The translations under genes and the position numbers were made by a program. A DNA stretch of 64,000 nucleotides from Spirulina sp. (GTDB taxonomy: Bacteria > Cyanobacteriota > Cyanobacteriia > Phormidesmidales > Phormidesmidaceae), in contig JBIPSI010000007.1 in assembly GCA_044070495.1 (NCBI GenBank), forward strand, positions 92,261 through 156,260, read 5' to 3'. Position 1 is the stretch's first letter. Each line of letters begins with the position of its first letter. The notes under the pieces were generated by a model. It saw only the letters and a list, made by a program, of their open reading frames with translations, was not told the DNA's origin and made no database searches. Positions 1 to 64,000 of the stretch are shown in pieces.

Positions 1-3000
1 CCCGTTCCCGTCAGATCCTGGGGATCCTTCACGGTCACGGTGTAGTTGGGCACCACGCTGGTACCGTTTTGCACAAAGCGCACCTGGTTCGCCGTCACCT
101 GGGCCTGGGTAAAGCTGAACACGGCGGTTCCCGGCGTGCTGGTGAGCTCAAACTGGCCCCCCACCACGCTAGACACCTCAAAGCGGAGTTCCCCAGCCGG
201 GGTTTCTGGATCGCTGGCCCGCAGCACGCCACCAGTGGTGCCGCCTGTGACGCCATCGCCAAAGATTACCGTGCCGCCCTCGGCAATGGTGAGGGTATTG
301 GCGACGATGGTGGGGGCATCGTTAATCGGCGTGAAGTTCACGGTGCCCACCTGGGTGGTGGTGCGCGGAGTGGTGGGGTCGTCGTCGGTGACGGTGATGG
401 TGTAGGTGGGTGGGGTTTCTTCGTCGGCGGGGGGCTGGGTAAACTGAATATCTCCCAGAATGATGTCCCCTAGGGTAAAGCTCAAGATCGCCGTCCCCGG
501 AGCACTCACCCGCTCGAAGCGCCCCCCGGTCACCGCCGTAATATCGAAGCGCAGGTTGGTATCCAGGCTTTCCACATCGGTAGCATTGATGTTAGCGGTG
601 GAAAGCACCAGGGTGCCGCCTTCGGTAAGGTCAAAGCTGTTGGCCGTAAAGGTCGGCGCATCGTTGACGTTGGTGAAGGTAACGTTGCCGTTGCTGGTCA
701 CCACGCCGCCCGTGCTATCGCTAACGCTGAGGGTGTAGCTGGGGGTTTCTTCGGTGCCGTTGTGGACAAAGCGAATGGTCTGGTCGTCTAGTTGCTGCTG
801 GGTGAAACTGGTGATGGCTACCCCGGCATTGGAGACATCCTCAAACTGCCCTGCCGTTACGGCGGTGACGGTGTAGACAATCTGGGTTTTGTCGAGGGTT
901 TCCTCGTCGGTGGTCACCAGATCGGGATTGAGGGGATCGGCATTGAACAGGAACGCCCCCTCTTCTTCGATGATCAGCCGATTGCGCTGCACCACGGGCA
1001 GATCGTTCACCGAGGTAAAGGTCACCTCGGCGTTCCTAAAGGTGTTGCCGCCGTCGCTGTCGAGTACCTGAATGGCGTAGGTTGGGCGGGTTTCGGTGCC
1101 ATTGTGCACAAACCGCACCCGTTGGTTAATGATGTCCTCGCGGGTGAAGCGGCTGGTCTTCACAAACACGCCGCTGCCGTCCTTAAGCTGGAACTCGCCC
1201 CCGGCAAAGGTATCGTTTTCCACAAACACGCTGGCCGCAATCTGCCCCACCACAAAGGTGAGGGTGTTGTCGTTGTCTTCAACGTCGCTGGCGTTGATGT
1301 CGGTGGTGGTAATCAGCCGGGTTTGGCCCTCGGTGATGGTGAGGCGATTGTTAATCAGGTTCGGCGCATCGTTGAGGTTGGTAAAGACAATATTGGCCTC
1401 GCTTTCCACCTCGTTCACCCCATCGCTGACGGTGAGGGTGTAGGTGGGGGCCGCTTCGTCGCCATTGTGGACAAACTGCACCCGGCTATTGTCGATGTCG
1501 TCTTGGGTGAAGCTGGTAATCGCCGTGCCGGGATTGGCCACCAGTTCAAACCGCCCACCGCTGAGGCCGCTGACGGTGTAAGTGAGGCCCGTGGCGGGGG
1601 TCTCTTCGTCGCTGGTGGCAATGTTGCTGCCCGATAGCACCAGGGTCTGCCCTTCGTCGATGGTGAGGGTATTGGTGCCAAAGATAGGGATGTCGTTCAC
1701 GGTGGTGAAACTCACCGTGGCGGGGCCGCTGGCGGTGAGGGGTTCCGCATCCCGCACCGTGAGGGTGTAGGCGGGGGCCACCTCGTTGCCGGAATGCACA
1801 AACCGCACGTTGCCGTTGAGGATGTCTTGGCGGCTGAAGGTGGTGGTGGGGCTAAAGGGCGTGGTGCTGCTGGCCCGCCGTTCAAAGGTGCCCGCCGCCG
1901 GATTGAGGCCGCTAATGTCAAAGATCAGGGTGTTGTCGTCGTTGTCGGGGTCGGTGGCGTCGATATTTTGCAGGGTGATGGTCACGACGTCGCCCTCGGT
2001 GAGGGTGAGGCTGTTGGCCAAAATCCGAGGCGGGTCGTTGACGTTAATAAAGGTAACCACGGCAGAACTGGGGGTAGAGAGCAATCCGTCGCTGACGGTG
2101 TATTCCAACACAGGCACAATGTCTTCGCCACCATGGACAAAGGTGACCCGACCACCGTCAATGTCGGCCTGGGTAAAGGTAGTTTGGGTGGTACCACTCA
2201 CCTGAATCACGCCGCCTTCGATGCGGGTAATGGTGTATTGCAACTCACCCTCACGATTCGTCAGCGCCAGTTCTTCATCGGTGGCGCTGAGGCTCGCACT
2301 GGTGATCAACGTCGGTTGGCCCTCGGTTACCGTAAAGCTGCGGTTGCCGATCACCGGGGCATCGTTGACCGGAATAAAGGTGATGTTGGCCGGAGTGGTG
2401 ACTACGCCGCCAGTGCTGCCATCCCGCACCGTAATGCTGAAGGCAGGGCGCGTTTCGTTACCGTCATCAATAAAGGTGACGCGCCCCTCAATCACATCCA
2501 GCAGGTTAAAGAAGTTGTCGGATCCGCCCGCCACGGCAAACCGTTCCCCCGTTGCTAGGCCAGTAATCTCAAAGGCGAGGTTGGGGTCAAAGGTTTCAAT
2601 GTCGGTGGCATTGAGGTTGGCCTGGGTAATCAGCAGCGGCTGCCCCTCGGTGATGGTGAACTGGTTGGCCGTAATCACCGGCAGGTCGTTCACCGCATCC
2701 AGGAATAGGTTGACCACCACGGTATCTACGCCGCCGTCGCCATCGCTCAGTTCTAGGGTAAAGAAATCGGCCCCAGAGACATTCGGGTTGGGCGTGTAGC
2801 GAAATTCCTGGGGTTGTCCGGCCACGGCGGGCAGAATCGTTACCGTGCCCTGGTTGGGAGCTGCCGAAACGCGCCACTGCAAGGTATCGGTCACCCCCGG
2901 ATCCTGTGCTCCTAGGGAGAAGAGAATCGGGGTATCTTCCTGGCCCAGGGGCAGGGTAATGCTGGGGGGCACCGCCGTCCCACCCGCATCGGTAATGGTG

Positions 3001-5765
3001 GGGGCCACGTTGTTGACGGTGATCGCCTGGGTGCGGCTGGTCATGGCCCCAGCGGCGTCCTCCACCATGACGGTGACGGTGTAGTTGCCCTCATCGGCGT
3101 AGGTGTGGCTGCGGGCGGGCAGGGTGTAGGTGGTGCCCGCTAGGGTCAGATCCGTGGCGGCTAGGGTGGTCACGGGAGTGCCATCACCCCAGTCAATGGT
3201 GACCGTGTGGCTGTCGCCGCTGTCTACGTCCGTAAAGCTGCCCGTCAGGCTAATGCTGCTGCCTTCATTGATCGTGGTGAAGTCCGGGGTAATCGCTAAG
3301 CTCGTCGGATCGTCGTTGACGGGCTCCACATCCACCAGCACGTTGATGATGCTGACCCCGCCGTTGCCGTCGCTGACCTGAACATCAAAGCTGGTGTTTT
3401 GGTCAAAGTTAGCCGCTGGGGTAAAGACTAGGGTTTGGCTACCGGAACCGTTGGGGTTGGTGACAAAGGTGACGGTGCCGTTGGGGGGCTGGGCCACCAC
3501 CGACCACTGGAAGGTCGTATCTGCCGGATCGGTGGCGTCCAGATCGAAGGTGAGGGGGGTGTCTTCGTCGGTGCTGAGCGCCAGGAATGCCCCCTGCACA
3601 ATGCTAGGAGCCACATTGGCCACCGGTAAAGATAGGGTATCGCTGACGGTCAAATTGGCGGAATCCCGCACAATGGCGCTAATGGAGAACGCCCCAGCGC
3701 CGCTATCGGCTAGGTAGGTGTGGCTGGTGGTAAAGCGATAGTTGCCGTTGCCGAGGTTGGTCACATCGCCGTTAGACAGCACTACGGCGGGGGTGCCATC
3801 GCCCCAGTTGATGGTGACCGTAAAGGTATCCCCCAGGTCAGGGTCCGAGAAGATCCCGGTTAGGGTGAAGGTATCCCCTTCGTTGATGGTTGCCACATCC
3901 CCTAGGATATTGAGGCCCCTCGGTGGGTCGGGCTGGGGCACCACGGTGACGTTCACCACAATGGTGTCGAAGCCGCCATTGTTATCCGCCACCTGCACCT
4001 CAAAGGTGTCGGTGCCCGCAAAGTCGGGGTTGGGCAGGTAGGAAATAATTTGGTTGCGGCCCGTGGGCGAGGTGGAAACGCTGGCCGTACCGTTGCTGGC
4101 CTGGTTGAGAATGTCCCAGGTGAGGGTATCCAGGCGTCCTGGATCGGTGGCATTGAGGGTGAAGGTGGTGGGGCTGTCTTCGTTTACCGAAATCGCCAGC
4201 GTTGCCCCCTGGGTAATGGTGGGCGGCACGTTATTGACCACTACGGCAACGGTGCGCGGGGCTGAGGTGAGGCCGCTGGCATCTTCCACCGTCATGGTGA
4301 TGGTGTAGGTGGCGTTGTCTTGGTAGGTGTGGCGCAGGTTGGCGAAGGAAAAATTACCGTCGGCATCGGGGCCAGCCAGGTTTGCGCCGCCGATCACATC
4401 GCTGGTGCCATCGCCCCAACTAATGGTGACCGTATGCAGATCGTCGGCATCGGCGTCCCTAAAGCTGCCCGACACCGTAATCTGACCACCCTCGTTAATA
4501 CTGCTTTGGTTCGTGGTTAGCCCGGTGATGATCGGGGCTTCGTTGACATCCAAAATGTTGACGGTGACCAACTGCTCGTTGCTTAGCCCCCCGGCATCGG
4601 TGGCCCGCACCAACAGGTTATAGGCGGTGGCAAAGGTTTCAAAGTTGAGATCGTCCGCATCGTTGACGGTGATCGCCCCCGTGCTGGCGTTAATCAGAAA
4701 GGCTCGGTTGCCGTCGTTGTCGTTGTCGGGGTTGCCCGACACCAGCGACCAGGTCAGTCCGGGCTCGTTGGCGGTTACCGTACCCACCGCCACCCCATTG
4801 GCCGAGTGCTCGTTAATGTTAAAGACTTGGTTCGGCGTAATCTGCGGGGCCGTATTCAGGTTGAGCTGTACCGCCCCCGTGGCCGACCCTACCCCATCCA
4901 CCGCAAAGTAGTAGGTGGTGCCCGCCACGGCGGTAAAGGTCACCTGGCTCTTGAGGTTGCTGCCGCTGATGTTGTCGTTAAAAGCCACCTGGTTAAGGCT
5001 GTTGACGGAACCGCCCGTATACACCGCCAGCACCGTGTTGTTGAGGGCGCTGCCGATGGTATCCAACGTAATCAGCCCCGTGGTGGTCGCCGTCCACTGC
5101 CACCAGATCGAATTGTTGAGGCTCTCCTGCACGGACTGGTTCAATCCGCTTACATTGGGGTCGTGGATGGGTTCGCCCAACTGGTGGGTCGCCCCTACGG
5201 TGGTTCCGGTGTTGGTGCTGGGCGTCCACACCGTGGCACCAGCAAAGTTGTCGGTTCCCAGCACCGCTCGGTATTGGGCCGCCAAAGCAGCACCGACCAA
5301 CAACCGAGGCGAAACCTGCCCCACGGTGGTATCGAGCCGCCAGTCGCCCCCCAAATCGCCATGGCCCACCAGCCGAGGGGAAGCCGCAACCCCTGCCCCG
5401 GTCAAATGGTGGATTCTCGCCAAAAACTCAGCCCCGGCATCCCCCGCCGCCACCTGACAACCGTAGAGGTAAATTTGGGGCGAGGAATCGGTGGCGAACC
5501 AGTGACCTAGGGCCTCGGTGTAGCGATCCAGGCTGTCCAAATCCAGGTGGGTGTTGCCTAGGCTGAGGCGTCCCGGCGCACCGTGGGCCACCACAATCAG
5601 GGTATCCGTTGGGTGATGCCCCAGGGCCTCGGTGATCACCGCCACCCCATCCTCATCGGCCTGGATAACGCGGAGAGAACCCTGGCCGCCTAGCTCATCC
5701 ATCAAGCGCCAGCATTCATCTACCTGAGAATCGACAACAATGAGAGGACTAGGGTAGTTTGCCAT
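1..5765 (-). CDS. Giant surface/adhesin protein: N-terminal DUF4347, PPC-like, cadherin, PKD and cadherin-like (Ig-fold) repeats; 3' part runs off the window
   Basis: ATG at 5765 gives MANYPSPLIVVDSQVDE...VAHGAPGRLSLG...IYLYGCQVAAGDAGAEFL...GGDWRL (DUF4347 pattern), then NTAPQITPNQVFNINEHSANG...LNFET...VRATDAGGLS (cadherin) and IDWGDG/VNDAP-type repeats. It is absent from the ORF track, presumably because no stop occurs before the window edge; not every codon was checked. Confidence 0.85.
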   Translation of the reverse strand, partial: MANYPSPLIVVDSQVDECWRLMDELGGQGSLRVIQADEDGVAVITEALGHHPTDTLIVVAHGAPGRLSLGNTHLDLDSLDRYTEALGHWFATDSSPQIYLYGCQVAAGDAGAEFLARIHHLTGAGVAASPRLVGHGDLGGDWRLDTTVGQVSPRLLVGAALAAQYRAVLGTDNFAGATVWTPSTNTGTTVGATHQLGEPIHDPNVSGLNQSVQESLNNSIWWQWTATTTGLITLDTIGSALNNTVLAVYTGGSVNSLNQVAFNDNISGSNLKSQVTFTAVAGTTYYFAVDGVGSATGAVQLNLNTAPQITPNQVFNINEHSANGVAVGTVTANEPGLTWSLVSGNPDNDNDGNRAFLINASTGAITVNDADDLNFETFATAYNLLVRATDAGGLSNEQLVTVNILDVNEAPIITGLTTNQSSINEGGQITVSGSFRDADADDLHTVTISWGDGTSDVIGGANLAGPDADGNFSFANLRHTYQDNATYTITMTVEDASGLTSAPRTVAVVVNNVPPTITQGATLAISVNEDSPTTFTLNATDPGRLDTLTWDILNQASNGTASVSTSPTGRNQIISYLPNPDFAGTDTFEVQVADNNGGFDTIVVNVTVVPQPDPPRGLNILGDVATINEGDTFTLTGIFSDPDLGDTFTVTINWGDGTPAVVLSNGDVTNLGNGNYRFTTSHTYLADSGAGAFSISAIVRDSANLTVSDTLSLPVANVAPSIVQGAFLALSTDEDTPLTFDLDATDPADTTFQWSVVAQPPNGTVTFVTNPNGSGSQTLVFTPAANFDQNTSFDVQVSDGNGGVSIINVLVDVEPVNDDPTSLAITPDFTTINEGSSISLTGSFTDVDSGDSHTVTIDWGDGTPVTTLAATDLTLAGTTYTLPARSHTYADEGNYTVTVMVEDAAGAMTSRTQAITVNNVAPTITDAGGTAVPPSITLPLGQEDTPILFSLGAQDPGVTDTLQWRVSAAPNQGTVTILPAVAGQPQEFRYTPNPNVSGADFFTLELSDGDGGVDTVVVNLFLDAVNDLPVITANQFTITEGQPLLITQANLNATDIETFDPNLAFEITGLATGERFAVAGGSDNFFNLLDVIEGRVTFIDDGNETRPAFSITVRDGSTGGVVTTPANITFIPVNDAPVIGNRSFTVTEGQPTLITSASLSATDEELALTNREGELQYTITRIEGGVIQVSGTTQTTFTQADIDGGRVTFVHGGEDIVPVLEYTVSDGLLSTPSSAVVTFINVNDPPRILANSLTLTEGDVVTITLQNIDATDPDNDDNTLIFDISGLNPAAGTFERRASSTTPFSPTTTFSRQDILNGNVRFVHSGNEVAPAYTLTVRDAEPLTASGPATVSFTTVNDIPIFGTNTLTIDEGQTLVLSGSNIATSDEETPATGLTYTVSGLSGGRFELVANPGTAITSFTQDDIDNSRVQFVHNGDEAAPTYTLTVSDGVNEVESEANIVFTNLNDAPNLINNRLTITEGQTRLITTTDINASDVEDNDNTLTFVVGQIAASVFVENDTFAGGEFQLKDGSGVFVKTSRFTREDIINQRVRFVHNGTETRPTYAIQVLDSDGGNTFRNAEVTFTSVNDLPVVQRNRLIIEEEGAFLFNADPLNPDLVTTDEETLDKTQIVYTVTAVTAGQFEDVSNAGVAITSFTQQQLDDQTIRFVHNGTEETPSYTLSVSDSTGGVVTSNGNVTFTNVNDAPTFTANSFDLTEGGTLVLSTANINATDVESLDTNLRFDITAVTGGRFERVSAPGTAILSFTLGDIILGDIQFTQPPADEETPPTYTITVTDDDPTTPRTTTQVGTVNFTPINDAPTIVANTLTIAEGGTVIFGDGVTGGTTGGVLRASDPETPAGELRFEVSSVVGGQFELTSTPGTAVFSFTQAQVTANQVRFVQNGTSVVPNYTVTVKDPQDLTGT

Positions 5766-6767
5766 GATCTGACGCTCCTAAACTTTGGGGGATAAATAAA
5801 TGAGGGGGTGACGGTAGACAAGGGTATTTAGTCAGCAATCAACATCGCAAAACGAACGCCCTAAATCCACAAACAGCGGGCCGCAGAACATCGGGCATCA
5901 CCAAGGGCCAACCCACCCTTATCAGCACTCGCCGCAGTGAATTAGCACGCCTAAAACTAGGGCTAGGAATCGGGGTCAAGGGGCTAACTCCAGGGGTCAT
6001 TAGGGAATCATCTTGGGCAAGTTTTCCCGGATCGAGCTTGGCCCGTCCAAGACTAGGATCATTCATCAGCATTCCCCGATGCTCCACGAAAGTTTCACGG
6101 TTAACATATCCGTGCTTTTGTTGATATTTTTTAACGATCTCTTGTGAATTCTAAAAACGACCCAAGCTCGGCAAAACGAAGCGAGATCGTATCCAGTACG
6201 ATGCCCCTAACGACCGACCACTGGGAAGCCAGGGTGGCGAATGGCGGTGTTTATTTAGACATTGAACCTACCTAACTAGACCCTCAGGTCACCCATGGAG
6301 ACCCCATCAACGGCAGAGTAGCCGTGGTCTCACTGTTCTATCGTTCACTCATTCCCTATCCTAGGAAGCAAACCTAAGAATGGTATAGGAATGGTATAAA
6401 AACTTACGAAGAGGAAAATCTGGAGCGAACCGAAAACCCTAGGGATTGACCGCTAGCAATTAACCCTAGCGACTACAGTGCAGCCCCAAAAAACCTCGGT
6501 ATCCTTAGACACCTCATCGACTCATTTTAATTGCCCTAACTCAGGGCAACTCAGCGCCCTACGTAGGCGCGGATCTCTCGTAAAAATTTATCTCTGGGTT
6601 GGGCGAACTCAGCCCAGGCGCGATACGAGGAAAAACCACTGGGTAGACCATAGCAATAAGGCTAAGAAACAGCCGCTAGCTTGGCCTAAATGATACTGAA
6701 GGTCGCGGAGGATGGATCAGTTATTTATGTATCTTTTCTATCCCGTGGTGATCGTGGTGGATCCGTC

Positions 6768-7418
6768 CTAGATCGTCGTTAAGGGAGGCGTTAGGGGTTT
6801 TTGGGCCTGGATAACCTGGAGGCTCCCTCCAGCGTAGAGGCGGGACGTAACGGAATGGAAACCCAGGCGATCGAGTTCTTCAGGAATATCGGCCTTGAGC
6901 ATGGCCCAGGCGGTATGGGTCTCAAACAACCATAGAAACGTGGCCAACCCCGGCCAATAAATAGGATTGTGGGGCCGGTGAAAGTCCACCACTGCCACTA
7001 TGCCCCCAGGCCGCAGAACCCGCAAGATTTCTGCAAAGATTTGTTGCCGTTGTCCGGGTTCCATCTCATGGAGGGCGGCACTGCTGTGGACAAGGCCAAA
7101 GGAATTATCCTCCAAGGGCATCCGTTCGGCCCAGCCCTCCACAAATGTAGCCTGGGGCACGTTGCGCCTAGCTCGTTCGATGGATCGCGGAGAGGCATCC
7201 AGCCCCGTTACCCGCTGGCTATAGTTCACCAAAAATGCCGTGGTTTGGCCACTACCGCAGCAGAGATCCAGCACCGGGGTTTCTGGGGTGAGGGTGAGGT
7301 TTTGCAGCGATAGGGTACGAAACCGGGTCTCGCCACCCACCGAAAGGGCTGCCGTGCGGGAAATGCCATCGTATAACCACTGATGGCGATAGCTGAGGGG
7401 ACGTAAAAAAGTTGCCAT
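6768..7418 (-). CDS. Class I SAM-dependent methyltransferase (UbiE/MenG-like)
   Basis: VLDLCCGSGQ motif I, TGLDAS, LRPGG. Confidence 0.85.
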   Translation of the reverse strand: MATFLRPLSYRHQWLYDGISRTAALSVGGETRFRTLSLQNLTLTPETPVLDLCCGSGQTTAFLVNYSQRVTGLDASPRSIERARRNVPQATFVEGWAERMPLEDNSFGLVHSSAALHEMEPGQRQQIFAEILRVLRPGGIVAVVDFHRPHNPIYWPGLATFLWLFETHTAWAMLKADIPEELDRLGFHSVTSRLYAGGSLQVIQAQKPLTPPLTTI

Positions 7419-7694
7419 TTTTCTATTATGACGGAATTATTTACCGCCATCCTGGCCGCAGTATCCGCAATAATCACGGGCAACAATGGCCTGAAGCTCT
7501 ATCTGGCAAGGGTTTTCGGCCCTGTCCCGGCTCTGCTTGCCCCCACGGCAGGGCACAGTAGAGTAGTATCGGGGGTATGGCAGCGACTTTAACCTACCCA
7601 TTGCGTCTATTGCGCTGGCGCTCAGGTCTTTTAAAGCGGTGGCTAGGATGGCCTGAGCACAGCCGTCCCAGGATGTTGTTTATCTGGGAATCCC

Positions 7695-8264
7695 ATGGAT
7701 AAGTTTGCCCTATATGCCTGCCCAACCGGATCCCTAGCGGATCAAATTCAAGCCTTCTTAGACCGCAGCCAAGCCACCTGGGGCACGGAGGCTACCCCCT
7801 TGGGCCTGCCCTGCTGCAAGCTGATCGACCCCTTTGAGGAACAGGGCCACACCCTGCCCATCTATACCCAAACCCTAGAACGGGCCTACAAACGCGGCAT
7901 GCGCTCTTGCCCCGATATGGCCCTTCAGGTAGACGGATGGCAGCAGACCACCGACAGCCTCACCCTCGCCCTTACGGCCCCCTGGTTGCGCCAGGTGATG
8001 GTGAACTTTGCCTGCACGGTGAAATCCCCCACCCGCAAAATGCCCCTGCGTATTCAAGAACACCTGCGCCTAGTGCTGGCCCAGGGGCAAGGCAAGGCCC
8101 AAACCCAGGCCATGGCCCAATTGGCAGAGGAGATGATCGATCTCAACCGTCCCAGCCATTGGGAAATGCGGTTTTATCAGCGCACCGCCCGCCAAACCTG
8201 GATGGTACGCCAAACCTGGGTCTTGGGCGAAGGACTCCGCAACGTTGAGGCGCTGGTGGGGTAG
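7695..8264 (+). CDS. Conserved cyanobacterial hypothetical protein, 2H-phosphoesterase-like with degenerate motifs
   Basis: 189-aa ORF, N-terminus LYACPTGSL; stop abuts the next ATG (TAG ATG). Confidence 0.55.
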   Translation: MDKFALYACPTGSLADQIQAFLDRSQATWGTEATPLGLPCCKLIDPFEEQGHTLPIYTQTLERAYKRGMRSCPDMALQVDGWQQTTDSLTLALTAPWLRQVMVNFACTVKSPTRKMPLRIQEHLRLVLAQGQGKAQTQAMAQLAEEMIDLNRPSHWEMRFYQRTARQTWMVRQTWVLGEGLRNVEALVG

Positions 8265-8981
8265 ATGGATCGGCCTTGGATCACCCTGGTGTTGGCCATG
8301 AGCCTGGATGGCAAAATTGCCGATACCCAGCGACGGGCGGCGCGATTTTCTTCCCAGGCCGATCTTGAACACCTGGAGGCCAGGGTAGCGGCGGCGGATG
8401 GCGTGCTGTTTGGCGGCGGCACCCTGCGAGCCTACGGCACCACCCTCAGCGTCCGCAATCCTGCGCTGATTGAAGCCCGCCGTCAGCGAGGCCAACCCAA
8501 TCAGCCCATTCACATTGTTTGGTCACCATCGGGGCAACTAGATCCGCAGTGGCGCTTTTTTCAGCAGCCCATCCCCCGTGGACTGATTACCACCACCGCC
8601 GGGGCAAAACCCTGGCAATCGGGGGCGCACTTTGATCGCCTGTGGGTGATGCCCGATGACCAGATCGCTCCCTGGAATTGGCCAGAACTGCTAGCTCAGT
8701 TTCCCGCCCAAGGGCTCCACAGCCTAGCCCTCCTCGGCGGCGGTTACCTCACCGCCGAACTCCTTCGCCACGGGCTGGTTCATGAGGTTTACATTACCCT
8801 CTGCCCCCTACTGCTGGGGGGTGCCACCGCCCCCACCCCCGTGGATGGCGAGGGGTTTTTGGCCGAAGTCGCCCCCCGCCTTACCCTCTTGGAAAGCCAC
8901 GTTGTGGGCGACGAAGTGTTTCTGCACTACCTCGTCCAATCACCGCCCCACCGGCCCACGGCCCGTCGTACCAGGCCTTGA
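8265..8981 (+). CDS. RibD C-terminal (reductase) domain family protein
   Basis: LAMSLDGKIAD, GGGTLR, LLGGGYL, GLVHEVYITLCPLLLGG motifs. Confidence 0.85.
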   Translation: MDRPWITLVLAMSLDGKIADTQRRAARFSSQADLEHLEARVAAADGVLFGGGTLRAYGTTLSVRNPALIEARRQRGQPNQPIHIVWSPSGQLDPQWRFFQQPIPRGLITTTAGAKPWQSGAHFDRLWVMPDDQIAPWNWPELLAQFPAQGLHSLALLGGGYLTAELLRHGLVHEVYITLCPLLLGGATAPTPVDGEGFLAEVAPRLTLLESHVVGDEVFLHYLVQSPPHRPTARRTRP

Positions 8982-9391
8982 TGCTAAGCAAAGTTTTGTA
9001 ATCAACGCTACAGTTTTAGGGCAAGATCCGCAAAAATGTAGTTGTCGCTACAGATTGCAGGAGACTTGCCATGCTTCCTCCCAGCTCCAGCCAGAATCGT
9101 CGCCAAGTCATCAGCGAACTGCGCCACCAGCTCCGCTACGCCAGCATTGAAGAACGGTCTCGCATTCGCCAGGAACTGAATTTCTGGATGCAGCACCGCT
9201 AAGGGCCATTTCTCCCATTCCCTAATGGCCTATTCCCTGATGGCCTGAGATGATCCTAAGCCCTCCTACTCCTCAATTGGGCTGAGGCAAGGGGATAGCT
9301 GTGGTCATCGGCCCATGGGGATAGGCGTTCACCGCCACCCAAGGTACCCTAAATGGACAGGCGACCTCAGGGGATGGGGGAATTACGAACC

Positions 9392-9799
9392 ATGCAAGGC
9401 GAAACCGATCTGAAGACGCTGATCGCAACCATGCGGCCCCATCTGCACGGATCGCCCTACGTTTTTTGCACCGTCAACCGGGAGGCCGATGTCGGTCTCC
9501 CGGTTTCTCCCGTGGGCACCTTCCAGGAGGAAGAGGGTATGACCCTGATCCTGACCCAGCAGCAAGCCTTGGATCAGGGGCTGGCCTTTGAGATGCTGTG
9601 GGCCTGTGTCACCCTGACGGTGCATTCCGCGTTGTCTGCGGTCGGGTTTCTGGCCGCCATCACCACTCGGCTGGCGGAGGCGGGTGTTAGCGTTAACCCC
9701 GTTTCCGCCTACTACCACGATCACCTCTTTGTGCCCTGGGAACGACGGCAGGAGGTCGTCGCTATCCTAGAAGACTTGCAGCAAACCTCTGCCGCCTAG
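9392..9799 (+). CDS. ACT-domain protein (DUF2241/ACT_7-like)
   Basis: MQGETDLKTLIATMRP...FQEEEGMTLI...TVHSALSAVGFLAAI...NPVSAYYHDHLFVP. Confidence 0.85.
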   Translation: MQGETDLKTLIATMRPHLHGSPYVFCTVNREADVGLPVSPVGTFQEEEGMTLILTQQQALDQGLAFEMLWACVTLTVHSALSAVGFLAAITTRLAEAGVSVNPVSAYYHDHLFVPWERRQEVVAILEDLQQTSAA

Positions 9800-9976
9800 G
9801 CCAATCCCCAATCCGAATTCCGTACCCCCGCATCTCAACCCGTCTCATTGTAGGTAGGGGCGAGGTCTCCTCGCCCAGGAGTTGGTGTAGGTCTAACAAC
9901 TCCGATTCAGGCTATTCCTCGGTGATGTAATGTTTCGTTAAGCTATGGGAGTAGCGTTGCCGAGCGGCCCTTTTCC

Positions 9977-10456
9977 ATGACCTCTCCCTCCCTAAAGCCA
10001 GCCTCTGCGTCCCCCTCGACTGCCCCCACCTGGCGCATTAACCTGCTCTACGATGGCCAATGCCCGCTCTGCCTGTGGGAGGTGGAGATGCTGAAACGCA
10101 AGGACAAGGGCCGGGGGCTGGTGAAATTTACCGACATTGCCGAGGACGATTACTCCGCTGCCGAAAATGGTGGGGTAGACTACGCGACCGCCATGGGGCG
10201 CATCCATGCGGTGCGGGCCGATGGCACCGTAATCAAGAATGTGGAAGTCTTTCGCCAGGTGTACCAAGTGCTGGGGGCTGGCTGGATCTATGCCCCCACC
10301 GGCTGGCCCATCCTTGGCCCGGTGGTGGATTGGGTCTATGGTCTGTGGGCGCGGTGGCGCTTGGCGATCACCGGCAGACCCAGCCTAGAAACCCTACTGG
10401 CCGAACGGGAAGCCCGCCTTGCCGCTGGTTGTGGGGATCGTTGCCGAGCAGAGTAA
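9977..10456 (+). CDS. DCC1-like thiol-disulfide oxidoreductase (DUF393)
   Basis: LLYDGQCPLC (DxxCxxC) and MGRIHA motifs. Confidence 0.85.
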   Translation: MTSPSLKPASASPSTAPTWRINLLYDGQCPLCLWEVEMLKRKDKGRGLVKFTDIAEDDYSAAENGGVDYATAMGRIHAVRADGTVIKNVEVFRQVYQVLGAGWIYAPTGWPILGPVVDWVYGLWARWRLAITGRPSLETLLAEREARLAAGCGDRCRAE

Positions 10457-10634
10457 CCGCCGACTGGATCGAGGGAGAGAAACCCGGTTTCTTCCTTTGG
10501 AACGGCCAAATCCCCTAGGTACACCAACGAAGAAACCGGGTTTCTGTATCGATGTTCTAGGCCAAGGGGCGCGGAGGGGCAAGGCTCCACCGTTCCCTCA
10601 GGCCCATGGAGGATGCCCTATAATGAGGACAGAC

Positions 10635-10652
10635 AATGTAAACAGATGTAAC
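10635..10652 (-). promoter_or_regulatory. HLR1-like direct repeat (candidate RpaB site)
   Basis: Minus strand GTTACATC-TG-TTTACATT versus consensus (G/T)TTACA(T/A)(T/A)-N2-(G/T)TTACA(T/A)(T/A): one mismatch. Confidence 0.5.
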
Positions 10653-10667
10653 ATTTCTGAGATTCCT

Positions 10668-11330
10668 ATGGCCTCCGTGGATTTAGATCAGATTTCGGCC
10701 CAACTGCAAAGCCAAAACTCTAAAGACCGGATGTTGGCCTTGGCGTCCTTGCGAGATGTGCCAGCAGCCCAGGCGGCCCCGCTGATTCGGCAGGTCTTGG
10801 ACGACGACAACATGCAAATTCGATCCATGGCGGTGTTTGCCCTTGGCCTCAAGCCCGATGATCAGGCCTTCGATATTCTCATTAAGCTCGTCACCTCCGA
10901 CCCCGACTACGGCATTCGCGCCGATGCCGCCGGAGCCTTGGGCTATTTAGAAGATCCCCGCGCCTTTGAAACCCTGGTGCGAGCCTTCTACGAAGATACC
11001 GATTGGCTGGTGCGCTTCAGTGCCGCCGTGGCCCTCGGCAACCTAAAAGATCCCCGCGCCCACGATGTCCTCATGCAGGCGCTTCAGAGCGATGAGGTGG
11101 TGATACAGCAGGCCGCTATTGCCGCCGTAGGGGAAATTGGCGATGTAGAGGCCGTAGACGAGATCCTCAAATTCGCCCAGGCCGAAGACTGGCTGGTGCG
11201 GCAGCGATTGGCGGAAGCCCTCGGCCATTTGCCCACTCCAAAAACCGAAGCGGCCCTGCGCTACCTCGAAAAAGACGCCCATTTCCAAGTGGCCGAAGCC
11301 GCCCGGATTTCCTTAGCCCGCCTTCAGTAA
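10668..11330 (+). CDS. PBS-lyase HEAT-repeat protein (NblB-like)
   Basis: Repeated HEAT units (IRADAAGALG, VRFSAAVALGNL, VRQRLAEALG); start placed at MASVDLDQ. Confidence 0.85.
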   Translation: MASVDLDQISAQLQSQNSKDRMLALASLRDVPAAQAAPLIRQVLDDDNMQIRSMAVFALGLKPDDQAFDILIKLVTSDPDYGIRADAAGALGYLEDPRAFETLVRAFYEDTDWLVRFSAAVALGNLKDPRAHDVLMQALQSDEVVIQQAAIAAVGEIGDVEAVDEILKFAQAEDWLVRQRLAEALGHLPTPKTEAALRYLEKDAHFQVAEAARISLARLQ

Positions 11331-11360
11331 CCCAACCCCAATTCCGGTGACCGAGGGAGG

Positions 11361-11700
11361 AGCTAGGGACTTAAGAGTAGTCCAATTAGTAAACCATCCA
11401 AGCTAGCCCTCATCCCCCAACCCCCTCTCCGTAGGGAGAAGGGGAGCCGGATTCAGAACCCCTCTCCTGGGGGAGAGGGGCAGGGGTGAGGGTAAATGGT
11501 TACGGCCAATGGATAGTTATTTTCATGGAGCACTCTAAAGTCCTTAGCTCAACGCTGAAATCCTCTAAAGAGGATTGGGGTTCCTGTGGGAACAGGGAAC
11601 CGTAAGGGAGGCCACGGCTTACCCAGGAGTCTTGACCAAATCCGCCCTCAGTCTGCTTCAGCAGACTTTCGCCATCAGCTAGGGAGTGAACTCCCTAGAT
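11361..11700. repeat. Palindrome-rich cyanobacterial repeat (agctagggactt..agtccttagct; aatcctctaaagaggatt; agtctgcttcagcagact; ctagggagtgaactccctag) hosting a nested MITE
   Basis: Four short hairpins in the intergenic space between convergent genes. Confidence 0.6.
11375..11535. mobile_element. MITE family B (TAA target duplication) with REP-like cruciform cargo
   Basis: TAA at 11372-74 and 11536-38; imperfect ends GAGTAGTCCA/TGGAGCACTC; related inverted copy at 38133-38315. Confidence 0.7.
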
Positions 11701-11711
11701 TTAGCAGCCAT

Positions 11712-12569
11712 TTAGCGGCCATAGTCGGTCTCGTTGTAGAGAGCCAGGGCGCTGCGCCAGACTAGGTAGCCATTGGCGTTGAGGTGTAGGCCATCGGTCG
11801 AGAGATCGGGCCGTAGATAGCCGTCACCATCAACGAACAGTGGGTAAAGGTCGAGGTATTCCACCCCGGCTTCGGCAGCAATTTGTTTGATTTGGGCATT
11901 CACTGCCACGATGCGCTCTGGGGGCAAGGCCAATAGACGGTCACGGCCTTCCCAGGTAGCGGTGGGGCCACCGTGGGGTAGGATGGACTGCACCACAATT
12001 TGGGCCTGGGGATGCTGAGTTTTGAGGGCGTTGACGATGGCTCTCAGATTGCCAACCAGTTCGGCATCGGATCCGCCCCAGATCAGATCGTTAATGCCGA
12101 TCATGATGAAGGCGCTTTCCACCGAGTTTTGATCCAGCAGGGCCAGGCGGTTGAGTAGACCGCTGGAGTTTTCCCCAGAAATGGCCTGGTTCATCCAGGT
12201 TCGGCGTCCCGGCAGCAGGCTTTGGGGAAACCAGAGGGTAATGGAATCCCCCAGCAGCACCGTTTGGCGGGGCAAATCCGCTAGGGCAGCGGCGGTGGCT
12301 TCGGTTTCGAGTAAGGCTACCCACTGTTGATAGTCGAGGGTGCGACGATCTCCCAGGGTGGGCAGGGGGTGCGGTTGACCTTCGGAGGCAAAGGCATTGG
12401 CGGCGGACAAGACACTATCCGCCGGACGATGCACCTGTCGGAACAGCACCAGCACCGTGAGAAATAGCAGCCCATTCAGCACCAAAGATAGGATTACCCA
12501 CAGGGGCACCTCCCCCAGCCGTCGTAGGGCTGAGACCAGTTGGGGATGTAGGGAGGAACGTGACGCCAC
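11712..12569 (-). CDS. SGNH/GDSL lipase-acylhydrolase family protein with N-terminal TM helix
   Basis: LLGDSIT, NQAISG, MIGINDL, DGLHL catalytic blocks; start uncertain. Confidence 0.85.
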   Translation of the reverse strand: MASRSSLHPQLVSALRRLGEVPLWVILSLVLNGLLFLTVLVLFRQVHRPADSVLSAANAFASEGQPHPLPTLGDRRTLDYQQWVALLETEATAAALADLPRQTVLLGDSITLWFPQSLLPGRRTWMNQAISGENSSGLLNRLALLDQNSVESAFIMIGINDLIWGGSDAELVGNLRAIVNALKTQHPQAQIVVQSILPHGGPTATWEGRDRLLALPPERIVAVNAQIKQIAAEAGVEYLDLYPLFVDGDGYLRPDLSTDGLHLNANGYLVWRSALALYNETDYGR

Positions 12570-12927
12570 TGCGCTAGGCTGCCAGAGAGGAAAGCAACAA
12601 TCTTTGGAGAAGACAGGGCCAAAGGGAGAGTCTCTCCGTGGCCCAGATTTTAAGCCTAAATCATCATGACTGTGACTGAAACGCTGGGGTTCTTTTCGGT
12701 GATAGCTCTAATTCTATATTCCTAATTCTGTGGCCCTAAGGTTTCCAGGTGGGGGCACCTCTAAACTACCCCCCGCACACTGATCATCGCCCCAAGCCCT
12801 GGATGCTATGGCTGGATAACACGGTCTGAAGCGTACGCCATGAAGCCTATGGGCCGGGATGATGGGGTCGGTGGCGAGTTATGGAAATTTTCTCTAGATT
12901 GGGGCTAGCCGCATTCCCCGTTGCCCC

Positions 12928-13728
12928 ATGACTACTCCCGCCATCCCTAGACCATCGGTGTTGCAGGATTTGCCCGACGACTTTGCTGACCTCAGGCCGA
13001 TACTAGAGGCCAACCTGGAACCCTACATCAAGATGACCGAAACCCAGGTGACTCCGCCCCAGGTTAAGCATCCAGCGGACCCCCTGACACTGTGGCAAAG
13101 CAAGCTAGGGGGGAATCCCTATTTCCCAAAACAGGCCACCTATCCCACCGACCCCAGTACCCAGTTACCCATGGCCCTGTTGGTGCAGATTAACTGTTCC
13201 GAGGTACCCACCATTGCCGGATTTGATTTCCCCACCCAGGGCCTTCTGCAATTCTATGTGGGGGGTGCTCAACTGGCCGAAGCCTACCGTACCAAAAGCG
13301 TCCAGGTGCTCTACTTTCCAGAGGTGACCGAGGATATCGAGGCCCTGATGACGGACTTTAGCTTCATCCCCCTGCGGGAAACCTATCGCGACACCTTTGA
13401 TGCCGTTTATAGCCTCTCCTTCAGCGTCAGCCAGGATGTGTTCCTCGATTGGCATCCTCCCGACCTGGAGAACTTCGACCCGGACTTGGTGGCCGACTTC
13501 GAGGACTGGATCTACGACTACTACATCGACAACGGCGCAAACCACCTAGGCAGCAAGTTGGCGGGCTGGCCCGATCCCCACGGTTCCGTTCCCGGCCATT
13601 GGCAGCGATTGTTGTTGGAGGTGGCCAACCTAGGGGGGGTGAGCGAGTCGGTCTATTTCTTTTTAGAAGACGACAGGCTTCGCGCCCGCGACTTTAGTGC
13701 CGTGCGGTTCTATCACGAATGCGACTAA
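12928..13728 (+). CDS. DUF1963 (YwqG) family protein
   Basis: SKLGGNPYFP, LLVQINCSEVP, FPTQGLLQFY, SKLAGWP. Confidence 0.75.
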   Translation: MTTPAIPRPSVLQDLPDDFADLRPILEANLEPYIKMTETQVTPPQVKHPADPLTLWQSKLGGNPYFPKQATYPTDPSTQLPMALLVQINCSEVPTIAGFDFPTQGLLQFYVGGAQLAEAYRTKSVQVLYFPEVTEDIEALMTDFSFIPLRETYRDTFDAVYSLSFSVSQDVFLDWHPPDLENFDPDLVADFEDWIYDYYIDNGANHLGSKLAGWPDPHGSVPGHWQRLLLEVANLGGVSESVYFFLEDDRLRARDFSAVRFYHECD

Positions 13729-13751
13729 ATCCGGCGCGGCGCGGCGCGGCG

Positions 13752-14843
13752 CTACACATTAAACCGGAACAGCATCACATCGCCCTCCTGCACCACGTAC
13801 TCTTTACCTTCGCTGCGGACGAGACCCTTGTCCTTGGCGGCGGCCATGGATCCGTTATCAACAAGATCCTGATAGGCAACGGTTTCGGCCCGAATGAAAC
13901 CCCGTTCAAAGTCGGTGTGGATGACGCCAGCGGCCTGGGGGGCCAGCATTCCGGCTTTGATCGTCCAGGCGCGGGTTTCCTTGGGGCCAGTGGTGAAGTA
14001 GGTGCGTAGGCCCAGCAGTTCGTAGGTGGCGCGAATCAGGGTCAGTAGCCCTCCCTCGGTGACGCCCAGGGCATCGAGGAAGTCCCGCCGTTCCTCGTCG
14101 TTGAGGTCGATCAGTTCCGATTCTACCTGGGCTGAAATCACCACGACTTGTGCCCCCTCCTCGGCGGCGACTTGGCGCACCTGTTCTACCCAGGCATTGC
14201 CGCTGGCCAGGTCATCTTCGGAGACATTGGTGGCGTAGATAACGGGCTTGCGGGTGAGCAGTCCCAGGGGTTTGATGATGGCCTCGGCCTCTTCGTCCAG
14301 TTCCACCTGGCGGGCGGTTTTGCCCTCGTTGAGAACGGGCAGAATTTTCTCCAGAATAGCTAACTCCGCCTGGGCTTCTTTGTCAGCGCGGGCCAGCTTG
14401 CGGACTCGGTCAACCCGACGCTCTAGCTGGGCCAAATCCGCCAGGGCCAGTTCCAGGTTAATCACCTCCATGTCGCGCACCGGGTCTACGGAACCGGAGA
14501 CATGGATGATGTCGTCGTCCTCAAAGCAGCGCACCACATGGACAATGGCATCCACCTCGCGAATGTTGGCCAAAAACTGGTTGCCCAAGCCTTCCCCTTG
14601 GCTAGCCCCCTTCACTAGTCCAGCAATGTCCACAAATTCCACCCGCGCAGGCACGGTTTCGGCGGAACTGGACAGATCGGCTAGCACCTGAAGCCGAGGG
14701 TCGGGCACCGCCACCACTCCCACGTTCGGCTCGATGGTGCAGAAGGGAAAGTTGGCGGCTTGGGCCTTGGCGTTGGCAACCACGGCATTGAAGAGGGTCG
14801 ATTTTCCAACGTTGGGCAGGCCCACAATTCCGGCTCGCAGCAT
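13752..14843 (-). CDS. ychF: Redox-regulated ATPase YchF
   Basis: [36 protein letters not shown]-terminal [19 protein letters not shown]. Confidence 0.97.
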
Positions 14844-15019
14844 GGTTTAGGTCTTGAGATAAGGGGACAGGACATACCATCATACCCCTTCAGCATAGGG
14901 GAAGCCGCCGCCAATGGAGCGGCCTGTCGCAAGACCTGAGGGTTGCTATACCCTAGGGTTGCTATACCCTTAAGGCGGCAGGGGCCGTAAGACGACGTAG
15001 GTAGGGGAGGACGGGTGCG

Positions 15020-15724
15020 ATGGTAAGCGAGGGCTGGCAGGATCGGTTTAACCAGGTGGCGCAACCCCCACGGGAAGTGGGCTATCTCCAGCCAAGCGCA
15101 GCCCCCACGAGCTATCAACGGGTCTTTAGACGGCGATCTTGGTTCATCGGCCTGGGCCTGGGCCTGGGGCTGCTGCTGTCGGGCTGCGAAACCCTGGGGC
15201 TATCGGGATCATCCCCCGATGCCGATACGGAAGCGGGGAATCAGTACGTGAGTCGTTCGGTACGGGGGAGTCGGTTAATGAGCCGCACCATGCCCGCCAG
15301 TTTGGGGCTGCGACGAGGCTGGCAAATGGCTCCACCCCAATCGCTCCACCCCAACGCCGACCTGCAAGCCCACCACCCAGGACAGGGAATCTTTTTGGTG
15401 GTGCTGGGGGAAAGCAAGGCCAGCGTGATGCCAGGAACCTTGGAACAACAGGCCATGCAGTATCTTCAACTGATGCGAATGGGCTTTGACCAAGTGACGA
15501 GTCCAGAATCGCGCACGGGGGTAAGCCAGGTCGGCACCTACCCAGCAGTGCAGTACGCCCTCCAAGCCAATGTGCGGGGGGAATCGGTGGCCTACCTCCA
15601 TACCACCGTGGAAATGGGGGAGCACTACTACCAAGTGGTGACCTGGACAAAGGCGGATCGCTACTCCTCCAATGCCGACGAAATGCGGGCGGTGGTGCAA
15701 GAATTTAGCCCCGATCAGCGTTGA
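15020..15724 (+). CDS. Hypothetical lipoprotein
   Basis: Hydrophobic stretch ending LLSGC (lipobox); start uncertain. Confidence 0.6.
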   Translation: MVSEGWQDRFNQVAQPPREVGYLQPSAAPTSYQRVFRRRSWFIGLGLGLGLLLSGCETLGLSGSSPDADTEAGNQYVSRSVRGSRLMSRTMPASLGLRRGWQMAPPQSLHPNADLQAHHPGQGIFLVVLGESKASVMPGTLEQQAMQYLQLMRMGFDQVTSPESRTGVSQVGTYPAVQYALQANVRGESVAYLHTTVEMGEHYYQVVTWTKADRYSSNADEMRAVVQEFSPDQR

Positions 15725-15737
15725 GCGTCCTCAGATG

Positions 15738-15764
15738 AAAAAGCCCGCCGGGGAACCGACGGGT
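15738..15764 (-). terminator. Rho-independent terminator of the nitrile hydratase operon
   Basis: Minus strand cccgtcgg-ttcc-ccggcggg followed by CTTTTT, just downstream of hupE/ureJ. Confidence 0.65.
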
Positions 15765-15802
15765 CAATAGCAAAGGATTAGGGGCGATTCGAGAATTAAA
15801 GA

Positions 15803-16450
15803 CTACCCTAAAATGGATGCCGAGAGGAAAGCTACACCAATGCCTGAGAGAGTAAAACCCGCGAAACGTAGGTTAAGTGGCTTTACCTCACTACTTGCCC
15901 CTAGCTGCTTAGCCAACAGATAAGCACTAATAGAGATGAACATCTGAATAGCAGAGAAACCTACTAAGTAAGCAATCAATGATGACATTTCTGCCCCAAT
16001 GACAGCCTCTCCATACGCATAGCCATGGAACATGCCAGCCATCGAAGCCAGGAGAATCATGGCTCCCGCAGGCAATGAGTTCTTGGCAGCTAGAAGCAAG
16101 CCAAATACCAAAACAGATGAAGCAATAAAGAATTCTGGTGCAGGCAAGTTAAGGTTAGACAAATGAATCCCTGTACCCAGAAGTGAAGCTAGAACAAACG
16201 CCACAGGAATGAACAAGCCTCGATTAAAGATAGCGGCTAGCAAACCAATGGTGATTACAAAGGCGAGGTGATCAAGACCAATCACTGGATGTCCAACACC
16301 AGAGAGAAATCCCTCCATCGCAGTTGTTGGAGAGTCCCCACCAAATGGATGGTGAGCCAGGGCTGGGAAACATAGGGTTAACGAGGTAATAGCTACTAGA
16401 CTGCTGATGATAATCTTCGGTCTCAAGTTAGAAAAAGACTGGATATGCAT
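15803..16450 (-). CDS. HupE/UreJ family Ni/Co transporter
   Basis: ALAHHP, FLSGVGHPVIGLDHL, GMFHGYAYG motifs; multiple TM helices. Confidence 0.9.
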   Translation of the reverse strand: MHIQSFSNLRPKIIISSLVAITSLTLCFPALAHHPFGGDSPTTAMEGFLSGVGHPVIGLDHLAFVITIGLLAAIFNRGLFIPVAFVLASLLGTGIHLSNLNLPAPEFFIASSVLVFGLLLAAKNSLPAGAMILLASMAGMFHGYAYGEAVIGAEMSSLIAYLVGFSAIQMFISISAYLLAKQLGASSEVKPLNLRFAGFTLSGIGVAFLSASILG

Positions 16451-16506
16451 GGTGGGTTAGTCCTAACGGTAGTTCTAGGTTTTACAGAAGTATCAAAAGG
16501 TAGCTA

Positions 16507-16896
16507 TCAGATTGCACTAGAGGAAGCATCAGAGAGAATAGGCTCATCATGGGCACTTGCACAATCTAATAAAGTAGATAACTTTGCCTCTAGCTCTGTC
16601 TTATCTACAAGACCTGTATCTATGACAAGCTTTTCTAAAACGGTATACCAGCGCTGGTAGTAGTCCCAGGTTGGATCGTCTAGATTATGCTCTGACTCCC
16701 ACTCATCAATGGTGGAAATTAAATTTTTACGAAAGTCTTCCCACTCGTAATGCCCTTTTTTAGATAGGGCTATGGCAAGCGCAAAGGCAACCTGTTCCCA
16801 ACTTCGCTTGAAAGCAAGACTTCCATTCTCTCGAGGAGGAGATTCTTCACTGCCCATTAAGCTAGAAGCAGCAAAATGTTCAAATCGGGTAAACAT
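16507..16896 (-). CDS. Nitrile hydratase accessory protein (beta-subunit N-terminal homolog)
   Basis: PPRENGSLAFKRSWEQVAFALA...WEDFR...DYYQRWYTVLEKL; start placed at MFTRFEH. Confidence 0.85.
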   Translation of the reverse strand: MFTRFEHFAASSLMGSEESPPRENGSLAFKRSWEQVAFALAIALSKKGHYEWEDFRKNLISTIDEWESEHNLDDPTWDYYQRWYTVLEKLVIDTGLVDKTELEAKLSTLLDCASAHDEPILSDASSSAI

Positions 16897-17011
16897 GGGA
16901 AATAAACCTTCTCCCTGGCTAAAGTAAAGCTTGTCCAAGCCCAGCGGCATAGTTTTAGCTAGGGGAAAATTTCAATCCCTAAGCTGGACTTGGAAAAAAG
17001 TTCGTAACTTT

Positions 17012-17641
17012 CTAAGGAATAGCTACTGTAGCCACACCCATCATGGATTCTGGGGTAACAAGGTTGGCCAAATCATCTTCACTCATATGCTCGGTACCAG
17101 CAGGTCGTTCTGGCAGCACCCACCAGCGAATCTGTCCGCTACTATCCCAAACTCGAACCTCGATAGAATCATCTAGCTCAAGGCCAAACTCCTTTAGAAC
17201 CTTGCGAGGCTCACGGGCCGCTCTAGATCTGAAGGTTGGATCTTTATACCAGTAGGGAGGTAAACCTAACGTCGGCCAAGGGTAGCAGGAACATAGGGTG
17301 CAGATGATCAAGTTATGAACAGACGAGGTATTCTCAGCTACTCGCATGTGTTCACCTTCCGCACCAGACATGCCAGTTGTCATGCCCATCGCGTCACAGG
17401 CCGCATTGCAATCTTTGATTAAAAGCTCCTTGAACTCCGGATCAACCCATGCCTTTGCGACCAATTTAGCCCCGTTAAACGGCCCCATCTTGGACTCGAA
17501 ATATTCCAGCACCTTATTGACAGTTTCACTACCAATAATGCCTTTTTCAATCAACAAAGCTTCGAGTGCTCTAACCTTTGCAGCACTTTCTAGCTCACGA
17601 TTGGGACTATAGTTAAAGATCTCATCACCAGGAATAGACAT
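17012..17641 (-). CDS. nthA: Cobalt-type nitrile hydratase alpha subunit
   Basis: Metal-binding CTLCSCYPWP motif; GAKLVAKAWVDPEF; LPERPAGT. Confidence 0.93.
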   Translation of the reverse strand: MSIPGDEIFNYSPNRELESAAKVRALEALLIEKGIIGSETVNKVLEYFESKMGPFNGAKLVAKAWVDPEFKELLIKDCNAACDAMGMTTGMSGAEGEHMRVAENTSSVHNLIICTLCSCYPWPTLGLPPYWYKDPTFRSRAAREPRKVLKEFGLELDDSIEVRVWDSSGQIRWWVLPERPAGTEHMSEDDLANLVTPESMMGVATVAIP

Positions 17642-17674
17642 CGGTATCTCACCTCACTTCAAAAAATTCTAGGT

Positions 17675-18421
17675 CTAGGCTGCATCGAGATAGATCTCGA
17701 AAATGTCGGCGTAAAAAGTAGATCCAGGTTCAGCGAGATCTTCACCCCAGATTTCCTTAGGATCAAAGCGGACGCTATAGCTGGGCTGGGCTGGGCCTAA
17801 TCCATCAGAGGGGCCAGGAAAGTAGGCATAGCACCCTTCATAAACGAGGTCAATAACTCCGGTCTTACCACGCAAATGCCCTGGCAGTCGAGTATGTTCA
17901 ACCACTGGCATATCCTTGACCACTACAGTCTCACCTACGGAGAACTTTGGCTGAATATTGACGTCTCGCTTCGGAGAGTCACCCAGTTCTAAGTACTTGA
18001 TGACTTGCTCATCAATAGCGGCAATTTCCTTCTGAGGAAGTGGGAAGGGGTCAACGTTCCCCTCTTTCAGATAAAAACTGATTTTCTGATCCAGTTCTTC
18101 TTGGGAAATATACCCTTTCTCAACAAAGAAGCCAGAGATACCACCTAACCACTTTTCGTAGTATCGAAATTTGAAGTAGTCGAAGGGGTTCATGGCTTCT
18201 GCCCCTCGCCGCAAATCAGCCCAAGTCCAGATATCCTTAAAGGTTGTAGGAACCTGCTCAATGGGATAATTAGGTAATGCATCCTTGAGGTGAGCACTTA
18301 AACCCATCATGGCTGTATGAATGCCGAAGATGCGCTTTTCCCATTGCTCAACAAATACTTTCTTCTGAAAGTCTACGGGGCCAAGTCCTTCTAGGCTGCC
18401 TAGAGAATGCTGTAATTTCAT
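17675..18421 (-). CDS. nthB: Nitrile hydratase beta subunit
   Basis: WEKRIFG, YYEKWL, PKFSVGETV, HTRLPGHLRGKTG, YSVRFDPKEIWG; adjacent to the alpha subunit. Confidence 0.9.
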   Translation of the reverse strand: MKLQHSLGSLEGLGPVDFQKKVFVEQWEKRIFGIHTAMMGLSAHLKDALPNYPIEQVPTTFKDIWTWADLRRGAEAMNPFDYFKFRYYEKWLGGISGFFVEKGYISQEELDQKISFYLKEGNVDPFPLPQKEIAAIDEQVIKYLELGDSPKRDVNIQPKFSVGETVVVKDMPVVEHTRLPGHLRGKTGVIDLVYEGCYAYFPGPSDGLGPAQPSYSVRFDPKEIWGEDLAEPGSTFYADIFEIYLDAA

Positions 18422-18471
18422 AAACTCTTTAGCTCCATTTCACTGATTTCAAGATTTGAATTGTGCTGATT

Positions 18472-19002
18472 TTAGATGTCCTTAGCGGTTTCCCTAGCCG
18501 CCTCAACGACAGCAGGAGTTGTCGTCATCGCTTTGCCCCAAGCTTCGGAAAGATAGCCAAAGATGTTTCCTAGAATCATGGCTGCAATAGCAATTAAAAC
18601 TGGGTTATTGGGTAAGGGAGCTGTCACCGATAAGCCTGTCACGGCAACAGTACCAACGGTTTGTGAAAAACCCCACACAATGGCAGGAGTAATACCGTGG
18701 GTGAAAGGAAGCTTTGAGGCCTGCACCATGCCAGCGCTACCAATACCAACACAAATGGCGGCAACGAGGGGACTCGGCCCAATTAGATCAATGGCCAATA
18801 AAGAAAGAGCTGCAATGATAATCCCCGTAATATTACAGGAAACAGATTTAGTAAATCCTCGAACGCCACCCCCAACGATAAAAAAGGAGGCCCAGGCCGT
18901 GAAGGTAACCCAAACGGGTACAGGGATGACAGTTGCCGTCAAAAATACATCTACACCGCCAAGAACACCGATGCTAATACTCAGGGCTTCGGACTGTTTC
19001 AT
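18472..19002 (-). CDS. DUF1097 family integral membrane protein (candidate substrate permease)
   Basis: PVWVTFTAWASFFIVGG, PAIVWGFSQT; about 5-6 TM helices. Confidence 0.75.
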   Translation of the reverse strand: MKQSEALSISIGVLGGVDVFLTATVIPVPVWVTFTAWASFFIVGGGVRGFTKSVSCNITGIIIAALSLLAIDLIGPSPLVAAICVGIGSAGMVQASKLPFTHGITPAIVWGFSQTVGTVAVTGLSVTAPLPNNPVLIAIAAMILGNIFGYLSEAWGKAMTTTPAVVEAARETAKDI

Positions 19003-19028
19003 AATAGGCTTGGCTCCGAATTATTTGG

Positions 19029-19985
19029 TCACATTAAGCAATCATGAAAACCGCGCCGCAACTCATCTTCATTTAGGTTGCGACCAATAAAGACCAGTTC
19101 ATTCCGTCGAGTTTCCCCAGGCTGCCAGGGACGACCTGGGCGACCATCTAGGGTCATATGAACTCCCTGAAAAACAAACCTTCGATCTTCATAGTCCATG
19201 TCGAGGATGCCTTTCATCCGAAAAATATCAGCCCCTCGCTCTTGCACCAGTTGATAAAGCCAGCGGTTGAATTTATCACCATTGACAACCCCACCTTCTT
19301 GCATGGCTACTGAGGCAACGGTCTCATCATGCTCGTGGGCATCTTCGTCTAGAAACTCTGGATCGACACTGAGAGCATTCTTCAGATCAAAAGCTCCAAC
19401 TCCTAACACAGAATCTAGGCTAATTTCACAGTTTTGGGTCTGATGAATTTTGGCGATTACATTCATCTGTCGAATTCTCTGCTCCAGTTCTTCCAGAATT
19501 GGGGGAGAGACTAAATCAACTTTGTTTAGTAAAATGACATCGGCAAAAGCAATTTGCTCTTGGGCTTCACTGCTATCCCAATGCTCCCAGATATATTTAG
19601 CGTCAACAACGGTGACGATGGCATCTAGAAGAAGCCGTGATCGCATGACTTCATCCACAAAAAAAGACTGAATGACAGGGGCAGGATCAGCTAGGCCCGT
19701 CGTTTCAATCATGAGGTAGTCAAAATCCTCAGAGCGCTCCATCAAGCTACTAATGATGCGAATCAAATCACTTCGCACTGTGCAGCAAATGCAGCCATTA
19801 TTCATTTCAAGAATTTCTTCGTCAGCACCTATCACAAGCTGGTTATCGATGCCAACTTCGCCAAATTCATTGACAATCACAGCAATTCGCTTGCCGTGCT
19901 GTGCAGTAAGAATATAGTTCAGTAATGTGGTCTTGCCTGCACCTAGATATCCAGTCAGTACCGTGGTAGGAATCTGATTCTGCAA
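19029..19985 (-). CDS. CobW/COG0523 metallochaperone GTPase
   Basis: [27 protein letters not shown], short EHEH-type linker, CobW_C; TTG start with GAGAGG RBS. Confidence 0.92.
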
Positions 19986-20028
19986 AGATGACAGCCTCTC
20001 TTATTTTTTCCTTATTTTGTATAAGAGG

Positions 20029-20071
20029 AAAATAAGGGAGGATGAAAATGATAACTGTATATTAGGCGACA
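20029..20071 (-). promoter_or_regulatory. Candidate NtcA-activated promoter of the NHase operon
   Basis: Minus strand TGTC-N8-TACA (GTC for GTA), then exactly 22 nt to TATTTT (TAN3T). Confidence 0.5.
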
Positions 20072-20164
20072 CATTGAGAACTTAAAAACGTTGGTCGATC
20101 TACTTATTGATGCTCTATGGCCTAGACATCGCCTTTAGTCAATGCCCCCAAAATCCCTAAGTAA

Positions 20165-20310
20165 TTGCAACGACAGAGAGGACGATCAATTCTGGTGGAC
20201 CAGGGTTATCATCCGGCCATGTTGCGAGAGGCCCTTGAACCGGACTATCCGCAGCTGATGCGAAAGATTAAGTTCGAGCGGTCGCTGAAGCCTTCAAAAG
20301 CCGAAGTTGA
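20165..20310 (+). pseudogene. IS5-family transposase C-terminal remnant
   Basis: Fragment SILVDQGYHPAMLREALEPDYPQLMRKIKFERSLKPSKAE resembles the D-x-GY region of cyanobacterial IS5 transposases (recognised from memory); no N-terminus. Confidence 0.6.
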
Positions 20311-20493
20311 GAGACCCCTGCCTCATACCACCACGCATCTCAATCTATGCTTCGTCAGGCTCATATTCAAATGACTGGCGGCTCCTACCTAGGGATCTCA
20401 AATGGGTTCCATAGCTATCTCTGCCTTCTCTGGGGTCTACCTGTCGCCCATCTGTGGCCTAATAGAAAGGGACAAAACGCGCAGAAGGAGATC

Positions 20494-21132
20494 GTGGGCG
20501 TGAGTAAGCAGTGGCTCGGTGGCCTCAACACAATCGGTAGAGATGGCCTGCGGCCAAGGCTGGAATCCTGGTGTCGGGGCCTCTGGCAAGGGGTGATGGT
20601 TCTGAGCTTGGTCGCTCTATTGTGGATTGGCCTCGGTGGGCAACCCAGCGCCCAGGCAGGGCTGACCGACGACAATTTCGATGGCAATATCTTTGCCCTC
20701 TATGCCGGAAATGGCTCTCTAGTACCGCCCAAGGTCTCCCTAGAGCAGTCTTTGAAGTACAACAAACCCGCCATTGTTGTGATCTACGTGGACGACAGCA
20801 GCGACTGCAAACTGTTCTCCTCCACCATTTCCCAACTGCAAGCCCCCTACGGTCGGGTGGCCAACTTCATCCCGGTCATGGCCGATGCTATCCCGGTCAA
20901 GGCTGAGTATGCCCCTAACGAACCGGGCTACTATTTCAAAAATGCCGTCCCCCAAACCCTGGTGTTCGATGCAGAGGGCAACCTGCGCTTCAACGAAACG
21001 GGAACCGTCAGCTACGAAGCCATTGACGACGTAATGCGAGAGGTCTTTGACCTGCTACCCCGCACCGAGTCTGTAGAACTGCGCCGCCGCCCCGTCAACG
21101 AAGTCAACGTAGAACTCGTCCCCGCCGATTAA
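20494..21132 (+). CDS. Thioredoxin-like thylakoid 'photosystem I accumulation factor' family protein
   Basis: DDNFDGNIFALYAGNGSLVPP, YVDDSSDCK; GTG start after AAGGAG. Confidence 0.8.
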   Translation: MGVSKQWLGGLNTIGRDGLRPRLESWCRGLWQGVMVLSLVALLWIGLGGQPSAQAGLTDDNFDGNIFALYAGNGSLVPPKVSLEQSLKYNKPAIVVIYVDDSSDCKLFSSTISQLQAPYGRVANFIPVMADAIPVKAEYAPNEPGYYFKNAVPQTLVFDAEGNLRFNETGTVSYEAIDDVMREVFDLLPRTESVELRRRPVNEVNVELVPAD

Positions 21133-21264
21133 GCGCTCCATCGTAGGGCGCACAACGCCAAGGCGAGACTGCGTCAACGCGAAGCCATGCCCTACCCAGA
21201 GACTTCGCTAGTGTGCCACTAGCCCCGACTCCCAAGGGGCGGATGGGTCGCGTTTACCTAATCC

Positions 21265-22431
21265 CTAGGCTAACAGGAGCGAGACGCCCAATAATGCCCC
21301 TGGGATGATGAAAAACACGCCCAAAATATAGGCCAAGGCCCACCCTTTATTGTCGGTAGCCATTGTGGCCAGCTTTTGTGAACCTTCGTAGGGAATGCGA
21401 TATAGAAAGGGCACAAAGAAAATCAAAATGGCGGCCAACAGGTTAAACAGCAAGTGCACCATGGCAATTTGCAAGGCGGGTAAGGCCGTTGGCCCGCTGA
21501 CGCTGGTGGCCGCTAGCAGGGATGTCACGGTCGTACCAATGTTGGCCCCAATGGTAAAGGGATAGATCTGGGCTAGGGTTAAAACGCCCAACCCAGCCAG
21601 AGGCACCATCAAGCTCGTTGTGGTTGAGGACGACTGTACCAGAATGGTGATGAGAATGCCCGATAACACTCCAGACACTGGCCCCCGGCCAATTGCTGTG
21701 TTCATAATTTCCTTGGCTTTTCCCACCATCAAGCGCTTCATCACTTTGCCCAGGAAATAAATGGAGAAGAAAATTAACCCCATGCCAATCAGAATCTGCA
21801 AGATAGCACTATAGGGTTCGGGGAGAAGAGAACTGGTAATATTGCGAATCAAATCCCTTAGAGGTCGAATTAATGCACCCACAAAATCAAGCTCATCAAC
21901 ACTGAGATCTGAATCGCCAACAAAAAGTCCTGCCAATGGCTTGCTCAGCCGTTCCAGCAAGCCAAACATCATTTCTAGGGGAAAGAAAATGGCCACAGCA
22001 AGCAAATTGAACAAGTCCAGCACTGTGGCAGCAGAAAAGGCTAGCTTGAACTCATCTTTGTTCTTAATGTGTCCGAGGCTAACCAGGGTATTGGTCACCG
22101 AGGTTCCCAAGTTTGCCCCCATGATCATGGGAATAGCAATGGTCACGGGTAAGCCACCCGCCACCAGGGAAACGATGATGGAGGTTGTTGTACTAGAGGA
22201 CTGCACAAGTGCCGTTGAAATAATCCCTACCATCAAGCCTAGAAAAGGGTTGGTGGCAAAGGTGAATAGATACTCCGCCTCATCGCCAACGGCGGCTCGA
22301 AAGCCTCGACTGATGACGCTTACGGCAACGATCAGCAGATAAAGAAGAACAAGGACAGAAATCCAACCAATCGTTTGCTGTCGAGGACTAAGGTTTTCTG
22401 ATTCGTGTTTTGTGAGAGGCTTTGAAGTCAC
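21265..22431 (-). CDS. Na+/Pi cotransporter (NptA-like)
   Basis: Two QSSSTTTS repeats, GANLGTSVTN / GANIGTTVT. Confidence 0.92.
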   Translation of the reverse strand: MTSKPLTKHESENLSPRQQTIGWISVLVLLYLLIVAVSVISRGFRAAVGDEAEYLFTFATNPFLGLMVGIISTALVQSSSTTTSIIVSLVAGGLPVTIAIPMIMGANLGTSVTNTLVSLGHIKNKDEFKLAFSAATVLDLFNLLAVAIFFPLEMMFGLLERLSKPLAGLFVGDSDLSVDELDFVGALIRPLRDLIRNITSSLLPEPYSAILQILIGMGLIFFSIYFLGKVMKRLMVGKAKEIMNTAIGRGPVSGVLSGILITILVQSSSTTTSLMVPLAGLGVLTLAQIYPFTIGANIGTTVTSLLAATSVSGPTALPALQIAMVHLLFNLLAAILIFFVPFLYRIPYEGSQKLATMATDNKGWALAYILGVFFIIPGALLGVSLLLA

Positions 22432-22690
22432 AGTATCAACTCCTTAAAATATTTTTAGCCAACAACGTTAAACGTCGCTGACCTAGAACCCAATCAAAAA
22501 TTTTCATCGAAGCATCAAAAATCAAAGCTATCAGTCAATCAATGACAGCTCCACTGACCTTCCGAATAACAGTGCTTAATCCCAAAAATCTTGACAATAT
22601 CTTAGGAGCGGGATTGACTTAAACGAAATAGATTTTTTGGAAATCTGAGCCTAGAGTACTATCAACTAAAATCCGAGACAACTAGCGAAA

Positions 22691-22720
22691 TAAAATCTGA
22701 ACTTAATCTATAGTTAACCT
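22691..22720 (+). promoter_or_regulatory. Candidate cyanobacterial Pho box (SphR)
   Basis: TAAAATCT-N3-CTTAATCT-N3-GTTAACCT, 11-bp period, consensus YTTAAYY(T/A); lies upstream of the Na/Pi transporter but in the opposite orientation. Confidence 0.4.
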
Positions 22721-22829
22721 GCGAGATCAGGCCTTTCACTTAGCAAGTAGAGTGAGTCATTATAGGAAACTGATATGAAAAGTTGGCGAGAAGCTAATGT
22801 GACAAAATAGATATTTCACTGCTCGATCA

Positions 22830-22959
22830 CTGGTTGACTGACAAAAGATCCTGCGCCGGACGCGGAAACCGCGCCCCTACAAGATTTGGATAATGTAGGG
22901 GTCAGGTCTCCTGACCCTTTGGCGGATCTGGGTTCTCGCAAGTTTTGTCAGTCAACCAG
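22830..22959. mobile_element. MITE family A, 130 bp, 17-bp perfect TIR, 9-bp TSD
   Basis: CTGGTTGACTGACAAAA...TTTTGTCAGTCAACCAG flanked by GCTCGATCA on both sides. Confidence 0.9.
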
Positions 22960-23119
22960 GCTCGATCATCGGACTTAATCTATGTTTAATGAGTCGTGGG
23001 TGCGTTCCAGTCTGCCTCTGGGTGGTGCAATAGTGGAATCTATCCGACAAAGCCAACAGAATCCAAGGCACAGTATGTTGTCCTTCGGGTCTTCTCTAGT
23101 CCACCTAATCGACTGAGCG

Positions 23120-23842
23120 ATGCAGCGGATTATTATCCAGCCCGACCAAATTCAGGACCATCACCTCACCCTTACCGCCGATCAGCAGCATTACCTCCAT
23201 CGAGTGCTGCGGCTGGTGGCGGGGGATCGGTTTATGGCCCTGGATGGTCAAGGTCAACAGTGGGTGGCGACGTTGGGTAAGGATCCTGGATTCGCCCACC
23301 TCGCCCCCTTGGCAACGGCTGCCCCTGTTCTGCCAAACGTCACCCTAGCCATCGCGCTCCCCAAGGGCAGCGGCTTTGACGATGTGGTGCGCCAAACCAC
23401 CGAGATCGGCGTGGACACCCTACAACCGTTGATTACCCAGCGCACCCTGCACCAGCCCAACCTCAAAAAGCTGGAACGCTGGCAGCGCATTGCCGCCGAA
23501 GCCACCGAACAATGCGAGCGTCCCAACCTGCCGAACCTTCAGTCACCCATGCCCTGGGCCGACTACCTGCGCCAAGACCTGCCCCCCCAGCGCTGGATCT
23601 GCCTTGCCCGTGGAGAATCCCAGCCCTTACTCACCGTCGCCCAGGCTAGCGATCCCAACCTCGGCACCGTGATCGCCATCGGGCCAGAGGGGGGCTGGAC
23701 AGAGGCCGAAATCACTGCCGCCCTCGCCGCCGGATTTCAGCCCGCTTCCCTAGGGCCAACGGTGCTCCGGGCCGTGACTGCCCCCATGGTGGCCCTGGCC
23801 CTGGCCCTGGCTGGCCTTGATTCAGGGAATCCGCAGCGGTAA
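23120..23842 (+). CDS. rsmE: 16S rRNA m3U1498 methyltransferase
   Basis: HYLHRVLRL, EAATEQCER-type motif, IGPEGGWT, LGPTVLRAVTA. Confidence 0.92.
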   Translation: MQRIIIQPDQIQDHHLTLTADQQHYLHRVLRLVAGDRFMALDGQGQQWVATLGKDPGFAHLAPLATAAPVLPNVTLAIALPKGSGFDDVVRQTTEIGVDTLQPLITQRTLHQPNLKKLERWQRIAAEATEQCERPNLPNLQSPMPWADYLRQDLPPQRWICLARGESQPLLTVAQASDPNLGTVIAIGPEGGWTEAEITAALAAGFQPASLGPTVLRAVTAPMVALALALAGLDSGNPQR

Positions 23843-23919
23843 GCCGCCATGCCCTGAGGCCCTAGCGCCTTTAGAATAGAGAGGTCATTTTACGTTGCGT
23901 CTAACGCCGTTCTTGCCCT

Positions 23920-24201
23920 ATGCCGCCCCGCTGGCCCCGTAAACCCACCCGCGAAGATCCCGCCTACCGTCGCCTAGAAGACCGCATCAACTTTGCGGTG
24001 CATGTGGCGGCCTTCATTGCCGTCAATTCTGGGCTGTGGTTTTTCCATACCCTCAACCCCGCCTGGGTAAGCTGGGTGCAGTGGGTTACCCTGGCTTGGC
24101 TCCCCGCCCTGGTGGGGCACGGCATCTACATCTTCGCCATTGCCGATTATTCGCCCATCCCCCTATCCCCCGTAGAACCCAACGATCCAGGAGAGGTTTA
24201 A
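23920..24201 (+). CDS. 2TM-domain cyanobacterial membrane protein
   Basis: MPPRWPRKPTREDPAYRRLEDRINFAVH plus two TM helices. Confidence 0.75.
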   Translation: MPPRWPRKPTREDPAYRRLEDRINFAVHVAAFIAVNSGLWFFHTLNPAWVSWVQWVTLAWLPALVGHGIYIFAIADYSPIPLSPVEPNDPGEV

Positions 24202-24203
24202 CC

Positions 24204-24512
24204 ATGGCTAGCGCCGGAAGCAGTCGCGCAATTGAAGCCCTCGCCGCCGCCATTGGCGATCAAGCCTATATCGATGTGGCCAAGTGGCATCTCTACCTCG
24301 GCGATGCCAAACTCCATACGTCCTTAGCCGAACGGATCTATCCGCTCATTGATGACGGCACCTTTGATGAATCGGCCCTAATGGATGTCCTGGCTAGCTT
24401 TTCCGTCGCCCTGGGGGGAGGCAAGAAAACCGTTTCCCTCGCCGATCTGATTCCGTCGGGCAGTCAGGCCGATCTACTCCGCGCCATCGAAGACTACCAG
24501 CGAGATCGGTAA
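24204..24512 (+). CDS. DUF3181 family protein
   Basis: IEALAAAIGDQAYIDVAKWHLYLGDAKL...LGGGKK; RBS GGAGAGG upstream. Confidence 0.8.
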   Translation: MASAGSSRAIEALAAAIGDQAYIDVAKWHLYLGDAKLHTSLAERIYPLIDDGTFDESALMDVLASFSVALGGGKKTVSLADLIPSGSQADLLRAIEDYQRDR

Positions 24513-24561
24513 CGTTACCCCCCATCCACACGCCTACTTCTATGGATAGGAGAACATTTCC

Positions 24562-24912
24562 ATGCCACTAATCAAGGTGCAAACCTCGGTACCCTCCCCC
24601 GATAAGGCCCAAGTGGAGAGCCTGCTGAAGGATCTGTCGGCCCGCTTGGCCAGCCATTTGGGCAAGCCCGAATCCTACGTGATGACCTCCTTCACCGCCG
24701 ATGTACCCATGACCTTTGCGGGCACCACCGACCCCGTCTGCTACATCGAAATCAAAAGCGTCGGCACGATGGGCAGCAAAACCAAAGCCATGAGCCAAGA
24801 TTTCTGTACCCAGGTGGAAAGCGCCCTTGGCGTACCGAAAAATCGGGTGTATATCGAATTTGCCGATGCCCCAGGGGCCATGTGGGGCTGGAACGGCGGC
24901 ACCTTTGGGTAG
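24562..24912 (+). CDS. MIF-family (phenylpyruvate) tautomerase
   Basis: Pro-1 after Met (MPLIK), GKPESYVM, WGWNGGTF. Confidence 0.9.
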   Translation: MPLIKVQTSVPSPDKAQVESLLKDLSARLASHLGKPESYVMTSFTADVPMTFAGTTDPVCYIEIKSVGTMGSKTKAMSQDFCTQVESALGVPKNRVYIEFADAPGAMWGWNGGTFG

Positions 24913-24936
24913 ATTTATGGTTAACGCAAAGTCCTC

Positions 24937-25035
24937 GCAGCCCTCACCCTAAATCCCTCTCCCCAAGGGAGAGGGACTTTGAAACAGGTTCTGGCTCCCC
25001 TCTCCCACAGGGAGAGGGGCTGGGGGTGAGGGCCA
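24937..25035. repeat. REP-like cruciform (ccctcaccc...ccctctccc/gggagaggg...gggtgaggg)
   Basis: Same unit as in the elements at 11375, 38133, 47472 and 53943; no TIR shell found here. Confidence 0.75.
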
Positions 25036-25075
25036 TACCGTAGGTTGCCGTGGTTTTGTCATGGACTGAACTGGC

Positions 25076-27658
25076 CTAAAAGGGCACATCCTTATCGGGG
25101 TGGGAGGGCTGATGAGCCGCTGCCTTAGAGGGTTTTGGACTAGGGCCACCCAGCAGCGCATCGAGGTCGTCGTCAATATCTACCACCTGCCCATTGAAAA
25201 ACTGGGCAAAGTTCTTCACGGCCCGATCAAAGTCGCTGGCGATCTCCGGCAGGGGTGGCCTTGTGGGTATGGCGTTGGCCATCGGAGCAGATGGGGCCGA
25301 GTTCCCATTGGCAGGTACGGGCGCAGCCACGGGGGCAGCAGCCGGGATGGAAGTGTTGGTTTCTGCGGTTTGGGACGGGTTGACCACAGGGGCAGGAACC
25401 GCATTGGTCGGGGGATGCGGCGGGTAGGGCGGGTAGGGCGTAGCAGGCGGCTCGGATACCCCCTGCCCCGGTGCCTGGGAAATGTTGGGGGCTGGGGCCT
25501 CAGGCTTTGGGTCGGGCAGCACCTCCAGGGAAACCACCACTTTTCGATTCAGCACTTTCTGGAAGGCCGCTTCCACATTTTCGACCCTGCCCTGGGCCAT
25601 CTTAAACAGGGGCCGAGAGCTAATCCCCACCCTGGCCACAGACCCATCAAAAAAGACTAGGCTACCCTGCTGAAGCATCAACGCACGGGTACCCAGGGGT
25701 TCTAAGACCGCAATCACCTGCGCCCACAGATGGGGTAAATCGGCATTCGCGACGGTGGCACCCTGGCCATTATTCGGCGGCGGCGGAATATAATCCGATG
25801 CGGGTACTGGCGTTGGTTCTGCGGGGCGATCCGCTTGGGGTTGTGCCGCTGGGGGCCGATCTGGCGTGGACTGATCTGGCGGCGGGGCTGGCGTTGGCGG
25901 CGGCGTGAAAGCCGTCGTCGGTGGCGGAGCGCTGGGAGTAATGGTTCTCTCCGGTGCGGGGGCGGCAGGTTGAGAAGACACCGCCGGACGAGGAGCCATA
26001 CCCATAGCGGGACTCGTCGTAACCAAACTGGCTAGGGTCGATGGCAACAGCCCTAATAATGTGACCTCTAGCCAAAGGCGCGGCTGGGTGGTGTTTTTCA
26101 CCTGGGCTTCGGCACTGCGGAGGTGCTGTTGGCCCATCAGCAACAGGGGGGTATCCAGGGCTTGAACCAAAGTCTGCATGTCAGCCCAGGTGGGGGGCGT
26201 GATGGCTACCAAATCCTGACGACCGCCCGCCGTTTTGGCAATCAGCAAATCTCGGTAGAACCCGGCCAAATTTTGCAGCACAATCAGCGGCTCTCGGCCC
26301 CGATCCATCAATTTACGGGCCTGGTCTAAAACCGTGCTGCCATCATCGCTGAGGATGGCCTGCACCAGGGCCAGCAAATCCCGCTCTGGCACCGCCCCCA
26401 CCAAATCCCACACGGCATCGGCGGTGATGGGCGGCTCTAGCAAACTGAGCTGATCCAGCAAACTCTGGGCATCCCGCAAGCCCCCCTGAGACACCTGGGC
26501 CACCAGCCGCAGGGCTTCATCGTTAATGGCAATCTCTTCCTGAGTGGCGATGTTCCGCAGGTGGAGAATCATCGGCTCTAGGGGAATGCGCCGATAATCA
26601 AACCGCTGACAGCGAGAAATGATCGTCGGCAACACCCGCTGGGGATCGGTTGTGGCCAGCACAAACACCACATTGCTGGGCGGCTCCTCCAGGGTTTTCA
26701 GCAGGGCATTGAACGCGGCGGTACTCAACATGTGGCAGTTGTGCACCAGCAAGCTATTGGCCACAAAGTTGTGGTTGTCTTCCACCTCAATGTCGTAAAC
26801 CGCCTCAACCCCAGCGGGGCGGACAGATACGACCGTCTCCAAATTTGTAGCCCATAGCTGGGATTGAGATTTATCGAGCAGCGCTGTAGGACTTTTGGCC
26901 GTAGGTGTTGCCCTTAAATTGGTGTCCCCGAACGAAGCGGCGCGGTCGGTGGTCGGAGCCAACGGCAGGGATGAGGGTGCCGCATCCACAGGCGCAGGGG
27001 ATAAGATTTGGTGCCCTGCTTGAAGTTCTCCGGCGGCTATCCATCCTTCCGTTGTCCTAATCAAATGATTCTCAGTACATCGGATCCGACGATGGGTGGT
27101 CTGAATGTCCAAGATGGGACGAACACCTTGGTCTAGCCAGCGCACCGCCCGCTTAAATTCCCATTGTTGAGATGCTTCGTTGTAGCTGAGTACCTGTTTT
27201 CCCTCAATGGTGGGGTCGTCAATCCTCATGGGGCCATCGGCGGTGAGAACGAGGGAATCTCCGGTCAGGCACTCGTCGATCACGTAAACCTTGTACCGAC
27301 ACTGCACTGGGGCAAACTGGGCGCGTTCGATTAGTTCCCGGATGTTGTCCACCCCGGTGTTGCTGGCGGCGTCGATTTCAATGAAATCCAGCGCTGAACC
27401 GTTGGTGATGGAACGGCAGGTTTCGCAGGTGCCGCAGGGTTCGGGGGTAGGGTGGTCTTGGTTGATGCAGTTGAGGGATTTGGCCAAAATCCGGGCGCTG
27501 GAAGTTTTGCCCGTGCCCCTGGGGCCACAGAACAGGTAGGCCGGAGCAATCCGTTGCTGGTTGAGGGCGTTGGACAGCGTGGTGGCAATGGCATCTTGGC
27601 CCACCAGTTGGTTAAACCGCTGGGGACGATACTTGTGGTGCAGGGGTTCGTAGGCCAT
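25076..27658 (-). CDS. dnaX: DNA polymerase III gamma/tau subunit with an intein
   Basis: LHHKYRPQRF, GPRGTGKT, IDAASN, DE|intein|CHML, SRCQRF; Pro-rich C-terminus. Confidence 0.97.
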   Translation of the reverse strand: MAYEPLHHKYRPQRFNQLVGQDAIATTLSNALNQQRIAPAYLFCGPRGTGKTSSARILAKSLNCINQDHPTPEPCGTCETCRSITNGSALDFIEIDAASNTGVDNIRELIERAQFAPVQCRYKVYVIDECLTGDSLVLTADGPMRIDDPTIEGKQVLSYNEASQQWEFKRAVRWLDQGVRPILDIQTTHRRIRCTENHLIRTTEGWIAAGELQAGHQILSPAPVDAAPSSLPLAPTTDRAASFGDTNLRATPTAKSPTALLDKSQSQLWATNLETVVSVRPAGVEAVYDIEVEDNHNFVANSLLVHNCHMLSTAAFNALLKTLEEPPSNVVFVLATTDPQRVLPTIISRCQRFDYRRIPLEPMILHLRNIATQEEIAINDEALRLVAQVSQGGLRDAQSLLDQLSLLEPPITADAVWDLVGAVPERDLLALVQAILSDDGSTVLDQARKLMDRGREPLIVLQNLAGFYRDLLIAKTAGGRQDLVAITPPTWADMQTLVQALDTPLLLMGQQHLRSAEAQVKNTTQPRLWLEVTLLGLLPSTLASLVTTSPAMGMAPRPAVSSQPAAPAPERTITPSAPPPTTAFTPPPTPAPPPDQSTPDRPPAAQPQADRPAEPTPVPASDYIPPPPNNGQGATVANADLPHLWAQVIAVLEPLGTRALMLQQGSLVFFDGSVARVGISSRPLFKMAQGRVENVEAAFQKVLNRKVVVSLEVLPDPKPEAPAPNISQAPGQGVSEPPATPYPPYPPHPPTNAVPAPVVNPSQTAETNTSIPAAAPVAAPVPANGNSAPSAPMANAIPTRPPLPEIASDFDRAVKNFAQFFNGQVVDIDDDLDALLGGPSPKPSKAAAHQPSHPDKDVPF
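26738..27271 (-). other. DnaX mini-intein (178 aa) inserted in the Walker-B region
   Basis: Starts CLTGDS, block B TENH, ends VYDIEVEDNHNFVANSLLVHN followed by Cys+1; no in-frame endonuclease. Confidence 0.95.
26871..27044 (-). pseudogene. Overlapping alternative-frame ORF inside the intein (57 aa), CACGCG...RRFVRGH motif; probable homing-endonuclease N-terminal relic
   Basis: Manual translation: MDSRRRTSSRAPNLIPCACGCGTLIPAVGSDHRPRRFVRGHQFKGNTYGQKSYSAAR*. Confidence 0.65.
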
Positions 27659-27711
27659 AGCATTAAGATACCCTGCCTACCCAACCTTGGGCCAAGGCCA
27701 AGACGTTAGCC

Positions 27712-28212
27712 TTAGGAATCGCTTTGCCAATGCTCTGGAAACTCAACAATTAAGGTGTCCATCTCCGCAATGCTACAGCCAGCCGGGACGGGGCAATTGC
27801 GGTTTACCTGGGATCGTTGCATCCGGGCTTGGGCCTGGTTAGCCAACTGTCGCACCTGCTCAACGGCAGCGGAAATTTCCTGCTTTTGTACCTGCTCAGG
27901 GGGCGCTTGGGCCGTGGCTGGGGCCAAGGTGGCGGCGGTGGCGGCGACTGGGGGAACCGTGGGTCTGGGTGACGCTGGCGCTGGGCGAGACTGGCGAGGA
28001 ATGTAGCCCTGAAAGTAGGCAATGGCCAGCCGTCGAAACAAGATCTTCAGGTGATCGGGGAGCGATTTCTCGACCTGATCGGGCTTTTCCACAAGATCAA
28101 CAATTTGCCCCATGGCGTGGGCAATCAGGGTATTATCTTGGCGGCTGGTGGGGTAAGTATCTTTGAGATCAAGCCAACAGGCTTCAAAAGCCTCAAGTTC
28201 GCGTAGCAGCAT
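27712..28212 (-). CDS. Hypothetical protein
   Basis: 166-aa ATG-started ORF directly upstream of dnaX on the same strand. Confidence 0.65.
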   Translation of the reverse strand: MLLRELEAFEACWLDLKDTYPTSRQDNTLIAHAMGQIVDLVEKPDQVEKSLPDHLKILFRRLAIAYFQGYIPRQSRPAPASPRPTVPPVAATAATLAPATAQAPPEQVQKQEISAAVEQVRQLANQAQARMQRSQVNRNCPVPAGCSIAEMDTLIVEFPEHWQSDS

Positions 28213-28392
28213 GGGATCACCTGGGCAGCAGGTAGATGTGGGCCGTGACGAAACAGGTGCACCCGTCCCATGACCTGAGCGGTTGATGCTGGGGGAGAAT
28301 GGGGTTCTTAATTATTAATGTGCCCTAAAATGGCCCCCTTCAGCCCTCCCCTAGCGTGAAGATTTGATGTATTGAGGAGTTGTAACAAATCC

Positions 28393-28878
28393 ATGGCGGT
28401 TGTCGAAAAAATCTATACCGATGGAGCCTGTTCCGGCAATCCGGGGCCAGGGGGCTGGGGCACCGTGCTCTATTTTGCCGATGGCGGCATCCACGAACTG
28501 GGGGGTGGATCGCGCCAAACCACCAACAACCGCATGGAAATGCAGGCCGCCATTGCCGGACTAACCTGGCTGCGAGACAGCGGCCAAACCCAGCCCGTCG
28601 CCATCTACACCGATAGCGAGTATGTGCTTAAGGGAATTACCCAGTGGATCGCCGGATGGAAGCGGCGGGGCTGGGTGAATTCCGCCAAAAAGCCCGTTCT
28701 CAACCGCGACCTGTGGGAACAGCTTGACCAAGTCACCACCGAGGTGAACAAAACCCTGGATAAGCCCTTGCAGTGGGTTTATGTGCGGGGGCATTCAGGC
28801 AACGTGGGCAACGAACGCTGCGACACCATTGCCCGTGCCTTTGCCGCCAACCGCCCCATTGACCTCACGACCCTCTAG
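28393..28878 (+). CDS. rnhA: Ribonuclease HI
   Basis: [42 protein letters not shown]. Confidence 0.96.
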
Positions 28879-29093
28879 GAATCCAGATCTCCCAGCGGGC
28901 TATCTATTTTGATGACGTGCGGCGATCTGTCCGAAATGCGGGGGGACGGGCTTGTATCTAATGCTCCGACGACGTGCACTCCCATCGTCGGGGAGGCCAC
29001 TGGACGGCGAGGTTTGGCCGGAAACCCACCACCGCTCCCCTCGACCGATACTATTTATATGTAGAAAAAATTTGATCATTTGCGGGGGCTGCC

Positions 29094-30248
29094 GTGTTGC
29101 TATCAAAAGGGTTTGAAGTCGAGATGTACACGGGCACCCCCAGCGGGAACGTGGTCGGCCTGTCCGACCGCATTGTGGCTAACCTCAACGGCTTTGTGCG
29201 CGAACCCGACAGCCGCAATGTGGAATACACCACCCCGCCCCTCTGCCAGTACGAAAAGCTGCTGTGCGAACTGGTGCGCCCCCGCCATGAATTACGGCAA
29301 TACCTGCACGGCCTGGGCGACTATACCCTCATTCCCGGCAGTACTCTTTCCCTTGGGCCAACGGATCGCTTCTTCCGTTCAGACCCCAGCAACCCCTACC
29401 ACTCCTACATCGAGCAAACCTACGGCACCACCGTCGTCACCGCCAGCATTCACATTAATATCGGCATTTCCGACCCCGAACTGCTGATGCGGGCCTGCCG
29501 CCTGGTGCGGGTAGAAGCGCCCCTCTACCTAGCCCTCACCGCTTCCTCCCCCTTCCTGAATGGGGAAGTCACGGGATCCCACTCTAGCCGCTGGCAGGTG
29601 TTCCCCAAAACCCCCGCCGATGTGCCCTTGTTTGAGAGCCACCTGCACCACATTCGCTGGATGGAGGAGCAACTGGCGGTGGGCACCATGCAAAATGTGC
29701 GTCACCTGTGGTCTTCGGTGCGGCCCAATGGCGACCGTCGCCCCTACAGCCTCAACCGCCTAGAACTGCGAATCTGCGACCTGATTAGCGACCCCATCGC
29801 CCTCCTAGCGGTGACCGCGTTGCTAGAGGCCCGTCTGATTCAGATGATGCAGAACCCCGATCTCGATCCCCTGCTACAGAGCCAGTTTCCCCAGGACAGC
29901 CGCAACCACGATCTCGTCCTCCTTAGCGACGCTAACGAAATGGCCGTCGCCAAGCACAGCCTGGAGGCCGAGCTGCACCATTGGCAGGATGGTCGGCCCA
30001 TTTTGGCTAAGGAATGGATCCAAAATCTCTATGATGAGGTGTGGCCCATCGCCAAGGCCAACGGGATTAGCTGTTTTCTCAGCCCGGTGAAGAAAATTTT
30101 GCGGGAAGGCAACGAGGCCCAGCACTGGCTGCGGCAGTACGAGGCCGGACAGTCGGTGTCCGCTGTTCTGATGACGGCGATTCAAGCGGTTCAACACCAA
30201 GAGGATCAGTTGGCTAAGGATCTCTGTGAACCCTGTGTAGCGGCGTGA
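29094..30248 (+). CDS. gshA: Glutamate--cysteine ligase (cyanobacterial type)
   Basis: LSKGFEVEMYTG, EPDSRNVEY, VTASIHINIG, NRLELRICD. Confidence 0.93.
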   Translation: MLLSKGFEVEMYTGTPSGNVVGLSDRIVANLNGFVREPDSRNVEYTTPPLCQYEKLLCELVRPRHELRQYLHGLGDYTLIPGSTLSLGPTDRFFRSDPSNPYHSYIEQTYGTTVVTASIHINIGISDPELLMRACRLVRVEAPLYLALTASSPFLNGEVTGSHSSRWQVFPKTPADVPLFESHLHHIRWMEEQLAVGTMQNVRHLWSSVRPNGDRRPYSLNRLELRICDLISDPIALLAVTALLEARLIQMMQNPDLDPLLQSQFPQDSRNHDLVLLSDANEMAVAKHSLEAELHHWQDGRPILAKEWIQNLYDEVWPIAKANGISCFLSPVKKILREGNEAQHWLRQYEAGQSVSAVLMTAIQAVQHQEDQLAKDLCEPCVAA

Positions 30249-30500
30249 TCGACAACGACCTCAGATCTCTCCACAACCCCGCTTGCCTCCGCCATGACCG
30301 TCAACGTGGGGCAATTGAATATAGATAACTTTAGGTTATAGCGGTCATCCTTCTCCGTTATCTGGTGCCATCGGTTCCCAGGTTGCCAGGGCATCCGGCT
30401 CAACGGATCAATTTGGCACCGAAAGATTAAACTTTTCTATCGGTACTAGACATTGCTCCTGTTTTGTGATTTTAATTTTGACCCTCTGTTCACTGCCGTT

Positions 30501-30971
30501 ATGCCACGCCTCGTTCTTGTAAATCCTCAAATTCCGCCGAATACTGGCAACATTGCCCGTACCTGCGCCGCAACCAATACACCGCTTCATCTGGTTGCCC
30601 CCCTAGGCTTTGATCTCAGCGACCGCTACCTCAAACGGGCTGGGTTAGACTACTGGCCCTATGTCAACCTCACCCTCCATGACGACTGGGTCGCCTTTGC
30701 CCAGCATCAACAAGCCATCGGCGGGCGAACCATGGCCTTCTGTACCTCTGGAACCCGTCGCTACACCGACGTTGCCTACCAACCCGATGACTGGCTTCTC
30801 TTTGGCAGCGAAACCGAGGGACTGCCTGCCACCGTGCTCCAACAGTGCACCCAGGTGGTTTCCATTCCGATGAATCGCCGTGCGGTGAGAAGCCTGAACT
30901 TGGCCAACAGTGCCGCCATCGGACTCTTTGAGGCCCTGCGCCAGATTGACTGTTGGCCCGAGGACACCTGA
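30501..30971 (+). CDS. trmL: tRNA (cytidine(34)-2'-O)-methyltransferase
   Basis: PQIPPNTGNIARTCAA, KRAGLDYW, FGSETEGLP, RSLNLANS. Confidence 0.93.
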   Translation: MPRLVLVNPQIPPNTGNIARTCAATNTPLHLVAPLGFDLSDRYLKRAGLDYWPYVNLTLHDDWVAFAQHQQAIGGRTMAFCTSGTRRYTDVAYQPDDWLLFGSETEGLPATVLQQCTQVVSIPMNRRAVRSLNLANSAAIGLFEALRQIDCWPEDT

Positions 30972-31618
30972 GAAGAAGGGCTTCCGTTTCCCCGCTGGAG
31001 GATCTCCCCCAGGGGGAGTAAGGGATTGCGCTAGGCAGGATTGAGAGATTCTTTCTAAGAAGAAGTCATGCCCGATACAAAATGTTGCCTTCCTAGATAA
31101 GAAATTCATATGCTCGATCCCTAGAGCACAAAAAACGGGGATCAATTGAGGTTTGGGTACCTTACTTTAGGGTGTAAAAGAGTCGCGAAAAGGCTTGCCA
31201 TGAAAGGGTTTCAGTCTTTTATTTTTGCAATTGCGCCGCCCCCTTGCCTCGATTCTCACGCTCCGCGCAGCTAGGGGACGCTCTAGGGGACTACGCTTGC
31301 CAAATCGTTTTTTATGAGGTTAAACCTATATGTTGTGTTCGGGATTCTCCGATTTTCCCATCGGCCTATCCCGTACCCATGAATCAGCCCTAGGCATTGA
31401 TTTTTGCGTTTACTTGTGTAAACTTGCCTAAGTCTCATAGCACAGGGTATTCTTACCTAGCTAAGACTGGTTCCGTAAGTTCGCTGTTGTTCTACCGTTT
31501 GAGTTCCGCTGTTTGTCTGGTTTCCAGAACCGTAGGTTGAGGGCCTTTTATTGCCTCTGCAAGCGGTTACAGCGGCAATGTTCAAGACGTCGAGCACTGG
31601 TTTACAGGAGGTCGTTCC

Positions 31619-33742
31619 TTGAAGCGTGTATTTAGAAAACAGTCCCTAGTCGAAGCTCCTCTCCCAAGTGGGGCGGCTGAGACCATTGGGCTACTGGGAG
31701 TCTGCCGCCAGCAGGTTAACGCTCCGGTCAGCATGTTAGGTTTTGCATTATCGGTGGGGGCTACGGCCTCTGTGGTCTCGATGCCCGGTTTGGCCCTGGC
31801 CTCCGAAGGCTCCACGGTTGTGGTGTTGCCCGCTGTCGGTAGCTCCATGCAAGCCTCGGACACTGCGGCTCCCTTGAGCTTGTCCGCAGCGGGACAGACC
31901 GACTTCTATACGGTGAGCGAAGGCGACACCCTATGGCACATTGCGGCTCGCCACCAAGCCGATGTCGATGCCATTAAAACCGTTAACGGAATTTCCCAGA
32001 ACGATGTCCTGCACGAAGGGCAGGTGCTGCGCGTTCCCACCGACAGCCTCACGACGACGGCTCCTGTAGGGGCTGTGGGGGGCGAAGACCTCGCCATGAC
32101 TGACGATACCAGCGCTGTGGCCTTGCTCTCTGTCGATGCCCTGGAGCAGGGCTGGGTCACCCTAGGGGAAGAGTCTGCGACCCTGGATGACGAAGACCTA
32201 GAGGCCGATGCCGACGCCCTCGACGATGAAGCCCTGAGCCAAGAGGACGACGAAGCGGCTACCACCCTAGCCACGGCGGCTATCGAGTCTCCCTGGTCTG
32301 GGTCATCGGTAACGGAAGCCCTGAATCAAGCCCCAGATGTTTCCCCTGAGGCAGCAGCCACCGAGGAAACGGTGTCCTTGGCCGCAGCCCAGCCAGCCAC
32401 CGCTGGCGCTGCGTCTAGCGGTTGGCAAGATGCCGCCGTGGACTTGGCGGCTGTTCCTGCGGATGAGGCATCGGCCCCAGGCCCGGCTCAACTGGCCAAC
32501 GCCGAAACTGAATCTGAAGCGGTGTCGTCCGCTCAATCACCCTCGGCCCTGCCCATGAGCATGGCACTCCACGATCCCAGCCAGCCCGTGGCCCCTCGGA
32601 CGCTGGTGAAGCCTGAGTCCCGTCCTGTGGAAGCTGATTCCCAGGTCAGTGCGGCCCAGCCCACCCCAGTTGATTCAGCCGACACCTTGGCGGCTGCGGA
32701 AAGCAGCACCCCCGTTACGTCTGCAAGCTCCGCCCGTACCCGTGAGCAAGTGATCCAAGATCACCTGGCCCGCATCCGCGAATCCAATGGGGCGATGGTG
32801 AATCGGGACGAGCTGAATGAGCGTATTCGTCAGGCCCGTCTAGAGCTAGAGCGCAGCCGCACCGAGACCACCCCCCTCAGTTCTGGTCAGACCGCCCCCG
32901 CAGCTAGCCGTCCGATCACCCAAAGTTCGGCTCTGCTAGCCCGTGAATCGACCTTTGGGGCCGAACCTACGGCATCGGCACCCACCGCTACTACCCCCAA
33001 CCGCATCGTGAGGGCCAGCGCCACGGAGCCTGTGCTCCCCAACCTGCCGAATCGGTTAGCTACGTCTGCGGCTACCCCAGCGGTAGAGGTTAATCGGCAA
33101 GGATGGACCGTGACCGATGCGGCCACCGAGGCCGAAGCTGCCCCCACCGAAGTTGCCGTAGCACCCCGGACGGCCCTACCCAACGAATCAGCGGCTGTCA
33201 TCGACGCTCCAACCCTGGAAAATCGTCAGCTACTGGCGGCAGCTCCCCTAGGGGCAGAGGCCTATCGTCCCTTCCCCATGGTTGAAACGGGGCAAACGGT
33301 TTCCCCAGGTATGCCCATGCTGCCCGGATCCGATAGCTTCTTGCCTGAAGCTCCTAATCGGTTCAACGGCTATGTTTGGCCCGCCCGAGGCACCTTTACC
33401 TCTGGCTATGGCTGGCGCTGGGGCCGGATGCACCGTGGTATTGACGTAGCTGGGCCTGTGGGTACGCCCATTGTTGCCGCAGCCAGCGGTGTTGTGGTTC
33501 GCTCCGGCTGGAACTCCGGCGGCTACGGCAACCTAGTGGATATCCGCCACGCCGATGGTAGTCTCACCCGCTATGCTCACAACAGCCGTTTGCTGGTGCG
33601 AGAAGGTCAACAGGTAGCCCAGGGTCAACAAATTGCTGAGATGGGCAGCACGGGCCGCAGCACAGGCCCTCACCTTCACTTTGAGATCCACCTCCCTGGC
33701 ACAGGCACTGTCAACCCTATGGCCTACCTGCCTAGCCGCTAG
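31619..33742 (+). CDS. LysM + M23 peptidoglycan DD-metalloendopeptidase (NlpD-like)
   Basis: LysM YTVSEGDTLWHIA; M23 HRGID, YAH, GPHLHFE; TTG start with CAGGAGG RBS. Confidence 0.9.
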   Translation: MKRVFRKQSLVEAPLPSGAAETIGLLGVCRQQVNAPVSMLGFALSVGATASVVSMPGLALASEGSTVVVLPAVGSSMQASDTAAPLSLSAAGQTDFYTVSEGDTLWHIAARHQADVDAIKTVNGISQNDVLHEGQVLRVPTDSLTTTAPVGAVGGEDLAMTDDTSAVALLSVDALEQGWVTLGEESATLDDEDLEADADALDDEALSQEDDEAATTLATAAIESPWSGSSVTEALNQAPDVSPEAAATEETVSLAAAQPATAGAASSGWQDAAVDLAAVPADEASAPGPAQLANAETESEAVSSAQSPSALPMSMALHDPSQPVAPRTLVKPESRPVEADSQVSAAQPTPVDSADTLAAAESSTPVTSASSARTREQVIQDHLARIRESNGAMVNRDELNERIRQARLELERSRTETTPLSSGQTAPAASRPITQSSALLARESTFGAEPTASAPTATTPNRIVRASATEPVLPNLPNRLATSAATPAVEVNRQGWTVTDAATEAEAAPTEVAVAPRTALPNESAAVIDAPTLENRQLLAAAPLGAEAYRPFPMVETGQTVSPGMPMLPGSDSFLPEAPNRFNGYVWPARGTFTSGYGWRWGRMHRGIDVAGPVGTPIVAAASGVVVRSGWNSGGYGNLVDIRHADGSLTRYAHNSRLLVREGQQVAQGQQIAEMGSTGRSTGPHLHFEIHLPGTGTVNPMAYLPSR

Positions 33743-33766
33743 ATAGGGGTTCCTTAGGTTCATGGA

Positions 33767-33798
33767 CAGGTTAGCTCTTCTGGGCTAGCCTGTTTTTT
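33767..33798 (+). terminator. Rho-independent terminator
   Basis: caggttagctc-ttct-gggctagcctg followed by TTTTTT. Confidence 0.7.
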
Positions 33799-33861
33799 AT
33801 GAGGCTTGAATTCTGGGTGTTTGCTCCTAGGGTTTTGCAGAGCACTGGTGCAAGAATATGA

Positions 33862-34009
33862 CAGCAATTCTCATTTTGGTCAATTGGCCGTTCGCCCTGA
33901 GCCTGTCGAAGGGTGAAAAGGCTTGCTCCCTAAGGGAGCCACTGCGTGAACGGCAGGTTCAGCCTGAGCGGTATTTTATTCACCAGTCTAGTCATACTGA
34001 GAATTGCTG
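33862..34009. mobile_element. MITE family E, 148 bp, 12-bp TIR CAGCAATTCTCA, near-perfect 9-bp TSD, REP cargo
   Basis: Flanks AGAATATGA / AGAATATTA; internal gttcgccctgagcctgtcgaaggg repeat. Confidence 0.65.
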
Positions 34010-34098
34010 AGAATATTATGTCTAGATCTTTGTGGCGATAGTTCTGTGATATATTTATTAACCGTGGGTTGAGTTTTATGAATTCAGCGCCATGCTAC

Positions 34099-34170
34099 GG
34101 CTCAGTAGCTCAGTGGTAGAGCAGGGGACTCATAAGCCCTTGGTCGCGTGTTCAAATCACGCCTGAGCCA
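34099..34170 (+). tRNA. tRNA-Met(CAT), elongator type
   Basis: GGCTCAG acceptor pairs with CTGAGCC, D-loop AGTGGTAGAGC, anticodon loop CTCATAA, T-loop TTCAAAT; CCA not encoded. Confidence 0.93.
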
Positions 34171-34378
34171 TTCTTTAACGACAGCTAGTCACCTCAACAC
34201 CCTTGATTTACTGGTGCTCTTAGGGGGCCGCGTTTTGCTAACCCTTACCCATCCTTTCGTAGGCCCTGACTAATCTTGCTGATACTGACTAGCTGAACGG
34301 GGAATTTTAGGACGAATTGTAGGCTACCGAATAGCCAAGGGTAACTGAAGCAGACGAAGGACTCCTGCGGCGGTGTGG

Positions 34379-35743
34379 CTAGACGAGTCGGTTTTCCTCA
34401 ATACAGTGCCGATACCAGTGAAAGCTGGCTTTGGGGATGCGTTGCTGGGTGGGGTAGTCTACGTAAACAAGGCCAAAGCGGCGATCATAGCCGTAGGCCC
34501 ACTCAAAGTTATCGAGAAAACTCCAGAGATAGTAGCCCAGTAGCGGGTAGCCTTCCTGAATGGCGCGGTGGGCGGATTGCAGGTATTGGCGCAGGTAATG
34601 GATGCGGTCGAGGTCGAGCACTTCGCCCTGGGGGGTGAGGGTATCTTGGGTGGCGCAGCCGTTTTCGGCGATCACCATGGGCAGGTCGGGGCGGTTGAGG
34701 GTGTCGCTGATGTGGCGCACGCCCCAGTAGAGGCTATCGGGTACTAGGTGAAGCCAGGGTATATGCAGGCGGGGATAGCCCTGGGGAAAGGGCAGTACCT
34801 CGTAGCCCTGGGGGTGGTCTGCGGCCCGCACGTAGAGGCCGCTGTAGACGTTGTAGCCCAAGGCATCGAGGGGCTGATGGATAGTAGCGAGATCGTCGGG
34901 TTGGATATCGGGGGCCTCTGGGCCGAGGCGCTCTAGCAGGGCAGGGTGATAGGATCCGGTGAGGGCGGGAAAAATTACGCCGCCATTGGTGCCCACGGTG
35001 GCAAAGGCGGCCTGGGCAGCGGCGATGTCGGCGGGGGTGTCGGTGAGGGGCACCGTGGCCCTGTAGTTGTCTACGAGGGAAACCTGGCAGGGGCGGGGAG
35101 AGGCGGCGCGAATCGCTTGGCAGCCGAGGCCATGGGCCAGCAGGGCATGGTGGGAGGTTTGCCAAACCTCTTTCACGGTATTGACCACGGTGCCGGGGGC
35201 CATGGCGGGTACTTGGCCGACGCCGTAGCCGTTGTGGGTGAAGCACCAGATTTCGTTGAGGGTGGTCCAACGGTTGACCCGATCCCCCAGGTGTTTTACG
35301 GCCACGGTGGCGTAGTCTGCAAAGTCTTGGGCCATCTGCCGACTGCGCCAGGAACCGTAGGCATCCTCTAGGGCCTGGGGGCTATCCCAGTGAAACAGCG
35401 TCACCTGGGGGGTGATGTCGTAGCTGAGCAGGGTGTCTACCAGCTCGTCGTAAAAGGCTAGTCCCTGGGCGTTCACCTGGCCCCGTCCCTCTGGCAAAAG
35501 GCGCGGCCAGGACAGGCTAAAGCGATAGTGGCGCACCCCTAGTTCTGCCATCAGGGCGATGTCTTCCCGAAACCGGGCCAGGTGATCGCAGGCGATGGCT
35601 CCGGTGTCGCCCTTCAAAACTCGGCCTGGGGTTTGGCTGAAGGTATCCCAAATGCTGATCCCCCGTGCCGCTGCGGCCCCTTCGATTTGGTAGGCGGAGG
35701 TGGCGACGCCCCATTGAAAGCCCGATGGAAAGGTGTAGAACAT
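34379..35743 (-). CDS. GH1 beta-glucosidase
   Basis: FQWGVATSAYQIEG, TLNE (acid/base), IAENG (nucleophile), DNFEWAYG. Confidence 0.95.
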   Translation of the reverse strand: MFYTFPSGFQWGVATSAYQIEGAAAARGISIWDTFSQTPGRVLKGDTGAIACDHLARFREDIALMAELGVRHYRFSLSWPRLLPEGRGQVNAQGLAFYDELVDTLLSYDITPQVTLFHWDSPQALEDAYGSWRSRQMAQDFADYATVAVKHLGDRVNRWTTLNEIWCFTHNGYGVGQVPAMAPGTVVNTVKEVWQTSHHALLAHGLGCQAIRAASPRPCQVSLVDNYRATVPLTDTPADIAAAQAAFATVGTNGGVIFPALTGSYHPALLERLGPEAPDIQPDDLATIHQPLDALGYNVYSGLYVRAADHPQGYEVLPFPQGYPRLHIPWLHLVPDSLYWGVRHISDTLNRPDLPMVIAENGCATQDTLTPQGEVLDLDRIHYLRQYLQSAHRAIQEGYPLLGYYLWSFLDNFEWAYGYDRRFGLVYVDYPTQQRIPKASFHWYRHCIEENRLV

Positions 35744-35790
35744 GGCGGGAGAAGGGAGAGGGGACACACCGAGGCAGGCTTGAGGGGGGC

Positions 35791-35853
35791 AAGGTGTTGA
35801 AGGGGGAAGGTGTTGAAGGGGGAAGGTGCTAAAGGGGGAAGGTGTTGAAGGGG
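35791..35853 (+). repeat. Tandem 16-mer (AAGGTGTTGAAGGGGG) x4
   Basis: Four units, the third variant, between the LRAT-family gene and the GH1 gene. Confidence 0.9.
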
Positions 35854-35860
35854 CTGGGCG

Positions 35861-36556
35861 TTATCCTAGGCGGCGTTCGGCGATGTCTCGGTCACGCTGG
35901 AGGGACAGTTCTAGGTTTACCAGGTCGCTGAGCTGCTGGGTGAGGGTTTCGACCTGGCGTTGGGCGGCTAGTTTGCGATGGAGAGCGGCTCTGGCCAGAT
36001 CCTCACGCTGTTGGGCTAGGGCGCGTTCGGCCACCTGGTGCCAGGTTTCGATTTCCCGCTGGGCCGCTTGCTGGGTGGTGAGGGTGGATTGGTAGGCGAC
36101 GGCAATGTCTCCCATGGCTTTCTGGAAGAGGAACAGTGCCTGTTCTGGGGTTTGGTTTTGGCTGGTGCGTTCGGCCCAGCGCCGGAAGGGGGATCCATTC
36201 AGTTGATTACTGTCTAGACCAAAGGTGGCCAGTTGGGTGCTTTCGCGACGACCCGTTTTGCACCAAGTGGCAAAGTGTTCGCAGTTGTTAAAAAATAGGT
36301 CGTACTGGCGTTCCCCGATGCGGCTTTCGGCGCGAGCCATGACCACATCGTCGGCATCGGCCATGGCATGGTAGACCGGGTGAATGGGATGCCCCCAGGT
36401 AAACGCCTCTAGGCTGGTGCGCTCGACCTGGGCATCATCCCCCATCTTGCGGTAGTGGATGACGCTGCCATCGCCGCAGTCGATGCCGTGGTGTTGATAG
36501 ACCCCTTGAATACTCGCCAAGGGACGCATCACATAGATTTGATCGCTTCTAGCCAT
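35861..36556 (-). CDS. LRAT/NlpC-P60-like acyltransferase domain plus PspA/IM30-like C-terminal coil
   Basis: YQHHGID, VIHY, YDLFFNNCEHFA; C-terminal AERALAQQREDLARAALHRK. Confidence 0.85.
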   Translation of the reverse strand: MARSDQIYVMRPLASIQGVYQHHGIDCGDGSVIHYRKMGDDAQVERTSLEAFTWGHPIHPVYHAMADADDVVMARAESRIGERQYDLFFNNCEHFATWCKTGRRESTQLATFGLDSNQLNGSPFRRWAERTSQNQTPEQALFLFQKAMGDIAVAYQSTLTTQQAAQREIETWHQVAERALAQQREDLARAALHRKLAAQRQVETLTQQLSDLVNLELSLQRDRDIAERRLG

Positions 36557-36614
36557 GGGCAACGCGGATGCGAGGACGGAAACTAAGTGAATGACCTGTT
36601 AGTCAATGACCGTG

Positions 36615-37055
36615 CTAGTGAATGACCGTGGTTTGGTGGGGCATGTCATCGGCATCGTCGGCATCGAGGGAGGTGGGAACTGGCGCATCCTCCGAGGCAT
36701 GGGCCTCGGCCCGTCGCCGATTGCTCAGCAGTTCTTGGAGGGGATCGCGTTTTTCAGCGGTGGTGTGAATTTGAATATTAGGGCCAGACCGAGCTAGGCG
36801 AATAATGATGCCATCCTCAACGGGGATCTCGTCAATCCGCTTGCCGTCTAGGTAGGTGCCATTGGTGCCTAGGCTCTTCACTCGCCAGCCATGATCGGTA
36901 CGGTGAATTTCCACATGGTGCCGCGAAACCACCGCACTGTAGAGGATCACATTGTTATCGCTAGACCGACCTACCCGAATCACCGGCTCTTGGTCAAAGG
37001 ACCAATGCTGAACCGGGGTTTTATGGAGGGGATGGAGCAAAGAAAGGGTAATCAC
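36615..37055 (-). CDS. FHA-domain protein
   Basis: VGRSSDN, VSRHH, SLGTNGTY. Confidence 0.9.
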   Translation of the reverse strand: MITLSLLHPLHKTPVQHWSFDQEPVIRVGRSSDNNVILYSAVVSRHHVEIHRTDHGWRVKSLGTNGTYLDGKRIDEIPVEDGIIIRLARSGPNIQIHTTAEKRDPLQELLSNRRRAEAHASEDAPVPTSLDADDADDMPHQTTVIH

Positions 37056-37203
37056 ATTAACCGGCTTGAGATCCTAGCTTATAGACACTCATCATAGGGG
37101 AGTCTTCAAAACTTCGCTCACTACGATTTTAAGAGAGGCAATAAAAGATAGAAAGGTTAACGGCCTGTTCTGCCTATGCTGCCTCCCTAGGGAAACCAAC
37201 GGG

Positions 37204-37962
37204 TTATGCCACCCGTTGCGCCCCTGGCACGTCCAAATCGCCAACGGCCTCCGCATCCAGCAACCAGAGGAGGTGCCCCGTGGGGCGCACTAGGCGCACT
37301 GGGTAGGCCGCATCCTCCGCCGTGGGTGAAAATACCTGGGTGAGGGCTGTCTGTTTGCTGGCCCCCGCCGCCACAATCATCACCTGACGGCTGTGGTTGA
37401 TCAACGGTGCCGTGAAGGTAATTCGGGGTTCACCGTCCTTGTCTCCCACCGTCACCCAGGCATCCTCCACCGCCAGGGCCGCCGTGTGGGGAAACAGCGA
37501 GGCGGTGTGGCCATCGTCGCCCATGCCTAGCCAGATTAGGTCGAATTGGGGAAAGCCCGCCGAAGCAAGGGGTTGGAGATCGGCAAAAACTGCCTTTAAA
37601 TCAGCCTCGTAGCGTTGGGCCGACTGGGCCGGATCGCCCTCGGTGGTGGGGGTTACCCAAACGTGATCCGCCGGAATGGGCACCTGATCCAACCAAGCCC
37701 GCTTGGCCATGCCCGCATTGCTGTCGGGATGATCCACAGGTACGTAGCGCTCATCTCCCCAAAACACGTAGATTTTGTCCCAGGGCAAATCTTGTTGCGC
37801 TAATCCTTCATAGATTGGCTTCGGTGTGCTGCCCCCCGCCAGCGCCAGGGTGCAATAGTCGTGATCGGCAATCGCTTTCTCAATGCAGGCGACGGATCGC
37901 TCTAGGGCGTGGCGCACAAGGGCCGTTTTATTCGGCAGAACTTCAATGGTTGGTGCAGTCAT
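37204..37962 (-). CDS. pgl: 6-phosphogluconolactonase
   Basis: LAGGSTP, WGDERYV, LGMGDDGHTASLFP, RITFT. Confidence 0.95.
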   Translation of the reverse strand: MTAPTIEVLPNKTALVRHALERSVACIEKAIADHDYCTLALAGGSTPKPIYEGLAQQDLPWDKIYVFWGDERYVPVDHPDSNAGMAKRAWLDQVPIPADHVWVTPTTEGDPAQSAQRYEADLKAVFADLQPLASAGFPQFDLIWLGMGDDGHTASLFPHTAALAVEDAWVTVGDKDGEPRITFTAPLINHSRQVMIVAAGASKQTALTQVFSPTAEDAAYPVRLVRPTGHLLWLLDAEAVGDLDVPGAQRVA

Positions 37963-38132
37963 CGACAACCTACTCCGAAGGGATTCAGACGCATGGAGCC
38001 AGGGCCAGCGACCCCGCCACAAAACTGCCCGTAGCCTAGCCTAACTTTTCCTGCCTTTGGCCAAACTTAAGCCAAATTTAGGGTCACGCTCTGGCCAAAG
38101 GGGATGGGATGGCGCTTGTGGCCTCTCTCTTA

Positions 38133-38315
38133 GAATACTCCGTGGAAATAACTATCCATTTATCGTAGGCATCCGCCCTCACCCCTGCCCCTCTCCCTAG
38201 GGAGAGGGGTTCTGAATCCGGCTCCCCTTCTCCTTAGTCCCCTTCTCCTTAGGGAGAAGGGGTTGGGGGATGAGGGCGAAGCTCGGACGTGGATGCTTTA
38301 TTGGTTGGATTACGC
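38133..38315. mobile_element. MITE family B, second copy (inverted), with internal duplication
   Basis: TTA at 38130-32 and 38316-18; reverse complement resembles 11375-11535. Confidence 0.7.
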
Positions 38316-38481
38316 TTAGCGGACAGGCTTTGGGATAGCCCAGGCCGTTTGTGAAAAGATCCCCCTGAATTCCAGAGGATTGAGCCTGCCTGCCCTAGGC
38401 TGTATTCAGCGGGCCAGAATCGGGACAGAAGCCTGCCCTAGGCATCCTGTTGCGCCCCACTACGTTCCGCTCGATGAACCC

Positions 38482-38823
38482 ATGCACGAACTCAGCATCA
38501 CCCAAACCATTATTGATACCGTGATTGACGCGGCCCAGGGTGCCCCCGTGCAGCGCATCACCCTAGAAATTGGCGAACTTTCGGCGATTCTGCCCGATTC
38601 CATTCAGTTTTGCTTTGAAGCCTGCACCCCCAATACCCCCCTGGCCGGGGCCGAACTGGAGATTCAGACCGTTCCAGGGCGGGGCCGCTGCCGAGCCTGC
38701 GGCCACGAAATGCCTCTGGATATGCCCTACGGCATTTGTGAGCAATGCGATAGCCTAGCCATCGACATCATTGCCGGACAAGGATTGGTGATTCTTTCTA
38801 TGGAGACCGTGCCATGTGCGTAA
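38482..38823 (+). CDS. hypA: Hydrogenase Ni-incorporation protein HypA
   Basis: MHELSI, CRAC and CEQC zinc finger. Confidence 0.93.
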   Translation: MHELSITQTIIDTVIDAAQGAPVQRITLEIGELSAILPDSIQFCFEACTPNTPLAGAELEIQTVPGRGRCRACGHEMPLDMPYGICEQCDSLAIDIIAGQGLVILSMETVPCA

Positions 38824-39746
38824 CCTGCGGCTGTTCCGACGGGGCCGAACCCACCTTAACGAACCTGTCCACCGGGGAAACCACCTCCCTGGCCGACCCC
38901 AACACCGAACACACCCACCACCTCCCCAACGGCCAAACCCTCACCCACCGCCACGGCCCACAGGATAGCGCTCCCTATTCCCACGATCATGGTCACAACC
39001 ACGACCATGGTTACGGTCATGATCATGGTCACGATCACAGCCAAAATCACACCCACTCCCCATTCCCCACTCCCCACTCCCCACTCCCCACCTCCCTCCA
39101 CGCCCTAGAAATCAACGTCCTGGCCAAAAACGACCTGATTGCCGCCCAAAACCGGGGCTGGTTTGAGGGTCGCGACGTGCTGGCCCTGAACCTGGTGAGT
39201 TCCCCCGGTGCCGGGAAGACGACGCTATTGACTCAGACCATCAACGACCTCAAGGATCGCCTATCGTTTGCGGTGATTGAGGGCGATCAGGCCACCCTCC
39301 ACGATGCCGAGCGGATTCGGGCGACGGGCTGCGGCGTGGTGCAGGTAAACACGGGCACGGGCTGTCACCTAGAGGCCGAGATGGTGCGGCGGGGGGTGCA
39401 GACCCTAAAGCCTCCGGCCCGTTCGGTGCTGATGATTGAGAATGTGGGCAACCTGGTGTGTCCGGCTCTATTTGACCTGGGGGAACGGGCCAAGGTGGCG
39501 ATTCTCTCGGTGACGGAGGGCGACGACAAGCCCCTGAAATATCCCCACATGTTTCGGGCCAGCCAGATTATGCTGCTGAACAAAATCGACCTGCTGCCCT
39601 ACGTGAATTTTGATGTGGAGCGCTGCATCGCCTATGCCCGCCAAGTGAACCCCGATATCCAGGTGTTCCCGGTGTCGGCTACCTCCGGGGAAGGGCTGGA
39701 TCATTGGTATGCGTGGCTGCTCGATCAGGTCAGTACCTTGGTGTAG
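38814..39746 (+). CDS. hypB: Hydrogenase Ni-incorporation GTPase HypB
   Basis: MCVTCGC, His-rich linker, SSPGAGKTT, TGCHL, ENVGNLVCP. Confidence 0.96.
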   Translation: MCVTCGCSDGAEPTLTNLSTGETTSLADPNTEHTHHLPNGQTLTHRHGPQDSAPYSHDHGHNHDHGYGHDHGHDHSQNHTHSPFPTPHSPLPTSLHALEINVLAKNDLIAAQNRGWFEGRDVLALNLVSSPGAGKTTLLTQTINDLKDRLSFAVIEGDQATLHDAERIRATGCGVVQVNTGTGCHLEAEMVRRGVQTLKPPARSVLMIENVGNLVCPALFDLGERAKVAILSVTEGDDKPLKYPHMFRASQIMLLNKIDLLPYVNFDVERCIAYARQVNPDIQVFPVSATSGEGLDHWYAWLLDQVSTLV

Positions 39747-40783
39747 TTCAGCCAGCTCTCTTTGACCTGAAAGCCCACGGATTCATAAAGGGTTTTGGCG
39801 TGGTTGGGGTTGTCTCGGTCTACGCCAATCAGCGCCGTATCAAGTCCAGCTTCCTGAAGCTGCTGCAAACCATAAAGCAACATGGCCCGCCCCAACCCTT
39901 GGCGACGATAGCCCCGACGGGTGCCCAAAAGCGCGATACTGCCCTCTCGGCGTTGGTGGCGGGTATTCTCCTCGTGGGGGATGTGGGCGGCGCAGAACCC
40001 GGCTAGGGTGCCATCGTCAGCCACGGCCACCCAGTCTAGATCGGGCTGGTAGGTGGGGATTTTGGCGTGGTGCTGATGTTGGGCCACGGTCATGGGGACG
40101 AAGTGCCAGTGGTCGATAAACGTATCGTTAAACAGGGCCACCCAATCTTCGGCGGAAACGGTATCGGCCCGCTGGATCGCAAAACCGGGGGGCATCTGCG
40201 GGTTCTCAAGGGCTAGGCTGAGGGGGCGCTGGAGGGTTTGGAACCATCGGGTTTTGCGAAAATGGTGGGCCTCGTAGACAGCCTGTTCTTCGGTACGGTT
40301 TTGGGCGATGACCACCCGCAGGTGAACAGGAATATGGGGATCCGGTCGGGTGGTTTGCACATAATGTTCGGCCCAGTCGAGCAGGGTCGCTTCCAAACCC
40401 TGGTGACGATAGTGGGGATGCACCATGATTCCCAAATGGCTATTCACCACGGGCGGGTAGGTTCCTGGTGTTGGCGATGGATTGTCCTGGGTTTTGGAGT
40501 CTGGGGATGGATCCGGGGGGATATCGGTTCTGGGATCGCTCATCCACAACGTCACCACGCCCACCAGTTGCCCATCCGCTGTTTCCCAATATTGCCGATG
40601 CTGCCGACCACCGGGGGGCGGGTGATCCATCCGACGCTGAAGCTGTTCTAGGGTAGGGGCGTGATCGTTGGGATCAGCCTGCTCACAGGCTTGGTAAAAA
40701 GCCACTAGGGCGGGTAAATCGGATTGTCCTTGTTCGGGCCTAGGGATGAGCAACGGTAGAGCGGTGGTTATCATGGCATCCAC
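39725..40783 (-). CDS. Tandem GNAT acetyltransferase
   Basis: VHPHYRHQGL and TRRGYRRQGLG acetyl-CoA motifs; 22-bp tail-to-tail overlap with hypB. Confidence 0.85.
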   Translation of the reverse strand: MDAMITTALPLLIPRPEQGQSDLPALVAFYQACEQADPNDHAPTLEQLQRRMDHPPPGGRQHRQYWETADGQLVGVVTLWMSDPRTDIPPDPSPDSKTQDNPSPTPGTYPPVVNSHLGIMVHPHYRHQGLEATLLDWAEHYVQTTRPDPHIPVHLRVVIAQNRTEEQAVYEAHHFRKTRWFQTLQRPLSLALENPQMPPGFAIQRADTVSAEDWVALFNDTFIDHWHFVPMTVAQHQHHAKIPTYQPDLDWVAVADDGTLAGFCAAHIPHEENTRHQRREGSIALLGTRRGYRRQGLGRAMLLYGLQQLQEAGLDTALIGVDRDNPNHAKTLYESVGFQVKESWLNYTKVLT

Positions 40784-40906
40784 CCGACATTCATAATGGG
40801 GATCAATTCAGATCGCTACAGCGTCAGACTAGCCATTCCCGATGTCGTCAAACTTCTTAACTGAGCAGACTGAGCTTGAACCAACCCCTCCCCTTGCCCC
40901 TCACCC

Positions 40907-41356
40907 ATGACACCCTCCCCACCACCCCGTATCCGATGGCTGGCGTATCTGCTGATGGGTGGAGGTGCCCTGATTGGCCTAGGCACTATCGCACCCTTGG
41001 GGTTGTTGGCGGTGGCGGTGGCCCAAGATGGCTGGGAAGAATGGCAGCGCTGCCGAGGCCATACGGACTTTGACCCAGCGGTGTGGAACGATCCGACCCG
41101 TTCCCTAGAACCGCCCTACCTGCGAAGCTGCATGGTGGACGATCTGCTGGCCCAGGGTTTACTCCTCCAAAAAACCGAAGCGGAAGTTATCGACCTGTTA
41201 GGAACGCCGGAGCCGCCGGAACATGGCTTTAGCGACTATGACCTCGTGTTTGTGGTGGGGCCAGAGCGCAGCTTCATCAGCATCGATTACGAATGGCTGC
41301 TGCTTAATTTGGATGATCAAGGGCGGGTGCAGGACACGCTATTGATGACGGACTGA
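40907..41356 (+). CDS. Hypothetical membrane-anchored protein (SmpA/OmlA-like motif)
   Basis: N-terminal TM helix; TEAEVIDLLGTP. Confidence 0.65.
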   Translation: MTPSPPPRIRWLAYLLMGGGALIGLGTIAPLGLLAVAVAQDGWEEWQRCRGHTDFDPAVWNDPTRSLEPPYLRSCMVDDLLAQGLLLQKTEAEVIDLLGTPEPPEHGFSDYDLVFVVGPERSFISIDYEWLLLNLDDQGRVQDTLLMTD

Positions 41357-41433
41357 TGGCTATGACGGGCTAATCATGATCAGGGATAAGCCCCTACGAT
41401 GATTACTCGTTGTGATAACAGGCTCATTTGTTG

Positions 41434-42297
41434 ATGATTTACCTAAAACTGCTGCTCACCATGGCCCTGTGGGGGGGCACCTTTATCGCTGGGCGGCTGG
41501 TGGTGCAGGAGATGGGAGCCTTCGCGGCGGCATTCTGTCGGTTTGCGGTGGCAACGCTGGCCTTGGTGGCGCTGACCTATGCGGTAGAAGGAACGTTACC
41601 CCGTCCACCCAAACGCCTTTGGTGGTCGCTTTTGGGGCTGGGGCTGACGGGCATCTTTGCCTACAATGTCTTCTTCTTTTCGGGTCTCAAGACCGTGGAA
41701 GCCGGACGGGCCGCGTTGATCATTGCCCTCAACCCGGTGGCGATTGCGCTGGGGGCGGCAGTGTTTTTTAAAGATCCCCTTACTCCCCGAAAAGGGCTGG
41801 GCATCGGCCTCTCGCTACTGGGGGCGGGGGTGGTGATTAGTGGCGGCAACCCCTTGGCCCTGGTGCGGGGCGAGGTGGGGCGGGGGGAACTGTTTATCCT
41901 CGGCTGCGTGGTGAGCTGGATGAGCTATACCCTGCTGGGCAAACGGGTGATGCAAGACCTTTCGCCCTTTGCGGCCACCACCTACGCCTGTGGGGCGGGG
42001 GCGCTGATGCTGCTGGGGCCAGCCCTAGGGGATGGCCTGCTCACGGTGCTCCCCACCGCTAGCCCCACCGCCTGGGCCAGTATTCTCTACCTGGGCATTT
42101 TAGGATCCGCTGTGGGGTTTAGCTGGTACTACGATGGCTTGAAACACATTGGCCCAGCCCAGGCGGGGGTGTTCATCAACCTGGTGCCTGTGTTTGCGAT
42201 TCTGTTGGCGGCGGTGATGCTCAACGAAATCCCCTCGCCCTCGCTGCTGGTGGGCGGGCTGCTGGTGATTCTGGGGGTAGTCCTCACCAACCGTTAG
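41434..42297 (+). CDS. EamA/DMT family transporter
   Basis: LWGGTFIAG, about 10 TM helices in two repeats. Confidence 0.9.
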   Translation: MIYLKLLLTMALWGGTFIAGRLVVQEMGAFAAAFCRFAVATLALVALTYAVEGTLPRPPKRLWWSLLGLGLTGIFAYNVFFFSGLKTVEAGRAALIIALNPVAIALGAAVFFKDPLTPRKGLGIGLSLLGAGVVISGGNPLALVRGEVGRGELFILGCVVSWMSYTLLGKRVMQDLSPFAATTYACGAGALMLLGPALGDGLLTVLPTASPTAWASILYLGILGSAVGFSWYYDGLKHIGPAQAGVFINLVPVFAILLAAVMLNEIPSPSLLVGGLLVILGVVLTNR

Positions 42298-42361
42298 CGA
42301 CAAAAGATCCCAGGGTTCTTCAAGAACTTTGTGATCTACTGAGACTATTCAAAACCACTTA

Positions 42362-42492
42362 GAGGACGTTTGAAAAGCCGAAGCTTGTCCCAAGTTATAC
42401 CGATGAGGTCAGCCTCAGTCGTCAAAAATCCCGTAGATTTGAACCGATCTAGCGACCAATCGCACCTGAGGCAACCCTTTTCAAACGCCCTC
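42362..42492. mobile_element. MITE family D, 131 bp, TIR GAGG(A/G)CGTTTGAAAAG, TTA/TAA TSD (IS5-like)
   Basis: TTA at 42359-61 and 42493-95; inverted copy at 58477-58598. Confidence 0.85.
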
Positions 42493-42802
42493 TTAGCTCG
42501 ACTTTATCCAATCAGGCGGCATGGCAGAGTAACTCAGTCCAGGTGTCGAAGATAGGGTGAACATTGTGGGTGAATTGCCTTACGCGAACTGGCTAGAACG
42601 ATTTGAGACTAAGGTCTACAGCAGGCTAACGGCATAATGCAGCGGTTGCAGCAAGGCTTGGGAACCCCAGGGATCAAGGGTCAAACCATGGCCTCAACCG
42701 ATCATCTCCTGGGGGTTTCGGACTGACAGACAAAACCAAAGAACCAGTACAATGGCTCGATGCGGAGCCAGCTAACAACCTAGATGACCTAACGGGCCTA
42801 GC

Positions 42803-43978
42803 CTAGCGAGAGGCCCGCAACAGCAAGTACAGGCCAATGGCGAGGCCCAGGAAAGTGGGAATCCAAGCCGCCGCAAAGGGAGACACCAAGCCCACTTCCC
42901 CCATGGCATTGGTAATAAAGGACAGCAGGTAGTAGCCAAAAATAATCACAATGCTGATGCCAAAGCTGGTGGCGCGGCTGGTGCGCTGGGGCAACACCCC
43001 AATGGAGGATCCCACCAGCCCAAACACCACACAGACAAAGGGCAGGGCATATTTTTGATGAATCCGAATTTGCCAGCGGCGAATTTTCTTTTCGTCGCCG
43101 CTTTGGCGCACCAGTTCAAGCTGCTGGGTGGCCTCCGCAATGTTCATTTCTGTATCGTTTTTGGTGCGGCTAGCCAGGTCTAGGGGAGTGCGGGGCAGTT
43201 GCAATGCCTGGGTTTCAAAGGTGACGATGTTGCGGAAGGATCCATCGGGGGCCACCACGTAGATGGTGCCGTTGTAGAAGGTCCAAACGTTGTTTTGCAC
43301 ATCCCAGGTGGCGCTCTCGGCACTCACCACTTGGTTCAGCCCCGCCTGGGAAAAGTCGAGGATGGTGAGCCCGTGCATGGTGGTGCCATCGAATCGGCGG
43401 GCATAGAACTGGCGCTTGAGTTCTTGGGCGGCGGGATTATCGGCGGCGGGCTGGAATTCTTGGTAAAAAATGTTGCGTTCTTGAAAGGGGGGACGCTCGG
43501 AGTTTAGGGCCTGCTCTAGGGTGATAGCGGCTCGATAGTTGGCGGCAGGGGTGATTAGTTCGTTAAACAAAAACGTCAACCCCGTCACCAGCAAACTCAG
43601 CACCACCGCCGGAGCAATAATCCGCCGAATACTGACCCCCACCCCTTGCAGGGCAATCAGTTCGCTGTCGCTGGAGAAGCGGCTGTAGGTCATCATCGTG
43701 GCCAGCAGGGTAGACATGGGAAAGGCCAGCACGATGAATTCTGGCAGCTTGAGCAGAAAAATTTGGGCCGCTAGGGTGATGGAAAGACCCGACTCGGTGA
43801 TGCGGCGAATCAGCTCAAATAAGGCCCCAATGGAAATGCCGATGGAGGAAAACGCCCCCACCCCAAACAAAAACGGCAGGGTTAGTTCCTTGGCAATGTA
43901 TCGATCCATGATGGCGATGCGGGGCCACCAGGATCGAGGTTGAGAAAATTGCCGAGAGGGGGAAGAAGCCGTTGCCAT
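42803..43978 (-). CDS. LptF/LptG (YjgP/YjgQ) permease
   Basis: MDRYIAKEL, SSDSELIALQGVG, HQKYALPF. Confidence 0.92.
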   Translation of the reverse strand: MATASSPSRQFSQPRSWWPRIAIMDRYIAKELTLPFLFGVGAFSSIGISIGALFELIRRITESGLSITLAAQIFLLKLPEFIVLAFPMSTLLATMMTYSRFSSDSELIALQGVGVSIRRIIAPAVVLSLLVTGLTFLFNELITPAANYRAAITLEQALNSERPPFQERNIFYQEFQPAADNPAAQELKRQFYARRFDGTTMHGLTILDFSQAGLNQVVSAESATWDVQNNVWTFYNGTIYVVAPDGSFRNIVTFETQALQLPRTPLDLASRTKNDTEMNIAEATQQLELVRQSGDEKKIRRWQIRIHQKYALPFVCVVFGLVGSSIGVLPQRTSRATSFGISIVIIFGYYLLSFITNAMGEVGLVSPFAAAWIPTFLGLAIGLYLLLRASR

Positions 43979-44037
43979 AGCGCCAAAGGAAAGGACATCA
44001 ACACAGAGAAAGGCTAGGAATTGAAGCTACCCCCAGC

Positions 44038-44766
44038 CTAAAGGGAGAAATCGTTGCCGAGGTAATGCTCGCGCACAAGGGGATTTTGGTAGAGGTCGTC
44101 GGCACTGCCAGCGGCCAAAATTTGCCCGTCACTCATGATGTAGGCTCGGTCGATAATGCGCAGGGTTTCGCGCACATTGTGGTCGGTAATCAGAATGCCC
44201 ATGTCCCGATCCCGTAGCTTGGCCACAATGGTCTGAATTTCCGCCACGGCGATGGGATCGACCCCGGCAAAGGGTTCATCGAGGAACAGAAACTTTGGCC
44301 CATCCGTCCCCGATGCCAGGGAACGGGCCAGTTCCGTCCGCCGCCGTTCGCCACCAGAGACCTGAATCCCCAGGGTATTCGCCACCTTTTCTAGCCGGAA
44401 TTCCTTCAGCAGACGATGCAGACGCTCCTCGTGTTCCTCCAAGGGTACGCGGGTTTGTTGCAGCACCAACCGGATATTATCCGCCACCGACAGATTGCGG
44501 AAAATGCTGGCCTCCTGGGCGAGGTAGCCAATGCCCAGCCTCGCCCGCTGGTGCATGGGCAGGTCGGTAATGTCAATCTGGTCGAGACAAACCCGTCCTT
44601 GATCGGGACGTTCTAGGCCCGTGGCCATGTAGAAAGTCGTGGTTTTCCCGGCTCCATTCGGCCCCAGCAGGCCAACAATCTCCCCTTGGGCTACCGACAG
44701 GCTCACCCGGTTTACCACCTGGCGCTTGCCGTAAATTTTTTGTACGTTGTCCAAAACAATTTTCAA
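44038..44766 (-). CDS. lptB: LPS export ABC ATP-binding protein
   Basis: GPNGAGKTT, SGGERRR, LDEPFAGVDP, ITDHNVRETL. Confidence 0.95.
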   Translation of the reverse strand: MKIVLDNVQKIYGKRQVVNRVSLSVAQGEIVGLLGPNGAGKTTTFYMATGLERPDQGRVCLDQIDITDLPMHQRARLGIGYLAQEASIFRNLSVADNIRLVLQQTRVPLEEHEERLHRLLKEFRLEKVANTLGIQVSGGERRRTELARSLASGTDGPKFLFLDEPFAGVDPIAVAEIQTIVAKLRDRDMGILITDHNVRETLRIIDRAYIMSDGQILAAGSADDLYQNPLVREHYLGNDFSL

Positions 44767-44854
44767 GGGAGCCTAGGCAGATAAAGAGCAGATAGCGCTT
44801 GAAAAATTGTATCAAAGCCCGCTGGCCATCGGCGGCGGTGGCCAGCGAACCAGC

Positions 44855-45415
44855 CTAGCGCCCTAGGGGTTGGCTACGTGGGACAGGGGTGGATGGGGCG
44901 GGGAAGGAATCGCGGTCGGAATTTTCGCGGTCGGAACTTTGCGTAGCGGGGCCAACCTCTAAAACGGCGGGTGGGGTTGGCGGGGCTACCCGATTCGGGC
45001 CAGCGGGGGCTGGGCTAGACTGGGCTGCCGGTAGCTGATAGATGGTTTCCACCTGTTCACTAGGGCGGGGAGCCGCCACAAAACGCCCTTCATCGATCAG
45101 GTAGGTGACCACCTCGGCCCGCAGGGTGTTGCCCTGCTGGTCCACAAACACATTGCCGCTGAGGACAATCCGCCGCTCATTGCTGTAGTAGTCGGCCTGG
45201 GCGGAGGTCGCCCGAATTTGCTGGGCAGGGTAGTCAATCTGCACATTACCCCGGGCGGTGATGATACCCGTGTTGGTATTGGCCTCCTGGATGTCGGAGC
45301 GCAGGGTGATGGTGTCTTGGGCTTGGGCCACGGTCGCCCAGGGACGCACGCCCCCTAGGGAGAGAACCCCAGCCAAGGGCAGAATGAACCACCGCCGCTT
45401 CAGGATATGCCTCAT
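44855..45415 (-). CDS. LptA/OstA family protein
   Basis: Signal peptide; ARGNVQI, AQADY, LSGNV; immediately upstream of lptB. Confidence 0.85.
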   Translation of the reverse strand: MRHILKRRWFILPLAGVLSLGGVRPWATVAQAQDTITLRSDIQEANTNTGIITARGNVQIDYPAQQIRATSAQADYYSNERRIVLSGNVFVDQQGNTLRAEVVTYLIDEGRFVAAPRPSEQVETIYQLPAAQSSPAPAGPNRVAPPTPPAVLEVGPATQSSDRENSDRDSFPAPSTPVPRSQPLGR

Positions 45416-45856
45416 TGCTACAACCTGATCTCCTGACGTTCTATATCTGACAACGTAATCTGACAACGTAATTTGATACCGCAAGCCAATCCCACCATGG
45501 GAAACCCCATCCCATCGGATTAGGCGATAGGGCAACTTGAGCGTAGGCCGCATTGTCGCCTCAATCTTAGCTTAGCCGGGGGCTTCCTTCGTTAGATCCA
45601 CCCAAGTTCCAGAGGATCATCTGGTCTAGGGGCCTGCCTGTTGGGCGATGCTGCAACGTAAAACCAAAGTAAAAAACCCTAAAATCCTACTAAGATTTCA
45701 GGGTTTCTAAATTACACACGCTATCAGCTTGCCAAGATGAGATCACGATCCTGCAACAAAGCCTCGAATACTCGAAAGAACCCACACTAAATAAGCTTAG
45801 AGAATGATCCGTAGCTGTGTTCTCTAGAGGGCTAATGCGCTGGAGGATAGGTTAGG

Positions 45857-45988
45857 CTACCTTCTAGGCTCTTTTACAGGAATGGGGATGAGTTCTGGCT
45901 CCTGTTGAACGTCTGGCCCAAGCAGTGCATCGATGATGCCGTCAATCCACTCACGCAGCTTTTCGAGAGCCTTTTCGATGTAATCCAT
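45857..45988 (-). CDS. Small (43 aa) cyanobacterial protein, not in the ORF track
   Basis: MDYIEKALEKLREWIDGIIDALLGPDVQQEPELIPIPVKEPRR*, with TAAGGAG RBS 10 nt upstream. Confidence 0.75.
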   Translation of the reverse strand: MDYIEKALEKLREWIDGIIDALLGPDVQQEPELIPIPVKEPRR

Positions 45989-46122
45989 TAGGGCCTAACT
46001 CCTTACTGGAATGCGATGGTCAGGTGTGCCGCTTCTCAAAGCTCACCATAGCACGACCTTCCGCCCCGCAATTTATACATAAACCTATCATAACCAAATG
46101 ACGTAAATGATCAAGGAAATTG

Positions 46123-47373
46123 TCACAGGAGATGACGACGGAGTAGGTCGAGGGCGGTGCAGGCGCTGAGGTGACGCACCCAGTCGCGACCTCGGAAGGC
46201 GGCAAACTCGTACCTTTTGCTGATCACCTCGCCCGTCGGGAACGCTAGCCCAATATAAACGAGGCCAACGGGTTTGGTGTCGGTGCCACCGCCAGGGCCA
46301 GCAATTCCGGTAATGCTCAAGGCCCAGTCGGTTTGTAGGGCAGATTTAGCGCCCAGGGCCATCTGTTCAGCCACGATGGCACTCACGGCTCCCTCGGTTT
46401 CTAGCACCGTGGGATCGACCTGGAGCAGGTTGGTTTTAATGCGATTGTCGTAGGCGATGATGCCGCCCCAGAAGTAGGCGGAACTGCCTGCTACGGTGGT
46501 GAGCATGTGCCCTAGACCGCCCCCGGTGCAGGATTCTGCGACCGCCAAGGTTTGCTGCTTTTGCTGGAGAAAATCCCCCACCACCGAGGCCAGAGAATCG
46601 CCATCGACCCCGTAGCAGTCGTCGCCCAACAGAGCGCGAATGCCCTGCTCGACGGGGTGAATCAGGGCCACGGCTTCGGCGATGGTGGGTGCTTTGGCGG
46701 AAATGCGCAGTTTGGCTTCGCCGTGGCTGGCGTAGGGGGCCACGGTGGGGTTGCTGAGGTTGAGGTAGTCGCTCACCCGTTCGGCCATGCCCGATTCACT
46801 GATGCCCCAACAGCGCACCATGCGGCTCACGATGGTGTCTTGCACCCAGCCGTGGTTTTTCAGGTAGGGCACGGAGGTCTCTTGCCACATGGCCTTCATT
46901 TCGCTGGGCACGCCGGGGAAGGTCATGATCAGCAGCCCCGGTCGGGGTTCCCAGATCACGCCTGGGGCGGTGCCGGTGCGGTTGGGCAACACGTCGGCCC
47001 CCGCTGGCAACAGGGCCTGCTTGCGGTTGCTGGGAGTCATCACGCGGCCCCGGCTGACAAACTTGGCCTCGATATCGGCCACAATTTCGGGACGTTCCAC
47101 CAGGGGCGTGCCAAAAAAGTCCGCCAGGGTCTCGATGGTCAAATCATCAGGCGTGGGGCCAAGGCCACCCGTAAATAGGATGAGGTTCGACCGTTCGCAG
47201 GCCATCGCCACCACCTGCTGAATTCGGGCCGGATTGTCGCCCACCACGGTTTGAAAAAAGTGGGCAATACCCAGCCCCGCTAGCTCCTGGGCCAAATATT
47301 GGGCGTTGCTGTTGAGAATATCCCCCAGCAGCAGCTCGGTGCCCACACAAATTAACTCGGCGCTTTTGCCCAT
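46123..47373 (-). CDS. cinA: CinA (MCF domain + NMN deamidase PncC)
   Basis: VGTELLLG, GGLGPTPDDLT, AESCTGG, SITGIAGPGG. Confidence 0.95.
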   Translation of the reverse strand: MGKSAELICVGTELLLGDILNSNAQYLAQELAGLGIAHFFQTVVGDNPARIQQVVAMACERSNLILFTGGLGPTPDDLTIETLADFFGTPLVERPEIVADIEAKFVSRGRVMTPSNRKQALLPAGADVLPNRTGTAPGVIWEPRPGLLIMTFPGVPSEMKAMWQETSVPYLKNHGWVQDTIVSRMVRCWGISESGMAERVSDYLNLSNPTVAPYASHGEAKLRISAKAPTIAEAVALIHPVEQGIRALLGDDCYGVDGDSLASVVGDFLQQKQQTLAVAESCTGGGLGHMLTTVAGSSAYFWGGIIAYDNRIKTNLLQVDPTVLETEGAVSAIVAEQMALGAKSALQTDWALSITGIAGPGGGTDTKPVGLVYIGLAFPTGEVISKRYEFAAFRGRDWVRHLSACTALDLLRRHLL

Positions 47374-47471
47374 GGCTAAATCCAACGTCCTTGGCCGTTT
47401 ATAGAGGTGAATGTTGAGGATGAACCTTTATTGTGCGGCGGCGGCGGCCCGGTGTCATCTCTATCAATGGG

Positions 47472-47645
47472 CTGGTTGACTGACACAAGTTTATGGCCCA
47501 CCCTGCGGGAAGCAAGCTACACCCCCAACCCCTCTCCCAGAGGGCGAGGGGAGCCGATCCAGTTTTCCAGTTCCCTCTCCCCGTGGGAGAGGGCTAGGGT
47601 GAGGGCTTTCGAGGATCTGGCTAGCAAGTTTTGTCAGTCAACCAG
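47472..47645. mobile_element. MITE family A variant, 174 bp, different cargo
   Basis: Same TIRs as 22830/58714 (one mismatch on the left); TSD ATCAATGGG/ATCAACGGG. Confidence 0.8.
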
Positions 47646-47706
47646 ATCAACGGGTTTCGCGACTGGGGTTAGGACTGGGTTCGCAACTAGAGTGAGGATT
47701 TTAGAG

Positions 47707-48924
47707 CTAGAGATAGCCCATGGGATTGACCGGGTTGCCGTTTTGGCGCACTTCAAAATGCAGGTGCGGCCCCGTGGAGAGGCCCGTGGATCCGATGGCG
47801 GCAATAGCTTGGCCCTGCTGCACCGCTTGCCCTTCCTGCACAAACAGACGGCTACAGTGGGCATAGAGGGTGGTGAGGCCACCGCCGTGGTCGATGATCA
47901 CCGCTTGGCCATAGCCGCCGTACCAGCCGGAGAAAATCACCTGGCCCGAATCGGCGGCATAGATGGTGGTGCCCTGGGGGGCGGCAAAGTCTACGCCGCC
48001 ATGGAAGCGGCTGTAGCCCAGGATGGGATGAACCCGGTTGCCAAAGCCGCTAGAAATCCGGGCATTGGACGGAAATACAAACCGTCCTGTCCCCCGCACC
48101 GCGCCGGATTGGGTGGCGAGTTTTTGGCGAATCAGGTTGGCAATTTGATCGGATTCCCTGGCCAGTTGGGCCTCCGCCGCCTCCAGGGCCGACTGGCGTT
48201 CCTGCAGGCGGGTGATCAGTTGTTTCTCTTCGCTGGCCTCGGCTTCGTACATTTGTTTTTGGGAGAGCAACTGTTGCCGCAGCAGGGCTACCTGATTTTT
48301 CTGATCCTCCACAACGGCCTTTTGCTGTTGGATGGCATCGGCCTTCACCTTGAGGTCTTGCAACACCTGCCGATCCGCCCCGTAGACCCGCTTGAGTTGA
48401 TATTGTCGGTCGAGGAATTCGTTGAAATCTTGGCTTTGCAGCAGCACCGCCCAGCCCTCGCTGCCCTGCTGTCGCTGGAGGAACTGAAGACGGGCCACGG
48501 TGGCGGTGCGCACGTTTTCGTAGTCGGCCTCCGCCTGTTGTAGATCGGCCTCTAGCTGCTGTAATTCTTGCTCGGCCTTGGCGAGCCGATATTCCGTTTC
48601 GGTGATTTGGTTGGCGGTGTAGACAATGCTGCGCTCTAGGGTTTCTAGGTTGGCCTCCGAGGTAGTTTGGCGACCCTCCAGTTCGGTCTGCTGCTGCTGA
48701 AGCTGTTGCCGCTGTTGTTCTAGGGTTCTTTGCTGTTGCTCTAAATCCTGCACCGACTGGGCGATCAAGACGGGCGGATGCTCCATTGGCCCCTGGGCCA
48801 TGCCTGGATCCAGCCTCCCCAGCCCCAGCCAAAGAACGGCACAGGCCAGTCCCAGACCCCACCAGCGCAGGACGGAGGATAATCTTTGTGGACGCTTACC
48901 TCGTTGGGTCATCCTCGGTTTCAC
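47707..48924 (-). CDS. EnvC-like coiled-coil + M23 murein hydrolase activator
   Basis: Long Gln/Leu coiled coil; HGGVD, YAH, GPHLHFE. Confidence 0.9.
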   Translation of the reverse strand: MKPRMTQRGKRPQRLSSVLRWWGLGLACAVLWLGLGRLDPGMAQGPMEHPPVLIAQSVQDLEQQQRTLEQQRQQLQQQQTELEGRQTTSEANLETLERSIVYTANQITETEYRLAKAEQELQQLEADLQQAEADYENVRTATVARLQFLQRQQGSEGWAVLLQSQDFNEFLDRQYQLKRVYGADRQVLQDLKVKADAIQQQKAVVEDQKNQVALLRQQLLSQKQMYEAEASEEKQLITRLQERQSALEAAEAQLARESDQIANLIRQKLATQSGAVRGTGRFVFPSNARISSGFGNRVHPILGYSRFHGGVDFAAPQGTTIYAADSGQVIFSGWYGGYGQAVIIDHGGGLTTLYAHCSRLFVQEGQAVQQGQAIAAIGSTGLSTGPHLHFEVRQNGNPVNPMGYL

Positions 48925-48933
48925 CGTTGTTGC

Positions 48934-49557
48934 CTATCCAAACCCTAGGGCGATTAAGGCCACCAGGCCGAAGCCAAAAATAGCGGCCCCAGCCAATCGA
49001 TTTAACCAGATCAATCGCGATGGGGTGAGGTAGGGTCTAAAAAACGTAACGCCCCAACTGAGGCACACCCACCACAGAGCCGACCCCAAAAACACCCCCA
49101 GCACTAGCGCCAGCGCCCCACCCTGTCCTGGGCCAGCGGACACCAGCCCCAGCCCCGCAAAAATGGCAAAAAACGACAAAATGGTAGCAGGGTTCGTCAG
49201 GGTGAGCAAAAAGGTAGATCCGTAGGCCCCTAGCAAACCCCGTCCGGTGAGGGGGGCGGCCTCGGTGGCGGGGGTGGATCGGGCCGTGGCCCAACCCAAA
49301 TAACAGAGAAACAGCCCCCCCAAAAGCTGGAGCACCTGCGCCTGATTGATTAGCCGATCCGACACCGCCGTTAGCCCAAATCCGGCAATGGCCCCATAGA
49401 GACCATCCGCCGTGGCTGCCCCCAGCCCCGTGGCCAGACCAATCCAGCGCCCCTGGGCGAGGGAACGGCGAATGCACAGCAACCCAATTGGCCCCACGGG
49501 CGCGGCAATCGCCAACCCCATCCCCATCCCCTTTAGCACTGTCATCCATCCGGTCAT
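48934..49557 (-). CDS. LysE family translocator
   Basis: AAPVGPIGLLC, GAATADG, LTLTNP. Confidence 0.9.
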   Translation of the reverse strand: MTGWMTVLKGMGMGLAIAAPVGPIGLLCIRRSLAQGRWIGLATGLGAATADGLYGAIAGFGLTAVSDRLINQAQVLQLLGGLFLCYLGWATARSTPATEAAPLTGRGLLGAYGSTFLLTLTNPATILSFFAIFAGLGLVSAGPGQGGALALVLGVFLGSALWWVCLSWGVTFFRPYLTPSRLIWLNRLAGAAIFGFGLVALIALGFG

Positions 49558-49604
49558 TCTGCCCTCTTCTTAAAGTCTGTTCTGTTAGTTGTTAGCCTGC
49601 GCCC

Positions 49605-50216
49605 ATGCATACTCTGCTCATCCATGGTTTGGCCCGTACCTCGTTCTCCCTGGCGTTCCTAGAACGTCGTCTGCGTCGCGCCGGACACCACACCGAAACC
49701 TTTAACTATTTCGCCTTTGCCGAAGACTTTGATGCCATTGCCCAGCGATTAAACCACACCCTGCAAGCCCTGGCCCACCGTGGCCCCTATGGTGTGGTGG
49801 GTCATTCCCTCGGTGGCGTGCTCACCCGTGCCGCCCTGGGCTTAGAATCGGTGGCCGAACTGCCGCACCATGTGGTGATGCTAGGCACCCCCAACCAGCC
49901 CCCCCGATTGGCCCCCCTAGCCTGGAACCTGTTGCCCTTTCAATGGTTTACAGGGCAATGTGGCCGCAACCTTACCTGCCAGCAGTTCTATGCCAGTTTG
50001 CCAGCGCTAACCAGCCCCTACACCATCGTGGCGGGGACGGGTGGCCCCACTGGCCCCCTCAGCCCCTTCGGCGAAGACATCAATGACGGCATCGTCGCCC
50101 TGTCAGAAACCTACATGACCCCCCACGACACCATCGTGCAGGTGCCCGCTTGGCACACGTTTATGATGAACCATCCCCAGGTGCAAGAGGTTGTCCTAAA
50201 CGCCCTAGCTGACTGA
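49605..50216 (+). CDS. Alpha/beta hydrolase (lipase/esterase-like)
   Basis: LIHG, GHSLGG, NDGIV, WHTF. Confidence 0.85.
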   Translation: MHTLLIHGLARTSFSLAFLERRLRRAGHHTETFNYFAFAEDFDAIAQRLNHTLQALAHRGPYGVVGHSLGGVLTRAALGLESVAELPHHVVMLGTPNQPPRLAPLAWNLLPFQWFTGQCGRNLTCQQFYASLPALTSPYTIVAGTGGPTGPLSPFGEDINDGIVALSETYMTPHDTIVQVPAWHTFMMNHPQVQEVVLNALAD

Positions 50217-50237
50217 TGACGGCATGATGTGGCTTAA

Positions 50238-50714
50238 TTACAGCCCTGGTGGATTATTCAAAATCTGAAGAAGCTTGCTGAAAAATCTTTCAGGATTTTT
50301 GTGTATGTGATTTTGAGCGTATTCGATCACGGCATGATCCTTGTGCCCTCCAGCTTTCTCTACATCATGCCAATACATCTCTAGCTCACGATGATCACAA
50401 AAATCATAGGTAAAAATATCGACATCTTCATGGATTCCAGTGATTTCAAACTCCACGATCTTCCAGTCTTCGGCCATTTCCTCTAAATAGCTATCAGGAT
50501 GCAAGCCTTGAGCATCCACATAAATAGCTTGATTCTTTTTATGGCTATACACCCCTGCCATGCAGTGAATGCACACCCAATCGAAATCTTTGTCATGGGT
50601 TCGAGTGCCTATCGCTGTGGCTAATTGCAGATCGCAATGAGGATAGATATTCTGTATTTCTTGGCAAACTGCATAGGCAAAATTAAAACATTGTCCATTT
50701 AAGAAATCTGGCAT
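50238..50714 (-). CDS. Low-GC hypothetical protein with a possible Cys-His-Asp triad
   Basis: AT-rich ORF; NGQCFNFA, WVCIHCMA, YVDAQG. Confidence 0.6.
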   Translation of the reverse strand: MPDFLNGQCFNFAYAVCQEIQNIYPHCDLQLATAIGTRTHDKDFDWVCIHCMAGVYSHKKNQAIYVDAQGLHPDSYLEEMAEDWKIVEFEITGIHEDVDIFTYDFCDHRELEMYWHDVEKAGGHKDHAVIEYAQNHIHKNPERFFSKLLQILNNPPGL

Positions 50715-50827
50715 TTGTGTTTTGCTGAACAAATGAAATCAAATCGACTACACAAACCGCCGCCCCCCCGCTGGGCAATCTGCCACAATGGAGAGCGACG
50801 CCACCGCCCGACCCAGGAGAGCCGTTC

Positions 50828-51265
50828 ATGACCATCGACACCGCCGTCACTCGGCACCACCAACAGATCCTCACCCTCCGCAGCCAGGGCAAAGCGCTCC
50901 TGCGGTTTACGTCCCAGGTGCAGGAAGTGGTGCGGGCATCGGGGGTAACGACAGGGCTGTGTACGGTGTTTTTGCGCCACACCTCCGCCAGCTTGATCAT
51001 TCAAGAAAACGCCGACCCAGACGTGCTGGCGGATTTGGAAACCTTCCTCTCGCGGCTGGTGCCGGAGGGCAACCACTATCGCCACAGCACCGAAGGCCCC
51101 GACGACATGCCCGCCCACATTCGCACCGTGCTTACCCACACCTCAGAGACCATCCCCATCGTGCAGGGGCGGCTGGCCCTAGGCACTTGGCAGGGGCTCT
51201 ACCTGTGGGAGCACCGGGCGCGGGGTTCGGCCCGTGAGGTGGTGGTGCATGTGACGGGCTACTAG
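50828..51265 (+). CDS. YjbQ (UPF0047) family protein
   Basis: HTSASLIIQEN, YRHSTEGPDDMPAHIR, LGTWQG. Confidence 0.93.
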   Translation: MTIDTAVTRHHQQILTLRSQGKALLRFTSQVQEVVRASGVTTGLCTVFLRHTSASLIIQENADPDVLADLETFLSRLVPEGNHYRHSTEGPDDMPAHIRTVLTHTSETIPIVQGRLALGTWQGLYLWEHRARGSAREVVVHVTGY

Positions 51266-51325
51266 GCTGGAGGATAAACCGTACTGCGTTGGCCACCGTT
51301 AGATAACGTTAGGCCTGAGAAACCG

Positions 51326-51885
51326 TCAATCCTCTGGGCTGTTGGCCCCTTCATTCGATTCTTGATCCAACACCTGCTGATACTCCTCAAGCTGCGCCAG
51401 GGCCAGGGCTATTGCTTGTCGGTGGTCGTCGGTGGGGTCGAGTTGATACCGGATTTGCGCCGCAAGGCATCGTACTTGGAGTCGATCTCGTCGAGTTTCT
51501 CGTTCACGCGCCTCTGCCTCTCTTTCCGCTGCTTCGCGATCTCGTCGAGCCTCGCGTTCTCTTGCTTCAGCCTCGCGTTCTCTTGCTTCAGCCAGGCGGT
51601 TTGTTTCTCGTTCGCGAAGCGTGTCTTTAGACAATTTCGACGGTTCCACTCAACGCCGAAATTAACCAATGTAGCCAGGAGGGCTGCCACGGTGAATCGG
51701 TTACTCCAGAGTCGGGGGTTGGCGATAAATCCGAGGAGGGGGAAATCTTGGACATCGTAGAACCGCAGAAAGGCAATGGCGAGGGTGAGCACGGCCAGGG
51801 TGGTGGCAGGCAGCAGCGATAGAAAATTCAGCCAAACTTGGGGGTTGAATAGTCCCATTTTAGCGGAGGTGTTTTGCTGCCCCAT
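51326..51885 (-). pseudogene. Membrane + coiled-coil protein gene frameshifted by a 23-nt insertion
   Basis: Removing 51611-51633 joins ...GVEWNRRN to RETNRLAEARERE... in one frame. Confidence 0.75.
51611..51633. mobile_element. SDR-like very small dispersed repeat (ttcgcgaagcg + TGTC-TTTA-GACA hairpin)
   Basis: Precise excision restores the frame; inserted between CG and AT. Confidence 0.65.
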
Positions 51886-51985
51886 TGTACTCACCCCACA
51901 GAACCGCGTTTTGGGGCCTGGGTCGCCTGTAATGTGGATGGGGGCGTACCTAGAGGTTGGGGGACTACCGACCAAAGTTAGCGAT

Positions 51986-52060
51986 CCCCCTAAATCCCCC
52001 TTAAAAAGGGGGACTTTGAAGCGGACTCAGACCCCCCTTTTTAAGGGGGGCAGGGGGGAT
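51986..52060. repeat. REP-like hairpin pair (cccccttaaaaaggggg type)
   Basis: atccccctaaatcccccttaaaaaggggg...ccccctttttaagggggg...ggggggat; related unit at about 55950. Confidence 0.65.
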
Positions 52061-52148
52061 ACCCCAACCGTGGCATATGCCCTCGTGGGTGGGCTAACCC
52101 AGAAACCGGGTTTTTCGTCATACTGTAGCGAGGCTCTAGACTAGGGCT

Positions 52149-53138
52149 GTGACTACCGATCCTAGAAATAACGCTTCTGTGACTTCCGACTCCTTCGATT
52201 CCTTTGACCCGCTGAGTTTTAGCACCATCCCCACGCCGCCGGAGGGGTTCAAATCGGGCTTTGTGGGCATTGTGGGGCGGCCCAATGTGGGCAAATCGAC
52301 CCTGATGAACGCCCTGGTGGGACAAAAGGTGGCGATTACCTCCCCCACGGCGCAAACCACCCGCAACCGTCTGCGGGGCATTCTGTCTAACGACCAGGCC
52401 CAAATTATTTTTGTGGACACCCCCGGCATCCACAAGCCCCACCATGAGTTAGGCAAAATTCTGGTCAAAAACGCCCGCATGGCCATCGATGCCGTGGATG
52501 CCACCCTGTTTGTGGTGGATGGCAGCGTGGCGGCGGGCCGGGGAGATGAGTTTGTCGCTTCCCTACTGGCCCCCAGTGCGGTGCCCGTGATTTTGGGCCT
52601 CAATAAAATCGACCAGCAGCCCGCCGAAGAGGCCGAAGCCATCGATGCCAGCTACCAGGCCATGGCCGATACCCACGGTTGGCCCCTGGTGAAGTTTTCC
52701 GCCCTCCACGAGCAGCAGCTCGATACCCTGCTGCAAACCCTGATCGAACGCCTCGACCCTGGCCCCTACTACTACCCCCCCGACCTGGTGACCGACCAGC
52801 CAGAGCGGTTCATCATGGGCGAACTGATCCGCGAACAAATTCTGCTCCACACCCGCGAAGAGGTGCCCCACTCTGTCGCCATCGCCATCGACCGAGTGGA
52901 GGAGGACACCACCATCACCCGCATCCTCGCCACCATCCACGTCGAGCGCGACTCCCAAAAGGGCATTTTGATTGGCAAGCGGGGCAGTATGCTGAAAACC
53001 ATCGGCTCCGAGGCCCGCCAGCAAATCCAAAAGCTGGTGATGGGACAGGTTTACCTAGAACTGTTCGTCAAAGTGGTGCCCAAGTGGCGACAATCCCGCA
53101 GCCGCCTGGAAGACTTTGGCTATCGCGTGGAGGAGTAG
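52149..53138 (+). CDS. era: GTPase Era
   Basis: [27 protein letters not shown]-domain REEVPHS. Confidence 0.96.
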   Translation: MTTDPRNNASVTSDSFDSFDPLSFSTIPTPPEGFKSGFVGIVGRPNVGKSTLMNALVGQKVAITSPTAQTTRNRLRGILSNDQAQIIFVDTPGIHKPHHELGKILVKNARMAIDAVDATLFVVDGSVAAGRGDEFVASLLAPSAVPVILGLNKIDQQPAEEAEAIDASYQAMADTHGWPLVKFSALHEQQLDTLLQTLIERLDPGPYYYPPDLVTDQPERFIMGELIREQILLHTREEVPHSVAIAIDRVEEDTTITRILATIHVERDSQKGILIGKRGSMLKTIGSEARQQIQKLVMGQVYLELFVKVVPKWRQSRSRLEDFGYRVEE

Positions 53139-53141
53139 CCC

Positions 53142-53879
53142 ATGGTGCCCCCCGCCCCGCCGCCCCCGGCTCTGCTCACCCAGGTGGCGCGACTATTTCC
53201 AGAGGCGCTGTTCTATGCCCCCACCCAGCAGCGCCAGATTGCCCTCACCATCGACGACATCCCCACACCGGGCGACCAAGACGACGCCTCCACCCGCCTC
53301 ATCCTCGCCGCCCTAGAGAGCTATAACCGCACCGCCAAACACCCTGTGCGGGCCACCTTTTTTGTGATTACTGACCACCTCAATCCGGGCAGCACCATCC
53401 TGACCGACATCCTGGCGGCGGGCCACGAAATCGCCAACCACGGCACCACCGACACCACCCCAGCCATCCTCCAACCCGCCGAGTTTGAACGCCACTTCCG
53501 CGAAGCCCACGACCTGATCACCGACACCACCCAGCAGCCGATCCGCTGGTACCGCCCTGGGCGCGGCTTCTATAACCGGGCCATGGTGGAACACCTGAAG
53601 CTCACTCCAGGCTACGAATCCCTCGTCGCCCTCGCCTCCATGGTGCCCTTCGACACCTTCCAGCCCCTCAGCACCCCTACCCTCAACAAATGGTACCTAT
53701 CGCGGTTCATCTTTCCGGGAGCGATTTTTGTCATGCACGGCGGGTCGATGGAACGCTGTCTGCAAACCGCCCAAGCCCTACCGCCCCTGCTCAAACTCAT
53801 GGAACGCCAGGGCTACCAAGTCGGCACCCTCTCCGCCCTCTACGACAACCTCGTCGCCGAGTCGCCTCCATCCCAGTGA
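53142..53879 (+). CDS. Polysaccharide deacetylase (CE4)
   Basis: LTIDD, ATFF, HEIANH, YRPG, MHGG. Confidence 0.88.
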   Translation: MVPPAPPPPALLTQVARLFPEALFYAPTQQRQIALTIDDIPTPGDQDDASTRLILAALESYNRTAKHPVRATFFVITDHLNPGSTILTDILAAGHEIANHGTTDTTPAILQPAEFERHFREAHDLITDTTQQPIRWYRPGRGFYNRAMVEHLKLTPGYESLVALASMVPFDTFQPLSTPTLNKWYLSRFIFPGAIFVMHGGSMERCLQTAQALPPLLKLMERQGYQVGTLSALYDNLVAESPPSQ

Positions 53880-53942
53880 CGCAACATGGCTCAGTCTTCT
53901 GCCCCTAGCCCTGTCCTTAAAAGCATAGAAAAACTCAGTTAA

Positions 53943-54120
53943 CCTGAGTTCGGGATAAAACAAACGCTGCAATCTTGGGAAACCTGCTTCCAGCTTGCAC
54001 CTCAGCCCTCACCCTAAATCCCTCTCCCTACGGGAGAGGGACTTTGAACCTTCTAGCTCCCCTCTCCTCCCTGGGAGAGGGGCTGGGGGTGAGGGCCACT
54101 ATGTTTAACCCGAACTGAGG
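53943..54120. mobile_element. MITE family C, 178 bp, TTAA-flanked, REP cargo
   Basis: CCTGAGTTCGGGATAAA...TTTAACCCGAACTGAGG (17-bp TIR, 2 mismatches), TTAA on both sides. Confidence 0.75.
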
Positions 54121-54220
54121 TTAAGTTAACTATTAATGTTTCGTTAGATATGGCTATTTTTGGAGGCAGGTAGCGGTTGAATGAGACTAACCACCTACGC
54201 CATTCCCATGGGCTATCTCT

Positions 54221-55378
54221 ATGAAACCTAAATTGCTGCTGATGGCCATGGTGTTGCTGCTGACAGCGTGCGATGGCTTAGAGGCAAGGCAAGGGGCAGA
54301 TTCCCCTGTTGCAGAGGCAGGAGAGAAGGGTACCCTCTCAACGCCCGAATCTAGCGGCCACAGTGCGATCCGCAACGATCCGGAGTCTACCCAGATCGAT
54401 CAGTGGATGGCGCAGGATGAACCTGGCCCCGGCGGGGTGGTGATGGTGGTTCAGTCTGGCGAGATTGTTCATCAACAGGGCTATGGGCTGGCCGATGTGG
54501 ATCAGGGCATTCCCATCACCCCAGAGACCCGGTTCCATCTCGGCTCCGTGGGTAAGCAGTTTACCGCCATGGGCGTGTTGATGCTGGTGGATCAAGGACA
54601 AGTGGCCTTGGATGACCCGATCAGCGCCCACATTCCTGAGTTGGATTGGATGGATGAGGGGGTGACGGTGCGCCGCCTGCTGCACCATACCTCTGGCGTG
54701 ATGGGATACGACGATAGCGACGACATCTATGATGCGCTGCTGAACTCGTCTTCCACCCCTGGCAACGAGGATGTGGTGACGGCCATCTCGCAATTCCAAG
54801 AGATGTTGTTTGATCCGGGCGAGGAGTTCCATTACAGCAACACGGGCTACGACCTGCTAGGCCTGCTGATTGAGCGTATCTCCGGCCAAACCTATGGCCA
54901 ATTTATGGAGGACTCCATCTTTGCGCCCCTAGGCATGAGAAATACCTTTGCCCTGCCCAGCGACGAGCGTTTTGGCCCATCGGTGGCCCAGAGCTATGAC
55001 GCAGATGGCCCCTACGAACCGGATATTTTGGACAACGTGAATGGCTCCGGCAGCCTCTATTCCACCCTGGGCGACCTGTATCTATACAATCAGGCCTGGT
55101 CTACCGAAACCCTAGTGAGTCAGGACTTGCTGGCGGAGATGGTGACGTCAGGAACCCTGCGCAATGGCGAGGAAACCGACTATGGCTTTGGGGTTGAGGT
55201 CTATACCTACGGTGACTATGACTATGTGGCCCATCAAGGGGCTTGGCTGGGTTTTGACAGCTACTATCTACGTTTTCCTGAGGAAAGCCTGACTATCGTG
55301 GTGCTGCTCAACCTAGACTATGCCGAGCAGGATGCGGAAACGATGGCGTTTGCGATTGCCGATTTGTATTTACCCTAA
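54221..55378 (+). CDS. Serine hydrolase (class C beta-lactamase/PBP-like) lipoprotein
   Basis: Lipobox LTAC, SVGK, YSNTGY, HQG. Confidence 0.9.
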   Translation: MKPKLLLMAMVLLLTACDGLEARQGADSPVAEAGEKGTLSTPESSGHSAIRNDPESTQIDQWMAQDEPGPGGVVMVVQSGEIVHQQGYGLADVDQGIPITPETRFHLGSVGKQFTAMGVLMLVDQGQVALDDPISAHIPELDWMDEGVTVRRLLHHTSGVMGYDDSDDIYDALLNSSSTPGNEDVVTAISQFQEMLFDPGEEFHYSNTGYDLLGLLIERISGQTYGQFMEDSIFAPLGMRNTFALPSDERFGPSVAQSYDADGPYEPDILDNVNGSGSLYSTLGDLYLYNQAWSTETLVSQDLLAEMVTSGTLRNGEETDYGFGVEVYTYGDYDYVAHQGAWLGFDSYYLRFPEESLTIVVLLNLDYAEQDAETMAFAIADLYLP

Positions 55379-55439
55379 GAGGATACAGCCGCTCCAGCCT
55401 CGACTTCGGGGGCAGCGCCTCCTTACCCAGGGGAGCAGG

Positions 55440-55847
55440 TTAGTCGCCCTGGGTGGGGGATTCGCGCATAGTGACCGTCCCCGTATCCACGGCTTGGCCA
55501 TCGCGGGAGAGGGTGCAGGTATCGCTACCGTTGGGGATAAACAACTCCCACTGATTCTCGCCCAGAACATTGCTGTAGGTGTGGCCTTCGGGGTTGGGTT
55601 CTCGCTTTACCTCGGTGTTGAGAAAGACGACACGATCTGCGCGGTAATAGAGCCGCATAGTGAGCGGGCTACCCGATTCAGGATCGCCGGGATAGTAGAT
55701 GTTAATGGCGTAGGCATCACCGTCGCAGTAGGCAATGCTGAAATCGGCCTGGGCAGGGCGTTCTATTAGGCTCAGGCTAGCCAAGGTGCCAGCGGCCACG
55801 GCAATGCCTAGGGAAACAGGTTTTAACCAAGATTTGAGGGACAGCAT
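55440..55847 (-). CDS. Hypothetical secreted protein
   Basis: Signal peptide ending AQA; 135 aa. Confidence 0.7.
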   Translation of the reverse strand: MLSLKSWLKPVSLGIAVAAGTLASLSLIERPAQADFSIAYCDGDAYAINIYYPGDPESGSPLTMRLYYRADRVVFLNTEVKREPNPEGHTYSNVLGENQWELFIPNGSDTCTLSRDGQAVDTGTVTMRESPTQGD

Positions 55848-55865
55848 ATCATCTCCAAAATAATA

Positions 55866-56014
55866 TATAGCGGTTCTCGGTTCAGTGAGGTACAGCTTTT
55901 GGGGCTTCAGATCCCCCCAGGTTCTATCTGTAGTCGGTTCATCTTGTACCCCCCTTATTAAGGGGGGATGGGGGGATCTTCACGGTGCACCTCATTCTAG
56001 GGAAATTCGCTATA
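55866..56014. mobile_element. MITE family F (TATAGCG...TGAGGT imperfect TIR, TA ends) with hairpin cargo
   Basis: Left tatagcggttctcggttcagtgaggtaca versus right (reverse complement) tatagcgaatttccctagaatgaggtgca. Confidence 0.5.
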
Positions 56015-56239
56015 GATGTTTCAAATGTGAGCATTAAACCAGATCCCAGGGGTCTAGTTCTAATCAGGCACGTCTTGAGAGAAACCCCACGGCAAACTCC
56101 TGGGATCTTTGGTAACCACGGACTTGACCCTTAAGGGCACATGAACCGACCGTTAATGGTGTTGAAAATCGCACCACCGAGGATGCCCTTTCGCCGTCCG
56201 TAGGGGTGGCTGGCTGCGATTACAGGTGAATGCTGGGCA

Positions 56240-56497
56240 GTGTCCACCCTACTTGAGGAAAAACTTGATTTCGATGACTCCTTTGAAAGCTTACTAGATC
56301 GATTAGCCGTAATGAAGGTCGATTTTATCCCGATTAACATTGCTCATCTAGAAGCCTATATCAACTTACCTGTTCTGTCCGATCACCGAGATCCCTTTGA
56401 TAGAATTCTGATTTCTCAAGCGACGAGACATAATCTAAATTTAGTGAGTGCAGATACAGCCTTTGATGCCTATCCTATTCGGCGGGTATGGGAATGA
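56240..56497 (+). pseudogene. PIN-domain (VapC-like) toxin, N-terminus missing
   Basis: HRDPFDRILISQA...LVSADTAF...W; upstream replaced by a REP-like ggcagtgtccaccctac. Confidence 0.7.
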
Positions 56498-56659
56498 GTA
56501 ACGTAGGGTAGATTCGCAAAGTAATGCACCAATCTTACCCAGCAGGACATTCGCTGGAGGTGGGTGGTGCATGGCGGCAAAATTGGTGCTTGCCACATGG
56601 GCAAAAAAAGTTGGTGCCGCGAATGTACCCTACAGTTTTGGGGGGGTTCCACGGCGATT

Positions 56660-57688
56660 TCAACAAATGCGAGGCAGTTGATCGCCCACCAGACGATCCA
56701 AAATGCGATCACTACCAAAGGCAGTTTTGAGCAGCACAAACCCCACGGGGTCAGCCACTACTTCACCGATGATGTGGCTATCGGTTCCGGCGGGGTGGGC
56801 ACGCATGGCGGCAAGAACGGCCTGGGCCTGATCCGGGGGCACAACGACGACAAGTTTGCCTTCGTTGGCGAGGTACAGCGGGTCAAGACCCAGTAGTTCG
56901 CAAAGTCCCTGAACGGCGGGCCGCACGGGCAGGGCGCTTTCCTGCAAACGAAGGCCCACCTGGGAGCTAACGGCAAATTCATTCAAGACTGTAGCCAGCC
57001 CGCCGCGAGTGGCATCGCGCATGGCCCGCACCTGGGGGCAGACCTTCAGAATCTCGGAGACCAGACCATTCAGGGGTTGGCAGTCGCTTTCGATGGGGCT
57101 TTCTAGGGCTAGATCCGCCCGCGCTACGGTAATCGCTGCCCCGTGGTCGCCTAGGAACCCATTCACCAGCACGATGTCCCCCGGCTGTAGCCGATCCGCT
57201 GAGGGAGCAATTCCCTCCGGCACCCGCCCCACCCCAGCGGTGTTGATAAACAGCTTGTCGGCGCTGCCCCTGGGCACCACCTTAGTGTCTCCGGTAACGA
57301 TCTTCACCCCCGCCGCCGCCGCCGCCTGGGCCATACTTTCCACCACCCGCCGCAGGGTGTCTATAGGCAACCCTTCTTCCAGAATGAAACCACAGGTGAG
57401 GTAGAGGGGGGTTGCGCCTCCCACGGCCAGGTCGTTGACGGTGCCGTTGACGGCCAAGGCTCCAATGTCGCTGCCGGGGAAAAAGAGCGGATCCACCACG
57501 TAGGAATCTGTGGTTAAGGCCAGCCGTCCCCCCGGCCAATCCATCACCGCCTGGTCGTTCAGGGGAGCTAGCAGAGCATTGTCAAACCGCCGCACAAACA
57601 CCTCGGCCACCAAATCGGCCATGGCCTTGCCGCCGCTGCCGTGGGCCAGGGTAATGCAAGTTTCCCGCTGTGTTTTTGCCAAACCCAT
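56660..57688 (-). CDS. hypE: Hydrogenase maturation protein HypE
   Basis: LAHGSGG, TTDSYVVDPLFFPG, RDATRGG, C-terminal QLPRIC. Confidence 0.96.
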   Translation of the reverse strand: MGLAKTQRETCITLAHGSGGKAMADLVAEVFVRRFDNALLAPLNDQAVMDWPGGRLALTTDSYVVDPLFFPGSDIGALAVNGTVNDLAVGGATPLYLTCGFILEEGLPIDTLRRVVESMAQAAAAAGVKIVTGDTKVVPRGSADKLFINTAGVGRVPEGIAPSADRLQPGDIVLVNGFLGDHGAAITVARADLALESPIESDCQPLNGLVSEILKVCPQVRAMRDATRGGLATVLNEFAVSSQVGLRLQESALPVRPAVQGLCELLGLDPLYLANEGKLVVVVPPDQAQAVLAAMRAHPAGTDSHIIGEVVADPVGFVLLKTAFGSDRILDRLVGDQLPRIC

Positions 57689-57901
57689 CTAGCCCCAATC
57701 CGTACGACGTAAGTTTTAGCATGGCAAGCTGTTTGCCGCTATCGGCCAATTCCTGGGCGTTTCTTAAGATTTTTCGGCCCCTTGCCGGTCTGGCAAACGC
57801 ACGGCGGTGTTCCCCTACCCGCAATTGAATCCCTTGGGCGCATGGCGATGCGCCCCTACGGCATGGGGGATAATGCTGGTGTCTGTGTTTGCCCTTGGTT
57901 T

Positions 57902-58447
57902 ATGAACCTACCCACCTGGATTACCGTGTCGCGCCTGCTGGGGGTGCCGTTGATTTTGATGTTGCTCATCCAGCCCACCCCCTACGAACGGTGGATTGCG
58001 GCGGGGATTTTTTTGCTGGCGGCGGGAACAGACTGGCTGGATGGCTACCTAGCCCGCAAGCTGGATCAGGTGACGGAGTTGGGGAAATTTCTCGACCCGC
58101 TGGTAGATAAGCTGCTGGTATTGGCTCCGCTGCTGGTGTTGGTGGAACTCAATCAGGTGCCCGCCTGGGGGGTGTTTTTAATTGTGGCCCGCGAAATCAC
58201 CATTGCCGGATGGCGGGTAAATCCAGCAATGCAGAGCGGTGGGGTGCCGGGGGCCAACCTCTGGGGCAAAGCCAAAACCGTGGTGCAGATTGCCGCAATT
58301 ACGGCCCTAATTGCGCCCCTACCGGAGGCGTTTGTGCTGCCGAGCCAGATCCTCTTTTGGCTAGCGGTGGCCCTCACCTTGGTGTCGGGTCTGTTATATC
58401 TACTGCCTGCCCTGCGTGCTCCCAACGATGGCCTAGACACGCCGTGA
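57902..58447 (+). CDS. pgsA: CDP-diacylglycerol--glycerol-3-phosphate 3-phosphatidyltransferase
   Basis: MNLPTWIT, TDWLDGYLARK, GKFLDPLVDK. Confidence 0.95.
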   Translation: MNLPTWITVSRLLGVPLILMLLIQPTPYERWIAAGIFLLAAGTDWLDGYLARKLDQVTELGKFLDPLVDKLLVLAPLLVLVELNQVPAWGVFLIVAREITIAGWRVNPAMQSGGVPGANLWGKAKTVVQIAAITALIAPLPEAFVLPSQILFWLAVALTLVSGLLYLLPALRAPNDGLDTP

Positions 58448-58476
58448 TCTTTGTAGGCAGGTACCCTTTCATCTAA

Positions 58477-58598
58477 GAGGGCGTTTTGCTTCAGGTGCGG
58501 TTGGTCGCTAGATCGGTGCAAATCTACGGGATTTTTGACGACTGAGGCTGACCTCATCGGTATAACTTGGGACACGCTTCAGCCTTTCAAACATCCTC
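58477..58598. mobile_element. MITE family D, second copy (inverted, one TIR partly deleted)
   Basis: TAA at 58474-76 and 58599-601; reverse complement of 42362-42492. Confidence 0.8.
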
Positions 58599-58713
58599 TA
58601 AACGGGCTTTGGCTCCGACATTCCGCAGGTTGACCAATAATTTTCGACTTTTATTGGTATAACAGCCAAACAAATTTTTAGCTGGTTAAAAATGAAAGCA
58701 GAGTGAATAATCG

Positions 58714-58843
58714 CTGGTTGACTGACAAAACTTGCGAGAACCCAGATCCGCCAAGAGGTCAGGAGACCTGACCCCTACATTATCCAAATCTTGTAGGGGC
58801 GCGGTTTCCGCGTCCGACGCAGGATCTTTTGTCAGTCAACCAG
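58714..58843. mobile_element. MITE family A, second copy (inverted)
   Basis: Perfect TIRs, TSD GAATAATCG; about 3 mismatches to the 22830 copy. Confidence 0.9.
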
Positions 58844-58876
58844 GAATAATCGTGTTTCGAGAATCCCATCCTACTG

Positions 58877-59059
58877 ATGAAAATTAATATAGAAATTGAC
58901 GAATCTCTCATGGCCGATGCCCTGCAAGCCACTGGCCTAACCGCAACCGATCAGGTCATTGAGCTAGCCCTAACCCTACTCATTCAAATGAAGCGCCAAG
59001 AAGACATCAGAGCTTTTCGTGGCAAGCTCTTCTGGGATGGCGGTCTGACAGCAGGCTAG
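58877..59059 (+). CDS. VapB-type antitoxin (orphan, possibly truncated)
   Basis: MKINIEIDESLMADALQATG...VIELAL...RGKLFWDG; no toxin follows. Confidence 0.7.
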   Translation: MKINIEIDESLMADALQATGLTATDQVIELALTLLIQMKRQEDIRAFRGKLFWDGGLTAG

Positions 59060-59104
59060 TACATTGGGTGGGGCAAAGACCCAGTGCTACAGTAATGCAA
59101 GCCT

Positions 59105-60523
59105 TTGATCGACACCGCCATGGCATTTTCCATTGATGACGCGACAGCCCGTTTAGATGAACTTTGCGCCACCTGGGGCAAGCGGGTAGATTATCTGGCG
59201 ATTCGCCTCGAACAGTCGGAGGGTACGGATATCTTTTTGCGGGGCGGCACCATCGAAACCCTGAGCGAGGGCATGGCCATCGGGGGCCATGTTCGGGCCT
59301 GCTACAAGGGCGGTTGGGGCTTTGCCAGCTTTAATGATTTAGCCGAATTGGCCACCCAGGTGGAGGAAGCGGTGGCGGCGGCGCGACTGGTGGGGCAAGA
59401 CGAAACCCTGCTGGCTCCCATTGATCCGGTGCAGGTGGTGCAGCGCCTCCCCCTCGCGGGCACCGACCCGCGCCATATTCCCCTAGTTCACAAGAAAGAT
59501 CTCTGCCGTCACTATGCGGATCTGCTGCAAAGCATTGACGACCGCATCACCACCTCCTCCGTGCGCTATAGCGACACCACTCAGCGCGTGCTGCTGGTCA
59601 CCTCCGAGGGTAGCCACATTGATCAGTCTTGGTCGGATATGGAGATGCGCTTTGCCGCCACCGCCCGCGATGCCGACAGGGTGCAGACAGGGCGAGAAAC
59701 CACGGGTTCCCGCCGCGCCTACGAGGATCTAGAGGGGTTGGATCAACAGGTGATGGACTCCGCCCGGCGTGCGATTGCCGCCCTGGATCTGCCCACCGTG
59801 CGCGGATCCGCCTACGAAGTAGTGATCGACCCGATTTTGACCGGGCTGTTTGTCCACGAAGCCTTTGGCCACCTCTCCGAGGCCGACATGGCCTACGAAA
59901 ACCCTGACCTCCTGGAGGCCATGAGCATGGGCCGCCGCTTTGGCCCAGAGGCGCTGCAAATCTTTGATGGGGCCGCTCCCCAGGGCCATCGAGGCAGCTA
60001 TTTCTACGACGACGAAGGCACCCCCGCCACCACCACCCAACTGATCCAAGATGGCGTGCTGGTGGGGCGGCTGCATTCCCGCGAAACCGCAGGCAAGCTA
60101 GGGGAAGCTCCTACCGGAAACGCCCGCTGCCTGAACTACCACTACTCACCCCTAGTGCGGATGACCAACACCTGGATTGAGCGCGGCACCACCCCCGTCA
60201 ACGATCTCTTTGCCGACATCAAGGAAGGGGTCTACGCCCGCAACTGGCTGGAGGGCATGACCAACGGCGAAATGTTCACCTTCACCGCCGGAGAAGCCTG
60301 GATGATTCGCAACGGCGAACTGGCGGAACCCGTGCGGGATGTCACCCTGTCGGGCAACGTGTTTCGCACCCTGGCCGACATTGTGGCCATCGGCGACGAT
60401 TTCTACTGGGACGAGTCGGGCGGCTGCGGCAAGGGAGGCCAAAACGGCTTGCCTGTAGGCTGCGGTGGCCCCAGTCTGCGGATTAAAAACGTCGTTGTGG
60501 GCGGCGAAGCTGAAGATTGGTAG
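59105..60523 (+). CDS. tldD: TldD/PmbA family metalloprotease
   Basis: HEAFGH, DDEG, RMTNT, CGK; alternative ATG at 59120. Confidence 0.9.
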   Translation: MIDTAMAFSIDDATARLDELCATWGKRVDYLAIRLEQSEGTDIFLRGGTIETLSEGMAIGGHVRACYKGGWGFASFNDLAELATQVEEAVAAARLVGQDETLLAPIDPVQVVQRLPLAGTDPRHIPLVHKKDLCRHYADLLQSIDDRITTSSVRYSDTTQRVLLVTSEGSHIDQSWSDMEMRFAATARDADRVQTGRETTGSRRAYEDLEGLDQQVMDSARRAIAALDLPTVRGSAYEVVIDPILTGLFVHEAFGHLSEADMAYENPDLLEAMSMGRRFGPEALQIFDGAAPQGHRGSYFYDDEGTPATTTQLIQDGVLVGRLHSRETAGKLGEAPTGNARCLNYHYSPLVRMTNTWIERGTTPVNDLFADIKEGVYARNWLEGMTNGEMFTFTAGEAWMIRNGELAEPVRDVTLSGNVFRTLADIVAIGDDFYWDESGGCGKGGQNGLPVGCGGPSLRIKNVVVGGEAEDW

Positions 60524-60530
60524 GCACCCA

Positions 60531-60560
60531 GCCCCCCGGTTTCTTCAAGAAACCGGGGGG
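60531..60560. terminator. Hairpin between convergent tldD and adenosine deaminase genes
   Basis: ccccccggtttctt-c-aagaaaccgggggg; related aaacccggtttct units near 10480-10550 and 52100. Confidence 0.55.
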
Positions 60561-60576
60561 CTCTCTAACGAGTGAC

Positions 60577-61671
60577 CTAGGACAGGGCTAGGGCTTCAGT
60601 GGCTAGGGTTCTGGCGTTCTCTGGTTCGAGGTCAGGATCAAAGTCCATGGCACCGTTGCCAACCTGGAGCATATCCGTCAGCAGGGCGCTGGGGGGATGG
60701 TGGTGAGGCCAGGCAAAGGCATGGCGGAAGGAGGCTTCTTGGCAGGCCTGGAGGGCATCAAAGCCGATTACATCGTGGGTGAGCAGGTTTTCGTACTCAA
60801 AGGGTAGGCGGACGTTGTGCAGTCCGGCGTTGTCGGTGCAGATGGCGATGTCTACCCCGGCCTCGAAGCAGCGGTCAAACACGGTGCGGAGTTGGTGAAT
60901 GCTCTCCAATGTCCCCGTTTTCAGGTAGGTGGTGGGGCACACCTCTAGGCATTGCCCCCGCGCCGCCAGTTCCGGCAAGAGTTCGGGATGGTGCAGGGGG
61001 ATTTGAATGCCGTGGCCGATGCGCATTAGGTAGGGCAGCAGTTGGGGGTGGCATCCAGCGGAGGTTTCGTAGAGGTGTCCGGTGGTCTTGAGGCCCAACT
61101 GTTGGGCACGTTGATAGAGCTGAATAAACTCCTCCATGCGCTCCACGTACTGGGCATCGCCCCCGGCCACATCCACCGCACAGACGTATTCGGGATACTG
61201 GGCCGCCAGTTCCACAATCGCCCGATTCACCTCCGGAGGCAGGTTGGAGTGCATGCAGAGAATCTGCCGAGTCACGATGGGATATTCCACCTGCTGGCTG
61301 GCGCGGCCCACAATTTCAATCACGTTGGCCATGGCCTCGATGCGCTGGTTTTGGGGCAGATGTTCTGGGGTGCGCAGGTAGGGGGTATAGCGCAGTTCTA
61401 AGTAGGCCAGATTTTCAAAGATGTAGGCTCCCCGAATCAGGCGATAGATGAAGTAGGGCAGGGCTTCCTGGGTTTGCACACTTTCCACCAGGGTGTGCAG
61501 TTCTAGGTATTCCGCCAGGGTGTTGCGGGGCTGGGTATAGAACTGTTCAAAGGCGGCGTAGTCGGCAAACTGGCTGGATAGATCGGGCCGATTGCGCTGA
61601 AAGTAGCGCCAGAGGATACGGGGCACCACGGATCCGCCTAGGTGGCGGTGCAGTTCGGCATAGAGACTCAT
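60577..61671 (-). CDS. add: Adenosine deaminase family protein
   Basis: ELHRHLGGS, TGHLYE, RIGHG, EVCPT, ICTDN. Confidence 0.88.
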   Translation of the reverse strand: MSLYAELHRHLGGSVVPRILWRYFQRNRPDLSSQFADYAAFEQFYTQPRNTLAEYLELHTLVESVQTQEALPYFIYRLIRGAYIFENLAYLELRYTPYLRTPEHLPQNQRIEAMANVIEIVGRASQQVEYPIVTRQILCMHSNLPPEVNRAIVELAAQYPEYVCAVDVAGGDAQYVERMEEFIQLYQRAQQLGLKTTGHLYETSAGCHPQLLPYLMRIGHGIQIPLHHPELLPELAARGQCLEVCPTTYLKTGTLESIHQLRTVFDRCFEAGVDIAICTDNAGLHNVRLPFEYENLLTHDVIGFDALQACQEASFRHAFAWPHHHPPSALLTDMLQVGNGAMDFDPDLEPENARTLATEALALS

Positions 61672-62041
61672 GGGAGGCAATCCTTAATTTAATGGAAAAA
61701 ACAAAATGGTGAAAATCACGGGTAGATAAAACAAAGTCATCAGGTGTGCCAAAACACCCTGACAACGGAAACAGCCATTCAGTGAAGATCGCTTTCGTGA
61801 CGCAAGGCCTAGAACCGGGCTCCGATCAATGCCGCTTAGCCCATGCCGTCCACTGAAATCCCTCAACCAAGGGAATCCTATATAGGACGAAATCAGAATG
61901 CTCTCCATCTACCGAAGCTAGGACATCCCAGACCTCGGTGGGCATCGATCAGCACAACACCTTGTATGTAACGAAAAACGTTAGGAAAATTATGGTTCTA
62001 TCTGTTCTATCGCAAATTTCACAGATTGGCCATATATTCCA

Positions 62042-63169
62042 CTATTCCAACGACAAATCTTTCAACACCTGGGTCTCCAACGATGATTCCAAGCCTGAAA
62101 GATAGGCCACCACGGCCTCGGCAATTTGGCGATTGCCCTCGGTGGATAGGACGCCTTCCTGGCGAGGTGGGTGGAGGGGTTCTGTTAAAAAGGCCCAGTC
62201 CCCTCGGAAAAATTCGTCTGGGATTAAGACCTGATGCCAGCTATGGTCTTGCAGGCCGTTGACCAACACTGGCCCCTCGGCAAAGTCGTCGCGGGTGATG
62301 GTGATAACAGGCACGCCTAGGCGACAGGCTTCGGAGAAGGTGCTAAATCCCGGCTTCGAGACCATGCGGCCACAGAGGGGCATCACATCCACCGGGCGAT
62401 ATCCCTGGCGCGGTACCGGGCGCAGGTTCGGCAGCGGGGGGATCGCCTGGTCGAAGGTGAGAAACTGCCAGTCGGGGAAACGGCAAAGCTGGTCGTAGGG
62501 GATAGCCTGGAGGCCCAGGCCGCCAAAGGTAAGCAAGACGGTTTGTTCTGGGGGCGTTTGGATGTCTAGTTGCTCCCGCAGTTCCGCCACCGAGTAGCGG
62601 GGGTTGCCCCCGGTCAATCCGGCATCCTCAGTCCTTGGGAAGGCCCCCATAGATTCGTGGAAGGGCAGGCGAAAGAGGCGATCACACTGGCTAAAGCAGG
62701 ACTCAATCCAGGCGACGGCGTCGGCAAACTCGTCCCCAAAGGCGCGGTAGATAAAATCCCAGCCAAAGTTACTCATCATCCAGCAGGGCACCCCCGCCGC
62801 GTGGGCCAGGGGCACCGCCAGGGGCGGAATATCCGCCAGCACCAAATCGACCCCTCGCTGCTTTAGGTAGGTGGACTCTTCGGCCACGATGCCCTGTTCT
62901 TGGGCACGAATGTGATCGAGTTTGGCCAGGGTAGCGGGCAAATCCATGGTCAAACTATCCGCCTGAATCACGCCAATATCCAGCGCCACCGGACGATACT
63001 CGTACTCCACGGGCAAATACTCATCCAGCAACCACTTGGGAGCCGTGGTCGCCAGAATCAGGTCAACCTCCGGGGCCAACATCTTTACCGTGGCCGCCAC
63101 CGACGACGCCCGTGTGGCATGGCCGAAGCCGTGGTTAGTAATTGCAACGTAGAGGGTGGGAGCCGCCAT
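62042..63169 (-). CDS. GT-B glycosyltransferase family protein
   Basis: ITNHGFGHATR, LTFGG, SKPGFST. Confidence 0.8.
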   Translation of the reverse strand: MAAPTLYVAITNHGFGHATRASSVAATVKMLAPEVDLILATTAPKWLLDEYLPVEYEYRPVALDIGVIQADSLTMDLPATLAKLDHIRAQEQGIVAEESTYLKQRGVDLVLADIPPLAVPLAHAAGVPCWMMSNFGWDFIYRAFGDEFADAVAWIESCFSQCDRLFRLPFHESMGAFPRTEDAGLTGGNPRYSVAELREQLDIQTPPEQTVLLTFGGLGLQAIPYDQLCRFPDWQFLTFDQAIPPLPNLRPVPRQGYRPVDVMPLCGRMVSKPGFSTFSEACRLGVPVITITRDDFAEGPVLVNGLQDHSWHQVLIPDEFFRGDWAFLTEPLHPPRQEGVLSTEGNRQIAEAVVAYLSGLESSLETQVLKDLSLE

Positions 63170-63284
63170 GGGGAATCTCGCTAAAACACGGGATAGGGTG
63201 GAGACGAAACTGCGTCATGGCTCTATGGCTTGCCCCCTGGTGTCCATGGAGGTTTGGCGAGGTCATGACGCTGGATGATTCGGA

Positions 63285-64000
63285 TTATTCAGGGTCGATC
63301 TGAACCTGAACAAGACCAGCCTCGGTGATGGGCTGCTGCCAAATGCCAGTACTCGGGGCCAGGGAGATCAGGTCTTCGATATTTTGGCGCATGGTTTGGC
63401 AGATGGCATCGAGGGGCAGATCGTTGGGATCATTGCCAAAGGGATTTTCGATTTCAATGCCAATGGCCTCAATGCCAAACACCGCAAAGCTAATTAGCCC
63501 CACCAAAAAGGGGGTGCCCCAACCGACGGAATCCACCATTTGAAAGGGCAGGGCCAAGCAATACAACATCAGCAGTTGTTTCAGATGGATGGAATAGGCT
63601 AGGGGGATCGGGGTTTTGAGAATACGCTCACAGCCGCCCAGGGTATCGACCAGACCATCGAGGGCCTTGAGGCAGGCCGCGAGTTGGTAGGGATGGAGCT
63701 TGTGCTGAGCCTGTTGAGTCTGGAGATAATCGGCAATCCAAAAGGCAATTTCCAGGGGCGGATTGTTCATGGTCTGGAGTTTTGCGAACTGTTTATCGGA
63801 GATCAGTCCGGTTAATTCAGAATTGGGATGTTCGCCGCGCAGATGCAGTTTTAGGGCAATGGCAAAGGCAGGCAAGAGGCGAATGGCGGTGATCTTAGCC
63901 TCGTGGTCGGCGGGGTATTTTTCTTGAATGGCCACCCACATTTGGCGAGCTAGGTTGCGGGTGAGGTTCACCACATTGCCCCACAGCTTGCGCCCCTCCC
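63285..64000 (-). CDS. Bestrophin-family channel (5' end outside the window)
   Basis: EGRKLWG...RNL, CERILKTPIP, IEIENPFGNDPNDLP. Confidence 0.92.
   Translation of the reverse strand, partial: EGRKLWGNVVNLTRNLARQMWVAIQEKYPADHEAKITAIRLLPAFAIALKLHLRGEHPNSELTGLISDKQFAKLQTMNNPPLEIAFWIADYLQTQQAQHKLHPYQLAACLKALDGLVDTLGGCERILKTPIPLAYSIHLKQLLMLYCLALPFQMVDSVGWGTPFLVGLISFAVFGIEAIGIEIENPFGNDPNDLPLDAICQTMRQNIEDLISLAPSTGIWQQPITEAGLVQVQIDPE

Follow-up and report, generated by a model that had tools for sequence, protein, structure and literature searches.

BoxC-type repeats probably spread by riding inside transposon shells in a Spirulina genome

Catalogues of BoxC/PIT/TM repeats go back to the 1990s. The repeats abound in enterobacteria as well as in cyanobacteria and have been linked to genome instability. 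To our knowledge, no mechanism of their spread is known. These intrastrand-triplex repeats, BoxC/PIT/TM(ECO), have been described in E. coli and also in Synechocystis, Microcystis, Anabaena and Nostoc, with two linker types, A (TTA/ATTTA) and B (CCGG/CTGG), arranged as inverted A/B pairs in intergenic regions (Holder et al. 2015, PMC4666352). The survey of BoxC in E. coli found no link to mobile elements, and the same paper summarises work in which, as far as that summary goes, E. coli PIT elements acted in vivo neither as promoters nor as terminators and did not affect replication. Other small repeats to be considered here are the REP/REPIN sequences associated with RAYT genes (Bertels & Rainey 2011, PMC3116915; Quentin et al. 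2018, PMC6006769) and the bacterial MITEs derived from IS4, IS5 and IS630, such as Nezha in cyanobacteria, Correia and ERIC (PMC10969869). Moreover, IS1397 and ISKpn1 have been reported to target REP/BIME palindromes (Tobes & Pareja 2006, as cited in PMC3116915).

The window analyzed here is a 64,000-nucleotide stretch of a Spirulina sp. contig, the source being a Nodosilinea-like cyanobacterium. An initial annotation had flagged ten elements in it, all of which are present at the positions it gave, and had sorted them into six shell types by terminal inverted repeat (TIR) and target site duplication (TSD). The features are as follows, with the strand where one was assigned:

11375-11535: MITE B, TIR GAGTAGTCCAATTAG / GAGTGCTCCATGAAA, TM-I doublet core of subtype t2; TSD TAA
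22830-22959: MITE A, standard 130-bp form, multi-hairpin core without TM motif; TSD GCTCGATCA
24909-25071: decayed G MITE, enclosing a TM-I doublet at 24937-25035
33862-34009: MITE-like element E, TIR CAGCAATTCTCA; 9-bp TSD AGAATATGA/AGAATATTA, 8/9 matching
38133-38315: MITE B, inverse orientation, degenerate far arm; TSD TTA
42328-42343, minus strand: solo G terminal repeat, exact CTCAGTAGATCACAAA, abutting the D element at 42362
42362-42492: MITE D, TIR GAGGRCGTTTGAAAAG, no TM core; TSD TTA
47472-47645: A2-type chimera, A ends with a TM-I (BoxC) doublet core; TSD ATCAATGGG/ATCAACGGG
47500-47519, plus strand: 'H' 20-nt insertion ACCCTGCGGGAAGCAAGCTA in the outer-stem arm of the A2 core
53942-54121: MITE C, TIR ACCTGAGTTCGGGATAA, TM-I doublet core; TSD TA (or TTAA)
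55866-56014: MITE F, TIR TATAGCGGTTCTCG, one TM-II hairpin unit (CCCCCCTTATTAAGGGGGG-AT-GGGGGGATC)
58477-58598: MITE D, inverse orientation, slightly shortened; TSD TAA
58714-58843: MITE A, standard form, inverse orientation; 9-bp TSD GAATAATCG

The ends of the six shell types do recur genome-wide, as do their TSDs, with no clear one for F, but the list was incomplete: there are at least ten families (A, A', B, C, D, E, F, G, J and P), and the major shell G had been overlooked. TIRs of 12-20 nt are present in A, B, C, D, E, F, G and J, that of A being CTGGTTGACTGACA(A/C)AA and that of G CTCAGTAGATCRCAAA. End-to-end copies number 46 for A (most with a clean 9-bp TSD), 45 for D (many of them 97-99% identical) and 33 for F, and there are approximately 15 copies of C, 7-9 of B and 2-4 of E; the A copy at 22830-22959 has a 100% identical counterpart elsewhere, and a fold z-score of -7.7. 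Family by family, TSDs were found again at independent copies across the genome: 9 bp for A and J, TNA for D and B, and, as the probable reading, TA for C and G. The TAA initially assigned to D occurs, but as part of the wider TNA pattern (TTA, TAA, TCA, TGA), and the TTAA assigned to C is possible at the window copy, whereas the flanks of the family as a whole fit a probable TA duplication with the TIR ACCTGAGTTCGGG. The window shells are thus real IS derivatives of the non-autonomous kind, each family having its own TIRs and TSDs. Like the IS4/IS5/IS630-derived MITEs described elsewhere (PMC10969869), they are 120-200 bp long, fold back on themselves and exist in many copies, and the TIRs of A, A' and G match those of ISs. 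A tRNA gene lies 90 nt downstream of the E element.

The initial annotation had seen no cognate transposase in the window, and the window's contig has no match to PF01609, PF13358 or PF01797. Elsewhere, partners with the same TIRs were found for A, A' and G, as full IS copies or as IS ends at contig ends, the IS bodies being missing from the assembly. IS-A is approximately 1323 bp long, has a 382-aa DDE_Tnp_1 ORF, the shell A TIR and a 9-bp TSD, and its end is seen at four contig ends of this genome; IS-A' is intact on contig C51; and both ends of IS-G occur at eight contig ends, with a full copy carrying a 360-aa DDE_Tnp_1 ORF in another genome, G018. PF01609 scores between the matching TIRs were 30.6 bits for IS-A, 34.7 for IS-G and 31.4 for IS-A', with a cut-off of 23. 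The proposed mobilization in trans by DDE transposases is therefore backed by same-TIR ISs for these three shells, but none was found for B, C and D: the contig-end census yielded no autonomous partner for B, C and F, and, for D, MITE copies alone at contig ends. Shell F adjoins a truncated IS630-like gene, and E-like contig ends (C36, C54) differ from E at 2 of 14 TIR positions. Based on these matches, the window MITEs, which represent at least nine TIR families, would be mobilized in trans, the DDE transposases coming from full-length ISs at other places in the genome, with IS4/IS5-type DDE_Tnp_1 elements moving A, A' and G, an IS5-type partner (TNA TSD) presumably serving D and B, and an IS630-type partner (TA TSD) presumably serving C and F.

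We then turned to the cargo of these shells. Its hairpin, CCCTCTCC-N3-9-GGAGAGGG, occurs 7 times in the window and 0 times in 100 shuffles, and the genome contains approximately 72 full doublets and about 100 partial copies; chance or low complexity is ruled out by the shuffles together with the fold z-scores. Each half of the doublet has three 9-nt blocks, namely a C-rich arm, a G-rich arm separated from it by a loop, and a further G-rich block beyond a short linker, and the left half approximates the reverse complement of the right one, making it an inverted doublet of a palindromic unit, which folds as a three-way junction in a duplex-type computation (dG -34 kcal/mol, z -5.4). The blocks CCCTCTCCC, GGGAGAGGG and GGGTGAGGG are identical to those in Table 1 of PMC4666352, an A half (ATTTA linker) and a B half (GCTGG linker) form an inverted A/B pair, and the whole is colinear in alignment with the E. 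coli K-12 BoxC pair at 3781019-3781169, the lldD-proximal one. Judged from its sequence, the 'cruciform' common to these shells consists of BoxC/PIT/TM motifs paired as an inverted A/B doublet. This published motif, whose three blocks would be able to form an intrastrand triplex, had gone unrecognized in the initial annotation. This identity rests on K-12 loci that were fetched and aligned; a BLAST search of the cargo against the E. coli collection returned no match, probably owing to the low-complexity filter and database size, and in Rfam no family was matched, with sub-threshold miRNA-hairpin matches only.

Motif, linker types, inverted A/B pairing and intergenic location are thus common to the cargo and to E. 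coli BoxC. Nevertheless, most doublets in the present genome lie in TIR shells with TSDs, unlike in E. coli, where no mobile-element link was found. Of the five K-12 pairs, four are arranged the other way round internally, with the hairpins outside, and their conserved spacer is longer. The K-12 doublets have about 120 nt of consensus in common, with no TIR shell evident by eye. A second version, TM-II, keeps the TM-I linkers (TAAAT, ACTTTGA, CCGGyT, CTrG) on other stems, and the stems of the two types differ in a compensatory way. Such compensatory changes, the stable predicted structure, and stems and linkers that are strongly conserved from E. coli to cyanobacteria would all be expected if the doublet were primarily a structural signal selected by the host (for instance a site for protein binding, a terminator, or a structure of the triplex or three-way-junction kind) and kept for that function, which MITEs merely tolerate or exploit. 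However, the copies lie scattered, with nesting, truncation and interruption by other MITEs, Rfam offers no family for them, and the PIT elements of E. coli had no effect in vivo in the work summarised in PMC4666352, so that we regard a primarily host-selected origin as very improbable.

The type of core was then compared with the family of the shell. In strict pairs, TM-I doublets were found in 5/5 B, 11/12 G and 7/10 C elements (plus two singlets in C), compared with 1/33 for A, 0/48 for D and 0/4 for E; TM-II was found in 15/15 J and 23/28 F pairs, as one hairpin in F. The TM-I doublet is the standard core in G, C, B and P, and A has it in a minority lineage. The cargo phylogeny follows the shells: on the tree, shell labels change 24 times, compared with 39.1 changes when labels are shuffled (none of 200 shuffles reached so low a number), and the B clade has a support of 99/93. 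Moreover, TSDs are located at the shell ends, being absent from the cargo ends in 58 of 60 copies. Hitchhiking of the doublet in trans-mobilized MITEs, as initially suggested, is supported by this clustering of copies by shell, by the core type of each family and by the position of the TSDs. The companion suggestion, that the cargo inserts preferentially into MITEs, fared differently: no such event was found, and wherever the direction of nesting is legible it is the reverse, with MITE J inside cargo loops.

The cargo had also been termed REP-like, and it does resemble REP/REPIN-RAYT systems in being an inverted palindromic doublet that also occurs as single units, is extragenic, reaches a high copy number and lacks a TSD. 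It could accordingly be imagined as a mobile REPIN-like element, moved without TSDs by an HUH/Y1 or other enzyme and preferring the centre (apical loop) of fold-back MITEs. TSD absence fits HUH chemistry, the doublet is always central between the shell arms, and it lies in either orientation inside near-identical G shells; in addition, among the G shells one or two (C13:105995, C16:54515) seem to be empty and others have different cores, and the doublet is pan-cyanobacterial, wider in distribution than any shell. However, unlike REP sequences, the cargo arms begin (CAG)CCCTCACCC, without a GTAG/CGTC foot, and are not arranged around a Y1 gene: no cargo motif was found near either Y1 gene in 3-kb loci (within ~1.5 kb), and the RAYT-like gene on contig C3 (DHLH...YLHYNP), a pseudogene, is flanked by a separate GTAG-REP, GTAGGGTGGGCACTGCCCACC, with 105 copies. 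Furthermore, four relatives with 8-29 cargo matches, two of them at least 95% complete, gave no Y1_Tnp match, cargo lineages track the shells with a core type fixed per family, and no filled and empty pair differing by exactly the doublet was found. Altogether, the cargo is not a RAYT-type REP, and its mobility as a REPIN-like element seems unlikely to us.

The site at 24937 is instructive for doublets without a shell. The cruciform had been placed inside shells A, B and C, where it is indeed present, and also at 24937 without any shell, but the latter copy belongs to a decayed G MITE: in alignment with four intact G copies it is degenerate, with a 10-nt indel in the left arm, and the orthologous site holds a truncated G arm in one congener (G005) and is empty in another (G002). 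At least one statistically recognizable shell arm was detected at 53 of the 72 doublets, leaving 19 without one, and 'naked' doublets are probably for the most part MITEs with decayed arms. The empty-site search was informative at 24937 only, with the B element at 11375 lying outside the stretches searched; it was the one syntenic site found, and the cargo-bearing MITEs yielded no insertion polymorphism, as synteny with the nearest congener has broken down at all the other sites searched (the three A sites, B at 38133, C, both D, E and F, as compared with G005, G002 and G016).

Shell A offers a view of how cores and termini are combined. Its four A2 copies, with A ends around a TM-I doublet, form a single clade of the cargo tree with 100/100 support, and the same type of chimera, approximately 90% identical and with its own 9-bp TSDs, is abundant in G027, a genome of another family. 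Since the chimera is abundant in a genome of a different family, the cargo swap did not take place in the present genome, and A2 is an established lineage. Among 31 relatives, 28 have the core and 5 have family A. The core sequence is 80-90% conserved across cyanobacterial families, and it was seen in other TIR shells in Nostoc, Tolypothrix, Geitlerinema, Leptolyngbya-like taxa and others, where shells were judged by inspection, the null of the pan-cyanobacterial inverted-flank test being contaminated by shared families. This conservation, together with the retention of TM-I linkers in TM-II and the probable TA TSD and similar terminal words of C and G (CCTGAGT / CTCAGTA), would be compatible with the descent of all core-sharing shells (G, C, B, P, N1, N2 and others) from one ancestral MITE that already had the core and whose termini were, time and again, exchanged or adjusted to suit new transposases. 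Against such switching of TIRs, B has a TNA and A a 9-bp TSD, and neither has termini related to those of C and G; what lies between TIR and core is wholly different from shell to shell, and shell A mostly carries an unrelated core; on balance, a common origin of this kind appears improbable.

Taken together, we consider it likely that the repeats are MITEs moved in trans by ISs elsewhere in the genome, and that the doublet is their passenger core, captured repeatedly. As several unrelated MITE families carry the same doublet, the BoxC-type repeat probably spreads by riding inside transposon shells. The doublet seems to have neither ends, TSD nor a cognate HUH gene of its own and is a standard MITE core, and therefore would multiply in this genome mainly as a passenger of shell transposition; repeated capture by unrelated shells is suggested by the finding of the same core in different shells in other cyanobacteria. 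Several observations pull the other way, namely the 19 armless doublets, the two core orientations in G, the distribution of the core beyond that of any shell, and the E. coli study without a mobile-element link (PMC4666352), each of which could indicate independent mobility or host selection. A bolder extension is conceivable, though we hold it with considerable doubt: the doublet may be a pan-cyanobacterial, universal MITE core, captured over and over by unrelated transposon ends, whose stable three-way junction aids the transposition of short elements, for example by drawing both termini together or by stalling replication at the donor. If so, BoxC/PIT, an orphan for 30 years, would gain a concrete way of spreading, which would include the enterobacterial copies as relics. 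The doublet is the core of MITEs with clear termini, TSDs and, for some families, matching transposases, here and in many other sampled cyanobacteria, and its spread thereby becomes testable by a standard trans-mobilization assay. MITE families appear to be built of exchangeable modules, with termini set by the transposase and a common structural core; unlike in usual MITEs, one conserved pan-phylum core is found in several families with unrelated termini, an arrangement for which we found no description in the literature searched.

Finally, the window and its genome expose layered nesting, with a MITE in the loops of the core and a 20-nt insert in its stem, and both modularity and nesting bear on repeat annotation and on rearrangement hot spots in cyanobacterial genomes. 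MITE J lies within TM hairpins, in the loop, on which its 9-bp TSD is centred, and it recalls IS1397 and ISKpn1 in inserting into palindromes; unlike in those cases, the target is of BoxC type rather than REP, and the inserter is a MITE that itself has a TM-II core. The H module is present in about 24 copies in this genome and, according to the alignment, is missing from the chimera copies of G027. The small dispersed repeats (SDR) of Nostoc, reportedly described by Elhai and colleagues in 2008, are said to be 21-27-nt mobile micro-elements nested in larger repeats, and the H insertion resembles them, with an apparently unrelated sequence.

Each half of the cargo shared by the MITEs of the window has the form CCCTCTCCC-loop-GGGAGAGGG-linker-GGGTGAGGG, which identifies it as the E. 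coli intrastrand-triplex motif BoxC/PIT/"TMECO", for which abundance in cyanobacteria has been reported too (PMC4666352). As in the E. coli BoxC, where two linker types are distinguished (A, TTA/ATTTA; B, CCGG/CTGG) and found as an inverted A/B pair (PMC4666352), the cargo halves have one linker of each type and are paired likewise. The resulting doublet is colinear in alignment with the K-12 pair at 3,781,019-3,781,169, whereas four other K-12 BoxC pairs have the opposite internal order. A common consensus of about 120 nt, including the spacer between the TM units, was seen for four K-12 pairs (loci L141, L159, L160 and L161), and therefore the doublet is a larger unit in E. coli as well; visual inspection of these loci showed no terminal inverted repeats, and the main TM survey found no mobile-element association in E. 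coli (PMC4666352). The predicted fold of the cargo as single-stranded DNA is a three-way junction (dG -34 kcal/mol, z -5.4), and an Rfam search with the cargo matched no family. The cargo hairpin occurs seven times in the window versus never in shuffles, and the genome holds approximately 72 full doublets and 100 partial copies.

All element positions proposed in the initial annotation were confirmed in the window, and the apparent target site duplications (TSDs) are reproduced at other genome copies. Family A (130 bp, TIR CTGGTTGACTGACAAAA) has 46 end-to-end copies genome-wide, several of them 98-100% identical and most with a clean 9-bp TSD, and family D has 45, many 97-99% identical, with TNA as the TSD. 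Family B (7-9 copies) also duplicates TNA, the flanks of family C (about 15 copies) fit a TA TSD, and families F and E count 33 end-to-end copies and 2-4 copies, respectively. A seventh shell, G (TIR CTCAGTAGATCRCAAA, 158-179 bp, TSD probably TA), which the initial annotation did not list, encloses many cargo copies.

MITE shells with cognate autonomous insertion sequences (ISs) of DDE_Tnp_1 type, sharing their TIRs, are shown for A, A' and G, and the search for matching ISs yielded no autonomous partner of B, C or D. An IS end with the A terminus lies at four contig ends and leads into the C-terminal end of a transposase ORF; a complete IS-A in the genome G018 measures about 1323 bp, has the TIR of A, encodes a DDE_Tnp_1 protein of 382 aa and is flanked by a 9-bp TSD. 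A related IS, A', is intact on contig C51, and both ends of the IS with the G terminus were found, at eight contig ends, its full copy in G018 encoding a 360-aa DDE_Tnp_1 protein. An IS5-type element (DUF4096 plus DDE_Tnp_1_2) is also present, and a truncated IS630-like gene adjoins an F copy. IS bodies are mostly absent from the assembly (5.31 Mb, 74 contigs; window at C7:92261-156260) because contigs break inside repeated ISs, about 137-141 nt from their ends.

The cargo copy at 24937, first described as shell-less, lies within a decayed G shell, as its full-length alignment with intact G elements shows, the left arm having an indel of 10 nt and the right arm being mutated; at least one "naked" doublet is thus inside a shell. 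The orthologous site holds a truncated G left arm in the congener G005 and an empty spacer in the congener G002. One further G sequence appears to be a remnant of a G element, or an end of IS-G that points to the upstream ORF:

Window 42328-42343 (-), solo exact family G terminal repeat, directly adjoining the family D MITE at 42362-42492

A strict TIR-pair census of the genome, arranged as a shell-by-cargo matrix, tied the core type to the shell family. The main core type, the TM-I doublet, was found in 5/5 B, 11/12 G and 7/10 C copies (plus two singlets in C), and in 1/33 A, 0/6 A', 0/48 D and 0/4 E copies. A second core, the variant TM-II, occupies 15/15 copies of J (a MITE of about 165 bp, TIR CTACTAAGTACACA, in which TM-II forms a doublet) and 23/28 of F. 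It keeps the TM-I linkers (TAAAT, ACTTTGA, CCGGyT, CTrG) and differs in its stems, with GATCCCCC outside and C5-6T..AG5-6 hairpins inside (e.g., the last 185 nt of C45, and window 55940-55975), and it appears to be a homologous module whose stems were exchanged in compensatory fashion. At least one shell arm flanks 53 of the 72 doublets, above the 99% null threshold, in a test that does not detect the decayed shell at 24937. Core lineages follow shells: the cargo tree required 24 label changes versus 39.1 for shuffled labels (0/200 shuffles as low), with support of 100/100 for the A clade and 99/93 for the B clade. Shells of common descent with switched termini would offer another account of the shared core. 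The A+cargo chimera at 47472 combines family A ends with the TM-I core and belongs to a four-copy clade. In G027, a genome of another family, it recurs with about 90% identity and has 9-bp TSDs of its own there; the core swap is therefore old, the chimera being an inherited lineage and not a local swap, and shell and core transpose together.

A further rival is HUH-like mobility of the doublet itself, inserting at MITE centres, and the cargo had been regarded as REP-like, with a possible RAYT/TnpA-REP gene. The core proved to have neither a TSD nor an HUH partner: 58 of 60 copies show no direct repeats flanking the cargo itself, and the cargo is absent from both Y1_Tnp loci of the genome. Its identity as a RAYT-type REP was rejected. 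The RAYT-like gene (C3:236.1-237.0 kb, L016:1226-2100; motifs DHLH and YLHYNP) has a different REP on its flanks, the classical GTAG-REP GTAGGGTGGGCACTGCCCACC (105 genome copies). This gene is broken by an A'-type MITE (9-bp TSD CTGGTTACC) and by a 46-bp tandem duplication. An inserted ORF, similar to a four-helix-bundle protein, interrupts the second Y1_Tnp gene (C16:82.4-83.6 kb, L015:1417-2561; NHVH motif), and the surroundings of this gene showed no repeat family. No Y1_Tnp matched in four relatives having 8-29 cargo matches, two of which are at least 95% complete.

The cargo is itself a site of change and insertion. Near-identical G shells enclose the TM-I core in either orientation (6 versus 9 copies; e.g., C22:75059 versus C20:33525), and the two classes are mixed in the tree, a pattern suggestive of repeated flipping between the outer-stem arms of 10-12 bp. 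Family J inserts almost only in TM hairpin loops, with a 9-bp TSD centred on the loop (e.g., CCCCAAGGG at C27:36002), as in the following insertions and about 20 more in this genome:

C27:36002-36265, J insertion in a TM loop
C3:33486-33650, J insertion in a TM loop
C8:55262-55426, J insertion in a TM loop
C34:24842-25006, J insertion in a TM loop

About 42 J ends lie directly beside TM-I arms (background, 2%), and of the other true ends most adjoin TM-II hairpins; the same nesting was found in three other genomes (loci L035, L058 and L100). In about 24 TM-I doublets of this genome, in several shells, the outer-stem arm carries a 20-nt insertion, "H" (ACCCTGCGGGAAGCAAGCTA, window 47500-47519), of which variants occur in Nostoc (L034, L037, L073, L094); the insertion may be an SDR-like micro-element and is absent from the otherwise about 90% identical G027 chimeras.

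Among 31 relatives, the doublet occurs in 28 (11 of 13 genera) and family A in five. Selection on the motif by the host is a third rival explanation. The exact 35-nt half-motif matched more than 117 stretches, including Nostoc, Tolypothrix, Leptolyngbya, Nodosilinea, Phormidesmis, Stenomitos, Geitlerinema, Laspinema and Spirulina. Other inverted-repeat shells flank the doublet in those genomes (two Nostoc types, one Geitlerinema type), a GGGTGCATCCCAGTTTTGCA-type shell surrounds it in other cyanobacteria and once in the present genome, and the G shell does so in Tildeniella, Leptolyngbya and FACHB-1136. We infer that the doublet multiplies here mainly by riding in MITEs that are mobilised in trans, and that unrelated shells would have acquired it independently, perhaps when gap repair switched templates at a highly stable hairpin or, alternatively, through element-level selection for a core that draws the termini together. 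MITEs, REP-targeting insertions and BoxC/TM motifs are each already known separately; the literature searched held no description of the BoxC/TM doublet as the common core of several cyanobacterial MITE families with unrelated termini.

By comparison with stretches of named genomes, the assembly lies next to "Phormidium sp. FACHB-1136" and Nodosilinea sp., with nucleotide identities of 88-92% across several kb. The MITE-bearing spacers at about 33.9, 38.2, 42.4, 47.5, 54.0, 55.9 and 58.5-58.8 kb coincide with synteny breaks relative to G005 wherever checkable, the flanking genes lying on different G005 contigs; a general scrambling of gene order may be all that lies behind this. The family E element is followed, 90 nt downstream, by a tRNA gene (window 34099-34170, + strand; Rfam, 68.9 bits).
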